Source: Isurus oxyrinchus
Taxonomy: Eukaryota
Reading direction: 5' to 3'
Assembly (NCBI GenBank): GCA_026770705.1
Contig: JANJGN010000052.1
Location: 3,472,001 to 3,536,000 of the forward strand
DNA: 64,000 nucleotides
The position numbers were made by a program, and so were the translations under genes. Of this stretch, positions 1 to 64,000 are shown one piece after another. How positions within the stretch are numbered: the stretch's first letter is position 1; each line of letters opens with the position of its first letter. The notes under the pieces were generated by a model. The model saw only the letters and a list, made by a program, of their open reading frames with translations. It searched no databases and was not told where the DNA came from.

Positions 1-110
1 TTGTAGGGACTGGAGGAGGCTCCTGAGATAGGGAGGGTTGTAGGGACTGGAGGAGGCTCCTGAGATAGAGAGGGTTGTAGGGACTGGAGGAGGCTCCTGC
101 GATAGGGAAT
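1..110. repeat. 37-bp tandem repeat (GGGAGGGTTGTAGGGACTGGAGGAGGCTCCTGAGATA), about 3 copies
   Basis: Repeat is directly visible; a degenerate array of the same family lies at ~38530-39170. Confidence 0.8.
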
Positions 111-179
111 GTTGCCGTGGATGAAGATAAAGGAGGAGATTACTGTAATAGGGAGGAAAAATATTCAATAATTTGGACA

Positions 180-1165
180 TTGAGACTTTGCTTGACCAGG
201 AGCCAGTCTCGGTCATCGAGCAGAGCGGGTGATAAGGGAACGGGACTTGGTGTGAGTAAGGACGTGGTCAGCAGTTTTGGATGGCCTCAAGTTTATGGAG
301 TGTAGAGCATGTGTTGGAACAGTCGAGTCTGGAGGTAATGAAGGCGTGGATGAGGGTTTCAGCAGCAGATGAGCTGAGACAGGGTGAAGTCGTACGACGT
401 TATGGAGGTGGAAATAGACGGTGTTAGTGAGGGCGCAGATATGAGGCCGGAAGCTCATCTCAGGATCAAATGGGACAACAAAGCTGTGAACAGATTGGCT
501 TCAATCTCAGAGAGCTGCCAGGGAGAGGAATGGAGTTGGTAGCGAGGGAACAGAGTTTGGATCGGGGAATGAAGACAATGGCTTCAGTCTTTCCAATATT
601 TAATTGGAGGGAATTTCTGCCCATCCAGTACTGGATGTCGGATAAGCAGCCTGATAATTTAGCAGCAGTGGAGGAGTCGAGAGAGGTGGTGGTGAGGTAG
701 AGCTGGGGATCCGCAGTGGACAGGTGAAAACTAATACTGTTCAGATGATGCTGCAAAGCCATTGCAAGTGATTCTCTGGCTACGATGAGATGGATAAGAA
801 TGGAGCCAGGGGAGAGCAGTTCCACCCAGCTGGACGACAGTGGAGAGGGGTTGGAGGAGGATGGTGTGGTCGAGCGTGTCAAAGGCTGCAGACAGATCGA
901 GAAGGACGAGGAGGGAAAGTTGACCTTTGTCACAGTCACACAGGATGCCATTTGTGACCTTGATAAGAGCTGTTTCAGCACAGTGGCTGGGGTGGGAACC
1001 TGATTGGAGGGATTCAAACATGGAGTTCCGGGAAAGATGGAACCGGATTCGGGAGATGGAAACACTTTCAAGGACTTTGGAGGGGAAAGAGAGGCTGGAG
1101 ATGGGACGGGGGTTTACACGGACAGTGTGAGGGGTGGAAGGTGTAGTGGGGAGGAGACACTTCAC
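180..1165 (-). mobile_element. Degenerate L2-type LINE reverse-transcriptase fragment
   Basis: RPISSLSFPSKVLE, HCAETALIKVTNGIL, LVLLDLSAAFDTLDH, YWMGRNSLQLNIGKTEAIVF motifs spread over shifted frames. Confidence 0.85.
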
Positions 1166-1385
1166 TCAGGGGGGAGGTGTCATCACCCCTCAGCTCGGTT
1201 TACGTTACAGCTATGATGTGGATTCAATCACACACAATAAGCTCATGGATCTGGGAGCAGAAATAGACAAATCATTAAAAATAGTGACGCTGGTTAACAC
1301 AGCCAAAAAACAAGCAAATCAAACACTATTATTTCCCATTGAGTGTTGGATGTGAATTGGTGAGTAATTATAACACAGCACTTAC

Positions 1386-1763
1386 CAGAAACCTGAAGCT
1401 GGGTTACAGGGTAATAGTTATGGCTCGGACCATTGCCAAATTTTATCGTGAAAAAATAAGGTCCTGCATCTTCCCGTCTGATGTTGTTTATAATCAGGGA
1501 ACAGTCGCCATCTTTCAGGTCTCCAGACAGCCGGGTCCGATGGTGGAACTGTGATAACTCGCGACTGTGATCCTTGGAGTGAAAGGCTATAGACCATTTA
1601 GACCATTTGTTCTGTATGTATCTTCTCATTTTCCAGATTCCGACCTTTGGTTTCTTTACCAAATCTGATGGATAACTGTAATGACATGGAATCTGTACAC
1701 ACGAACCTTCCTGCGCTGTCACCTCTCGTGGAGTGTCACCTTTCCACTCTTGTGACAATCCAA
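1386..1763 (-). CDS. Unit A V-set exon, Siglec-like, essential Arg replaced by Thr (YFFTIK)
   Basis: TCTCTCCCCAG acceptor and G|GTAAGT donor; 378 nt, phase 1-1, open. EGSCVQIPC, GDCSLII and EDAGPYFF give the Siglec V-set Cys pattern (B and E strand Cys, no F-strand Cys). Confidence 0.88.
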
Positions 1764-2385
1764 CTGGGGAGAGAAATATCAATATTTAACTCTGGATGTT
1801 TTGTTGATCCACTAGACTCGATATCCACCCCCTCCATCACTCGGGCACAGTGGCTGCAGTGTGGACCATCTACAGGACACACAATGAACTCCACAAGGTA
1901 TCACACCAGATGGAAGAGAATCCTGGACACAAAAGCGGAAAAGTTCATTCTACATTGGTTCATGGTCCTCAGGACCCTGTTTGTGCAGAAGTCTGCTCTC
2001 CAACAGAACTGAAGTTGGGGACAATGCATTTGGAATTCCACTGTCCGGGGCATTGGGTTAACTTGCTGATTTTGTTTTAAATCTAACATCTATTTTTGGT
2101 CTGTTGCCTTAAAGGGACTGTAACTGGGAGTCAGGTTAATTAGGAATTTTAGGAGTTATGATAGCAGTCTTGTAGTTATGTATGTGCTTGAAATCCTTTA
2201 TTTTGATGACAAATATGTTAATTTATTGTTTTAAATCTCTGAAGGTATTGGTGGAGTTAGTGCTTCTGAATTAAGTGCACACATCTCATAATAAATACAA
2301 ATTGCAAAATCATTATGATAGTGTGACCAGGTTTCTCTCATGGACTTGGTCTGCCTGGCACACATCACCTGCCAAGTGATAACAC

Positions 2386-3678
2386 TGTTGTAATATGCCT
2401 TTCAGGGATAGCAGCATGACATCACTCGAGAGGAAGTGTGTCATGTGATTTTTAGGAGTTGGGCTTGGCTTAAGTAAGTTCGATGTGTATTTGTGTGCGT
2501 TAGGCATAATGTCTATCTTTAAGTTCAAGTTTAGTTTGTATTTCTGTATTTGGGTGTTGAGAAAAGGGGGAACTTGAGTTAAAAAGAAGCCAGCATTCCA
2601 TTGAGGTTTTATGACTGTTGAAGGGAAGTCAAAACAAATACAAGGCATAAGAAACTGTGCTGTTGCCTAGTAACAGTGATCCAGAGGGAAGGACCCACAG
2701 AGACCGAGAAAAACAGAAAAGTACTTTCAGTTCTGTTGAAAGGAGTTGCCAGGAGAAGCAGCAAAGGAGCGGGACAGATAGTCAGTCCCAAAGTAAAGAA
2801 GAAGCCAAAACTGTCGAGTTTGACAGGAGAAAGGGCCCAAGAAAACATTCTAGTCAAATCTGGAAAAGGCCCTGTAAAATGAAGTTAAGAGTGAGGAGCA
2901 GAAGAAGGCTTCAAGCATAAAGGGAGAAAGCAGCAGGACACAGGCCTAAAGCAAAATAGGCTTGTGAGAAGCCAGAAGATCCTAGGAGACACCACAGGTT
3001 GGTGACTCATTACTACGGCCATGTGAAGCCATGGTGTTCCATTGACGTGGCTGAGCATTGGAGAGACAGGGCGTGGAAGGAAGGCTGAATGCACGTGGCG
3101 ATCCAGGGGGCAGGAACATGGGAAGGAGAGTTTGAAATAGTGAAAGTGGACCCGTGTGGAAGGTGTCTGAGTGAAAGTGTCATGTTGGAGAAGATTCCAA
3201 AGTCAGTTATGGAGAGTGGAGATTGGAAACTCTCATATGAAAGAAGCTTTTCAGTGAGACTGGTTGGCTCACAGTGTAACAAGCGTCTGGGGACAGATGA
3301 GACATAGAATTTGTTTCAAGTGGGCTCTGCCACTTGCTTTCAGAATGTTGTGTCCCTGACCACAGGTCGTCTATTGGTTTACACGGACTGTGTACTTAGT
3401 GTGAACATGAGAATATAAGATAGTTATCGTAATTTGTGTTCTACTTATGTATCTGTAAAGGTATAGGTCTGGGTGAAGGAGTAATGTCATATAGTTTGTC
3501 TTTCCTAGTTTAATAAATATTTTATTCTTTTGTTAGACGTTCATCAGATGACTCCTGTGACACTGTTCAGTAGCCGCACTCCACATTCCTAAATAAAAAA
3601 TAAAAGTTAGGACCTATCAAGCTGAGCTACACCCTGGGATCTGACTTGCCCAGTAGTAACATCAGCTGGGATGGTAAC
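2386..3678. mobile_element. Probable solo LTR (also copied at ~41410-42703)
   Basis: TG...GTAACA termini with an internal AATAAA; a related fragment lies at 21120-21650. No convincing TSD. Confidence 0.5.
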
Positions 3679-3889
3679 ACCATCCAGTCCAAGTTTCACT
3701 TTGGCCTGTGAGCAGAACACAGCTCACACAGTTTGGCTGCAGGTGTCTCCCAGCTTTCTATCCTTGTATATCTGTTCTCATGTCCCTGTTCTAAATATCT
3801 GAACCCACAATGTATTTACCCAATGCCGTATCAGTGACTGGTGCCTTTATATCATTATAAAAACATAACATGGTGATCAGTGGTGGCCA

Positions 3890-5655
3890 AACATTCTGGC
3901 AGCAAGATTCAGTACAGGTATGACGTGGTGAACAGCCTGAGATCGAGCTACATGACATGAGACGACCCTCGACGCTTTGGTCAGACCACAACAGAGACAC
4001 AGCATCAGAGAGGGTTGAAATCGCAGTGTACTGACTGCTCAGGAATCCTTTGAAGACACAGTGACGGGAAAGAGCTCAAGTAAAGAGCTGGGGAGCAGAC
4101 GCATCCCTCGTGGTGAGATTACAGCACACGGCCTGTAGGTCAGTGAGTGGGACAGTGTGTATCGCCAGGACCAGCAGCGGGTTAGCTCAGTCAGGGAAAG
4201 CGAGTGACCAGGGTGTGGGCTGGATCGATAGTGAGCGAGGGAGAGTCAAACACACAAAAACCATTGTAAAAATCAGCCCAGAGAAGTTAGTGATTATAAC
4301 GGGCGGCTTCGAGATTGCTGAACAGCAAATTGAATAAAAAACAAAGACTCCATTACTCCGTGGTGTGTTCCTGCCACAACCCGTCTTCGTGGGCGGAGCT
4401 TCGGAAAAGCACATGAAAGGGGCTAAAGCGACACTCATCCCAGGTCCTGTAGGAGAAGGAAGGTCAAAGGAATATTGTCAGAATGTCCACGAAATTCCCC
4501 AGTTTGAACTGGGATGTAGCTGACCGACTATCTGAATTCAGAATGTTTAAACAGCGTACAGAGCTCTGGTTTCCTGATTCAGGTGTGACTGAACCAGACG
4601 AGCAAGCCATAAAAATTCACCTCGCGATTGGGAATGAAGGTCTACACAGGCTGAGCACATCAGGATTAACAGCAGAAGAGCGAAAAGATCCCCAATAGAT
4701 ACGGACGATATTGGAAGACAGGTTCAGAATCAGGTGAAACTCCATATTCATCAACTAGAGTTTATGTCATTTCATCAGCCTACACAATCCATAGACCACT
4801 TCATCAGCCGATGTAGAGAAAAGGGTACGCACTGTGATTTCAAACACACAGCCTGCAGACAGAGTTGTTGAGTTGGTGATTACATCCACTCCCATGGAAG
4901 CCTTCCAGAAAGATCTGCTAGATAAGACCAAAACCTACAGCATTGAAGAGCTACTCAAGGATGGACATAAATACGAAGTGATCCTCGCAGGTCAACGAAG
5001 CTTACAGGTCCTCAGTACAACATCAATTGTTGACACACTCACTAGAACATACAAACCTAGTGAGACGTGTGGAAGGTGTGGCCTTCTGCAGGCACCAAGG
5101 AAATGCCCAGCTTTCCACCAATCCTGCAAGGCTTGTGGCAGAAAGGGCCATTGACAGCGGCAGGGCACGAGAGCAAAGGCTGATGCAGCTACAAAGAGCC
5201 GTGCGCTGATCCAATCAAACCCTGCACAACGGGGAACCTTCAAGCAATAAGAATGACCATCCGCTATCCCATCAGGAACATATACATGTGGTGACTGACA
5301 AACCAGGAAATGGCGATGATGTACACGACGAGACTAGGAGCGGTGATCGATATTCCACCTCTCACACATATCCTGACGTGGCTTGCCAATAAATTGTGGA
5401 TTGTGGTCTTTATTGCTCTCTCTGGGCACATCAAATTAACTGAAAATGTTCCCATAGGGGTGGGATTTTCTGGCCCCACCCACTTCCATGATTGTCCGGT
5501 CCGGCCGAAAGCCAATGGATTTATGTCTGTCCCAGTCTCAGAAACTATCCCATCAGCTCAGTTCATGACATAACATTGAAATATGCAGACAGATTCAACA
5601 ATATTGGCAGGTTCAAGGGAGCGGCAACATTACACCTGCAGGAGAATGCAAGTCT
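3890..5655 (+). mobile_element. Gypsy LTR-retrotransposon remnant (PBS-like TGGCAGCAAG, broken gag, internal deletions)
   Basis: gag N-terminus MSTKFPSLNWD...FRMFKQR; Zn-knuckle-like CGRCG...CPAFHQSCKACGRKGH; stops and frameshifts. Confidence 0.8.
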
Positions 5656-7046
5656 TAAAGACTCCTTGCATTAAAATTAATACAATCCAACTTTGCCACG
5701 CTATCTTGAGCCTTAAATGGCCAATAATTTCTATGCCTTCCAGTTTCATTTGCTCTCTCTTCTAATTTTGGCCATGCATCTCTCTCTGTTGAACCTCCTC
5801 TCAGGATCCGATCCCCTGCCATATTAGTTTAAAGCCTCCTCAGTTGCATCAAGGGTGTAATGTCAATTGAAACCAGGGACAACATCGAAGAATGACAATC
5901 CCACAGATCAATGTGAGCAATTAAAGAAACCTCCAGACAATTTTGCCACCACAAGATCTCGATATAACAGCAGATTACCTCTACGCTTTAGAGACTCAAA
6001 TATTCAACAGATCTATACACTTATATAATTGTCAAGAAATATGAAAATGATACCAGGAACCTCTTGTTCCCTGTCCTTCTCAAAGATCCATCCCTGCAGC
6101 AGGAGCCTGAAGAGTTACTGATGTGGGGCTTAATTTATCAGATTGTAGAATGATCCGGAAATGAAGGATGCCATTTGGCCCATCGAGCCTGTGCTGGGCC
6201 TTTGAAAGATCTGTCCAATTAGTCCCACTCTAACCTCTGCTCTCTCCTCCACAGCCCTGCAAAATGTCCTCTTCAAGTATTTATCCAGTTCCCCTTCTGA
6301 AAGTTCCTGTTGAATCTGCTTCCACCGGCCTTTCAGGCAGTGAGTCAATGGTCTCTCTCTGAGCTGCAAAGTGCTAATGTTCTGAGAACTTTAAACTCTG
6401 CAGCAGATCAGAGACAATCATGATAACTCAGAATATTTGACAGTTTTACACACAGACAGCTTTACCTTCCTTCTCTCTTTCAGTTATCTTGCTCCCTTAT
6501 TGAAGTATCTAGCAAGGTGAGAATGGACAGGAAGTGTGACACTGAACAGCCTGTCTATTCTAGGAGCTGCTGTGCTGTCTTCATGGGAAATTCTGACAAA
6601 ATCAGCAAAAGAGACAAAATTTCAGGGCCTTGTTATCCGAGTCCCAGCATCAGGATAGACCTCATCCCCCAGTTGGTATTCCTGATTCTCTATTCAGCTG
6701 ATCGCTCCCCTGTCACTGGCTGAACTACACTGGCTCCCAGTCCAGCAATGACTCAAATTTCAAATTCTCATCATAGATTTCTTACCCCACCATCCCCCCT
6801 CTACACTCTCTATCTGTGTAACCTCCTCCAACCCTAAAACCCTCTGAGATCTCTGCTCTCCTCCAATTCTACTGTCAGACAGGGAGTCAGTGTATATCAG
6901 TGAGCACAGGGGTGATGGGTGAATGGGACTTGGTGTGAGTTTGTACACTGGCTCACTGCTGAATCGGTTCCCAATCACACTCAATAAGAATGATCTTTTA
7001 CAAAGACTATTAGCCATAAACCTGTCCGAGCTGACGACGTTATTAT

Positions 7047-7086
7047 CTTGGAGAAGTGACAGGAGGAAGTAGGATTTCCCGATCAT
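7047..7086 (-). pseudogene. Unit A leader coding exon (MIGKSYFLLSLLQ) with donor GT changed to AT
   Basis: CAAG|ATAATAA here versus CAAG|GTAATA in units B, D and E. Exon acceptor at 7129-7130. Confidence 0.8.
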
Positions 7087-7536
7087 TGTCCACTCCCAGA
7101 TATTTCATAAGCTTCTGACTCTCAAACTCTGAAAGAGAAAGGAGTTAATGAGACTTCACCTCTTGTCCGACAGCTCTCAAGAGATCAGAACTGTTTTTGG
7201 ACAATGTCTTGACAGACTAATTTGATTCTCTGTGGGATGATAGGTGCTCTGCAGAGAGTTACAAGGCTTGAAGAATGAAAAACATTAAAGGATTTGCATT
7301 TCTGTAGCACCTTTCACCACCTCAAGACGTCCCAAAGCTCATGTCTCTGCACTTCCCTCATCCCTTGAGCTAGAAAGATGTTCTGTACAACAGACTTGAG
7401 TCTCACACCCAGATCTCAATAACCAGTAGAAATCTTTCAAAGGCATCAATCATTGGAATCTGTCTTAAAAAAGTCACAACATCAACAAAGGGCGGTGTTG
7501 GTGGTGGAAGTGAATTCCAATCGTTCCGTTACTTAC

Positions 7537-7620
7537 CCAGGACCTGTCCGACTGCTCGCCTGGGGAGGAACTGCCCACACGCTCTGCTTGGGCTGAATGA
7601 CCTCTTCCTGTGCTGCTCCC
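7537..7620 (-). other. Unit A putative non-coding first exon
   Basis: Conserved in 5 copies, each ending CTGG|GTAAGT ~400 bp upstream of the leader exon; 5' boundary approximate. Confidence 0.6.
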
Positions 7621-7663
7621 TCTGTGTGTTTAATTAGAAAGGGTGAATGTGTCACTGTGAGAC

Positions 7664-7677
7664 AAAATGAGGAAGTG
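7664..7677. promoter_or_regulatory. PU.1/Spi-type Ets site AAAATGAGGAAGTG, unit A promoter
   Basis: Matches the A-rich GAGGAAGT consensus; same position relative to exon 1 in units B, D and E. Confidence 0.6.
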
Positions 7678-7899
7678 GGTAACCAGTGAGAAGATCGAGG
7701 ATGTTTTGTGCTCTCAGCAAAACGTTTACCATGTGATGATCTGTCAGCTCATATTTGGGCAGCTGTAGTCATGAAGCTTCTCCATTGGCTCCATGGGATT
7801 AGACTCCTCCCCCTCATCTCAGAGGCTGAAACTCAGGCGATAGAGTTCCCAATACAGGTCTCTGGCCTTATGATACATTTCAACGATCCCTGTTATCAT

Positions 7900-9665
7900 T
7901 ACGGAGGGAGTGCTGCACTGTCAGCGGGACTTTACTGTGGGAGTGCTGCACTATCAGAGGGTCAGTAATGTGGGAGTGCTGCAACATCAGAGGGTCAGTA
8001 ATGTGGGAGTGCTGCACTATCAGAGGGAAAGTAATGTGGGAGGGCTGCACTGTCACAGGGTCAGTACTGAGGGAGTGCTGCACTGTCACAGGGTCAGCAA
8101 TGTGGGAGTGCTGAACTGTCGGTGGGTCTGTACTGAGTGAGTACCGCACAGTTGGAGGGTCAGTATTGAGGGGGTGCCGGACTGTGGGAGGGTTAGTACT
8201 GAGGTAGAGTGGAGTGTGAGGAGATATCCTTTCATGGCAAATTTTAACTGGAATTTATTTAAACACAATTCTTGTACTGTGTGTTATTGCAAAAGAAAGG
8301 ATTTGAGGAACTATGTCTTGTTCCCGTAAGCCTAAAAATAATTTTCACTGATTTCAATGAGTTAGCATTGAAACCTGCCTCTTTGGGCACCAGTCTTGAT
8401 TGAAACAACTCACACAGCACAGTGGGAGAGTGAGTACTGAGGGAGTGCTGCACTGTGGGAGGGTGAGTACTGAGGGTGTGCTGCACTGTGGGAGGGTGAG
8501 TACTGAGGGAGTGCTGCACTGTGGGAGGGTGAGTACTGAGGGAGTGCTGCACTGTGGGAGGGTGAGTACTGAGGGGTTGCTGCACTGTGGGAGTGTGAGT
8601 ACTGAGGGAGTGCTGCACTGTGGGAGAGTGAGTACTGAGGGAGTGCTGCACTGTCAGAGGGTCAGTAATGAGGGAGTGCTGCACTGTCAGAGGGTCAGTA
8701 ATGTGTGAGGGCTGCACTGTCAGAGGGTCAGTAATGTGGGAGGTCTGCACTGTCAGTTGGTCAGTAATGAGGGAGTGCTGCACTATCAGAGGGTCAGTAA
8801 TGTGGGAGGGCTGCACTGTCAGAGGGTCAGTAATGTGGGAGGGCTGCACTGTCAGAGGGTCAGTAATGTGGGAGGTCTGCACTGTCAGATGGTCAGTAAT
8901 GAGGGAGTGCTGCACTGTCAGAGGGTCAGTAATGTGGGAGGGCTGCACTGTCAGAGGGTCAGTAATGTGGGAGTGCTGCACTGTCGGAGGGTCTGTACTG
9001 AGTGAGTTCCGCACAGTTGGAGGGTCAGTATTGAGGGGGTGCCGGACTGTGGGAGGGTTAGTACTGAGGTAGAGCGGAGCGTGAGGAGATATCCTTTCAT
9101 GGCAAAGTTTACCTGGAATTTATTGAAACAGAGATTCTTGTACTGTGTGTTATTGCAAAAGAAAGGATTTGAGGAACTAAGTCTTGTTCCCGTAAGCCTA
9201 AAAATAATTTTCACGGATTTCAATGATTTAGCAATGAAACCTCCCTCTTTGGGCATCAGTCTTGATTGAAACAACTCGCACAGCACTGTGGGAGGGGGAG
9301 TACAGAGGGAGGGCTGCACTGTGGGAGGGTGAGAATTGAGGGAGAGCTGCACTGTGGGAGCGTCAGTACTGAGGGAGTGCTGAACTGTCGGAAGGTCAGT
9401 AGTGAGGGAGGGATACAGTGTCAGAGGGTCAGTACTGAGGGAATGCTGCACTGTGGGTGGGTGAGTACTGAGGGAGTGCTGCACTGTCAGATTGTCAGCC
9501 ATGAGGGAGTGCTGCACTGTCAGAAGGTCAGTGCTGACCGGGTGCTGCACTTGAAAAGGGTCAATAATGAGGTAGTGCAGCACTGTCAGAGGGACAGTAA
9601 TGAGGGAGCGCTGCACTGACGGAGGGTCAGCACTGAGGAAACGCTGCACTGTCAGTTCTGAGTGT
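7900..9665. repeat. 33-bp minisatellite arrays (CAGTACTGAGGGAGTGCTGCACTGTCAGAGGGT) with two copies of a ~280-bp spacer
   Basis: Visible periodicity; unit resembles the Deu-SINE core; spacer at ~8140-8420 and ~8995-9285. Confidence 0.85.
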
Positions 9666-11494
9666 GGTCTGCACTGTTCTAAGTGCATTCTAGGCACTGC
9701 CCAAGGTTCCGCCTGATGTCTGTGTAACAACAACATCATGTACACGTCGAGAATATTTCCCACTGTTCGGTGCAGCAAGACAGCTTTGGAATGGCACCAC
9801 CACTGACAGGAGTGTGAAACTACAATGTGACATGTTTACATGGGATATTTCTATTATAAAGATGGGCACAGGAATTCGTATGATAGAGAAAATGTGACAA
9901 CATGAAGTAATGTCTTTGAGCCAAAAATTTGGCTTCAAACTAAGAATTTTAATCTATAAATATCTACAGAACAGGCTGAGCATTTTAATCACTTGTGTTA
10001 ATCAATGTAATTTTATTCATAACCCAAATGCTTCTTACAATCTATCGCAGCATGAAAAAGGTGCAGCATTCAGAAAGCACATTCCAATCGGAGAACAGAG
10101 TTTAGCAACGTCACATTTCTGTTCATTCCTATTCGACCATGTTGGCTGCACACAGCCAGACAATGCCGTGGTTATGATGTGTCCACACAGCAGGACTGGG
10201 GAGCACCAGGTATAAGGAAAAGTTTCAGCTTGCTGAGGAGAAGAAGGAGAATCTCTCGTTCCAGGTTTCTCTCCGTACATTAAGAAGCAGGCATGCCGAT
10301 GTTTCATTGCACTCTGTCTGCTGATGGGAGTCCGCTTGGAAATTGCTGTTTGTGCTGATGGAAAGAATAAGCTTTTCATAAATTGTGGGATTGAGAACAA
10401 ACACAGGGAGGATATGCTGAACATTTATAAAGCTCTGGTTAGGTCACAACTAAACTAATGCATGTGTCTGATTTTGGACATGGAACCCAATTCTGTCCTC
10501 AGGACATTGACAGATGGAGAGACCAGATACAGATCAATGCAGGAGGATTATTTATTTTCCCAATCTTTGATCCAAGCATCTCATCAAACACAGAGCGGAA
10601 CCAGGATCAAGGATGTTGGTCTCTGTAATCTGTAACACATCACACAGTCCACCCATCCACTCAGCCTTCAGGATGGATGCTAATTGTACTCTCCAAGTGT
10701 GAAAGACTAAAATTGTGGTTTATTGCAGCTGTATCTCATTCTGTTATCAAAGCTGTCTCATCCATCCATGACATATTGAAGAAGATAAACCTGCAACCAA
10801 TTTTTCACATCATAATTTCCAGTTGTTCATTGGCTATATCAATGTAAACATGTCACATTGTACTGATGAACTCCCATCATTGCTGGCACTGTAGCACATG
10901 TTATCCTCTAAGCTGCAGAGAATTTCTCAAATTTCCAATCAAATTGTTTCCCTGTTTCCCAGATTGTTGTTCGTTTCGCTGTTTAACGATGAAGTGTAAA
11001 ATCCAAATATATTTCTGAAAATACATTTGACTACAAAATGGTGAGTAAATTTTAACAATCTCCTCTGCTCCAATTATCCACCGATGCTGCATTTCCTGAA
11101 GTCTACACTGGCTGATGAATATTCTAAACACTGACAGACAGCAAGGTGAATAACAGAATGAAAATTAACTCATAATCACGGACACGGGATTGAATTTGTC
11201 CGTTCTGTCCTGGTACATCATCGAACGATATCTAAAGACATTTACAATCAGAATGGAGAGAAGGATGTTTCCAACAGTGAGGGACAATTCTGAAGGAGGA
11301 TGTTCGAATTGAAACCCACAGACAATCATCCTGGATAGATCATTCCGAAGAAATTCCATCAGATTGTAACAAGAGGTTTAAATCTATTTCCTGGGAGTGA
11401 GTTCCTGTGGATATTAGGAAGGTAAATTGGAGTTTTGAATGATTCTCCCATTCTGTATTCTCCCCACACTGTGTGTGTCTCATTCTTGCTCAGT

Positions 11495-11611
11495 TTATAA
11501 ATTCCCATAAACAGAATCCTCAGCAAAATCACAGTTTGCGTAAAGATCATCATCTGTATCAGGATTGACTCCGCGGTAAGATTTCATTTCCAGATCCTTC
11601 TCATCTTTCTT
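11495..11611 (-). CDS. Terminal cytoplasmic exon KKDEKDLEMKSYRGVNPDTDDDLYANCDFAEDSVYGNL*
   Basis: TTTCTATTACAG acceptor, phase 0, 117 nt to TAA; acidic tyrosine motifs; conserved open paralog at 54653-54769. Confidence 0.72.
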   Translation of the reverse strand, partial: KKDEKDLEMKSYRGVNPDTDDDLYANCDFAEDSVYGNL

Positions 11612-11709
11612 CTGTAATAGAAACAGAAATGATCAGAGTGACAATCAGAGTGATCAGTGTTTAGTATTATTGATCCAAATCAAAAATTCCACCCACAATA
11701 GATACATTA

Positions 11710-13195
11710 ATTATTGATACTGAACAGGGTTTGATTATTGATTCTGAACGGGGTTTGATTATTGATACTGAACGGGGTGTGATTATTGATACTGAACGGG
11801 GTTTGATTATTGATACTGAACGGGGTTTGATTATTGATTCTGAAAGGGGTTTGATTATTGATTCTGAAAGGGGTTTGATTATGGATTCTGAACGGGGTTT
11901 GATTATTGATCCTGAACGGGGTTTGATTATGGATTCTGAAAGGGGTTTGATTATGGATTCTGAACGGGGTTTGATTATTGATCCTGAACGGGGTTTGATT
12001 ATGGATTCTGAAAGGGGTTTGATTATGGATTCTGAATGGGGTTTGATTATTGATTCTGAACGGGGTTTGATTATTGATTCTGAACGGGGTTTGATTATTG
12101 ATACTGAACGGGGTTTGATTATTGATTCTGAACGGCGTTTGATTATTGATACTGAACGGGGTTTGATTATTGATTCTGAACGGCGTTTGATTATTGATAC
12201 TGAACGGGGTTTGATTATTGATTCTGAACGGCGTTTGATTATTGATACTGAACGGGGTTTGATTATTGACATTGAACGGGGTTTGATTATTGATTCTAAA
12301 CGGTGTTTGATTATTGATTCTAAACGTTGTTTGATTATTGAACCTGAATGGAGTTTGATTATTGATTCTGAACTGGGGTTGAATATTGATACTGAACGGG
12401 GTTTGATTATTGATTCTAAACGGTGTTTGATTATTGAATCTGAATGGAGTTTGATTATTGATACTGAACAGTGTTTGATTATTGATTCTGAACAGTGTTT
12501 GATTATTGAACCTGAACGGAGTTTGATTATTAATTCTGAACAGTGTTTGATTATTGATTCTGAAAGGGGGTTGATTTTTGATACTGAACGGGGTTTGATT
12601 ATTAATTCTGAATGGGGTTTGATTATTGATACTGAATGATGCTTGATTATTGATTCTGAGCGGGCTTTGATTATTGATACTGAACGGGGTTTGATTATTG
12701 ATTCTGAACGGGGTTTGATTATTGATTCTGAACGGGGTTTGAGTATTGATACTGAACGGGGTTTGATTATTGATACTGAACGGAATTTGATTATTGATAC
12801 TGAATGGTGTTTGATTAATGATACTGAACGGGGTTTGATTATTGATTCTGAACGGGGTTTGATTATTGATACTGAACGGGGTTTGATTATTGATACTGAA
12901 CGGGGTTTGATTATTGATTCTGAATGGGGTTTGATTATTGATTCTGAATGGGGTTTGATTATTGATACTGAACGGGGTTTGATTATTGATTCTGAACGGG
13001 GTTTGATTATTGATACTGAACGGGGTGTGATTATTGATTATGAACGGGGTTTGATTATTGATACTGAACGGGGTTTGATTATTGATACTGAACGAGGTTT
13101 GATTATTGAAACTGAACGGGGTTTGATTATTGATACTGAACGGGGTTTGATTATTGATTCTGAACGGGGTTTGATTATTGATTCTGAACGGTGTT
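11710..13195. repeat. 24-bp minisatellite (TTGATTATTGAT[T/A]CTGAACGGGGT), ~60 copies, intronic
   Basis: Direct periodicity; explains the long repeat ORFs in the track. Confidence 0.95.
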
Positions 13196-13324
13196 GGGTG
13201 TGAGTTTGGTTGGGTTTGGGAGTGACTGTATAAAACATTGCAGATACAGGACTGGAGCAGCCATATCAATAACCAGGCTACTGGAGCAGCTGAGAGGCTG
13301 GGGATCCTGTGGTGTGTGACTCAC

Positions 13325-13429
13325 CTGATTCCTCAAAGCCCAACCACGCTCACAGTTTTCATAAACAGGACCTCGATATTCATCAACACGGTGGCTCGAT
13401 TTGATTCCTGCTTTCCCCTCGCCTCTCTT
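13325..13429 (-). CDS. Internal cytoplasmic exon KRGEGKAGIKSSHRVDEYRGPVYENCERGWALRNQ
   Basis: CTCTATTACAG acceptor, CAG|GTGAGT donor; 105 nt, phase 0-0, open; splices in frame to 11611. Confidence 0.7.
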
Positions 13430-13479
13430 CTGTAATAGAGATGGAAATGGACAAAGTGACAATCAACATGATGTGTATT

Positions 13480-13775
13480 CGGTGTTGGGTTTGATTACTG
13501 GGGAGAGAGTTCCAGATTTCCACTCCCCTTTGTGTGAAGAAGTGCTTCCTGACATCACCCCTGAACGGCCTGGCTCCAATCTGAAGTTCCAGCCCCCTTG
13601 TTCTGGACTCCACCCGACCTCCACCACCCACCCCCACCCGAGGGAATAGCTTCTCTCTATCGACCCTATCGAGTGTTTAATCAGTTTGAACCCCTCAATT
13701 AGATCACTCCTTAATCTTCTAGACCCGAGGGAATATAATCGTAGACTGTGTGTAACCTGTCTGCATAATTTAACC
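13480..13775 (-). mobile_element. CR1 LINE 3' fragment
   Basis: LRLYSLGSRRLRSDLIEGFK and RKHFFTQRGVEIWNSLP motifs. Confidence 0.8.
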
Positions 13776-13777
13776 AG

Positions 13778-14150
13778 AAAGATGTTCTGTACAACAGACT
13801 TGAGCCTCACACCCAGATCTCAATAATCAGTAGAAATCTTTCAAAGGCATCAATCATTGCAATCTGTCTTTATAAAGTCACAACATCAACAAAGGATGGT
13901 GTTGGTGGTGGAAGTGAATTCCAATCGTTCCGTTACTTACCCAGTACCTGTCCGACTGCTCGCCTGGGGAGGAACTGCCCACACGCTCTGCTTGGGCTGA
14001 ATGACCTCTTCCTGTGCTGCTCCCTCTGTGTATTTAATGAGAAAGGGTGGATGTGTCTCTGTGAGTCAAATCAGGAATTGGGGAACAATTGTGAAAACCG
14101 TTTCACTGAAACGTAGGGCCTTAGTGTTGTGTTGTAAGCAAACCGTTAAC
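13778..14150 (-). promoter_or_regulatory. Orphan promoter plus non-coding exon 1 cassette (donor after 13941); no leader follows
   Basis: Near-identical to 7375-7700; AP-1 TGAGTCA at 14062-14068; PU.1 site degraded to AAATCAGGAATTG. Confidence 0.65.
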
Positions 14151-14319
14151 CCTTTGTGTCCTGACTCTGTGACGTGATTCCTGTGTAAAGCTGAGCAGTT
14201 GGTGAGCGACTTTCAATTCACTGCTCAGTCCAGATGTTGAGGTGGATCTTCTGAAGGAGCAGATGTTGCTCAGTGCTCCTTAAAAATGTGAGAGACTGAA
14301 CAACGTGTAAGAGGATGAG

Positions 14320-14472
14320 AGAGAGAATGAGAAGGAGAGCATTAATGGAGATAGGAGAGAGAGTGAATGAGAGCGAGAATGAGAAGGAGAGCATTAGTGG
14401 AGATAAGAGAGAGAGTGAATGAGAGAGAAAATGAGAAGGAGAGCATTAGTGGAGATAAGAGAGAGTGAATGA
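14320..14472. repeat. ~52-bp purine-rich tandem repeat, about 3 copies
   Basis: GAATGAGAAGGAGAGCATTA(G/A)TGGAGATA repeated. Confidence 0.7.
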
Positions 14473-14781
14473 AACATGGAAAAAGGAAAGAGATTGCATT
14501 CACTAACAAAAGAAAGGTTTTCATTTATATAGCACCTTTCACATCCTCAGTAGGTCACAAGGTATCTTATGGTCCAGGTCAACACTGCCTGTTACAGGAC
14601 TGAGTTGTGAAACAGTGAGTGTTGGATGAGATGTTAAACAGTAGGTAAACATCAAAACTCTTCAGGGACTGCGAAGGGTTTTGGATTGTAAAAGGTGCTA
14701 TAGAAATGCAAGTTCTTTCTATAAGGAGAGAAGGTTGAAGAAAAAATGTTTGAAATCAACCAATTAAACCTTCACACTTAC

Positions 14782-14878
14782 TTTCTCACACACTTGAAGA
14801 TGAAGAATCCACTCAGTCCAACACTCAAACAGATTCCAGCTCCAAGCAATCCTGCTTTCCATTCATTGGAATCTCGCC
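14782..14878 (-). CDS. Unit B transmembrane exon (W)RDSNEWKAGLLGAGICLSVGLSGFFIFKCVRK
   Basis: TTTTACAG acceptor, AA|GTAAGT donor; 97 nt, phase 1-2; uncharged hydrophobic span; paralog at 32724-32820. Confidence 0.85.
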
Positions 14879-15039
14879 CTGTAAAATCAGCCAATGAATG
14901 ACTCCGGTACAGTTTGAGAATGGTTCCCTATGTACATGTAGTAATTCTGAACTTGTGAAGTGATATTGTCTATGCATGAAAGGTCTATACAAATAACATA
15001 TATCTATGTAATATTTATTGATAATATCCATGTACATGC

Positions 15040-16100
15040 AGGTTTCTATAAGGAGGATTCACATATAACAGAGGTGCCAAGCTGCTGAGGTGACACACAG
15101 GACGACATACACACCAAACAGCGGAAACAACATGCTATAGACAGAGCAAAGCGATCCCACAACCAACGGGTCAGATCTAAGCTCTGCAGTCCTGCCACAT
15201 CCAGTCATGAATGGTGATGGACAATTAAAGATCTAACAGGAGGAGGATGTTCCACAAATATCCCCATCCTTAACGATGGGGGAGCTCAGCACATCAGTGC
15301 AAACGACAAGGCTGAAGCATTGGCAACCATGTTCAGCCAGAAGTGCTGAGTGGATGCTCCATCTCGGCCTCCTCCAGAGGGTCCCAGCATCACAGATGTC
15401 AGCTTTCAGACAATTCAATTGACTCCACGTGACATCAGGAATCAGCTGATGATACTGGATACAGCAAAGGCTATTGGCCCTGGCAACAACCCGGCAACAG
15501 GAAATAATGTGGCTACAAGAGCGGGTAAGAGGCTGGGAACTCTGCGGTGAGTAATTCAACTCCTGACCCCCCAAAGCCTGTCCACCATCGGACAAGGCAC
15601 AAGTCAGGAGTGTGATGGAATAATCTCCAATTGCCTGAATAAGTGCAGCTCCAACAACACTCAAGAAGCTCGACACCATCCAGGAGCAGCTTGTTTGATC
15701 GACAGCCCATCCACCAGCATAAACATTCATACCCTCCACCACTGGCACACAATGGCCGCAGTGTGCACCATCTACAAAATGTGCTGCAGCAACTCACCAA
15801 GGCTCCTTCGACAGCACCTTCCAAACCCTTAACCTCTTCCACCAAGACAGTTCCAAGTCAGTGTGGTGTGTGACTTGGAGGCGAACTTGTGGTGTTGGTC
15901 TTCCATGAGATTTGGAAATATATCGGCCGTACCTTCACCGTCGCTGGGACAAAATCATGGAACTCCCTCCCTAACAGCACAGTGGGTGTACCTACACCAC
16001 ATGGACTGCAGTAGTTAAAGAAGGCAGCTCACCACCACCTTCTCAAGGGGCAGTTACAGATGGCCTTGTCAACAATGCCCATATCCCATGAGCTAATAAA
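15040..16100 (+). mobile_element. Degenerate non-LTR retrotransposon 3' fragment
   Basis: AAPTTLKKLDTIQ-type RT C-terminal motif; same family at 27500-28230 and 31745-32200. Confidence 0.75.
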
Positions 16101-16130
16101 AACAGAATGTTCAATTCTGTGTACACTCAC

Positions 16131-16412
16131 ATTCCACAGTGATGGTTATGAATCCCTCCACTGCTCCATGTTCATTCTCTGCCACACACTGATAGTCTCC
16201 AGTGTCCCTGGATGTAACGTGAGGAATCACCAACCACAGCTCATTGTTGGAACTTGTTCTGTTCATTGGGACATTAAGATGTCGCCACGTCAGGTTAGAA
16301 GCTGGGAAGCTCTCGACAGAGCAGATTATCACTGCAGAATTCCCCTCAATTATATTGATCGATGAAGCGTTAATCATATCAAGAGAAGTAATTGATGGGT
16401 TCCGTGGTGCAT
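16131..16412 (-). CDS. Unit B membrane-proximal Ig (C2/I-set) exon, copy 2
   Basis: 282 nt, phase 1-1, AG/GT present; APRNPSI...IICSVESFPASNLTW...DTGDYQCVAENEHG. Confidence 0.9.
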
Positions 16413-17488
16413 CTAAATACAAATAAAGGTTTCATTGTGAGCAAACACAGTGCACAGCAAGACTCCATGATACATCTCCCTCTATTTGGTGCCTATGTGC
16501 ATTTCAAGGTTTCTGTCCTGTTTTAAGTTCCTATGTCAACTTTTATAATGGTCACTGCTGGTGTTTTTCTTTTTGTACATTCATGGGAAGTGGATGTATC
16601 TATCTAGACCAGCATTTATTACCCATCCCTAATTGCCCTTGAGGAGGTGGTGGTGAGTTTTTCACCCCCACAGAATTCCCAGCCTCTGACCGGCTCCTGT
16701 AGCCACAGTATTTATGGCCGGTCCAGTTAGTAGTTTGGTTAACACCCCCCAGGATGTTGATTGTGGGGGATTCAGTGATAGTAAACTCACTGAACATCAA
16801 GGGGAGATGGTTAGATTCTCTCTTGTTGGAGATGATCACTGCCTGGTGCTTGTGTGGTGTGAACGTTACTTGTCATTTCTCAGTCCAAGCTGAGTGTTGT
16901 TCAGCTCTTGCTGCGTGTGGATATGTAAACTGTCACGCTGTAATTACAGCCTTCCACCAGAGGAGACACTGTCGGGCTAGGAGAAAAGAAAATGTCTTTC
17001 ACATCATCAGGATGTTCACAGGGATTTGACAGTGGAGGAATTGCTTTAGAATAATGGGGTATTGAGTGATAAACCTACAATTCTCTGTGCAGGGGGCTGC
17101 TCGTCCAATACAGGGTCTTGTTCAGCTGATGTCGTCAGTGTTTCAGAGCAGAATCTGGAGCAACACTCCAGTGCAGCACAGGGAGAACAGACAACTCACA
17201 CATGTCTGTGTGTGTGTGAGCAAGCACACGTGTGATTCTGTGTATGTTTCCTTCTGTGTGTGTGCATGCAGGTGTACACACCTGTGCACATGTGGGATTG
17301 CACATGAATGCTTGTTTGTGTGCNNNNNNNNNNNNNNNNNNNNNNNNNNNNNNNNNNNNNNNNNNNNNNNNNNNNNNNNNNNNNNNNNNNNNNNNNNNNN
17401 NNNNNNNNNNNNNNNNNNNNNNNNNNNNNNNNNNNNNNNNNNNNNNNNNNNNNNNNNNNNNNNNNNNNNNNNNNNNNNNNTAACTCAC

Positions 17489-17770
17489 ATTCCACAGTGA
17501 TGGTTATGAATCCCTCCACTGCTCCATGTTCATTCTCTGCCACACACAGATATTCTCCAGTATCCCTGGATGTAACGTGAGGAATCACCAACCACAGCTC
17601 ATTGTTGGAACTTGTTCTGTTCATTGGGACATTAAGATGTCGCCACGTCAGGTTAGAAGCTGGGAAGCTCTCGACAGAGCAGATTATCACTGCAGAATTC
17701 ACCTCAATTATATTGATCGATGAAGCGTTAATCACATCAAGAGAAGTAATTGAGAGATTCTGTGGTCCAT
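17489..17770 (-). CDS. Unit B Ig (C2/I-set) exon, copy 1
   Basis: 282 nt, phase 1-1; GPQNLSI...CSVESFPASNLTW...DTGEYLCVAENEHG. Confidence 0.9.
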
Positions 17771-17899
17771 CTAAAAACAAATAAACATCAATTAAGTTAC
17801 ACTGACTGTGAAGCACTTTGAAAGACACTGAGAATGTGAAAGGTTTGATATCAATATAGGTTCTTTCACCACAAAGCCCATAATCCAGCCAGACACCTC

Positions 17900-18495
17900 A
17901 GTTCAGTACTGAGGGTGTGCTGCACTGTGGGAGGGTCAGTACTGAGGGAGTGCTGCACTGTCAGAGGGTCAGTACTGAGGGAGTGCTGTACTGTCGGTGG
18001 GTAAGTACTGAGGGAGTGCTGCACTGTCAGAGAGTCAGTACTGAGGGAGTGCTGCACTGTCAGAGGTTCAGTACATAGGGACTGCTGCACTGTCTGATGG
18101 TCAGTACAGAGGGGTTGCTGCACTGTCGGAGGGTCAGAAATGAGGATGTGCTGCACTCTCAGAAGGTCAGTACTGAGTGGGTGCTGCACTGTCGAAGAGT
18201 CATTACTGAGGGGGTGCTGCACTGTGGGAGGGTCAGTACTGAGGGAGCACTGCACTGTTGAAGGGTCAGTACTGAGGGAGTGCTGCACTGTCGAAGGGTC
18301 AGTACTGAGGGAGTGCTGCACTGTTAGAGGGTCAGTACAGAGGGAGTGCTGCACTGTCAGAGGGTCAGTACTGAGGGAGCACTGCACTGTTGAAGGGTCA
18401 GTACTGAGGGAGTGCTGCACTGTCAAAGGGTCAGTACTGAGGGAGTGCTGCAGTGTTGGAGAGTCAGTATTCAAGGACTGCTGCAGTGTCAGAGG
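17900..18495. repeat. 33-bp Deu-SINE-like minisatellite in unit B intron
   Basis: About 18 copies of GTCAGTACTGAGGGAGTGCTGCACTGT... Confidence 0.85.
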
Positions 18496-18614
18496 CGGAT
18501 TTGTATCAGTTAAAGACTATTGATTTGTTGCTAAACACAATGCAGTTGTGGGATCTTGCAGTGTACTATGTAGAGCATTCTAGCTAATGTAGATGGAAGG
18601 GTGTCTGTTCTTAC

Positions 18615-18911
18615 CTTGCACAGTTAGTACGAGGGTCTTCTCCGATGAAACAGATGGATATCTCACTCTGCAGCTTAGAGTGTGTCCGTGGTGTTTGAGT
18701 GATGGGATCAGGGTCAGAACAGAAGTATAGGTCAGAGTGACACCATGATGAGTTACAGTGTTTGAGACTGATCCAGGTACGTCAGTGGGAATGTCCCAGG
18801 ATAAGACAGGTGCTGCTGTTCCACTGCACGTTGTGTTGAAGGTGCAGCTTACATCCACACGCTCTCCTGCATTAATTTCAGCAGGGAATATCGTGGGTTT
18901 ATCTGTGAAAT
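18615..18911 (-). CDS. Unit B Siglec domain-2 C2-set exon
   Basis: 297 nt, phase 1-1; DFTDKPTIFPAE...VSCTFNTTCSG...LSW...YTSVLTLIP...LSCRVRY; extra Cys fits the Siglec interdomain disulfide. Confidence 0.9.
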
Positions 18912-19941
18912 CTAACAGACAGAGAATGGATCCTTTTAGAGAAATATAACGTGAAGCATCAGTTCAAATAGAAACCACAGTCCCACAAGAGAAAGCACTT
19001 TTACAAGGATGATATCAGAACTGAGATGTTTTAACGATCCTGATAGACTGTTAGACACGATTCGAGAGATCGATGGGAGTGGAATACATTTAATCATTGA
19101 TATTAAAGTGAGTTTTAAATGTTGCTTTAGGACTGAACTGGAAGCTATCACCAGGTTATTGAGAATCAGACATTGTGTTATAATAAGCTGTGTTTTGTGT
19201 TAATATGTAAACGTCACAGTTTCACTTCATTGGCTGTGAATCAGTTTAGGATCGTCCTGAGGTGGTGAAAGGCGCTATGGAAATGTGAGACTTGCTTTTG
19301 TATTTTGAAAGCAGGTTTCCAAGGATGAGATGGGAACTGAGAGGTAACAACAATCAGCAGCAACTTTCCTATTTTCAAACTTGGTGGGGAATGTGTCACT
19401 GAGCTGAATACACTTTCACTCCCAGACCCTTGAATTGCCAACACTGGGGTGTGGGTGATGGAGCAGTCCACAGCTCATGGAACCCTGGCTCATCATTCTC
19501 TCAGAGATCTGGGTCACTGATCCCATTGCTCTCTGTGGGAGCTTCCTGTGAACAAACTCACTGCCACGTTAGACAGTGACTATACTTCAAGAATTTCTTC
19601 ATTGTCTGTGAAGTGATTTGGTACATGGTGAAAGGTGCTATAGAAATGCAAGTCTTTACTTTGTCAATTTGCCAGACTTTTAAATAGGGATTAGAGAGTT
19701 CTATGTGAGTGGATAACCTGATAACATTGATGGACACAGTCAACACATTTAATCATTGATATTAAAGTGAGTATTAGAGGTTGCTTTAGGACTGAACTGG
19801 AAGCTATCACCAGGTTGTTGAGAATCAGACAGTGTGTTATAATAAGCTGTGTTTTGTGTTAATATGTAAACGTCACAGTTTGTGTTATTTCCCACTGAGT
19901 GTTGAATGTGAATTGTTGAGTAATTATAACACAGCACTTAC

Positions 19942-20307
19942 CAGAAATGTGAAGCCGGGTTACAGGGTAATAGTTATAGCGCGGACCATTGTCAAATTCT
20001 ATTCTGAAAAAATAAGGTCCTGCATCTTCCCGTCTGATGTTGTTTATAATCAGGGAACAGTTGCCATCTTTCAGGTCTCCAGACAGCCGGGTCCGATGGC
20101 GGAACCGTGGTAACTCGTGACGGTGATCCTTGGAGTGAAAGGCTATGGACAATCTTCTCCGTTCCTCATTATTAAACCAGACTCCACCTCGTGGTTGGCT
20201 GTCCAAATGTGCTGGATAACTGTAATGACATGGAATCTGTACACACGAACCTTCCTGCGCTGTCACCTCTCGTGGAGTATCACCTTTCCACTCTTGTGAC
20301 AGTCCAA
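19942..20307 (-). CDS. Unit B V-set exon with essential Arg (YFFRIE)
   Basis: 366 nt, phase 1-1, open, canonical splice sites; Arg codon at 20003-20005. Confidence 0.92.
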
Positions 20308-21119
20308 CTGGGGAGAGAAAAATCAATATTTAACTCTGGATGTTTTTTCGATCCATAATTCTTGATATCCACTCCCTCCATCACTGGGGCACAGTGGCTG
20401 CAGTTTGGACCATCTACAGGACACACAAGTAACTCCCCAAGGTTTCACAATGGATCGATGAGAGTCCTGGACACAGGAGTGGACAAGTTCATTCTACCTT
20501 GGCTCCTGGTCCTCAGGACTCTATTTAGTTTTTTCAAATTATTCATTCATGGGATTTATTACCCATCCCATGTCCATCAGAGGCATTTAATAGTCAACCA
20601 CATTGCGGTGGGATTGGAGTGACATGTAGGGCACACTGGGTAAGGGTCGCAGATTTCCTTCCCTTATGGTGATCAGTGAACCAGGCTTTTTAATCCCATT
20701 CATCTGCCGTGATGGAATTCACACCCAGGGCCCCAGAGCATCACCCTTGGTCTCTGGAATACTAGCCCAGTGACAATACCTCTCTGCTACCGCTTCCCCT
20801 TAGTGAAGCCAGTCTTCTACCCAACACAGTGTCTACAAGACGCACTAATTGAGATCCATTCAGTGCTGATTTACAAGACAGGACAATGGATTAGGAGCCC
20901 TCAGAACTCCCCCCATTATCACCGTCATGAATCACTAATTAGCCTAACATTCTTGTCTGCTCTTCAACACAGCTGATTGAATCAGATTAGCCAATCTGAT
21001 TGGTGTTCATTCCCTCTTCAATGTTTAAGGAATCACCAATCACTCGGCCTCTAGTTATTCTCCTTCCCACAAGAGGGAACATTCTCTGTCTACCCAGTCA
21101 ATCAAAACATTTCATCTAA

Positions 21120-21650
21120 ACCTAGTGGTGCTTGAGTATATAGTCGGGAATCCAGGGCAATGGAGCCTCAGGAGAAGAGATGGAAACCCTGTGAGGTGGA
21201 ACGTCACTGAGGCCATCCGAGTTGAAGCGACTTTTGGAGAGAATTCCAAGGCAAGATCTTCGAAGTTGAAGATTGGAATCCCTCATGAGAGAAACAGAGT
21301 TTCAGTGAGATTGGTTGACTGACAGTGTTCACTGATGTCCGGGTGGGTTGTTGTGAAATCCATGGGCTCTATCTTGGTCGTGTTTACAATTTAATGAGTA
21401 ATGTGGCTGTGAGACCACAGTTTGCCTGTTAATTCACATGAGCTCATGTTAATCCAGAATGTTAGGGTATAAGGTGGATATTGTGAATTATTTTATCTTT
21501 CTGAACTGGGGCAGTCAAGTTTATTTTTGTTTGTTTAAAATCCATGGAATCTTGTAGCTTTATTCTCTTTGCAAGCGTCTTAAATCTCAAACCTCGTCTA
21601 CTTGAAACAAAATATTATTGGTTCCTAACTATAAGTTTTCAAAAAAATTG
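21120..21650. mobile_element. LTR-like fragment related to 3100-3600
   Basis: Shared GAGAATTCCAAG...TTTCAGTGAGATTGGTTG blocks. Confidence 0.45.
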
Positions 21651-22487
21651 GGTGCCTGTTCCTCCATCAGCAACTCTTCAGAATCCTGCTGAAGTCACGG
21701 ATATTTCAGAAGGACAGGGAACAAGAGGTTCCTGGTATCAGCGTTTTGTGTGGGGCCCAGTTCAGTTAGAACAAATAAACAACACCATCTTTGAAAGTCA
21801 TGAACCCACCACAGCGGCACCTCCGACACATGCAGAGCTCAGGCGAGAGGCGCTTTGTTAGTGTGTTTCACAGGGTCTGCTGGAGTAGGGTCAGTGCTGA
21901 GAGGGTCTGCTCAAGGATCATAACAACCTGCACTTGCACCTTCCAAGTAATAAGATTTTGTAAATGTATTCATTCATGGGATGTGGGCGTCGCTGCCAAG
22001 GCCAGCATTTGCTGCTCATCCCTAATGTCCCGTGACATAATCTCTGTAGCAGAGTAGAGACAATCATGATCACTCAGGATATTTGACATCTATCCACATG
22101 AGCAGCTTAGGCTTCCTTCTCTCTTTCAGTTATCTTACTCCCTTATTGAAGTTTCTAGCATGGTGAGAACTGGATGGTTTGCTCGGACATTTCAGAGGAA
22201 CCACGTTGCTATGAGTCTGGAGTCACATGTAGGCCAGACCAGATATAGACGGCAGATTTCCTTCCCTAAAGGCCATTAGTGAACCAGATGGGTGTGTATG
22301 ACAATCGATGATAGTTTCATGGTCTCCATTACTGAGACTAACTCCCATTAGTGTAAACAGAGTGAACAGTTTTCCATTGATCCCACCTTTCCCGTTCTCT
22401 CCGGTATTTTACACACTATTGCTCGATAATTTGATTCTGCCAAGGACCCCTTGGAAAATCATGGACCCCAGTTAGACAACCAATGGA

Positions 22488-22660
22488 ATAAGGAATCTCT
22501 TTGGATCCTCATTGTCTAAGGAATCTCTATGGATTCTCATTGTCTAAGGAATCTCTTTGGATCCTCATTGTCTAAGGAATCTCTATGGATTCTCATTGTC
22601 TAAGGAATCTCTTTGGATCCTCATTGTCTAAGGAATCTCTTTGGATCCTCATTGTCAAAG
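22488..22660. repeat. 28-bp tandem repeat (AAGGAATCTCT[T/A]TGGAT[C/T]CTCATTGTCT), about 6 copies
   Basis: Direct periodicity with two alternating variants. Confidence 0.85.
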
Positions 22661-23848
22661 GGATTATTTCTGATCCAAACCCCATATTGTTGTATTGTTG
22701 ATTCCGATGCAGCATTGTAGACTGACTTGTCCCCAAGATCAGCACTGACCCTACTCCAGCTGACACTGTGAAACACACTAATAAAGTGCCTCTAGCCTGA
22801 GCTCTGCATGTGTCGGAGGTGCCGCTGTGTTTGGTTCATGATTTTCAAAGATGGTGTTGTCATTTTTTTTGTTCCAACTGAACTGGGTCCCACATGAAGT
22901 GTTGATACCAAAAACCTTGTGTTCCCTGTCCTTCTGAAACATCTGTGATTCAGCAGGATTCTGAAGATTTGCTGATAAGGGTCTTAAACTGTCTGATTGT
23001 TGATTGATACAACACAGGAGGAGCTCATGTGACCCATCGTGCATGTGCTGACTCTTTCCCAATTCCTCTCCAACACCTTTCGCACATTCCTGCAAATTTC
23101 CCTTCAAGAATTTATCCAGTTCCCCTTCTGAAAGTTCCTGTTGAATCTGCTTCCACCGCTCTTTCAGGCAGTGAGGCAATGGTCTCTCTCTGAGCTGCAA
23201 AGTGCCCAGATTCCGTGAAATTTAAACTATGCAGCAGATCAGAGACACTCATGATAACTAAGAATATTTGACACCTTTACACACAGACAGCTTTGCCTTT
23301 CTTCTCTCTTTCAGTTATCTTGCTCCCTTATTGAAGTATCTAGCATGGTGAGAATGGACAGGAAGTGTGACACTGAACAGCCTGTCTATTCTAGGAGCTG
23401 CTGTGTTGTCTTCATGGGCAATTTTGAATAAAGGCAGCAAAGGATACAAATTTCAGGCCATTGCTATCAGAGACCTAACATTAGGATAGACTTCATCCCC
23501 CAGTTTTTATCCCTGCTTCTCTACTCAACCCATTACTCCCCATCGCTCACTGACCATCGTCCGACAGCACCTGAATTTCAAGATTCTGCTCTCGCTGCTA
23601 CAAACCTGCCTATCCCTGTAAACTCCTCCAGCCCCTACAACCCTTCAAGACCACTGGTCTCCACCAATTCTGCTGTCAGACAGGGAGTCAGTGTATATCA
23701 GTGAGCACAGGGCTGATGTTTGAATGGGACTTGGTGTGAGTTTGTACACTGGATCACTGCTGAATCAGTTCCCTATCAGAGCTCAATAAGAATGATCTTT
23801 AACAAAGACTATTAACCATAAGTCTGTCCGAGCTGACAATGGTATTAC

Positions 23849-23888
23849 CTTGGAGAAGTGACAGGAGGAAGTAAGATTTCCCGATCAT
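23849..23888 (-). CDS. Unit B leader exon, intact (spliced signal peptide MIGKSYFLLSLLQVGLS/QEW)
   Basis: ACAATG start, 40 nt, CAAG|GTAATA donor, phase 1 matching the V exon; acceptor at 23931-23932. Confidence 0.85.
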
Positions 23889-24321
23889 TGTCCACTCCCA
23901 GATATTTCCTCAGCTTCTAACTCTGAAGTTCTGAAAGAGAAAGGAGTTAATGAGACTTCACCTCTTGTCCGAATGCTCTTGAGAGATCAGAACTGCTTTT
24001 AGACAATATCTTCACAGACAAATTTGATTCTCTGTGGGATGATAGGTGCTCTGCAGAGAGTTACAAGGCTTTAAGAAAGAAAAACAATGAAGGACTTGCA
24101 TTTCTATAGCACCTTTCACCACCTCAGGACGTCCCCACGCTCATGTCCCTTGAGCTAGAAAGATGTTCTGTACAACAGACTTGAGCCTCACACCCAGATC
24201 TCAATAATCAGTAGAAATCTTTCAAAGGCATCAATCATTGGAATCTGTCTTTATAAAGTCACAACATCAACAAAGGACGGTGTTGGTGGTGGAAGTGAAT
24301 TCCAATCGTTCCGTTACTTAC

Positions 24322-37660: not shown

Positions 37661-38529
37661 ACATTCTTACCTTCTTAAAATATTAAAGCTGCAGAATAAA
37701 CATGCAAGTAACTGACCCGCTCGACCCACCTTCCGTCTGGGGGTCCCATTGGGAGGACCTTTCCTGAGCCAGATCCATCAGCCAACATGGTCTGGATCCG
37801 AGCACAGGAGACACGGGGGGGAGTGACTAACAGGCTCCTTGTGACAGGCCCCGTCTGTCCAATGGCTGGCTTTCAGCTGCCAAGGCCAGAGTGGTCCTTG
37901 CTAAAACCGGCTCAGGACAGGCCAGGACCCCTGTGCAGACCCCCTCCAGTGCTGCAGCCTCTGTACAAACCCCTCATGCGCTTGTGGAGAGACACAAACA
38001 AGGCTGCGCATTACCGAGGAGAATCCCCTCTACGGACTAAGGGGCTGACTCATCACCTTAAACTCAGCAAATGAGGAGGCTCTCGCTCGGTATCGGGGCT
38101 TGGCATTCGCTCAGTAAAAATAATCAAATGACATTTTGGTCAGAAATCTAAGGAGGTTGTACATTCCCTCAAAAATAAGACTCGATCTGGGGTCGAGGGT
38201 CAAAGGACAACAACTTTGTTTACACAACAACTTGAACATGACAAATCACCCCAAGGTGCTACACAGGAGCGTCATAAAACAAAGTATGTCACCCAGACAC
38301 ATGTGGAGATATTAGCGACAGCTGGCCAGAAGAGTTCGGTGTTTTGGAGAGACAGAGAGAAAGAGAAAAAGAGACAGAGACAGAGAGAGAGAGAGTTGGA
38401 GAGGTTTCGGGTGGGAATTCCAGAGCTTATGGTCCCAGGCAGCTGAAGGCACGGCCGCCAATTTTGGAGCGAGAGCATCCGGTGATGGTCAAGAGTCCGG
38501 AATTGGAGGAGCGCAGTGATCTCGGGGGG

Positions 38530-39170
38530 TTGTAGGTGCTGTAGTTTGTACAGAGGCTGTAGAGAGGCTACAAATTAGGAAAATTTGGAGAGGCTGTAGG
38601 AGTTCACAGAGCTAGGGAGAGTTGTAAAGTTTGCAGGAGGTTACAGAGATAGGGAGGGTTGTAGGGGCCGGAGGAATTACAGTGAAAGGGGGGTGGGTGT
38701 AGGGACTGGTGGATGTTACAGGGTAAGGGGGGCATTAGGGGCATGAGTAGGTTACAGAGACAGGGGGTTTGGAGGGACTGGAGAAATTTACAGTGAAAGG
38801 GAGGCTTTAGGGGATAAAGATGGTGACAGAGATAGGGAGGCTGGATGGGAATGGGAAATGTTATGGAGATAGGAGGTTTGTAGGTACAGGATGGGGTTAT
38901 AGAGATTGGGAGGGTTATAGGGACTGGAGGAGGTTACAGAGATAGAGAGTGCTGTAGGGACTGGAGGACGTTACAGAGATAGGGGTTGTTGCAGCGGTTG
39001 GAGAAGATTACAGAGAAATGGACCGTTGTTGGAGCTGGAAGAGGTTTATGAGGTAGGGGTGGTTATAGGGACTGAAATAATTAACAGAGACTAGGAGTGT
39101 TGTAGGGGCTGGAGGAGGTTACAGAGATAGGGAGGGTTGTAGGGGCTGGAGGTGGAAGATGAGATTACAG
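38530..39170. repeat. Degenerate ~37-bp tandem array
   Basis: GGTTGTAGGGGCTGGAGGAGGTTACAGAGATAGGGA variants. Confidence 0.7.
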
Positions 39171-39204
39171 GGATAATGAGGAAACAAAGATGTAAATTTT
39201 GACA

Positions 39205-40190
39205 TTGAGACTTTGCTTGACCAGGAGCCAGTCTCGGTCATCGAGCAGAGCGGGTGATAAGGGAATTGGATTTGGTGTGAGTAAGGACGTGGTCAGCAGT
39301 TTTGGATGGCCTCAAGTTTATGGAGTGTGGAGCGTGTGTTGGAACAGTCGAGTCTGGAGGTAGTGAAGGTGTGGATGAGGGTTTCAGCAGCAGATGAGCT
39401 GAGACAGGGTGATGTCGTGCGATGTTACGGAGGTGGAAATAGACGGTGTTAGTGAGGGTGCAGATATGAGGCCGGAAGCTCATCTCAGGATCAAATGGGA
39501 CAACAAAGCTGGGAACAGATTGGCTTCAATCTCAGAGAGCTGTCAGGGAGAGGAATGGAGTTGGTAGCGAGGGAACAGAGTTTGGATCGGGGAATGAAGA
39601 CAATGGCTTCAGTCTTTCCAATATTTAATTGGAGGGAATTTCTGCCCATCCAGTACTGGATGTCGGATAAGCAGCCTGATAATTTAGCAGCAGTGGAGGA
39701 GTCGAGAGAGGTGGTGGTGAGGTAGAGCTGGGGATCCTCAGTGGACAGGTGAAAACTAACACTGTTCAGATGATGCTGCAAAGCCATTGCAAGTGATTCT
39801 CTGGCTACGATGAGATGGATAAGAATGGAGCCAGGGGAGAGCAGTCCCACCCAGCTGGACGACAGTGGAGAGGTGTTGGAGGAGGATGGTGTGGTCGAGC
39901 GTGTCAAAGGCTGCAGACAGATCGAGAAGGACGAGGAGGGAAAGTTGACCTTTGTCACAGTCACACAGGATGCCATTTGTGACCTTGATAAGAGCTGTTT
40001 CAGCACAGTGGCTGGGGTGGGAACCTGATTGGAGGGATTCAAACATGGAGTTCCGGGAAAGATGGGAAAGGATTTGGGAGATGGAAACACGTTCAAGGAC
40101 TTTGGAGGGGAAACAGAGGCTGGAAATGGGACGGGGGTTTACACAGACGGTGTGAGGGGTGGAAGGTGTAGTGGGGAGGAGACACTTCAC
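39205..40190 (-). mobile_element. L2-type LINE fragment (duplicate of 180-1165)
   Basis: Same ORF fragments, offset ~39.0 kb. Confidence 0.85.
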
Positions 40191-40410
40191 TCAGGGGGGA
40201 GGTGTCATCACCCCTCAGCTCGGTTTACGTTACAGCTATGATGTGGATTCAATCACACACAATAAGCTCATGGATCTGGGAGCAGAAATAGACAAATCAT
40301 TAAAAATAGTGACGCTGGTTAACACGGCCAAACAAAAAGCAAATCAAACACTATTATTTCCCATTGAGTGTTGGATGTGAATTGTTGAGTAATTATAACA
40401 CAGCACTTAC

Positions 40411-40788
40411 CAGAAACGTGAAGCTGGGTTACAGGGGAAACGTTATGGCTCCGACGATTGCCACATTTTATCGTGAAAAAATAATGTCCTGCATCTTCCC
40501 GTCTGATGTTGTTTATAATCAGGGAACAGTCGCCATCTTTCAGGTCTCCAGACAGCCGGGTCCGATGGTCGAACTGTGATAACTCGTGACTGTGACCCTT
40601 GGAGTGAAAGGCTATAGACCATTTAGACCATTTGTTCCGTATGTACCTTCTCATTTTCCAGATTCCGACATGTGGTTTCTTTACCAAATGTGATGGATAA
40701 CTGTAATGACATGGAATCAGTACACACGAACCTTTCTGCGCTGTCACCTCTCGTGGAGTGTCACCTTTCCACTCTTGTGACAATCCAA
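40411..40788 (-). CDS. Unit C first V-set exon, Arg replaced by Thr (YFFTIK)
   Basis: 378 nt, phase 1-1, open; paralog of 1386-1763. Confidence 0.88.
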
Positions 40789-42867
40789 CTGGGGAGAGAA
40801 ATATCAATATTTAACTCTGGATGTTTTGTTGATCCACTGGACTCGATATCCACCCCCTCCATCACTGGGGCACAGTGGCTGCAGTGTGGACCATCTACAG
40901 GACACACAATGAACTCCACAAGGTATCACCCCAGATGGAAGAGAATCCTGGACACAAAAGCGGAAAAGTTCATTCTACATTGGTTCATGGTCCTCAGGAC
41001 CCTGTTTGTGCACAAGCCTGCTCTCCAACAGAACTGAAGTTGGGGACAATGCATTTGGAATTCCACTGTCCAGGGCATTGGGTTAACCTGCTGATTTTGT
41101 TTTAAATCTAACATCTATTTTTGGTCTGTTGCCTTAAAAGGACTGTAACTGGGAGTCAGGTTAATTAGGAATTTTAGGAGTTATGATAGCAGTCTTATAG
41201 TTATGTATGTGCTTGAAATCCTTTATTTTGATGACAAATATGTTAATTTATTGTTTTAAATCTCTGAAGGTATTGGTGGAGTTAGTGCTTCTGAATTAAG
41301 TGCACACATCTCATAATAAATACAAATTGCAAAATCATTATGATAGTGTGACCAGGTTTCTCTCATGGACTTGGTCTGCCTGGCACACATCACCTGCCAA
41401 GTGATAACACTGTTGTAATATGCCTTTCAGGGACAGCAGCATGACATCACTCGAGGGGAAGTGTGTCATGTGATTTTTAGGAACTGGTGTTCGCTTAAGT
41501 AAGTTCGATGTGTATTTGTGTGCGTTAGGCATAAGGTCTATCTTTAAGTTCAAGTTTAGTTTGTATTTCTGTATTTGGGTGTTGAGAAAAGGGGGAACTT
41601 GATGTAAAAAGAAGCCAGCATTCCATTGAGGTTTTATGACTGTTGAAGGGAAGTCAAAACAAATACAAGGTGTAAGAAACTGTGCTGTTGCCTAGCAACA
41701 GTGATCCAGAGGGAAGGACCCACAGAGACAGAGAAAAACAGAAAAGTACTTTCAGTTCTGTTGAAAGGAGTTGCCAGGAGAAGCAGCAAAGGAGCGGGAC
41801 AGATAGTCAGTCCCAAAGTAAAGATGAAGCCAAATCTATCGAGTGGAACAGGAGAAAGGGCCCAAGAAAACCTTCTAGTCAAATCTGTAAAAGGCCCTGT
41901 TAAGTGAAGTTAAGAGTGAGGAGCAGAAGAAGGCTTCAAGCATAAAGGGAGAAAGCAGCAGGACACAGACCTAAAGCAAAATAGGCTTGCGAGAAGCCAG
42001 AAGATCCTAGGAGACACCACAGGTTGGTGACTCATTACTACGGCCATGTGAAGCCATGGTGTTCCATTGACACGGCTGAGCATTGGAGAGACAGGGCGCG
42101 GAAGGAAGGCTGAATGCACGTGGCGATCCAGGGGGCAGGAACATGGGAAGGAGAGTTTGAAATAGTGAAAGTGGACCCTTGTGGAAGGTGTCTGAGTGAA
42201 AGTGTCATGTTGGAGAAGATTCCAAAGTGAGTTCTTGGAGAGTGGAGATTGGAAACTCTCATATGAAAGAAGCTTTTCAGTGAGACTGGTTGGCTCACAG
42301 TGTAACAAGCGTCTGGGGACAGATGAGACATAGAATTTGTTTCAAGTGGGCTCTGCCACTTGCTTTCAGAATGTTGTGTCCCTGACCACAGGTCGTCTAT
42401 TGGTTTACACGGACTGTGTACTTAGTGTGAACATGAGAATATAAGATAGTTATCGTAATTTGTGTTCTACTTATGTATCTGTAAAGGTATAGGTCTGGGT
42501 GAAGGAGTAATGTCATATAGTTTGTCTTTCCTAGTTTAATAAATGTTTTATTCTTTTGTTAGAAGTTCATCAGATGACTCCTGTGACTGTTCAGTAGCCG
42601 CACTCCACATTCCTAAATAAAAAATAAAAGTTAGGACCTGTCAAGCTGAGTTCCACCCTGGGATCTGACTTGCCCAGTAGTAACATCAGCTGGGATGATA
42701 ACACCATCCAGTCCAAGTTTCACTTTGGCCTGTGAGCAGAACACAGTTCACACAGTTTGGCTGCAGGTGTCTCCCAGCTTTCTATCCTTGTATATCTGTT
42801 CTCATGTCCCTGTTCTAAATAACTGAACCCACAATGTATTTACCCAATTCCGTATCAGTGGCTTTAA

Positions 42868-43760
42868 CCTCATCCCAGATCCTGTAGGAGAAGGAAGGTC
42901 AAAGGAATATTGTCAGAATGTCCACAAAATTCCCCAGTTTGAACTGGGATGTAGCTGACCGACTATCTGAATTCAGAATGTTTAAACAGCGTACAGAGCT
43001 CTGGTTTCCTGATTCAGGTGTGACTGAACCAGACGAACAAGCCATAAAAATTCACCTCGCGATTGGGAATGAAGGTCTACACAGGCTGAGCACATCAGGA
43101 TTAACAGCAGAAGAGCGAAAGGATCCCCAATAGATACGGACGATATTGGAAGACAGGTTCAGAATCAGGTGAAACTCCATATTCATCAACTAGAGTTTAT
43201 GTCATTTCATCAGCCTACACAATCCATAGACCACTTCATCAGCCGATGTAGAGAAAAGGGTACGCACTGTGATTTCAAACACAGAGCCTGCAGACAGAGT
43301 TGTTGAGTTGGTGATTACATCCACTCCCATGGAAGCCTTCCAGAAAGATCTGCTAGATAAGACCAAAACCTATAGCATTGAAGAGCTACTCAAGGATGGA
43401 CATAAATACGAAGTGATCCTCGCAGGTCAACGAAGCTTACAGGTCCTCAGTACAACATCAATTGTTGACACACTCACTAGAACATCCAAACCTAGTGAGA
43501 CGTGTGGAAGGTGTGGCCTTCTGCAGGCACCAAGGAAATGCCCAGCTTTCCACCAATCCTGCAAGGCTTGTGGCAGAAAGGGCCATTGACAGCGGCAGGG
43601 CACGAGAGCAAAGGCTGATGCAGCTACAAAGAGCCGTGCGCTGATCCAAAGAGACCCTGCACAACGGGGCACCTTCAAGCAATAAGAATGACCATCCGCT
43701 ATCCCATCAGGAACATATACATGTGGTGACTGACAAACCAGGAAATGGCGATGATGTACA
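42868..43760 (+). mobile_element. Gypsy gag remnant (duplicate of 4432-5325)
   Basis: Same broken gag ORFs. Confidence 0.8.
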
Positions 43761-45535
43761 TGTGGGAGGGTCAGTAATGTGGGAGTGCTGCACTATCAGG
43801 GGGTCAGTAATGGGAGAGTGCTGCACTGTCAGAGGGTCAGTAATGAGGGAGTGCTGCACTGCCAGAGGGTCAGTAATGTGGGATTGCTGCACTGTCAGAG
43901 GGTCAGTAATGAGGGAGTGCTGCACTGTCAGAGGGTCAGTAATGTGGGAGTGCTGCACTGTCAGAGGGTCAGTAATGTGGGAGTGCTGCACGGTCAGAGG
44001 TTCAGTACTGAGGGAGTGCTGCACTGTCAGATGGTCAGTACTGAGGGAGTGCTGCACTGTCGGAGGGTCAGTACTGAGGGAGTGCTGCACTGTCACAGGG
44101 TCAGTAATGAGGGAGTGCTGCACTGTCAGATTGTCTGTACTGAGTGAGTTCCGCACAGTCGGAGGGTCAGTATTGAGGGGGTGCCAGAATGTGGGAGGGT
44201 TAGTGCTGAGGTAGAGCGGAGTGTGAGAAGATATCCTTTCATGGCAAAGTTTAACTGGAATTTATTTAAACACAATTCTTGTACCGTGTGTTATTGCAAA
44301 AGAAAGGATTTGAGGAACTAAGTCTTGTTCCTGTAAGACTAAAATAAATTTTCATCGATTTCAATGATTTAGCATTGAAACCTCCCTCTTTGTGCACCAG
44401 TCTTGACTGAAACAACTCGCACAGCACTGTGGGAGGGTGAGTACTGAGGGAGTGCTGCACTGTGGGAGGGGGAGTACTGAGGGAGTGCTGCACTGTGGGA
44501 GGGGGAGTACTGAGGGAGTGCTGCACTGTGGGTGGGTGTGTACAGAGGGAGGGCTGCACTGTGGGAGGGTGAGAATTGAGGGAGTGCTGCACTGTGGGAA
44601 GGTGAGTACATAGGGAGGGCTGCACTGTGGGAGGGTCAGTACTGAGAGAGTGCTGCACTGTGGGAGGGTGAGTACTGAGGGAGTGCTGCACTGTCAGTGC
44701 GTCTGTACCGAGGGAGTGCTGCACTGTCAGAGGTTCAGTAATGAGGGAGTGCTGCACTGTCAGAGGGTCAGTAATGTGGGAGTGCTGAACTGTCGGCGGG
44801 TCTGTATTGAGTGAGTTCCGCACAGTCAGAGGGTCAGTATTGAGGGGGTGCCAGACTGTGGGAGGGTTAGTACTGAGGTAGAGCCGAGTGTGAGAAGATA
44901 TCCTTTCATGGCAAAGTTTAACTGGAATTTATTTAAACAGAATTCTTGTACTGTGTGTTATTGCAAAAGAAAGGATTTGAGGAACTAAGTCTTGTTCCCG
45001 TAAGCCTAAAAATAATTTTCACCGATTCAATGATTTAGCATTGAAACCTCCCTCTTTGGGCACCAGTCTTGATTGAATCAACTCGAACAGCACCGTGGGA
45101 GGGTGAGTACTGAGGGAGTGCTGCACTGTGGGAGGGTGAGTACTGAGAGAGGGCTGCGCTGTGGGAGGGTGAGTACTGAGGGAGTGCTGCACTGTCAGAG
45201 AGTCTGTACTGAGGGAGTGCTGCACTGTCAGAAGGTGTGTACCGTGGGAGTGCTGAACTGTCGGAATGTTAGTAGTGAGGGAGGGATACAGTGTCAGAGG
45301 ATCAGTACTGAGGGAGTGCTGCACTGTGGGTGGATGAGTACTGAGGGAGTGCTGCACTGTCAGATTGTCAGCCATGAGGGTGTGCTGCACTGTCAGAAGG
45401 TCAGTGCTGACAGGGTGCTGCACTTGAAAAGGGTCAATAATGAGGTAGTGCAGCACTGTCAGAGGGACAGTAATGAGGGAGCGCTGCACTGACCGAGGGT
45501 CAGGATTGAGGAAACGCTGCACTGTCAGTTCTGTG
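43761..45535. repeat. 33-bp minisatellite with ~280-bp spacers (duplicate of 7960-9665)
   Basis: Spacer copies at ~44140-44425 and ~44805-45090. Confidence 0.85.
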
Positions 45536-46239
45536 CGTGGTCTGCAATGTCCTAAGTGCATTCTAGGTACAGCCCAAGATTCCGCCTGATGTCTGTGTAA
45601 CAACAACATCATGTACATGTCGAGAATAATTCTCACTGTGTTGGTGCAGCAAGACAGTTTTGGAATGGCACCACCACTGGCAGGAGTGTGCAGCTACAAT
45701 GTGACATGTTTACATTGGAAATTTCCATTATAAAGATGGCCACAGGAATTCATCTGACTGGAAAAAGTGACAACATGAAATAATGTCTTTGAGCCAAGAA
45801 TCTGGCAGGAAAATAAGAATTTTCATCCATAAGTATCTACAGAAAAGGCTGAGCATTTTAATCACTTGTGTTAATCAATGTAATTTTATTCATAACCCAA
45901 ATGCTTCTTACAATCTATCGCAGCATGAAAAAGGTGCAGCATTCAGAAAGCACATTCCAATCAGAGAACAGAGTTTAGCAATGTCACATTTCTGTTCATT
46001 CCTATTCGACCATGTTGGCTGCACACAGCCAGACAATGCCGTGGTTATGATGTGTCCACACAGCAGGACTGGGGAGCACCAGGTATAAGGAAAAGTTTCA
46101 GCTTGCTGAGGAGAAGAAGGAGAATCTCTCGTTCCAGGTTTCTCTCCGTACATTAAGAAGCAGACATGCCGATGTTTCATTGCACTCTGTCTGCTGATGG
46201 GAGTCCGCTTGGAAATTGCTGTTTGTGCTGATGGAAAGA

Positions 46240-46850
46240 ATAAGCTTTTCATAAATCGAGGGATTGAGTACAAACACAGGGAGGTTATGCTGAACATTTA
46301 TAAAGCTCTGGTTAGGTCACAGCTAGAGTATTGTGTCCAGTTCTGGTCTCCTCACTTTGGGAAGGAAGTGAGGGTCCTTGAGAGGGTGGGGAGGAGATTG
46401 AGCAGAATGGGTCCAGGGATGAGGGATTTTAGCTACAAGGTTGGGTTGGAGAAGCTGGGGTTGTTCTCCTTGGAGCAAAGGAGATTGAGGGGGGATCTGA
46501 TCGAGGTGTACAAGATGATGATGGGTTTAGATACGGTAGACAAAGAGAAGCTGTTGCCATTAGCTGATGGTACAAGGACTGGGGGACACAGATTGAAGGT
46601 TGTGGGCAGAGGGGGGATGTGAGGAGGAACTTTTTTACACAGCGAGTGGTAATGAGCTGGAACTCGCTGCCTACGAGGATGGTGGAAGCGGAGACGATGA
46701 ACGATTTCAAAAGGAAATTGGATGGACACTTGGAAATAAACTTGCAGAGATACGGGGATAGAGAGGGGGAATGGGACTGACTGTATTGCTCTACAGAGAG
46801 ACAGCATGGACTTAATGGGCTGAATGGTCTCCTACTGTGCTGGAATGCCT
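46240..46850 (+). mobile_element. CR1 LINE 3' end
   Basis: IYKALVRSQLEYCVQFWSP...LGLFSLEQRRLRGDLIEVYK. Confidence 0.88.
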
Positions 46851-46963
46851 CTCTGATACGAAGGTGATTCTAACCAGGACACTGACCAGTTTCTTTACAA
46901 CTTAACCCAACATCACACGTTATTTGTCCGCACTGACTGACCAGATTGTTGCTGTACAAAGCT

Positions 46964-47103
46964 TCAAACAGTCTGTCGACTTCCTTTCACTGTTTGTCTC
47001 TCCCAGACACAGACTCCAGCGATAGTGATAACCACAGCCACAAGGAATAGCACAGCTCGTATTCCCAGGATCAGGATCACGTGCAGAATCTCTCCTCCAC
47101 TGT
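46964..47103 (-). CDS. Unit D activating-type TM plus short tail exon: SGGEILHVILILGIRAVLFLVAVVITIAGVCVWERQTVKGSRQTV*
   Basis: TTCTGTGCGTTCTCTAG acceptor, phase 1 like the upstream Ig exons; open to TGA; Arg (47057-47059) inside the hydrophobic span; no Tyr in the tail. Confidence 0.78.
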
Positions 47104-48775
47104 CTAGAGAACGCACAGAAAGAAATCTTCACTGACTCTCCGCTTTCAATCTCTCACTCTGGCTGAACAATCAAGCTTCATATCACTGCAACATTTGCTG
47201 TAATATTGACCCATCCACTGGGATTCAATGTGGAATGAATGTTTTCATTGTAAACACTCTAAGAGTGGACAATCGGAACTTTCCCCTTAGCATGGAACAT
47301 TGGTGAGAATGGATCATTGTGCTGTTGGACTCCCTGTCCAATGTTTCTCTCCATCGCTGTGTACAGGATTGTGCTGTAGAAAATTCTGGAAACGTTTAGT
47401 GCAGGGTGGAAATCCATCTTGGATGCGTGTGCGAATCGGGCAGAATCGAGATGGACTCCCCCACGGACTTACACCCCCCGCTTAATAAACAGTTCCAATC
47501 TTTACCCAGAGAGAGGGGAGAATGTGGAACTCACTCCCACAGGGAGTGGTTGAGGTGAACAGTATCGATGTATTTAAGGGGCAGGAGGGTCGGTAACCAG
47601 AGGGACACAGATTGATGAACCGGAGGGGGAGATGAGGAGAATTTGTTTTGACAGAGCGAGTTGTTGTGATCTGGAAGGTGCTGCCTGAAAGGGCGGTGGA
47701 AGCAGATTCAATAGGAACTTTCAAAAGGGAAATTGGATAAACACTTGAAGGAGGAAGATGGGGGCAAAGTGGAGTGGTGCTTAGTGGATCTGATTGGATA
47801 GAACATTGAAAGACCTGGCACAGGCACAATGGGCTGAATGGCCTCCTCCTGTGCTGTATCATTCTCCGCTTCCATGATCTCTCCCCCAGTCAGTAACCAC
47901 TCCAGATCCCTCTTGAAGGCGACAGAGAAACAGGAACTACCACACCCACTGACAGCACATTCTCAAGGATCCCTACTCTCTGGGAAAAGATGAACTCCCC
48001 AACATCCAGCCTATTCCTGCTTCCCAGAGAGTGTAAACCCTTCAGGGAGGCACTGAGGAAGTTTTCAATAAAATGAATTATCAAATCTATCATTTGAGAA
48101 ATAATTTAATTCTGATGAACTCACAGCTTGTGTAGCAAACTGGGAAGTGGAGTTGCTTGAAAAGCTGGGAAACACAAGGATTAAGTGCTACAATGCCACC
48201 ACTGGTGGGAGACTGTAACTACAGCGTGACGTTTACATAGGCAGTCATCATTATCAACAGGGGCATTGGACATACTGGGAAATATGTGCACTGGAAAGGT
48301 GAGTAAATGATGTAAGATTTTCACCAGCAGGAATTCTCTAACTAAACCTCTCCACCTCTCTCTTACTCTCAGATACACAAAGAAAATCACACAGAATCAG
48401 ATAAGGAGGAGTTGGGGCCGGTGATTGTTCGAAGGGTTAGCTTTCAGGAAGCTTCTTAAAAGGAGAGAGAGAGTTGGAGAGGCAGAGAGTATCTGTGAGT
48501 GTCTCTATGCATCTGAGTGTCTGTAATAGACTTTGTAATTTCCATATTCTTCCATAAATATGATTGGGAACACAAATCCCAGATTCCAGGCCAACTCTCC
48601 AGTGCAGTACTCAGGTAAGCCACAGGGGAGTGTGTGCTAGTGTGTTTGTTCGTGAGTGTGTCTTTGTAATTGCTCATACATGTGTGTCTGCATGTGTCTA
48701 TTTAGTTCTGTATATTTGTGTGTGTTTGTGCAATGTTTGAATCTAAGAGAGATGTTGATGTCTGTGTACACTCAC

Positions 48776-48928
48776 TTTCCACAGTGATGGTTATGAACCC
48801 CTCCACTGCTCCATGTTCATTCTCTGCCACACACTGATAGTCTCCAGTGTCCCGATATGTAATGGGAGGAATCACCAACCACAGCTCATTGTTGGAACTT
48901 GTTCTGTTCATTTGGACATTAAGATGTC
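48776..48928 (-). pseudogene. Unit D truncated Ig (I-set) exon, 3' half only
   Basis: MNRTSSNNELWL...DYQCVAENEHG...TVE with donor intact; 5' half and acceptor replaced by ~180 bp of unrelated sequence. Confidence 0.8.
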
Positions 48929-49251
48929 AGGGCAGGAATCAAGAAGCCCGTTCGCAGGATTACCAACAGAAAGTGAACCACAATTTATACTTAATGGGAA
49001 GAGAGTGCTGATTGGTTGGCAAGTGGTCTCTGATAGGTGGACGTGTTGCCATGGAGAATGGTGTGTGCGAGATGTAAACTTTAGACAGCTTGTCTCTTTA
49101 TTCAGCAATAATCAAATAAAGATCAATTAACTTCAATCGACTGTGAAGCACTTAGAGAGGTCTGAGAATGTGGATACTGAGAACGGGCTGCACTGTCAGA
49201 GGGTCAGCGCTGAGGGAGTGCTGATGTAGAATGAAAGGTGTATGTACTTAC

Positions 49252-49548
49252 CTTGCACAGTTAGTACGAGGGTCCGCTCCGATGAAACAGATGGATATCT
49301 CACTCTGCAGCTGAGAGTGTGTCCGTGGTGTTTGAGTGATGGGATCAGGGTCAGAACAGAAGTATAGGTCAGAGTGACACCATGCTGAGTTACAGTGTAT
49401 GAGACTGATCCAGGTACGTCAGTGGGAGTGTCCCAGGTTAAGACAGGCGCTGCAGTTCCATTGCACGTTGTGTTGATGGTGCAGCTTACATCCGCATGCT
49501 TTCCTGCAATAATTTCAGCAGGGAATATCATGGGTTTATCTGTGAAAT
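49252..49548 (-). CDS. Unit D C2-set exon, open
   Basis: 297 nt, phase 1-1, canonical sites. Confidence 0.85.
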
Positions 49549-50406
49549 CTAACAGACAGAGAATGGGTCTTTTTAGAGAAATATAACGTGAAGCATCAGT
49601 TCAAATAGAAATCACAGTCCCACAAGAGAAAGCACTTTTACAAGGATGATATCAGAACTGAGAGGTTACAATGATCAGGAAAGATTTTCTTGCTCTTTGG
49701 CAGTAGTGTTTCTGTCTCTCAGCTTAATACACGTTCACTCCGAGACATGTGAATTGAGAACACTGGATGAGAGAAGAGGCTCAGACCAGAGATTGGAGTT
49801 AAAAGCAGAATACTGCGGATGCTGGAAATCTGAAACAAAAACAAAAATTGCTGGAAAGACTCAGCAGGTCTGACAGTATCAGTGGAGAGGAAGACAGGGT
49901 TAACGTTTTGAGTCCGTATGACTCTTCATCAGACCAGAGGTTTGAGTTCACTGGCTTCTCATTTCCTCAGTGATCTGGGTGAGTTATCACCTTGTGGTTT
50001 GTTGGATCTTGCTGTGCACAAACTGACTGCTGTGTTTTACATCTGTGACTACAATTCAGGAATAATTTCATTGGCTGTGAAGGGATTTGGATCCTCCTGA
50101 GGTGGTAAATTGCGCTGCAGAAATGCACATCTTTCTTTTATCGATACGTCAGACTTTTAAACAGGACAGGAGAGATTGATGGGAGTGGTAACCTGATAAT
50201 ACAGTTAATGCTTTTCATCATTGATATTAAAGTGAGTATTAGAGGTTGCTTTAGGACTGAACTGGAAGCTATCACCAGGTTATTGAGAATCAGACAGTGT
50301 GTTATAATAAGCTGCGTTTTGTGTTAATATGTAAACGTCACATTTTGTGTTATCTCCCATTGAGTGTTGAATGTGAATTGTTGAGTAATTATAACACAGC
50401 ACTTAC

Positions 50407-50781
50407 CACAAACGTGAAGCTGGGTTACAGGATAATAGTTGTATCTATTCCAGCTGTCAAATTCTATTCTGAAAAAATAAGGTCCTGCATCTTCCCGTCT
50501 GATGTTGTTTATAATCAGGGAACAGTCGCCATCTTTCAGGTCTCCAGACAGCCTGGTCCGATGGTGGAATCTTTGATCCCTGTGACTGTGACCCTCGGAA
50601 TGAAAGGCTATAGACCATTTCGGCTGTGGGTTCCCATCTATTCCTTTCAAGCAGATTCAGACACGTGATCTCCCTACGAAATTTGATAAGTAACTGTAAT
50701 GACATGGAATCTGTACACACGAACCATCCTGCGCTGTCACCTCTCGTGAAGTGTCGCCTTTTCAATCTTGTGACAGTCCAA
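50407..50781 (-). pseudogene. Unit D V-set exon with two nonsense codons, Arg retained
   Basis: TGA at 50762-50764 (W) and 50657-50659 (G); C-strand Trp changed to Cys; YFFRIE present. Confidence 0.85.
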
Positions 50782-51484
50782 CTATGGAGAGAAATGTCAA
50801 TATTTAACTCTGGATAGTTTGTAGATCCACTAGACTCGATATCCACCCTCTCCATCAGTGGGGCACAGTGGCTGCAGTGTGGACCATCTACAGGACACAC
50901 AAAGAACCCCCCAAGGTATCACAACGGAGGGAAGAGAATCCTGGACACAGGAGTGGACAAGTTCATTCTACATTGGCTCATGGTCCTCAGGACCCTGTTT
51001 AGTGAAGCCAGTCTTCCACCCAACACAGTGTCTACAAGACACACAGGGAAACTGTGTAAACATCTCATCTCTCTACACTGACTGGTTTGAGCTTCAGTTT
51101 AACTTTCAGTATTTTTAAATTTCCATATTGTGGTTGCTATGGTGAAACTGTGCAGGAAGTGCGAGGGCTGGACTCTCTGTCTATTCTGACTGCAGCTGTG
51201 ATGTGGTCGTGGTGATTCTCAGTAAAATGAAACCCTCTGAGCTCCTCCATCCTCGAGGTTTAGGGAGTGAATTCCAGAGCTCAGGCCCCAGGCAGCTGAA
51301 GGCCCGGCCGCCACTATTGGAGTGATGGGAATCGGGGGATGGTCAAGAGGCCGGAATTGGAGTAACACAGAGATCTGGGAAGTTGTTTGGGTGAGTTGCA
51401 GGAGGTTACAGAGATAAAGAGATAAGAATGATCTTTTACAAAGACTGTTAAACATAAATCTGTCCGAGCTGATGATGATATTAC

Positions 51485-51520
51485 CTTGGAGAAGTGACAG
51501 GAGTAAGATTTCCTGACCAT
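51485..51520 (-). pseudogene. Unit D leader exon with 4-nt deletion
   Basis: 36 nt versus 40 nt in B and E, giving a frameshift at the splice. Confidence 0.8.
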
Positions 51521-51970
51521 CGTCCACTCCCAGATATTCCATCCACTTCTCACTCTCAAGCTGTGAAAGAGAAAGGAGTTAATGAGACCTCACCTCTTGT
51601 CCGACAGCTCTCGAGAGATCAGAACTGCTTTTAGACAATGTCTTCACTGACTAATTTGATTCTCTGTGGGATGATAGGTGCTCTGCAGAGAGTTACAAGT
51701 CTTTAAGTAAGACAAACAATGATTGATTTGCATTTCTATAGCACCTTTCACTATCTCAGGGCATCCCAAATCTCATGTCTCTGCAGTTCTCTCATCCCTT
51801 GAGCTAGAAAGATGTTCTGTACAACAGACTTGAGCCTCACACCCTGATCTCAATAATCAGTAGAAATCTTTCAAAGGCATCAATCATTGGAATCTGTCCT
51901 TATAAAGTCACAACATCAACAAAGGACAGTGTTGGTGGTGGAAGTGAATTCCAATCGTTCCGTTACTTAC

Positions 51971-52111
51971 CCAGGACCTGTCCGACTGCTCGCCTGGGGA
52001 GGAACTGCCCACACGCTCTGCTTGGGCTGAATGACCTCTTCCTGTGCTGCTCCCTATTTGTGTTTAATTAAAAAGGGTGCATGTGTCACTGTGAGTCAAA
52101 ATGAGGAAGTG
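51971..52111 (-). promoter_or_regulatory. Unit D non-coding exon 1 and composite AP-1/PU.1 site
   Basis: TGAGTCA at 52092-52098 abutting AAAATGAGGAAGTG at 52098-52111. Confidence 0.62.
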
Positions 52112-52214
52112 CTTGGTACCAAGTGAGAAAGCAACTCTTTGCCTCGCACTGTTAGAAAACTGTTAACCCTTTGCGTGCCAATAATGTGGTTGACGGGCCA
52201 TCGACTGTTCATAT

Positions 52215-53320
52215 GCAACAAGCTCGAGGGTTTGAATGGGCCTCCTCCTGTTCCTGTGTGACAGGCTCGAGGGGTCTAAATGGGCCTCCTCCTGTTCCTG
52301 TGTAACAGGCTCAAGAGGCTGAATGGATCTCCTTGTTTTCCTGTGTTACAGGTTAGATGGTCTGAATGGGCCGCCTCCTGTTCCTGTGTAACAGGTTCAA
52401 GAGGACAGAATGGGCCTCCTCCTGTTCCTGTGTAACAGCATCATGGGGCTGAATGGGCCTCCACCTGTTCCTATCTAACAGGCTTGAGTGGCTGAATGTG
52501 CCTCCTCCTGTTCCTGTGTAACAGGCTTGATGGGGCTAAATGGAGCCCCTAATGTTCCTGTGTAACAAGCTTGTGGAGGCTGAATGGGTCTCCTGTACCT
52601 GTGTAACAGGCTCAAGGGGACAGAATGGGCCTCCTCCTTTTCCTGTGTAACAGGCTCGAGGGAACAGAATGGGCCTCCTCCTTTTCCTGTGTAACAGGCA
52701 CGAGGGACTGAATGGGTTTCCTATTCCTGTGTAAGTGGGATGAGAGACTGAATGTCCTCTTCCTTTTCCTGGGTAACAGGCTCGAGGAGCTGAGACTCTC
52801 TCCTGTTCCTGTGGAAGGGTGTTGAGGGACTGAATGTCCTTTTCCTGTTCCTGTATAATAGGCTCAAGAGGCTGATGGGCTTTCTCCTGTCCTCATGTAA
52901 CAGGCTTGAGTGGCTGAATGGTCCTCCTCCTGTTCCTGTGTAACAGGCTTGAGGGAATGAATGGGCCTCCTCCTATTCCTGTGTAACAAGTTCGAGGGGG
53001 CTGAATGGGCCTCCTCCTGTTCCTGTGTAACAGGCTCGAGGGAATGAATGGGCCTCCTTCTGTTCCTGTGTAACAGGTTCGAGGGGGCTGAATGGCCTCC
53101 TGCTGTTCCTGTGTAACAGGATCAAGAGGCTGAATGGGCCTCTTCCTGTTCCTGTGTAACAGGCTCGAGGGGGCTGAATGGGCCTCCTCCTGTTCCTGTG
53201 TAACAGGCTCGAGGGGCTGAATGTGCCTCCTCCTGTTCCTGTGTAACAGGCTTGAGGGGGCTGAATGGCCTCCTGCTGTTCCTGTGTAACAGGATCAAGA
53301 GGCTGAATGTCCTCCTGTCA
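52215..53320. repeat. ~43-bp minisatellite built from the CR1 LINE 3' tail (GTAACAGGCTCGAGGGGCTGAATGGGCCTCCTCCTGTTCCTGT), ~25 copies
   Basis: Unit matches LINE tails at 33715-33760 and 37610-37650. Confidence 0.85.
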
Positions 53321-54652
53321 TTAAAAATAAATACTGCAGATGCTGTAAATCTGAAATAAAAACAGAAAATGCTGCATTAACTCAGCAGGTCTGGTAGCAG
53401 CTGTGGAGAGAGAAACAGACTTCTTGCTTATAGACTCTGAACAAGGGTCATAAGGACACAAAATGCTAATTCTGTTTATCTCTGCACAGATGCTGCCAGA
53501 CCAACTCAGTTTCTCCAGCATTTTCTGTTTTTGTATCAGGTGCCCTCTTGTTCTTGTGTAGCAGGTTCGAGGGGGCTGAATGGCCTCCTCCTGTTCCTAT
53601 TCAATGGGCAGTCAAAGAATGTCTGATTTTGGACCTCGAACCCAATTCTGTCCTCAGGACATTGACAGAAGGAGAGACCAGTTACAGGTTAATGCCGGAG
53701 GATTATTTATTTTCCCAATCTTTTATCCAAGTATCTCATCAAACACAGAGCAGAACCAGGATCAAGGATGTTGGTCTCTGTGATCTGTAACACATCGCAC
53801 AGTCCACCCATCCACTCAGCCTTCAGGATGGATGCTCATTGTACTCTCCAAGTGTGAAAGACTAAAATTGAGGTTTATTGCAGCTATATCTCATTCTGTT
53901 GTCAAAGCTGTCTCATCCATCCATGACATATTGAAGAAGGTAAACCTGCAACCAATTTTTCACATCATAATTTCCTATGTTCATTGGCAACATCAATGTA
54001 AACATGTCACGCTGAAATGATGTCCTCCCACCAGTGGTGGCACTGTATCACATCTGTTATCCTCTGAGCTGCAGAGAATTTCTCAAATCTCCAATCAAAT
54101 TGTTTCCCTGTTTCCGGGATTGCTGATGGTTTTGCTCTTTAACGATGAAGTGTAAAATCCAAATATATATCTGAAAATACATTTGACTACAAAATGCTGA
54201 GTAAATTTTACCAATCTCCTCTGCTCCAATTATCCACCGATCCTGCATTCCCTGAAGTCTACACTGGCTGATGAATATTCTGTAAACACTGACAGACAGG
54301 AAGGTGAATAACAGAATGAAAATTAACTCATAATCACGGACACGGGATTGAATTTGTCCATTCTGTCCTGGTACATCATCGAACGATATCTAAAGACATT
54401 TACAATCAGAATGGAGAGAAGGATGTTTCCAACAGTGAGGGACAAATCTGAAGGAGGATGTTCAAATTGAAACCCACAGACAATCATCCTTGATAGATCA
54501 TTCCGAAGAAATTCCATCAGATTGTAACAAGAGGTTTAAATCTATTTCCTGGGAGTGAGTTCCTGTGGATATTAGGAAGGTAAATTGGAGTTTTGAATGA
54601 TTCTCCCGTTCTGTATTCTCCCCACACTGTGTGTGTCTCATTCTTGCTCAGT

Positions 54653-54769
54653 TTATAAATTCCCATAAACAGAATTCTTGGCAAAATCACAGTTTGCGTA
54701 AAGATCATCATCTGTATCAGGATTGACTCCGCGGTTAGATTTCATTTCCAGATCCTTCTCATCTTTCTT
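54653..54769 (-). pseudogene. Orphan terminal cytoplasmic exon ...DDDLYANCDFAKNSVYGNL*
   Basis: Open 117-nt paralog of 11495-11611 with acceptor intact; no upstream exons, Gypsy remnant begins at ~54879. Confidence 0.68.
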
Positions 54770-54878
54770 CTGTAATAGAAACAGAAATGATCAGAGTGAC
54801 AATCAGAGTGATCAGTGTTTAGTATTATTGATCCTAATCGAAAATTCCACCCACAATACATACATTAAATATTGATAC

Positions 54879-57800
54879 TGTTGGATGCTGCTCACGAGTT
54901 TGTTGGGACTTATGGATCCAGGCTTGTTTTGGAGAGGCTGAGTAGGTACAATAGACAGAGTAGATCAGCAGACAGTTCTTAGATGAAACACATTCTGCTT
55001 ATTTACAAAGGAACTCAGCAGCTACACTTGTGTGCTTTCAACTCAAGCCCTGTCTCCGCATTACAGACTCTAACCAAAGGTGACCGACTACTGAGGTACC
55101 TGCGCCACTCGGCTGTTGGACACTGATATAAGAGTTAAACAGGGACTTCTATTAGTGAAAACCCAAGGTCAGCAGAATTCTCCAGGTGAACCTTGTGCAC
55201 CATGGGGCTGACATCAGCAGAACTCTCCAGAAAGGCCTTGAAGATCACGAGGGATTAACTCGAGAAGAGACATAAAGAGATGCTGAGGGTAAAGAGATAA
55301 GGTAAAGGCAAACAGCACCAGGCTAGAACGAGATAAACAGTTCTTGCTTGGGTAAGGAGCAGATATGTACCTGGGACTGGGAACATCTGCTTATTATGTG
55401 ATTATGTACTGACAAGATTTGAATTTAAATAACCCAATGTGTACGTGACTAACTCTGTGAACAAAAAAGATGGTTTCCCTGTAATGGGTAGAGTTCTGTT
55501 TTTAGCCAGGCCTGAGGTTGATTCTGAGAACACACCACAACACTGAGCTCATGTTATCTTCCATTGTAACCTTCTTCTTAAAGGTACATCACACATCAGA
55601 TTACCACCACCCTCCCCCTTTACTCAGAAATACATTTTACACTTACTTTTACCATTTTCTCAAAGTATCAGATGATTTACACAGATCAGTAATTTACAAA
55701 TTCAGTCTTTCTGGGGGGTTTCCTTATGCGTCTGGAACGTCTCAGATCCACAGCTTCAGATGCTTTGTCAGGAGTCTCCTTTTCTGATGTTGTCCCAACA
55801 CCAGCTTCTTCGGTGGACACCTGCAAACCTGTTTCCTCAACTCTTGCAGGTACAACGGACCCTTCAGACACATCTGTTCTCAGCTGAGTTCTTTCAACAG
55901 GAGACATAGACGCAGCCGTGAAGACTGGTGGGGTTGTTTCTTGGTACTTTGTTTCTCTCCTCCTTATATGACCCACATGTCTCCATATGACTCGGTCTTC
56001 CACTTTCACATGGTGAGAAAGAGTTCCAATCGCTGCATTTATTTCACCCGGTGACCACATTGGCCCCTCTCTAAAATCCTTCACATATACCGTCTCTCCT
56101 ACGGTCAGCTTCCTGTCATGACTATGCCAGTCATGTCCAGTTTCCTGTCTTCCTGGACTCCTTTCCACCTTCCCGCTGACATTTAGCATGACTGATGTTG
56201 CAAATGTGACGTGAGAAAAAACTTTTTCACACAACTAAGTTCTGGGCCTGGAATGCACGGCCTGGAAGTGTTGTGGAGGCAGGTTCAATCGAGGCATTCA
56301 GGAGGGCATTAGATGGTTATTTGGATAGAGAAAAGGTGCAGGGGCATGGGGAAAGGCAGGGCAATGACACTAGGTCATGATGCTCATTTGGAGAGCTGGG
56401 ACAGACACGATGGGCTGAATGGCCTCCTGCTGTGCCATTAAGACACTGTGATCCTGCAGAGGAGACTCTGAAAGGCAAACCGATTTATTGATACAACCCT
56501 TTGTGTGTATTAATTGTGACAAACTTCTGGGAGGCCTTCTCGAACTCCAATTGTTGATAAGCATGGCTCATATCAGCTCCGTGTAAGCCGTTCCAGTCAA
56601 TTCTTGTCATCTCCACAAACACTTTGGCCAGGCTCAGGTACAGGGACTATTGGTGCTGCCCATTCTGAGGACAGCACAGATTGTATCCCTCCCAGTTTCT
56701 AGAACCTGCCCAATTCAGCATCTGCCTTTTCCCACATTGCATAAGGTACTGGCCGTGCCTTCATAAATCAGAGGGGTAGAGTCTGGATCCACATGAATTT
56801 TTGCTTGCAGCCCCTGGATCTCCCCGAGTTCATCTTGGAAAACTGAGATGTATTTTTGTAGTAGCTCAGGTAGCCCACTGGCTCTCAGTTGGAAGATCTC
56901 AGACCAATCCAGTTTAATATCTTTCAGCCAGTTTCGTCCAAGGAGGCTTGGTCCCTCACCAGCTCCCATCATCAAGGGTCATTTTACTGATTGACTTCCA
57001 TACTGTATAACAACCCTGCTTATGTCTTTGGCTTGAATGTCTTCTCCCGTGTGAGTTTTCAATTAGTCATCTGTTTCTTCCAAATTTAATTGACTTTCCC
57101 CATGATTCCAGTATTTGAAAGTATGCTCCCCAATTAGCGTAATGTTAGCTCCTGTGTCCACCCCCATTCTGAGAGCTCTATCATTCACCCTCACTGTTAC
57201 ATAGATTGGCTCTGTTCTTCCTACCTTTAAATTATACAATGAATAACTATCTGAATCTGTTACTTCAGGCTCTTCTATGTTATGGATCTCACAGGGTTTT
57301 CTCTCTTGGTTGAAACTCTGCCTGATTCTATCCTTGCAATCTCTCATGGGCTCTCTGTTTCGATGACAGTAAAAACAATTGATTTTTTTAAAGTTCCATT
57401 CACTACGAGGTTGTCTGCTTCACCTCTGTTCACATTATTCCATGTTTTCTCTGCTAAGTCATTCCTTTTTATTTGCTGCTAGTGGTGGAGGTTTCCCGTT
57501 TCTCATCAGAGCTGTACATTTTCCCGCACTTCTTGGCTGAGGCTCCTCACCCAACATGAGGACGGTGACATTTTGCACTATCCATATGTTTTTCGAGTCC
57601 CTCACTGCTCTTTCCATAGCCAGCACTATTCCCAGCACCTTCTGAATATCCAAATCTGTTTCAGACAGTAATCTCTTCTGAATCGCATCTTCATTTATAC
57701 TGCACACCAGTTGATCTCTCAGCATATTATTTATAGATTTACCAAACTCACAATGTCCTATTAACTCTTTCAGACTTTCCACATAACATGCAGCTGCCTC

Positions 57801-58260
57801 CCCTGGGACTCTATTTCTTGAGTTAAATTTGGACCGTTGCATCGTTACCGAGGGCTGGGGCTGGGAAGGAATCTTCACAAGGTTCACTATATCATCTAAA
57901 CTTTTTGAATCCATGGCACCGGGTGACATTAAAGTTCGCATCAATCCCTAAATCTTACTCCCACACGTGGATAAGAGGGTCGCTCGCCTCTTCTCCTCCC
58001 CATCAATGTCATTCACTTGGAAAAAGAACGCGAGGAGTTCACCATAATGAGACCAATCGCCCACCGTTGGGTCGAAAGGATCAACTCTTCCAAACTGCAG
58101 CATTCTTCGAGGGGACTGCTTCGGTTATTAGGATGGAAATTATATTTATAATCGTTGCGTGAGGCACAGCCGGATTTCGGTTCCCTTGCTCTCATTCCTT
58201 GCTTTTTCTTCCTTGTTATTCACCTCATCGCCAGTTTATTCAACCCTTGTCACTACTTTA
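54879..58260 (-). mobile_element. Second-family Gypsy remnant: PBS, gag, protease, RT start, integrase C-terminus, PPT, 3' LTR
   Basis: PBS-like TGGCGATGAGG at 58223-58233; HCEFG...MLRDQLVC; VDTGA; GPSLLGRNWL; VGETVYVKDF...WRHVGHIRRR; purine tract at ~55610-55625. Confidence 0.85.
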
Positions 58261-58264
58261 GTTT

Positions 58265-58570
58265 GCACTCCCTCGGTACTGAGCCTGCGACAGTGCAGCA
58301 TTCCCTGGGTACGGACCCTCCGACTGTGCAGTGGTCCCTTAGTCATGAGCCCCTGATAGTGCAGCAGCCCCTAAGTACTGATGCTCGAAAAGTGTAGCGC
58401 TCCCTCAGCATTGACCATCTGACAGTGCAGCACTCCTTCAGCACTGGCACACCCAGAGTGCAACACTCGCAGTACAGACCCTCCGACAGTGCAGCACTAA
58501 GTCAGTGCTGACCGTCCAACAGTGCAGCACTCCCTCAGCACTGACCCTCCGACTGTGCAGGACTCTCAGT
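58265..58570. repeat. Degenerate 33-bp minisatellite
   Basis: CAGTGCAGCACTCCCTCAG units. Confidence 0.7.
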
Positions 58571-58789
58571 CCTGACACCGAGTGCCGGTCTGAATTTTGC
58601 CAAATGAATTTCGAACTGACGACCTTCTCACTCAGAGAGAGAGAGGGTTCGAAATCCAGTGACACACAGGAGAAATTCCTGGTCAATGACTTTCCACTTT
58701 TGAGCAGAAATATCATCACAAGTCCAGAACGTCAAGGGTTAACAGCTTCAAAAAACTCAAAACACGAGCTGTTCTGTCACTTTGATCCA

Positions 58790-58929
58790 ACTTCCTCATT
58801 TTGTCTCACAGAGACACATCAACCCTTTCTCATTAAATACACAGAGGGAGCAGCACAGGAAGAGGTCATTCAGCCCAGGCAGAGCGTGTGGGCAGTTCCT
58901 CCCCAGGCGAGCAGTCGGACAGGTCCTGG
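58790..58929 (+). promoter_or_regulatory. Unit E (inverted) PU.1 site and non-coding exon 1
   Basis: ACTTCCTCATTTT at 58790-58802; CTGG|GTAAGT donor after 58929. Confidence 0.62.
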
Positions 58930-59379
58930 GTAAGTAATGGAACGATTGGAATTCACTTCCACGACCAACACAGTCCTTTGTTGATGTTGTGACTTTATAA
59001 AGACAAATTCCAATGATTGATGCCTTTGAAAGATTTCTACTGATTATTGAGATCTGGGTGTGAGGCTCAAGTCTGTTGTACAGAACATCTTTCTAGCTCA
59101 AGGGATGAGGGAAGAGCAGAGACATGAGCTTTGGGACATCCTGAGGTGCTGAAATACGATATAGAAATGCAAGTCCTTCATTGATTTATTTTTTTAAAGC
59201 TTTTTAACTCTCTGCAGAGCACCTATCATCCCACAGAGAACCAAATTAGTCTGTGTAGACAATGTGTAAAAGCAGTTCTGATCTCTCGAGAGCTGTCGGA
59301 CAAGAGGTGAGGTCTCATTAACTCCTTTCTCTTTCACAGTTTGAGAGTCAGAAGCTAAAGGAATATCTGGGAGTGGACA

Positions 59380-59419
59380 ATGATCGGGAAATCCTACTTC
59401 CTCCTGTCACTTCTCCAAG
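59380..59419 (+). CDS. Unit E leader exon, intact (MIGKSYFLLSLLQ)
   Basis: TTTCACAG acceptor (exon starts 59340), ACAATG start, CAAG|GTAATA donor; V exon predicted beyond the right edge. Confidence 0.82.
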
Positions 59420-60589
59420 GTAATATCATCGTCAACTTGGACAGACTTATGGCTAATAGTCTTTGTAAAAGATCATTCTTATTGAGCTGTGATAGGGAAC
59501 TGATTCAGCAGTGAGCCAGTGTACAAACTCACACCAAGTCCCATTCACCCATCACCCCTGTGCTCACTGATATACACTGACTCCCTGTCTGACAGCAGAA
59601 CTGCAGGACAGCAGAGACCTCAAAGGGTTTCAGGGCTGGAGGAGGTGACAGTGATAGGGAGTGGAGAGGGAGGATGGAGGGATAAGGAATCAATGAAGAG
59701 ATTTTGAAAATTGAGTCATTGCTGGACTGGGAGCCAGTGTAGGTCAGCGAGTGACAGGGGAGCGATCGGCTGAATAGAGAAGCAGGGATAAAAACTGGGG
59801 GATGAAGTCTATCCTGATGCAAGCACTCCGATATCAATGCCCTGAAATGTTTCTCTCTTGCTGATTTTCATCAGAATTTCCCATGAAGACAACACAGAAG
59901 CTCTTAGATTAGACAGGCAGTTCAGCGTCACACTTCCTGTCCATTCTCACCATGCTAGAAAATTCGATAAGATAGCAAGATAACTGATAGAGAGAAGGGA
60001 GGCAAAGCTGTCTGTATGTAAAACTGTCAAATATTCTGAGTTATCATGATTGTTTCTGATCTGCTGCAGAGTTTATATTTCATTGAAACTTATCACTTTG
60101 CAGCTCAGAGAGAGACCATTGACTCACTGCCTGAAAGGGCGGTGGAAGCAGATTCAACAGGAACTTTCAGAAGGGGAACTGGATAAATACTTGAAGGGGA
60201 AATTTTGCAGGGTTGTGGAGGAAAGAGCAGAGGTGAGAGTGGGAATAATTGGACAGATCTTTCAACGGCCCAGCACAGGCTCGATGGGCCAAATGTCTTC
60301 CTTCTGTTCCGGATCATTCTACAATCCGATAAATTTAATCCCTTTTCAATAACTCTCCAGGCTCCTGCTGCAGGAATGGATCTTTCAGAAGGGCAGGGAG
60401 CAAGCGGTTTCTCATATCATGTTCATATTTATTGACAATTACATAAGTGCATGGAACTGTTGAATATTTGAGTCTCTAAAGTGTGGATTTAACCTTCTGG
60501 TACACCCAGATCTTGTGCTGGTTACCTTGTCTGGAGGTGTCTTTAACTGCTCACAGTGATCTGTGGGATTGTCACCCTTGGATGTTGTT

Positions 60590-63500
60590 CCTGATTTCAT
60601 GTGGGATCTTCTCCTCGATGGAATAGGAGCGGGAATGGATCTGATTTATCCTCAGTTCCGCCTCACCGCTGTGCCCTTGTGTGTTTGACTCCATAGGCCC
60701 TTGGTTCTGAACAAATCCTTGTCACCTCGGCTGGTGATCATGAACCTTCTGTGGGATCCTGGATGTGAACTTGTCCCAACTGTAAACTTGGCAACTGTGC
60801 ACCTCCATTTTTATCATGAACATTCCTTATCTTCTCTTGTAGTTTTAAAAGTTGCCCTCTGGTTTCTGAGAGAGTAGAATGGGTAAGAATAGCGAAATTG
60901 GTCACTACTGGCCCACCAAACATGATCTCTGTCAGTGATGCAATAAGGTGAGGTGATGGTGTAGTGGTATTGTTGCTGGACGAGTAATTCAGAGACCCAG
61001 GGTAATGTCCTGAAAATATGAGTTCAAATCCTGTCATAATAGATGATGGAATTTGAATTTAATAAAAAGATGAAATTCAAAGTCTAGTGATGACCACAAA
61101 ACCATTGTTGGAAATCCCACCTGGTTCACCAGTGCCCTTTAGGGAACAAAATTGCCTGGCCGACATGTGACTCCAGACTCCACGTCAATGTGGTTGACTC
61201 TTACATTAGGGATGGGTAATAAATCCTGGCCTGACCAGTGACTCCCACATCCCATGAATGAATTTAACAAAGTTGCAGTTGTAGGTGTTGATCTCAGATG
61301 TAACATTGCAATGTGTGGATCTTGCTTGGTCTGTCTACATTTGAGAATTAGGGATTTCACTGGTGTGAATCATTCATTCAGCTAGGCCGTTAGATCTGGG
61401 GTAATGAGGAGAAGAAGTTGTGTGATTGATATTCCAGATTATATGTACTCATGTCCCTAGGCTCACCAAATAAACTGAAAATAGTGCTTAGAATGTGTGC
61501 ACCAGTAGTGCTCGGTGTGTTGTGTTATTTTTGAATAACGGGATATCTGGTAAAGCTGTCGACGATGACGATGAAGTCAGTGACATGGACATGAAAGGAT
61601 TCAGATGTGAATTTGGACTAAGAATAGGCAGGAATTTCCTGTGGAATCAGTGGTTCTTTGTGTTGACTTGGCTCATCCTCTTGACAAGCCTCAATCTTCC
61701 CTACAACGACTTCAAGGTCATTGTTCATACCCGGCCAGTGACTGTATCTCTTGTGAGTCTCCCTGTCTGATCTGTGCCCATGTGTGAGGGATGAAGTTGT
61801 TGAAGAATATATCATCACAAAGGTTCCGGTATGATGCGATGCCTGCCATTAAAAATGACTCCCTGGGAGATGCCTCACTTATCCTGATGACGTCAAGTTG
61901 AATCAGCCACCCTTTCAATGATATTTCCACAGTTCCTGTAGAATTTTTCACTGTTCCCTCTTGTAGCTGCTGGCATTTCTGTTGTGCTAAATGTACTGGA
62001 TCAATTGACAGACTTGCATTCTCCTGCAGGTGTAATGTTGCAGCTCCCTTGAAACTACAAATACTGTTGAAACTTTCTGCATATTTCAATGTTATGTCCA
62101 TGAACTGAGTTGATGGGGTAGTTTCTGAGGTTGACCCATGTCAGGTCTGACAGATTCCATGGATAGTCACTAGTGTGAGGTCACCGCATGCCGGTAGACT
62201 TGCAATTGCTCAGCCTTTAGTCTCCACAATGTAGAACATCTGTGACACCCAGGAGGATTGATTGTACTTGCACCCCAGGACTATGTATTCCGCACATGGA
62301 GTTGGTGAAGTGTTGTGCACAGCAGTAGGTTTCCCCATGGACTTCCATGTCCTTGGATATATGTCTTTGAAAATTTGCTGGGGTGGGCTGGGGGAGGGGA
62401 ATGTTGGCACTTGCCCTTGTGTCACTCTTGGCCAATAAAGGGGAGGTAGCCACTTTCTCAGGGCAGATAATTGGAATCTTGGCCAATAGTGCGGGTGATG
62501 TGACAGCATCTGTTCTCCGTGAGATCGATGGTGTAAAAGGTGTGAAATTGTTCAACAATTGCACAAAACGTTGAGCACAAATGTTGCACAAACTCTAGGC
62601 CGGGGTTTTCCGGCCCGGTCATGGTGGGACCTGCCTTGGGAGATTGGGACAAATATAAATCCATTGGCTTTCGGCCGGACCGGACAATCCTGGCAGTGGG
62701 TGGGGCCAGAAAATCCTACCACTATGGGACATTTTCAGTTTATTTGATGTGCCCAGAGAGATCACTATGGACAACAATCCACAATTTATTGACAAGCCAC
62801 GACAGGATATGTGTGAGAGGTGGAATATCGATCACCGCACCTCGTCTCGCCGTGCACATCATCGCCATTTCCTGGTTTGTCAGTCACCACATGTATATGT
62901 TCCTGATGGGATAGTGGATGGTCATTCTTATTGATTGAAGGTTCCCCGTTGTGTAGGGTCTGTTTGGATCAGCGCACGGCTCTTTGCAGCTGCATCAGCC
63001 TTTGCTCTAGTGCTCTGCCGCTGTCACTGGCCCTTTCTGCCACAAGCCTTGCAGGATTGGTGGAAAGCTGGGCATTTCCTTGGTGCCTGCAGAAGGCCAC
63101 ACCTTCCACACGTCTCACTAGGTTTGGATGTTCTAGTGAGTGTGTCAACAATTGATGTTGTACTGAGGACCTGTAAGCTTCGTTGACCTGCGAGGATCAC
63201 TTCGTATTTATGTCCATCCTTGAGTAGCTCTTCAATGCTATAGGTTTTGGTCTTATCTAGCAGATCTTTCTGGAAGGCTTCCATGGGAGTGGATGCGATC
63301 ACCAACTCAACAACTGTGTCTGCAGGCTCTGTGTTTGAAATCACAGTGCGTACCCTTTTCTCTACATCGGCTGATGAAGTGGTCTATGGATTGTGTAGGC
63401 TGATGAAATGACATAAACTCTAGTTGATGAATATGGAGTTTCACCTGATTCTGAACCTGTCTTCCAATATCGTCCATATCTATTGGGGATCCTTTCGCTC

Positions 63501-64000
63501 TTCTGCTGTTAATCCTGACGTGTTCAGCCTGTGTAGACCTTCATTCCCAATCACGAGGTGAATTTTTATGGCTTGTTCGTCTGGTTCAGTCACACCTGAA
63601 TCAGGAAACCAGAGCTCTGTACGCTGTTTAAACATTCTGAATTCAGATAGTCGGTCAGCTACATCCCAGTTCAAACTGGGGAATTTCATGGACATTCTGA
63701 CAATATTCCTTTGACCTTCCTTCTCCTACAGGACCTGGGATGAGTGTCGCTTTAGCCCCTTTCGTGCGCTTTTCCGAAGCTCCGCCCACAAAGATGGGTT
63801 GTGGCAGGAACACACCACGGAGTAATGGAGTCTTTGTTTTTTATTCAATTTGCTGTTCAGCAATCTCGAAGCCGTCCGTTATAATCACTAACTTCTCTGG
63901 GCTGATTTTTATAATGGTTTTTGTGTGTTTGACTCTCCCTCGCTCACTATCGATCCAGCCCACACCCGGGTCCCTCGCCTTCCCTGACTGAGCTAACCCG
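60590..64000 (-). mobile_element. Gypsy remnant (gag, protease region, integrase pieces), fuller copy of the 4180-5655 element
   Basis: Same gag ORFs inverted; PHIAMLHLRST, HWPGMNNDLE and QHKEPLIPQEIP integrase-like motifs. Confidence 0.8.

Follow-up and report, generated by a model that had tools for sequence, protein, structure and literature searches.

The 64-kb stretch of Isurus oxyrinchus DNA analysed here (the window) is best explained as part of a large expansion of Siglec-type receptors specific to elasmobranchs; in it lie a single intact gene, a two-V gene that is damaged, a pseudogene and several fragments. We regard this reading as very probable. The genes appear to be arranged head to tail. 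Inspection of splice sites and phases confirmed the exon positions and phase 1 given in an earlier note on this DNA; the recognised exons of the cluster lie on the minus strand, except for one leader on the plus strand. The five V exons all have an AG acceptor and a G|GTAAGT donor, and all are multiples of 3 nt long with phase 1-1. The three C2 exons and the pair of Ig exons of unit B are on the same strand. Leaders are found 0.7 to 5.3 kb upstream; one of the four has a dead donor, one is altered and one is that on the plus strand. None of the six gaps in the window breaks a recognised exon, and further exons may be hidden inside them. Our observations in the window cover exons, phases, lesions, homologues and the splicing of the last three exons of unit C; ligand, adaptor and signalling direction are what we infer for the cluster.

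The receptors are Siglec-type as judged by sequence and predicted fold, which bears out the earlier reading; sialoglycan binding is predicted. In a phmmer search of the PDB, the 17 best matches of the V exon are all Siglecs (Siglec-5, E 5e-17). The Pfam profiles Ig_CD22 (40 bits; cut-off 27) and V-set both exceed their cut-offs, results that put the placement and similarity of the exons far beyond chance. With an AlphaFold model (pLDDT 87.6) as the query in Foldseek, the matches shown at ranks 1–47 are all Siglecs, with TM scores of 0.78–0.87. Siglecs have a conserved Arg on the F strand that pairs with the carboxylate of sialic acid, and a cysteine pattern with a B–E intrasheet pair and an additional Cys towards the C2 domain, the F strand being free of Cys. 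YFFRIE in the V exons at 20.3, 36.8 and 50.8 kb aligns with YFFRVE of Siglec-5; the V exons at 1.8 and 40.8 kb have YFFTIK at this site and lack the canonical Arg. In the alignment with Siglec-5, SCVQIPC corresponds to LCVLVPC and NCSLII to NCSLSI, and the Cys residues of the Siglec pattern are invariant or nearly so across 20 aligned sequences.

It is very improbable that the genes belong to some other family of the Ig superfamily (pIgR/CD300-like, nectin-like or PILR-like) and merely resemble Siglecs. The full-length V alignment, the Cys pattern and the YFFR motif all agree with Siglec-5, and the best fold matches are all Siglecs, whereas pIgR gave partial V matches and PILR appeared at rank 48 of the fold search; nectin-4 was the best C2 match. 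The nearest relatives outside the elasmobranchs carry the names Siglec-6 and Siglec-12, and the tail motif TEYAQIRF resembles CEYSEIK of a primate Siglec-12. Among Siglecs, the PDB scores of Siglec-5, sialoadhesin and MAG are close together, with CD22 and Siglec-15 scoring far lower. The elasmobranch domains form a clade of their own in a V-domain tree, apart from the tetrapod and bony-fish Siglec-like clades, which fits the proposal of an independent expansion in cartilaginous fish; the tree lacks a reference set for the conserved Siglecs.

Unit B (23.9–11.5 kb, minus strand) is a complete nine-exon gene and the only clearly intact gene in the window as assembled. Its leader exon (23849–23888; MIGKSYFLLSLLQ plus 1 nt), with an intact GT donor, is followed by a V-set exon with YFFR and hence the canonical Arg (19942–20307, phase 1-1), a C2-set exon (18615–18911) and two Ig exons, exon 3 (17489–17770) and exon 4 (16131–16412), which are 96.5% identical. 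The donor of exon 3 is 8 nt before the gap at 17324–17480. The neutral TM exon (14782–14878), a paralogue of that of unit C, ends in phase 2. Three further exons make up the tail: cytoplasmic exon 1 (13941–14025; GSSTGRGHSAQAERVGSSSPGEQSDRYW), cytoplasmic exon 2 (13325–13429, phase 0-0) carrying YENC and 94% identical to the white shark model P0155, and a final exon (11495–11611; DDDLYANCDFAEDSVYGNL, stop) with YANC and YGNL. P0155 joins Ig, Ig, TM, cytoplasmic exon 1, YENC and final exons with 92–97% identity to unit B. The exons with YENC, YANC and YGNL are present, but they are not the separate modules previously proposed: they close unit B as its two last exons, behind a TM of its own and an extra cytoplasmic exon.

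The end of the unit B tail (Y-x-N-C, 7 residues, Y-x-N-L, stop) is conserved. Its spacing fits an ITAM and the +3 residue of its first motif does not: unit B and 10 relatives read Yxx[C/W], 7 residues, YxN[L/I/V], in place of the consensus YxxL/I, 6–8, YxxL/I. No conserved motif of the ITIM consensus was found across the homologues of this tail. Sialoglycans would cluster the lectin domain, kinases would then phosphorylate the tail tyrosines, and the phosphotyrosines might either act as pY-x-N sites for a Grb2-type SH2 protein or, being spaced much as in an ITAM, recruit a kinase with tandem SH2 domains. We suggest, tentatively and with rather less than even confidence, that a third Siglec signalling module, acting in cis and kept from rays to lamniform sharks, is represented by this tail (I-Y-A/E-N-C, 7 residues, I/V-Y-G/A-N-I/L, stop) and would couple sialic-acid sensing to Grb2- or Syk-type SH2 proteins without an adaptor chain.

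Units X and C together appear to form a two-V gene of inhibitory type, modelled as an outer V without the Arg followed by an inner V that bears it, C2, a neutral TM and a CD33-type tail with LLYANP and then TEYAQI. The outer V exon (YFFT) is at 40411–40788 and the inner V exon at 36410–36775, both on the minus strand. The inner exon starts AEPSQEWK and has YFFR; it begins like other inner V domains and groups with them in the V-domain tree (97/89). In the same tree the basking shark outer V is joined by the V exons at 40.8 and 1.8 kb (97/88). This sequence evidence makes the Arg-less V exons the outer V domains of two-V genes, not units in their own right. The C2-set exon (35385–35681) is 164 nt upstream of a gap block (34011–35221) within the C2-to-TM intron, and another gap (29576–29767) is 3' of the stop codon. 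The neutral TM exon (32724–32820) and the final exon (29938–30186; LLYANP, TEYAQIRFKRN, stop) are present as the earlier note had described, but the tail is frameshifted in the assembly. A T is missing between 31589 and 31588 in the cytoplasmic exon (31536–31616), giving a stop at 31567–31565 and leaving the ITIM exon out of frame. The distal motif TEYAQI fits the ITIM-like pattern of a CD33-related tail; the proximal LLYANP departs from the ITIM consensus at +3, with Pro where relatives have Ile or Val. No leader for this gene was found within 6 kb upstream of the V exon at 40.8 kb. With the frameshift and no leader nearby, the window as assembled does not hold the inhibitory unit as a working receptor.

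Matches to unit C are found in the white shark (P0018/P0151) and the basking shark (P0003). The RNA comparison covers its last three exons, the V-to-V splice being modelled from sequence. In run X15 the depth peaks over these three exons and is low across the introns. Both boundaries of the TM exon are ends of an RNA-type contig, with the splice onward to the next exon also seen, and position 31536 is joined to 30186 in contigs of X15 and X18, a joint that is absent from the DNA run X2. X2 and the spliced X18 contig carry an extra base behind 31588, as does about one fifth of the X15 depth, so that the public reads hold both the deleted and the in-frame form, although reads at 95–99% identity cannot be told apart between the window copy and a paralogue. 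Most of the X15 depth at 31588 has no extra base, as in the window, and the deleted form therefore exists outside the assembly.

Unit D is a pseudogene, since its V exon has two TGA codons, its Ig exon is half deleted and its leader is altered. The leader (51485–51542, minus strand) has a 4-nt deletion and is read from an upstream ATG as MEYLGVDDGQEILLLSLLQ; the V pseudo-exon (50407–50781) is interrupted in frame at 50764–50762 and 50659–50657; and the Ig remnant (48776–48928) has its 5' 129 nt and acceptor replaced by unrelated sequence. The only intact parts are the C2 exon (49252–49548) and the TM exon (46964–47103), which has an intramembrane Arg, a 12-residue tail free of Tyr and a stop. 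The latter exon was correctly identified in the earlier note, but its gene is dead. No activating partner whose charged TM belongs to an open reading frame lies in the window, nor does an adaptor gene, and the proposal of a working activating receptor is not supported here. The remaining pieces are fragments. Unit A has a leader (7047–7086) with the donor dinucleotide AT instead of GT (7046–7045) and an Arg-less V exon of outer type (1386–1763, YFFT), both on the minus strand, the rest of the gene being off the window. An orphan copy of the unit B final exon (54653–54769, minus strand), with no gene in front of it, is within a duplicated block of 95% identity. The intact leader on the plus strand (59380–59419) probably belongs to the neighbouring plus-strand gene.

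Between units, DNA identity is 95–97% for C2 exons, 83–91% for V exons and 80–89% for introns. The TM exons of B and C are 74% identical and the Arg-TM is unrelated. Near-identical ectodomain exons precede three unrelated tail modules. Likeness is not confined to the exons but extends through the introns, a pattern suggesting that the 5' halves were duplicated segmentally or have undergone gene conversion. Each tail module is joined to the same type of ectodomain in RefSeq models of other elasmobranchs, in agreement with the claim of several tail types on a shared ectodomain. The unit B-type tail is found in sharks and rays (Mobula, Hypanus) and the Arg-TM in Scyliorhinus and Chiloscyllium. 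The modules are older than the shark/ray split. Segmental duplication and probably gene conversion would keep the ectodomain halves alike, with the 3' halves representing three much older signalling modules. Assembly by exon swapping is accordingly too strong a description, the modules predating that split and the introns being alike too. The RefSeq models concerned (white shark CD33-like XP_041037177 to XP_041037180, white shark MAG-like isoform X4 P0155, basking shark Siglec-12 P0003/P0154 and cloudy catshark Siglec-12 P0006) are computer predictions under borrowed mammalian names; they have the same modules in the same order, and the tail and TM exons of the window are 89–97% identical to the white shark models. 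They are free of the lesions carried by the copies in the window. In the literature we found no paper on shark Siglecs or on these models, and no binding or signalling data for shark Siglec-like proteins.

All of the modules are present with good splice sites and are kept in other species on this ectodomain type, and ectodomain exons are 83–97% identical between units, as would be expected if the window held three working receptors with near-identical lectin ends, one with an ITIM tail, one with an adaptor-dependent Arg-TM and one with a YxN tail, as a functional paired-receptor system. We consider this improbable, given the two nonsense codons, truncated Ig exon and altered leader of unit D, the frameshift of unit C with no leader nearby, and a LLYANP that is not a consensus ITIM. 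The lesions themselves might be artefacts of a gap-rich assembly, or belong to one haplotype, with all of the genes intact in the living animal. There are six gaps in 64 kb, one of them flanked by the two 96.5%-identical Ig exons, and the base missing at 31588 is carried by the DNA run and by a spliced RNA-type contig; some lesions, chiefly the 1-nt deletion, could be assembly errors, alleles or paralogue differences. Unit D, however, combines two substitutions with a 129-nt replacement and a 4-nt deletion, defects of such differing kinds that a single artefact is unlikely to have produced them, and the deleted form at 31588 also occurs outside this assembly. We regard this reading too as unlikely. 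The earlier interpretation is supported in part: the Siglec type and the three tail modules are real, but not as three working receptors in this assembly, and of the activating/inhibitory pair the window holds a pseudogene and a damaged gene.

Mammalian paired Siglecs (Siglec-5/14 and Siglec-11/16) carry near-identical lectin ectodomains either on a tail with tyrosine motifs or on a basic TM whose tail is very short. In the shark, too, such ectodomains precede a tyrosine-motif tail or a basic, short-tailed TM, and their likeness extends into the introns, as duplication or gene conversion would give. Unlike the mammalian pairs, the activating partner in the window is a pseudogene and the inhibitory partner is damaged; the shark set has a third tail class, and an adaptor for the Arg-TM is putative. 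As the shark V domains form their own clade, the pairing would have arisen separately from that of mammals. The two-V gene resembles Siglec-12 (Siglec-XII; monkey P0052) in its two tandem V-set domains before C2 and in a tail of the ITIM plus ITIM-like type, the tails ending ...IQYAFLSF...CEYSEIK in P0052 and ...LLYANP...TEYAQIRF in unit C. Human Siglec-12 has lost its Arg. In the shark, the outer V lost it by a change to Thr in a lineage-specific copy, while the basking shark outer V (P0003) keeps it, and in the V-domain tree the two-V layout arose within the elasmobranch clade. The tails of CD22 and Siglec-10 hold a Grb2-type YxN site, and YxN tyrosines likewise occur in the unit B tail, where the final two tyrosines show the 11-residue spacing of an ITAM. 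Unlike the consensus, the first motif of this tail type ends in Cys or Trp and not in Leu or Ile.

Siglecs are usually treated as a small conserved set together with a fast-evolving CD33-related group studied in mammals. Our results indicate that sharks and rays built their own large Siglec-type family, which follows the same logic of inhibition and activation and has many-headed lectin arrays as well as one more conserved tail type. Birth-and-death turnover is directly visible, with an intact, a damaged and a dead gene side by side. For annotation, the borrowed RefSeq names (CD33-like, Siglec-12, MAG-like) do not reflect orthology. The family would offer a second and independent setting in which to ask why sensors of sialic acid evolve as paired receptors and, if the third module in cis is real, elasmobranch Siglecs would be a three-way system that inhibits, activates via an adaptor or signals directly, older than and independent of the mammalian pairs.

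Every motif listed in the earlier note was found in the window where it had been placed, and all but one of the Siglec-like exons lie on the minus strand. The five V-set exons (1763–1386, 20307–19942, 36775–36410, 40788–40411 and 50781–50407, all minus strand) have an AG acceptor and a GTAAGT donor directly after a final G, are in phase 1 at either end and have lengths divisible by three. The C2 exons (n = 3, 297 nt) and Ig exons (n = 2, 282 nt) follow the same splice and phase rule. Repeats and satellites are abundant, among them a 33-bp satellite family repeated at 7.9–9.7, 17.9–18.5, 30.3–30.5, 43.8–45.5 and 58.3–58.6 kb. A retroelement fragment with an aspartic-protease motif lies at 55.7–57.9 kb (minus strand; Pfam match under the cut-off). 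The window contains six gaps, and the recognised exons are uninterrupted by any of them.

The exons were searched singly. The 17 best matches of the V exon at 20.3 kb in the PDB are Siglecs only, with Siglec-5 at 5e-17 and the others being sialoadhesin, Siglec-10, -7 and -8, CD33 and MAG. The alignment with Siglec-5 includes the cysteines of the CVxxPC and NCSL motifs and the arginine of YFFR. In Pfam, both V-set and the Siglec-specific Ig_CD22 exceed their cut-offs. An AlphaFold model built from 20 sequences has a pLDDT of 87.6, and in a fold search with this model Siglec structures fill ranks 1–47 of those shown, with TM scores of 0.78–0.87. Along its entire length, the C2 exon can be aligned with domain 2 of CD33, MAG, Siglec-8 and Siglec-10. 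The Siglec identity claimed in the earlier note is thus borne out by the PDB and Pfam matches, the fold search and the C2 alignment. On sequence and predicted structure, the assignment of the V exons to the Siglec family holds, and within it they are possible members of the CD33-related subgroup; the closest proteins beyond sharks and rays carry the names Siglec-6 (bony-tongue fishes) and Siglec-12 (monkey). A literature search turned up no publication on Siglecs of sharks or rays, and one review was silent on fishes.

The leader exons were identified solely via homologous proteins. One V exon was used as query against 1.84 billion representative proteins, and mapping the resulting elasmobranch RefSeq models onto the window revealed a leader exon consisting of MIGKSYFLLSLLQ plus one base. 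Copies lie at 23888–23849 (minus), at 7086–7047 (minus; unit A, the leader and outer-type V near the window start, with donor AT instead of GT at 7046–7045) and at 59380–59419 (plus), and an altered copy with a 4-nt deletion, belonging to unit D, lies at 51542–51485 (minus). When the DNA upstream of every V was screened for exons running from ATG to GT around a hydrophobic core, none that was credible emerged. Relaxing the DNA search for a leader of the 40.8-kb V returned just the four known copies, and the interval 40.8–46.9 kb holds no leader for unit C. About 450 bp upstream of every leader exon there is a copy of unit B cytoplasmic exon 1 (SSTGRGHSAQ...), the copy and leader together spanning 7617–7047 (−), 24399–23849 (−), 52051–51485 (−) and 58837–59419 (+). 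A stop is present in the 24.4-kb copy, and P0156, a partial white shark model, runs from the cytoplasmic exon 1 copy into the leader region. This relic may be a 5′ untranslated exon or a sign of read-through between tandem genes.

Unit B is complete, extending from 23.9 to 11.5 kb, with a leader, a V domain with the arginine, C2, two Ig exons, TM (14878–14782) and three cytoplasmic exons, namely cytoplasmic exon 1 (14025–13941), the YENC exon in phase 0-0 (13429–13325) and the final exon (11611–11495), all on the minus strand and placed by splice sites and phase. Its splice sites are canonical throughout and its phases all compatible. In the white shark model P0155 (MAG-like isoform X4), Ig-Ig-TM is joined to the counterparts of these three cytoplasmic exons, with 92–97% identity to unit B. 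The exon order in this relative and the splice sites and phases of unit B therefore identify the YENC/YANC exons, taken by the earlier note for a separate third module, as the 3′ end of unit B. A repeat match was considered as an objection to the YENC exon and rejected, since the matching part of the open frame lies past the exon donor and is intronic. The last intron of unit B, which separates the YENC and final exons, is occupied by a 24-bp satellite of ~62 copies (11710–13195). One gap (17324–17480) begins 8 nt past an Ig donor, between the two Ig exons (17770–17489 and 16412–16131), which are 96.5% identical; these could be a true tandem pair, as in P0155, or a duplicate made by the assembler.

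The inhibitory-type gene, unit C, appears from its sequence to carry a pair of V exons. The one at 36.8 kb starts AEPSQEWK, as do the inner V domains of two- and three-V relatives, while V domains that follow a leader start VGLSQEWK. In the V tree the 36.8-kb V clusters with inner V domains from sharks, basking shark among them (97/89), and the two V exons without the arginine (40.8 and 1.8 kb) cluster with the outer V of a basking shark two-V protein (97/88). The remaining exons are C2 (35681–35385), TM (32820–32724), cytoplasmic (31616–31536) and final (30186–29938), all on the minus strand. A gap at 34011–35221 falls inside the C2-to-TM intron and possibly hides further exons; in white shark relatives C2 is joined directly to TM. 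The readable sequence lacks a membrane-proximal domain that some relatives have (...GITCVC...NPPG...). Another gap (29576–29767) lies past the stop codon.

Public runs were mapped to 29900–34010. In X15, an RNA-type run, depth peaks exactly on the TM, cytoplasmic and final exons, with low coverage across the introns. The 31536–30186 junction is present in one X15 contig and in one 266-nt contig of X18, also RNA-type, and loose contig ends at 32723 and 31535 read into the beginning of the following exon. The DNA run X2 spans the whole region without such junctions. Splicing of the last three exons of unit C is therefore demonstrated, either in this copy or in a paralogue of at least 95% identity. 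One X15 contig links the cytoplasmic-exon donor at 31536 to 30585, which may reflect use of another 3′ exon or a difference between paralogues.

One T is missing from the cytoplasmic exon, between 31589 and 31588, when it is aligned with P0018, the white shark match of unit C. If the canonical TM donor is used, the deleted frame meets a TGA at 31567–31565 and the ITIM exon is left unread. The extra base is present in the DNA run X2 (4181 of 4241), in the X18 contig that carries the splice and in roughly a fifth of the X15 depth, the remaining, majority X15 depth matching the window. Deleted and in-frame forms therefore both occur in the public data, and may be alleles, paralogues or the product of an assembly error. 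The stop lies just 29 nt ahead of the last splice junction, so the deleted-form transcript may escape nonsense-mediated decay and would then give a motif-less receptor with a 17-residue tail after the TM.

Unit D has TGA codons in its V exon (50764–50762 and 50659–50657), an Ig exon at 48.9 kb whose 5′ 129 nt and acceptor are gone, and the 4-nt leader deletion; its C2 exon and Arg-TM exon (47103–46964) are undamaged. The 54.7-kb copy of the final exon lies within a duplicated block, 95% identical, with no gene in front. The outer Arg-less V exons at 1763–1386 and 40788–40411 differ by 17 non-synonymous and one synonymous change in 375 nt, with flanks 96% identical, so that amino-acid change exceeds the neutral-drift expectation at about p = 0.04 (simple binomial). 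RVT_1 reverse-transcriptase fragments (0.2–1.2 and 39.2–40.2 kb, minus strand) lie directly downstream of both.

All three tail modules are, judged by their distribution, old. A homologue search with the Arg-TM region returned two proteins only, and the module was traced instead among the elasmobranch proteins from the V-exon search; with its short tail it forms the C-terminal end of RefSeq proteins in cloudy catshark and bamboo shark (78–82% identity). The ITIM-type tail is found in sharks and rays. The unit B tail occurs in white shark, basking shark, bamboo shark, a devil ray and a stingray, with the consensus I-Y-A/E-N-C, seven residues, I/V-Y-G/A-N-I/L, stop. Between units, identity is 95–97% in C2, 83–91% in V and 80–89% in introns, and the TM exons of units B and C are merely 74% alike. 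This likeness of introns and divergence of TM exons is more consistent with 5′ halves having been duplicated or converted onto older 3′ halves than with recent exon shuffling; the assembly by exon swapping proposed in the earlier note is too strong a reading. A fourth tail type of the family, absent from the window, is seen in P0013, a Siglec-like ray protein (sawfish, MAG-like) of the same V clade, which carries a consensus ITAM at the end of its own chain (YQEL, seven residues, YSEL).

In the V tree the elasmobranch domains form one clade (91/86), separate from the tetrapod and bony-fish clades, which argues for a lineage-specific expansion and upholds the independent expansion in cartilaginous fish put forward earlier. 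By analogy with what such motifs are known to do, unit B would bind sialoglycans via its Arg-bearing V domain and signal via its own tail tyrosines, the in-frame form of unit C would dampen signalling via TEYAQI and perhaps LLYANP, and relatives of the Arg-TM type elsewhere in the genome would require an adaptor with an acidic TM.

Follow-up and report, generated by a model that had tools for sequence, protein, structure and literature searches.

Two exons of a shortfin mako cluster, termed T1 and T2, end the gene of a shark Siglec-like receptor. The three YxN motifs of its tail would probably dock adaptors of the Grb2 family once phosphorylated, which would set the receptor apart as a third signalling class, next to the ITIM-type and Arg-TM genes of the cluster. 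The window (the whole stretch of 64,000 nucleotides of Isurus oxyrinchus DNA that was analysed) is a tandem Ig-gene cluster in a 4.98-Gb genome and holds the gene complete. Nine coding exons with GT-AG sites give a single open frame of 556 codons, which encodes a signal peptide, a V-set domain, three C2-type domains, an uncharged transmembrane (TM) segment and a tail of 102 residues (Table 1). Three of the six tail Tyr lie in YxN motifs (Y506, Y542 and Y553), a number reached in 0.1% of 100,000 composition shuffles. Upstream of the signal-peptide exon lies a 5′UTR exon, U5, which is non-coding, as in-frame stops precede the ATG. An earlier, sequence-only reading of this DNA had described a two-exon tail. 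Both of its exons are real, in phase 0 and spliced; however, the tail has three exons, and T0 (14025-13941) had been overlooked, as had the TM exon, the whole ectodomain, which the window contains at 16131-23930, and the high number of copies.

Table 1. Features of the Siglec-like gene and related elements in the window
Feature	Position	Strand	Evidence
U5: 5′UTR exon, 3′ 85 nt	24322..24406	-	Joint 23930/24322 with CT..AC ends in contigs of run X1; near-identical joint in X6 and X7; near-identical to T0
Signal-peptide exon, ATG at 23888	23849..23930	-	Joint 20307/23849 in X1, X3 and X7; N-terminus matches RefSeq shark models
Siglec-type V-set, F-strand Arg (FFRIE)	19942..20307	-	Pfam V-set 3e-12, Ig_CD22 6e-10; best PDB matches Siglec-5, sialoadhesin, Siglec-10, -7, -8, CD33 and MAG
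C2-set domain 2 with extra Siglec cysteine	18615..18911	-	Pfam C2-set_2; Cys-to-Cys alignment with CD33 domain 2
Ig domain 3	17489..17770	-	Pfam Ig_3/I-set; 96% identity to the Ig domain 4 exon
Ig domain 4	16131..16412	-	Pfam; joint to TM exon 14878/16132 in X1 and X7
TM exon, phase 1 to 2, Gly-rich, core without charged residue, juxtamembrane Cys	14782..14878	-	76% identity to the TM exon of unit C (ITIM-type neighbour gene); kept in shark RefSeq models
T0: first tail exon, 85 nt, phase 2 to 0	13941..14025	-	One of two open linker candidates; T0-T1 loose end in X1; RefSeq models from three shark orders contain the peptide
225-nt block: T0 and 140 nt of intron, common to U5	13801..14025	-	T0-U5 identity 96-98% inside, 35-70% in flanks; chimeric loci
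T1: tail exon, 105 nt, AG/GT, phase 0-0, YENC (Y506)	13325..13429	-	Splice sites; contig joins; YENC in 7/7 homologues having T1
24-bp minisatellite, about 62 copies, bulk of T1-T2 intron	11710..13195	.	Length differs among paralogues
T2: last coding exon, 117 nt, phase 0, YANC (Y542)-x7-YGNL (Y553) and stop	11495..11611	-	Canonical splice sites; contig joins; homologues
Candidate polyA signal, first AATAAA 3′ of the stop	10719..10724	-	Motif only
Orphan second T2 copy, no T1 upstream	54653..54769	-	Sequence similarity

By its domains and alignments the gene is a Siglec-like receptor, and sialic-acid binding is predicted. The top 17 PDB matches of the V domain are all Siglecs or MAG (E 5e-17 to 5e-12), and Pfam Ig_CD22 lies above its cut-off. 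In the F strand, FFRIE aligns with FFRVE of Siglec-5 and NFRFE of sialoadhesin, and the aligned Arg is presumably the sialic-acid ligand Arg of Siglecs. Alignments to Siglec-5, sialoadhesin and CD33 domain 2 recover the Siglec cysteine pattern: two Cys in the strand B region, one in the E strand, none in the F strand, and an extra Cys in domain 2. C2-set domains and a single TM are also present. The feature of the CD33-related subgroup, either an ITIM plus ITIM-like tail or a charged TM, is not conserved here, the ITIM consensus occurring in 6/17 homologues and the TM being uncharged. Elsewhere in the window, two V exons (1294-1785 and 40319-40810) have Thr in place of the sialic-acid Arg.

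The place of T0 follows from the reading frame. The TM exon ends in phase 2 and therefore cannot join T1 in the YxN frame, so that an 85-nt exon running from phase 2 to 0 is needed between them. A second linker candidate, 13718-13499 (220 nt), was rejected for want of support in contigs or RefSeq models, and a direct TM-to-T1 splice was rejected as the main form because the frame shifts and a stop falls inside T1. The TM exon (KD 1.97 over 19 residues) was absent from a hydrophobicity scan at KD >2.0 and was recovered by DNA similarity to unit C. Pfam returned no family for the TM exon, T0, T1 or T2.

Evidence for splicing comes from contigs of 6 runs among 21 listed, none of them recorded as RNA; that they derive from RNA is a guess made from their GT-AG joins only. 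Besides the upstream joins of Table 1, two X1 contigs depart from the T1 locus at 13430 in a 16-letter end that matches the last letters of T0, and at 13325 two X1 contigs carry an 11-letter end that matches the first letters of T2. The evidence for the T1-T2 join, whose intron holds the 1.5-kb minisatellite, thus consists of loose contig ends. T1 has no cover in contigs of X5, X7 and X8. The private allele of this copy at 13395 occurs in no contig, and the X1 contigs carry the common allele, so that the splicing evidence is for the family and not for this copy. One X1 contig joins the TM exon to T1 with GT-AG ends, apparently skipping T0. The frameshift in this product gives a short, Tyr-free tail with a stop 8 nt before the last junction. 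Under the decay rule for stops close to the last junction, the T0-skipped transcript would probably escape decay.

The same TM-T0-T1-T2 tail is found in RefSeq models of six sharks. These are Carcharodon (XP_041037222-225, named ‘myelin-associated glycoprotein-like’), whose T2 is 92% identical, and Cetorhinus, Mustelus, Rhincodon, Stegostoma and Hemiscyllium, which bear the automatic names ‘Siglec-13-like’ or ‘CD33-like’. The join between 13325 and 11611 and the conservation of its frame, on which the sequence-only reading had staked the tail, are accordingly both present, the former in public contigs and the latter in these models. A search with T2 returned two white shark models, one with TM-T0-T1-T2 and one skipping T1. 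In the white shark (P0001-P0004, XP_041037222-225; isoform X2 skips T1) the tail follows a different, MAG-like V domain without the Arg, which suggests head-tail shuffling or a fused model. Tail searches also reached basking shark, Mustelus, whale shark, zebra shark, epaulette shark and catsharks. When 50% representatives were searched with a profile, the best 150 matches brought in bamboo shark and also five batoids (skate, two stingrays, manta and sawfish). The five batoid proteins, chosen from 149 matches partly by their tails, a choice that favours the motif, have a last exon ending in a double YxN, behind a different TM. As the double-YxN end occurs in sharks and rays, it predates their split; T1 was seen only in galeomorph sharks. 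The best 150 profile matches held no bony-fish or tetrapod tail of YxN type, a weak indication of its range.

Within the tail, conservation centres on Asn. In a set of 17 T2-bearing proteins from sharks and rays, from which duplicate isoforms and models without T2 were excluded, Asn at +2 is kept at Y542 in 15/17 and at Y553 in 17/17; at Y506 it is kept in 7/7, and the neighbouring residues vary. The three YxN motifs proposed at the outset are thereby upheld. Position +3 of the first T2 Tyr is Cys in 15, Trp in 1 and Phe in 1, and that of the last Tyr is V in 9, I in 4, L in 2, K in 1 and M in 1; position -2 of the last Tyr is S in 8, A in 6 and P in 3. The two T2 Tyr are separated by x7 in 16 proteins and x6 in 1, and D/E residues lie upstream in this copy. 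Conservation does not extend to the remaining three Tyr of this copy (Y530 is present in 1/38 T2 reads, overlapping loci included). Two paralogues lack the Asn at Y542 yet keep the Cys (YKSC). A divergent TM-T0-T2 paralogue outside the main cluster, L102 (G000:C34:15128602-15135102), which matches white and basking shark models P0010 and P0011, ends in YKSC-x7-YVNV.

An old exon duplication as the common origin of T1 and T2 is supported, mainly by DNA. Their acceptors share the reading CTATTACAG followed by AAG across the splice site, the common context from which duplication had first been proposed. With flanks included, their DNA alignment reaches a score of 86, and 500 shuffles average 20.5 with a maximum of 34; the exons alone score 31 (shuffle max 27). 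Likeness at the protein level is weak, 121/2000 shuffles being as high. The earlier claim that this tail type differs from the tail of unit C also holds. T2 has only a short match to the latter (19/2000 shuffles as high), and a common origin of the two is not claimed. The tail of unit C (29938-30186 and 32722-32820 of the window) has LLYANP at its ITIM position, as does white shark, and other sharks have LYANI, LYASI or LYINV; the end reads TEYAQI.

Several known receptors resemble the shark protein in part. CD33-related Siglecs, sialoadhesin and MAG share with it a V-set domain with the essential Arg, a strand A Trp, the Siglec cysteines and C2 domains. CD33-related Siglecs are likewise clustered, with inhibitory and activating types paired; in contrast to them, the shark gene has a tail without conserved ITIM/ITSM and a TM without Lys/Arg, the comparison being one of features. 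CD22 (Siglec-2) is described as a Siglec with a Grb2-binding YEN motif (PMC5302901; PMC3342095). It has one Grb2 site and three ITIMs, whereas YxN are the only conserved Tyr motifs of the shark tail.

Another set of parallels is found in the adaptors LAT, LAB/NTAL, SIT and TRIM, which carry several YxN in a short tail and a juxtamembrane Cys, as here. LAT-type adaptors are single genes and are not known to have an Ig ectodomain. Their ectodomain is very short, while the shark gene has four Ig domains, and the likeness is taken as one of working only. LAT is described with three distal YXNX sites (PMC3291652), and YGNL is reported in both SIT and TRIM (PMC2193021). In SIT this is the Y90 motif, one of two Grb2 consensus sites; PMC2193021 treats it as a potential Grb2 site, binding not being shown there. 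SIT is elsewhere reported to bind Grb2 inducibly and to dampen TCR signals (PMC3177817). A further example is prolectin (CLEC17A), a glycan-binding receptor whose phosphorylated tail is reported to co-purify with Grb2 via YXNX (PMC2709368). However, prolectin has a C-type lectin fold and SH3 motifs too, and belongs to an unrelated family.

YxN is described as the motif of the Grb2 SH2 domain (PMC2709368; PMC3291652; PMC4810170). Because Asn at +2 is invariant at the last Tyr, and none of the 17 homologues fits the ITAM consensus and 6 fit that of the ITIM, docking of Grb2-family adaptors is the best reading of the tail. The V-set domain would bind sialylated glycans via its conserved Arg, and on clustering the tail Tyr, preceded by acidic residues, would be phosphorylated by a Src- or Syk-family kinase. 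The phosphorylated YxN would then be bound by the SH2 domain of Grb2, Grap or Gads, and these adaptors would bring SOS or Gab/PI3K, giving a signal without a DAP12/FcR-gamma partner and without SHP-1. T1, as a duplicate of a T2-type exon, would have given galeomorph sharks a third site in addition to the original two. For the net effect there is a modest lean towards co-stimulation over dampening, because the cluster has a separate ITIM-type class. Either direction is allowed, since known Grb2 sites can also dampen: the Grb2 site of CD22 is reported to dampen calcium, acting via PMCA (PMC5302901), and SIT is a second case (PMC3177817).

Alternative readings of the tail Tyr turn on the same 17 homologues, scored with the ITAM and ITIM consensus of PMC2832619 as given in that source. 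The sequence-only reading had noted ITAM-like spacing, and Y542 and Y553 could form a non-canonical ITAM or hemITAM that engages the tandem SH2 domains of Syk/ZAP-70, with Cys in place of Leu. The spacer of seven, or once six, residues falls within the ITAM range, acidic residues lie upstream, 16/17 homologues have a hydrophobic residue or Cys at +3 of both Tyr, and the +3 Cys persists where Asn is lost. This reading is nevertheless unlikely, as L or I at +3 of both Tyr, and hence YxxL/I at both sites (PMC2832619), occurs in 0/17, the last +3 being V in nine, K in one and M in one. The invariant residue is instead the Asn at +2, the duplicated exon T1 has the first motif only, and ITAM adaptors are already the predicted partners of the Arg-TM genes in the cluster. 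Binding by a single Grb2 SH2 domain does not account for the +3 Cys of the first two motifs or for the fixed 10-11 residue Tyr spacing, and these two features keep a partner with tandem SH2 domains alive as a rival. It is similarly improbable that the last Tyr serves as an ITIM, making the receptor inhibitory through SHP-1/SHP-2 with the Grb2 sites helping, as in CD22. The SVYGNL of this copy does fit the consensus [ILVS]xYxx[LV], as the earlier reading had stated, and CD22 is described as coupling Grb2 and ITIMs (PMC3342095; PMC5302901). Across the family the evidence for an ITIM is mixed, however, the consensus being found in 6/17 homologues and missed in 11/17, where -2 is A or P, or +3 is K or M. 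In other sharks a proper ITIM and TEYAxI-type ends belong to the sister class with a homologous TM, which indicates that the two tails diverged.

A last alternative concerns this copy and not the family, namely that it is a silent or decaying duplicate of a real tail family, its motifs serving trafficking or nothing. The cluster is huge and unstable, with orphan and broken copies, and the private allele at 13395 is missing from the contigs. Against this, the nine coding exons are open with GT-AG sites and the motifs are kept across sharks and rays. The endocytic Yxx-hydrophobic pattern is not known to need Asn at +2. Silence or decay is thus very unlikely, and Grb2-family docking is retained as the preferred reading.

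Copy numbers in the genome were counted by exact motif, with reversed controls at 0; exact matching undercounts, and uncollapsed haplotypes or false duplications may overcount. On this basis the first of the two exons, T1, has at least 85 exact copies on 14 contigs and the last, T2, at least 124. The uncharged TM type of the YxN-tail gene has 92 exact copies and the unit C-type tail end 104, and the core of the Siglec-type V exon has at least 707 (contigs C52, C71, C121, C150, C189 and others). The Arg-TM exon is present in at least 40 copies; 20 of these were read, and all 20 combine the Arg with a short tail. A single contig contains 22 TM+T1+T2 sets. The 20 T1 loci closest to this copy, selected for the frame check by that closeness (L041-L060), have the order TM-T0-T1 in 20/20; 18 are in frame, one of them with a non-GT donor, and 2 are frameshifted. 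Seven further loci with a TM exon (L061-L068) include 5 in frame through T2 and 2 broken ones. T1 copies without an exact TM motif were considered as promoter-driven headless tails, an idea dropped when a TM exon was found in 10/10 such loci and in an 11th (L057).

The cluster has other features of arrangement. V exons run at ~2.3 kb spacing, and long segments repeat with identical V-exon spacing, which could be recent duplications or assembly doubles. Positions 1-3839 and 39026-42863 of the window form a recent segmental duplication of 96% identity, and 4178-5539 is matched by an inverted copy at 62640-64000. The Arg-TM exon of unit E (46970-47104) has an intramembrane Arg and a short Tyr-free tail. 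The orphan T2 is preceded upstream by open frames of retroelement-like type (55.7-58 kb) and by an inverted segment.

T0 has a twin in the 5′UTR exon. With 140 nt of its intron it is 96-98% identical to U5 and the U5 intron, and identity drops to 35-70% in the flanks (23 T0 and 3 U5 sequences). The block at 14025-13801 recurs in the window at 24406-24182, 7372-7692, 51806-52130 and 58787-59094. As the T0 peptide can be recognised in sharks of three orders, T0 is an old exon that has stayed like U5, which suggests that the two may be kept alike by gene conversion. A tree of T0 and U5, with no starred branches and only 3 U5 rows, was uninformative.

This shared block also marks loci that have lost the tail. 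Eighteen TM loci have no exact T1 motif close by, and 7 of them are chimeric: the TM exon is followed by the T0 upstream flank, the shared block, the U5 downstream flank and a signal exon, T1 and T2 being lost. The seven may descend from one event, and in the 3 that were read the frame ends a few residues past T0. The other 11 comprise eight with a variant T1, two with other deletions and the T1-less paralogue L102; on the contig of the window, 12/37 T2 motifs have no exact T1 motif within 4 kb. In white and basking shark, RefSeq models (P0017, P0008 and P0009) join T0 to the first exons of the next gene, through either recombination in the block or read-through. A broader and rather doubtful picture takes the third Siglec class as a glycan-reading head wired to a LAT-like trivalent Grb2 scaffold that would build cross-linked Grb2-SOS networks. 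Its valence would be tunable: three in the full form, two when T1 is skipped, and none when T0 is skipped or T1 and T2 are deleted by T0/U5 recombination. The T0/5′UTR twin, kept by conversion, would then serve the cluster, with its ~700 V exons, as a ready-made junction at which tails are shed.

Siglecs are usually sorted into ITIM-bearing inhibitors and activators with a charged TM. The tail described here is a real, conserved and uncharacterised variant of this known receptor family, whose proteins RefSeq already lists with automatic names. A search of open-access article texts found none that deals with the tails of shark Siglecs or with this cluster. The whale shark genome paper names Siglecs once (PMC8455134), and bony fish are described with four conserved Siglecs and no CD33-related ones (PMC7226832). 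Here a cartilaginous fish adds a very large Siglec-like cluster (at least 707 V-motif matches) with a third tail type kept from sharks to rays, and the T0/5′UTR twin offers a concrete mechanism for tail loss within the cluster. The YxN tail yields short peptides that are directly testable. If it docks Grb2, it would represent an ancient form of lectin signalling, independent of both phosphatase and ITAM adaptor.

What the first reader, a model, noticed from the sequence alone, without database searches (positions are those of the whole stretch)
46964..47103. Unannotated activating-type TM exon with intramembrane Arg
Seen: clean acceptor, correct phase, ILHVILILGI-R-AVLFLVAVVITIAGVCVW then a short Tyr-free tail; unrelated to the TM exons of units B and C and too short for the ORF track. 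Known: TM Arg/Lys pairs with the Asp of FcRgamma, DAP12 or DAP10 (Siglec-14, -15, -16, LILRA, PIR-A). This is the key evidence for an activating member.
Basis: partly seen in the sequence, partly recalled or inferred. Interest (0 to 1): 0.8.

Follow-up and report, generated by a model that had tools for sequence, protein, structure and literature searches.

The report
Shark activating-type membrane exon, decayed gene
This is a genuine copy of a shark immune-receptor exon that encodes a membrane anchor with a buried arginine and almost no tail, the usual build of a receptor that signals through a partner chain, but the front half of the gene it belongs to is broken here.

Summary
On the minus strand, 47103-46964 is a 140-nt phase-1 exon behind an AG acceptor. 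It encodes a 29-residue hydrophobic span with one Arg and a 12-residue Tyr-free tail. It is not chance: 9 shark proteins match it (best E 1.2e-13), and ILGIRA is invariant in all 10 aligned rows. RefSeq models in 8 shark species already carry it (15 of 64 proteins fetched, 14 at the C-terminus), on Siglec-like, multi-Ig CD22-like and SLAM-like ectodomains. Contigs of 4 of 4 runs (2 samples) join the C2 donor 49252 to 47103 across a GT..AG intron, but that joint cannot be assigned to this copy.

New here is the state of this unit. Its leader has a 4-nt deletion. Its only V exon has two in-frame TGA stops and lacks the conserved Trp. A third Ig exon is a half fragment. Only the C2 and membrane exons are intact. 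The exon type is therefore right, but "an activating member" is doubtful for this copy.

The partner chain cannot be read from sequence. The scan has reported the same exon type several times elsewhere in this genome. It is an ordinary new member of a known kind.

The parts
46964..47103 (-). Last coding exon, 140 nt including the TGA stop at 46966-46964. It encodes a short stalk, a membrane span with Arg and a 12-residue tail.
   Evidence: homologs
47003..47089 (-). 29-residue hydrophobic span ILHVILILGIRAVLFLVAVVITIAGVCVW. The Arg codon is at 47059-47057, 11th residue, in the outer half.
47104..49251 (-). Intron, GT at 49251-49250 and AG at 47105-47104. It is removed in contigs of 4 of 4 runs.
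   Evidence: table 5 (joint 47103|49252, skips 2148, ends CT..AC on the + strand)
49252..49548 (-). C2-set Ig exon, 297 nt, phase 1-1, intact, both Cys present.
   Evidence: (PF08205, E 5.2e-8)
48776..48928 (-). 3' half of a further Ig exon with its donor. The 5' half, which holds the first Cys, is missing, and stops lie upstream. This is a pseudo-exon.
   Evidence: intact paralogs at about 17700-17483 and 16340-16107
50407..50781 (-). V-set exon with two in-frame TGA stops (50764-50762 and 50659-50657) and the conserved Trp changed to Cys. Its splice sites are present.
51485..51542 (-). Leader exon copy. A 4-nt deletion breaks the canonical leader frame that starts at ATG 51520. An upstream ATG at 51542 then reads MEYLGVDDGQEILLLSLLQ in phase 1.
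   Evidence: canonical leader MIGKSYFLLSLLQ in the proteins
46228..46941 (-). Candidate 3'UTR intron (GT at 46941-46940, AG at 46229-46228). It would be followed by a 3'UTR exon starting at 46227, with AATAAA at 45890.
   Evidence: table 7 (X2 loose end at 46942, one contig, 33 letters)

Best explanation
The stretch is a true copy of a membrane-anchor exon that sharks reuse on several Ig-type receptors (the ILGIRA cassette). In an intact gene it is spliced in phase 1 to the last Ig exon. It then supplies a membrane helix with one Arg in its outer half and a 4-12 residue tail that has no signalling motif. By analogy, such a receptor reaches the surface and signals only when the Arg is neutralised by the paired Asp of a disulphide-linked adaptor dimer that carries an ITAM. 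That makes it the activating counterpart of the neighbouring Siglec-like genes, which have uncharged anchors and long tails. In this copy only the C2 and membrane exons are intact. The leader is frameshifted, the only V exon has two stops, and a further Ig exon is a half fragment. Most likely, then, the unit is a decaying duplicate that makes no sialic-acid-binding receptor. Shown: the exon, its homology, the invariant Arg, the splice joint in RNA-derived contigs at family level, and the lesions. Inferred: the adaptor pairing, which adaptor it is, and the loss of function.
For: Exon anatomy.

Homology: one search gave 10 hits at E <= 0.001. Nine of them are shark receptor models, and in 8 of those the match lies at the C-terminus. 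The splice context matches: XP_072325011.1 reads ...LILIVQ-D-SGGENLDVILILGIRAV...SRQTV. ILGIRA is invariant in 10 of 10 aligned rows. LGIRA occurs in 15 of the 64 proteins fetched. In 14 of those 15 it is followed by a 4-12 residue tail without Tyr. The closest matches are two Carcharodon carcharias models, 93.5% identical over 46 residues.

Splicing: the joint 47103|49252 with GT..AG appears in 4 of 4 runs, one contig each, with the shorter side 23-31 letters.

Transcription of this copy or a twin: contigs match V50-specific sequence with 0 differences in 127 letters and 4 in 196 (table 8). The other V exons in the window are only 74-91% alike there.

Lesions: two TGA stops and Trp to Cys; a 4-nt deletion in the leader relative to three paralogous copies; a half Ig exon.

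Neighbours: uncharged membrane exons. C. carcharias models with the same anchor as the exon at 32791 carry long Tyr-bearing tails (P0022, P0025, P0057).
Against: The joint cannot be assigned to this copy. The contigs count from 95% likeness. The last 60 nt of this C2 exon are identical to the C2 exon at 35385-35444. The scan's notes report further copies of the membrane exon elsewhere in this genome. The V-to-C2 joint contigs carry TCTG, not this V exon's TGTG, so they come from paralogs.

Intron-bearing contigs over 47051-47694 differ from the window by 1-4% and share the same differences in all four runs. They may therefore come from a twin copy or another haplotype.

The stops and the deletion rest on a single assembly. 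I could not see whether any contig reads them differently, because 90 rows table 3 were not shown.

Skipping the V exon keeps the frame, and the upstream ATG restores a phase-1 leader, so a protein without a V domain is possible. Automatic annotation predicts such V-less forms in C. carcharias (P0057, P0058).

No adaptor was examined.
Confidence: 0.6

Rival explanations
1. The unit is a working activating gene. On this reading the two stops and the leader deletion are assembly errors or belong to one haplotype, or the V exon is skipped and the upstream ATG supplies a usable signal. The product would be either a normal V-C2-anchor receptor or a V-less C2-anchor protein.
For: The C2 and membrane exons are intact, and all splice sites are present. 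The C2-to-anchor joint is abundant in 4 of 4 runs. V50-specific contigs are present in X2 and X3. The leader read from ATG 51542 ends in phase 1 with ...LLLSLLQ. V-less models exist in C. carcharias (P0057, P0058).
Against: There are four independent lesions in one unit. The rescued leader has an acidic start and a hydrophobic core of only 7-8 residues. A V-less product cannot be a lectin. No joint seen uses this V exon's own donor.
Confidence: 0.22
2. The C2 and anchor exons serve as an alternative early ending of a longer transcription unit. That unit would start at the leader at 51542 and could also run on to the V exons at 40807 and 36794, which have no leader block of their own nearby. 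One promoter would then yield both an adaptor-coupled and a tail-bearing form.
For: No copy of the leader block lies between 40807 and 46333. The stretch that holds it in the lower duplicate (about 5326-7895) has no counterpart in the upper one. All exons are phase 1-1, so any combination stays in frame.
Against: No read evidence exists, because only 46500-50900 was laid. The leader itself is damaged. The anchor exon carries a stop and appears to splice to its own 3'UTR exon.
Confidence: 0.08
3. The stretch is a chance open frame in an intron, or the debris of a V exon read out of frame.
For: The out-of-frame translation weakly resembles the start of the V exons (tblastn E 0.02-0.16).
Against: At DNA level the similarity is no better than shuffles: 177-392 of 500 shuffles reach the observed score. 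The in-frame peptide matches shark receptor C-termini at E 1.2e-13. The exon is spliced in RNA-derived contigs.
Confidence: 0.01

Closest known systems
Shark RefSeq models that end in the ILGIRA anchor. Examples: XP_072325011.1 'myeloid cell surface antigen CD33-like' (Scyliorhinus torazame), and Carcharodon carcharias 'sialic acid-binding Ig-like lectin 12' (P0012, P0013) and 'CD33-like' (P0016).
   Same: The exon is the same, the phase-1 junction after the C2 exon is the same (...TVQ-D-SGGE...), the Arg is invariant, and the ending ...KGSRQTV is the same. Identity is 82-93% over 45-46 residues.
   Different: Those models have open V domains. Here the leader and the V exon are broken. They are automatic predictions, and none has been studied.
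Mammalian activating Siglecs (Siglec-14, -15, -16) and other paired activating receptors (LILRA, PIR-A, activating KIR).
   Same: An Ig-type ectodomain, a single basic residue in the membrane span, a very short tail, and inhibitory relatives with similar ectodomains next door. The names and their partners are recalled. The general rule was read in passages of PMC13107469.
   Different: There is no sequence relationship between the anchor exons, so the build probably arose independently. The partner chain in sharks is unknown. According to the review passages, receptors that use DAP12 have a central Lys. Here an Arg lies in the outer half, which the review associates with zeta/gamma-type partners.
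Fish Siglecs described in print (Siglec-1, CD22, MAG, Siglec-15; PMC7226832, abstract seen in a search listing).
   Same: A Siglec-type V-set domain followed by C2-set domains.
   Different: That paper's abstract lists four Siglecs as regularly present in fish. The expanded CD33-like clusters of sharks with this anchor appeared in none of the searches I ran.

Membership tests
Shark ILGIRA anchor cassette (C-terminal exon of Siglec-like, CD22-like and SLAM-like models) | Sequence homology that includes the ILGIRA motif | tested here: met
   (best E 1.2e-13). In one search the motif is invariant in 10 of 10 rows.
Shark ILGIRA anchor cassette (C-terminal exon of Siglec-like, CD22-like and SLAM-like models) | Phase-1 acceptor directly after an Ig exon, and a stop 4-12 codons after the membrane span | tested here: met
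   In one search, 14 of 15 relatives have tails of 4-12 residues without Tyr; here the tail is 12.
Shark ILGIRA anchor cassette (C-terminal exon of Siglec-like, CD22-like and SLAM-like models) | Spliced to the upstream Ig exon in RNA | tested here: inconclusive
   One search shows the joint 47103|49252 in 4 of 4 runs. The contigs could come from a near-identical copy elsewhere (and the scan's notes).
Adaptor-coupled (activating) immunoreceptor | One basic residue inside the membrane span, and a short tail without signalling motifs | tested here: met
Adaptor-coupled (activating) immunoreceptor | Physical and functional dependence on an adaptor with a membrane Asp (zeta, FcRgamma, DAP12 or DAP10) | not testable with these tools
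   This needs co-expression and co-precipitation. No adaptor sequence could be brought in without typing it from memory. Passages of PMC4016189 report that the gamma chain was not found in cartilaginous fish (2014 genomes).
Adaptor-coupled (activating) immunoreceptor | Inhibitory or tail-bearing relatives with similar ectodomains in the same cluster | tested here: met
   Uncharged anchors lie at 32791-32729 and 14934-14724. C. carcharias models with the 32791-type anchor have long Tyr-bearing tails (P0022, P0025, P0057).
Siglec (CD33-related type) | Open N-terminal V-set domain of the Siglec/CD22 type | tested here: not met
   This unit's V exon has two TGA stops and Trp to Cys. Its open 108-residue part scores below the PF24518 cut-off (21.7 against 27). 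Paralogous V exons in the window pass (40.1 and 29.9).
Siglec (CD33-related type) | The Arg that binds sialic acid (its role is recalled) | tested here: met
   The codon is present in ...YFFRIEF of this V exon. Two paralogs (V exons at 40807 and 1782) have Thr there.
Siglec (CD33-related type) | C2-set domain after the V domain | tested here: met
   PF08205, E 5.2e-8.
Siglec (CD33-related type) | Binding of sialylated glycans | not testable with these tools
   This needs a binding assay.

The most novel reading that the evidence does not exclude
The ILGIRA exon is an old, mobile adaptor-docking module of elasmobranchs. Exon shuffling has placed it on at least three unrelated ectodomain types: Siglec-like V-C2, multi-Ig CD22-like without a lectin domain, and SLAM-like. 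Its Arg in the outer half of the membrane docks a zeta/gamma-type chain in a lineage where the FcR gamma chain was reported as absent. If so, it points to an undescribed or ancestral adaptor system, and the cluster keeps spare copies of the module, such as this one, that gene conversion or exon capture can reuse.
Probability: 0.3. Interest if true: 0.55.

Novelty: new member of a known kind. Interest (0 to 1): 0.3.

Why it matters
Paired activating and inhibitory receptors are a recurring design of vertebrate innate immunity. Their presence in a Siglec-like cluster of a shark dates that design, for this family, to before or within the cartilaginous fishes. This particular copy adds little, for three reasons: the exon type is already in public gene models, the scan has reported it several times in this genome, and the gene around it is broken. 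The useful points are practical ones. First, an intact anchor exon is not proof of a working activating gene in these clusters. Second, read evidence at 95% likeness cannot separate the copies. Third, the partner chain of this widely reused shark anchor is still unknown and could be tested directly.

Tried and rejected
1. Chance frame or V-exon debris. The out-of-frame peptide resembled the start of the V exons (tblastn E 0.02-0.16). DNA-level local alignment was no better than shuffles: 177-392 of 500 shuffles reached the observed score. Rejected.

2. Paralogs of the exon inside the window. There are none. Only a short interspersed repeat downstream of the exon matched elsewhere.

I compared proteins instead.

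4. Adaptors. Paper searches for shark DAP12, FcRgamma or TYROBP gave nothing on sharks. A search of the scan's notes gave only receptors with built-in ITAMs.

5. Literature on shark Siglecs. 'Siglec + shark + DAP12' (23 papers, 15 listed), 'Siglec + elasmobranch' (6 papers, 5 listed) and a six-term Siglec evolution search listed no paper on this cluster or anchor. The whale shark genome paper (PMC8455134) mentions Siglecs once, in a list.

The anchor exon was searched on its own, and natural proteins returned by the tools were used for wider searches. The joined step was left out.

7. P0008, the tenth hit, is a repetitive 678-residue protein that matches in 10 short stretches and has no LGIRA. 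I left it out of the homolog count.

Full report
WHAT IS THERE. The finding lies on the minus strand. After a pyrimidine-rich stretch and an AG at 47105-47104, an exon starts at 47103. Read in phase 1 it gives SGGEILHVILILGIRAVLFLVAVVITIAGVCVWERQTVKGSRQTV, then TGA at 46966-46964. That is 140 nt with no internal stop. The hydrophobic span is 29 residues (47089-47003). Its only charged residue is Arg (CGA, 47059-47057), the 11th residue, in the outer half. The tail has 12 residues and no Tyr. In a six-frame hydropathy scan of the window this was the strongest segment outside simple repeats: 2.92, the highest of 4 minus-strand segments at 2.2 or more.

THE UNIT AROUND IT. Upstream on the same strand lie Siglec-type exons.
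- A V-set exon at 50781-50407.
- A C2-set exon at 49548-49252.
- The 3' half of a further Ig exon at 48928-48776.
The C2 exon ends ...CTGTGCAAG|GTAAGT, so its last G plus the AC of the membrane exon gives Asp...LVLTVQ-D-SGGE.... The window holds four more V exons (40807, 36794, 20326, 1782) and two more C2 exons (35661, 18891), all on the minus strand. It also holds two uncharged membrane exons (32791-32729 and 14934-14724) that resemble each other at 75% but not this one.

IS IT MORE THAN CHANCE? I searched the 45-residue exon alone against 1.84 billion representative proteins.
- Ten proteins scored E <= 0.001, the best at 1.2e-13 with 82% identity. One of the ten (P0008) is a repetitive protein and I set it aside.
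- The other nine are shark gene models from Scyliorhinus torazame, Chiloscyllium punctatum, C. plagiosum, Hemiscyllium ocellatum, Rhincodon typus and Mustelus asterias.
- In eight of the nine the match is the C-terminus. In the ninth (P0010) the model reads on into another unit.
- XP_072325011.1 reads ...LILIVQDSGGENLDVILILGIRAVIFTVIVVITVAGICVWERQRVKGSRQTV. That is the same junction residue and the same ending as here.
- ILGIRA is invariant in all 10 aligned rows.

A word-index search with that natural protein gave 55 proteins at E <= 1e-10 among 143 candidates. I fetched all of them.
- Over all 64 proteins held, 15 carry LGIRA. They come from 8 shark species.
- In 14 of the 15 the motif is followed by a tail of 4-12 residues without Tyr.
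- No ray or skate protein in the set has the motif. One stingray model (P0038) has a different Arg-bearing anchor with an 8-residue tail.
- The closest matches to the window's exon are two Carcharodon carcharias models, 93.5% identical over 46 residues.
- The window's other exons are 90-96% identical to C. carcharias models. The genome is therefore that species or a near relative, but no model is identical to this locus.

ONE ANCHOR, SEVERAL ECTODOMAINS. Pfam scans show that the carriers differ.
- Siglec V plus C2: P0016 and P0003.
- A single Siglec-type V: P0006.
- Four Ig_2/Ig_3 domains without the Siglec V: P0005, named CD22-like.
- An Ig_3-type domain: P0007 and P0009, the latter named SLAM family member 9-like.

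READS. One search for runs listed no run on record as RNA; the kinds are guesses. I laid 46500-50900 on X1, X2 and X3 (one sample) and X5 (another study). All are contigs counted from 95% likeness.
- A joint from 47103 to 49252 skips 2148 letters with ends CT..AC, which is GT..AG on the minus strand. It appears in 4 of 4 runs, one contig each. The shorter side is 28, 23, 31 and 28 letters. This is exactly the predicted C2-to-anchor splice. Together with the V-to-C2 and V-to-V joints in the same runs, it shows that the runs hold spliced RNA.
- The joint cannot be assigned to this copy. The last 60 nt of this C2 exon are identical to the C2 exon at 35385-35444. Other C2-donor contigs continue into exons that this unit lacks (loose ends at 49252 and 49253, table 7). 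The V-to-C2 contigs carry TCTG where this V exon has TGTG. The scan's notes report further 140-letter copies of the anchor exon elsewhere in the genome.
- In favour of transcription of this copy or a near twin, X2 has a 127-letter contig with no difference and X3 a 196-letter contig with 4 differences over 50524-50650/50719. The other V exons of the window are only 74-91% alike there.
- Contigs also cover the intron next to the anchor exon at 96-99% likeness, with the same differences in all four runs (47113, 47128, 47292 and others). They could come from another haplotype or a twin copy.
- A single X2 contig ends at 46942 and continues with letters that equal 46227-46198. GT lies at 46941-46940 and AG at 46229-46228. 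This suggests a 3'UTR intron, with AATAAA at 45890.

THE STATE OF THIS COPY.
- The V exon has two in-frame TGA codons, at 50764-50762 and 50659-50657. All four paralogs have TGG and GGA at those places. The conserved Trp after the second stop is Cys.
- The leader is damaged. Three paralogous copies (23968-23804, 7166-7002 and the inverted 59300-59464) encode MIGKSYFLLSLLQ in phase 1. That is the signal peptide of many shark models. This unit's copy (51542-51485) lacks 4 nt, so the frame from the canonical ATG (51520) is lost. An upstream ATG (51542), out of frame in the other copies, now reads MEYLGVDDGQEILLLSLLQ and ends in phase 1. That peptide has an acidic start and a short hydrophobic core.
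- The further Ig exon is only a half.
- Only the C2 and anchor exons are whole.
- The whole unit (46334-53619) sits in one copy of a segmental duplication and is absent from the other. Positions 1-10460 match 39026-46333, and 10465-11722 match 53620-54880 at 95%.
- Skipping the V exon would keep the frame and give a small V-less protein. Such V-less forms are predicted in C. carcharias (P0057, P0058).
My reading is that the unit is a decaying duplicate. This rests on one assembly.

HOW IT WOULD WORK. This part is inferred. In a passage of the review PMC13107469 (passages read), receptors with a basic residue in the membrane span assemble with disulphide-linked adaptor dimers through their paired Asp. 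An Arg near the top of the span is associated there with zeta/gamma chains, and a central Lys with DAP12. The Arg here lies in the outer half, which favours a zeta/gamma-type partner. Mammalian activating Siglecs use DAP12 (recalled). Passages of PMC4016189 report that the gamma chain was not found in cartilaginous fish in 2014-era genomes. No adaptor was examined here, so the partner is open.

WHAT IS KNOWN. The build is the classical activating member of a paired receptor family. The exon itself is already in public automatic annotation of 8 shark species. The scan's own notes report the same exon type at least four times elsewhere in this genome (s1-300793, s1-871670, s1-868675, s1-868660). 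I found no paper on it in the searches. For PMC7226832 I saw only the start of the abstract, which lists four Siglecs as regular in fish.

VERDICT. The exon is a real member of a known kind, sitting in a broken gene copy. Interest is low to moderate.

Noticed in passing
window 23968-23804 (-), 7166-7002 (-), 59300-59464 (+), 51542-51485 (-): Four copies of the leader block. The copies at 23968 and 59300 (the latter inverted) encode an intact MIGKSYFLLSLLQ with a GT donor. The copy at 7166 has the donor changed to AT. The copy at 51542 has the 4-nt deletion. The inverted copy probably serves a plus-strand gene that runs past the window's end.
   Followed up: partly
window 7108-7046; proteins P0022 and P0025: Two C. 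carcharias models start with MKYLGVDNDREILLPPVTSPR. This is an upstream open frame that overlaps the canonical leader ATG in another frame, so the annotated start is probably wrong.
   Followed up: partly
window 1-11722 against 39026-46333 and 53620-54880: A large segmental duplication (88-96% identity). The 7.3-kb unit 46334-53619 (leader, V, C2, half Ig exon, anchor exon, 43-bp tandem array) is present only in the upper copy. The lower copy is contiguous across the breakpoint (10460/10465).
   Followed up: partly
window 46941-46228: A candidate 3'UTR intron behind the stop codon, seen in one X2 contig. The stop lies 22 nt before the donor. The downstream exon lies in sequence shared with the lower duplicate at about 10354.
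   Followed up: partly
window 50782 and 50410 (table 5c, X5): A contig joins a V-exon donor (TCTG type) to a V-exon acceptor. This is V-to-V splicing in RNA from some copy of the family, and it fits the multi-V genes noted by the scan.
   Followed up: no
proteins P0036 (Pristis pectinata) and P0038 (Hypanus sabinus): A sawfish Siglec-like model has a tail with YQEL, seven residues, then YSDI, which is ITAM-like spacing. A stingray model has a different Arg-bearing anchor (…SLAVRGVLFLL…) with an 8-residue tail.
   Followed up: no
window 11710-13195: A 24-bp tandem array of 62 copies. It overlaps the stretch where another first-stage note proposes a cytoplasmic tail with YxN motifs. That claim should be checked against the repeat.
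   Followed up: no
window 40807-40355 and 1782-1330: These two V exons have Thr where the others have the Arg of ...FFRIE... (FFTIK). They are 88% identical to each other in protein.
   Followed up: no
window 55686-57944 (-): Open frames that look, by eye, like the gag, protease and integrase parts of a retroelement. They were not scanned against any family library.
   Followed up: no
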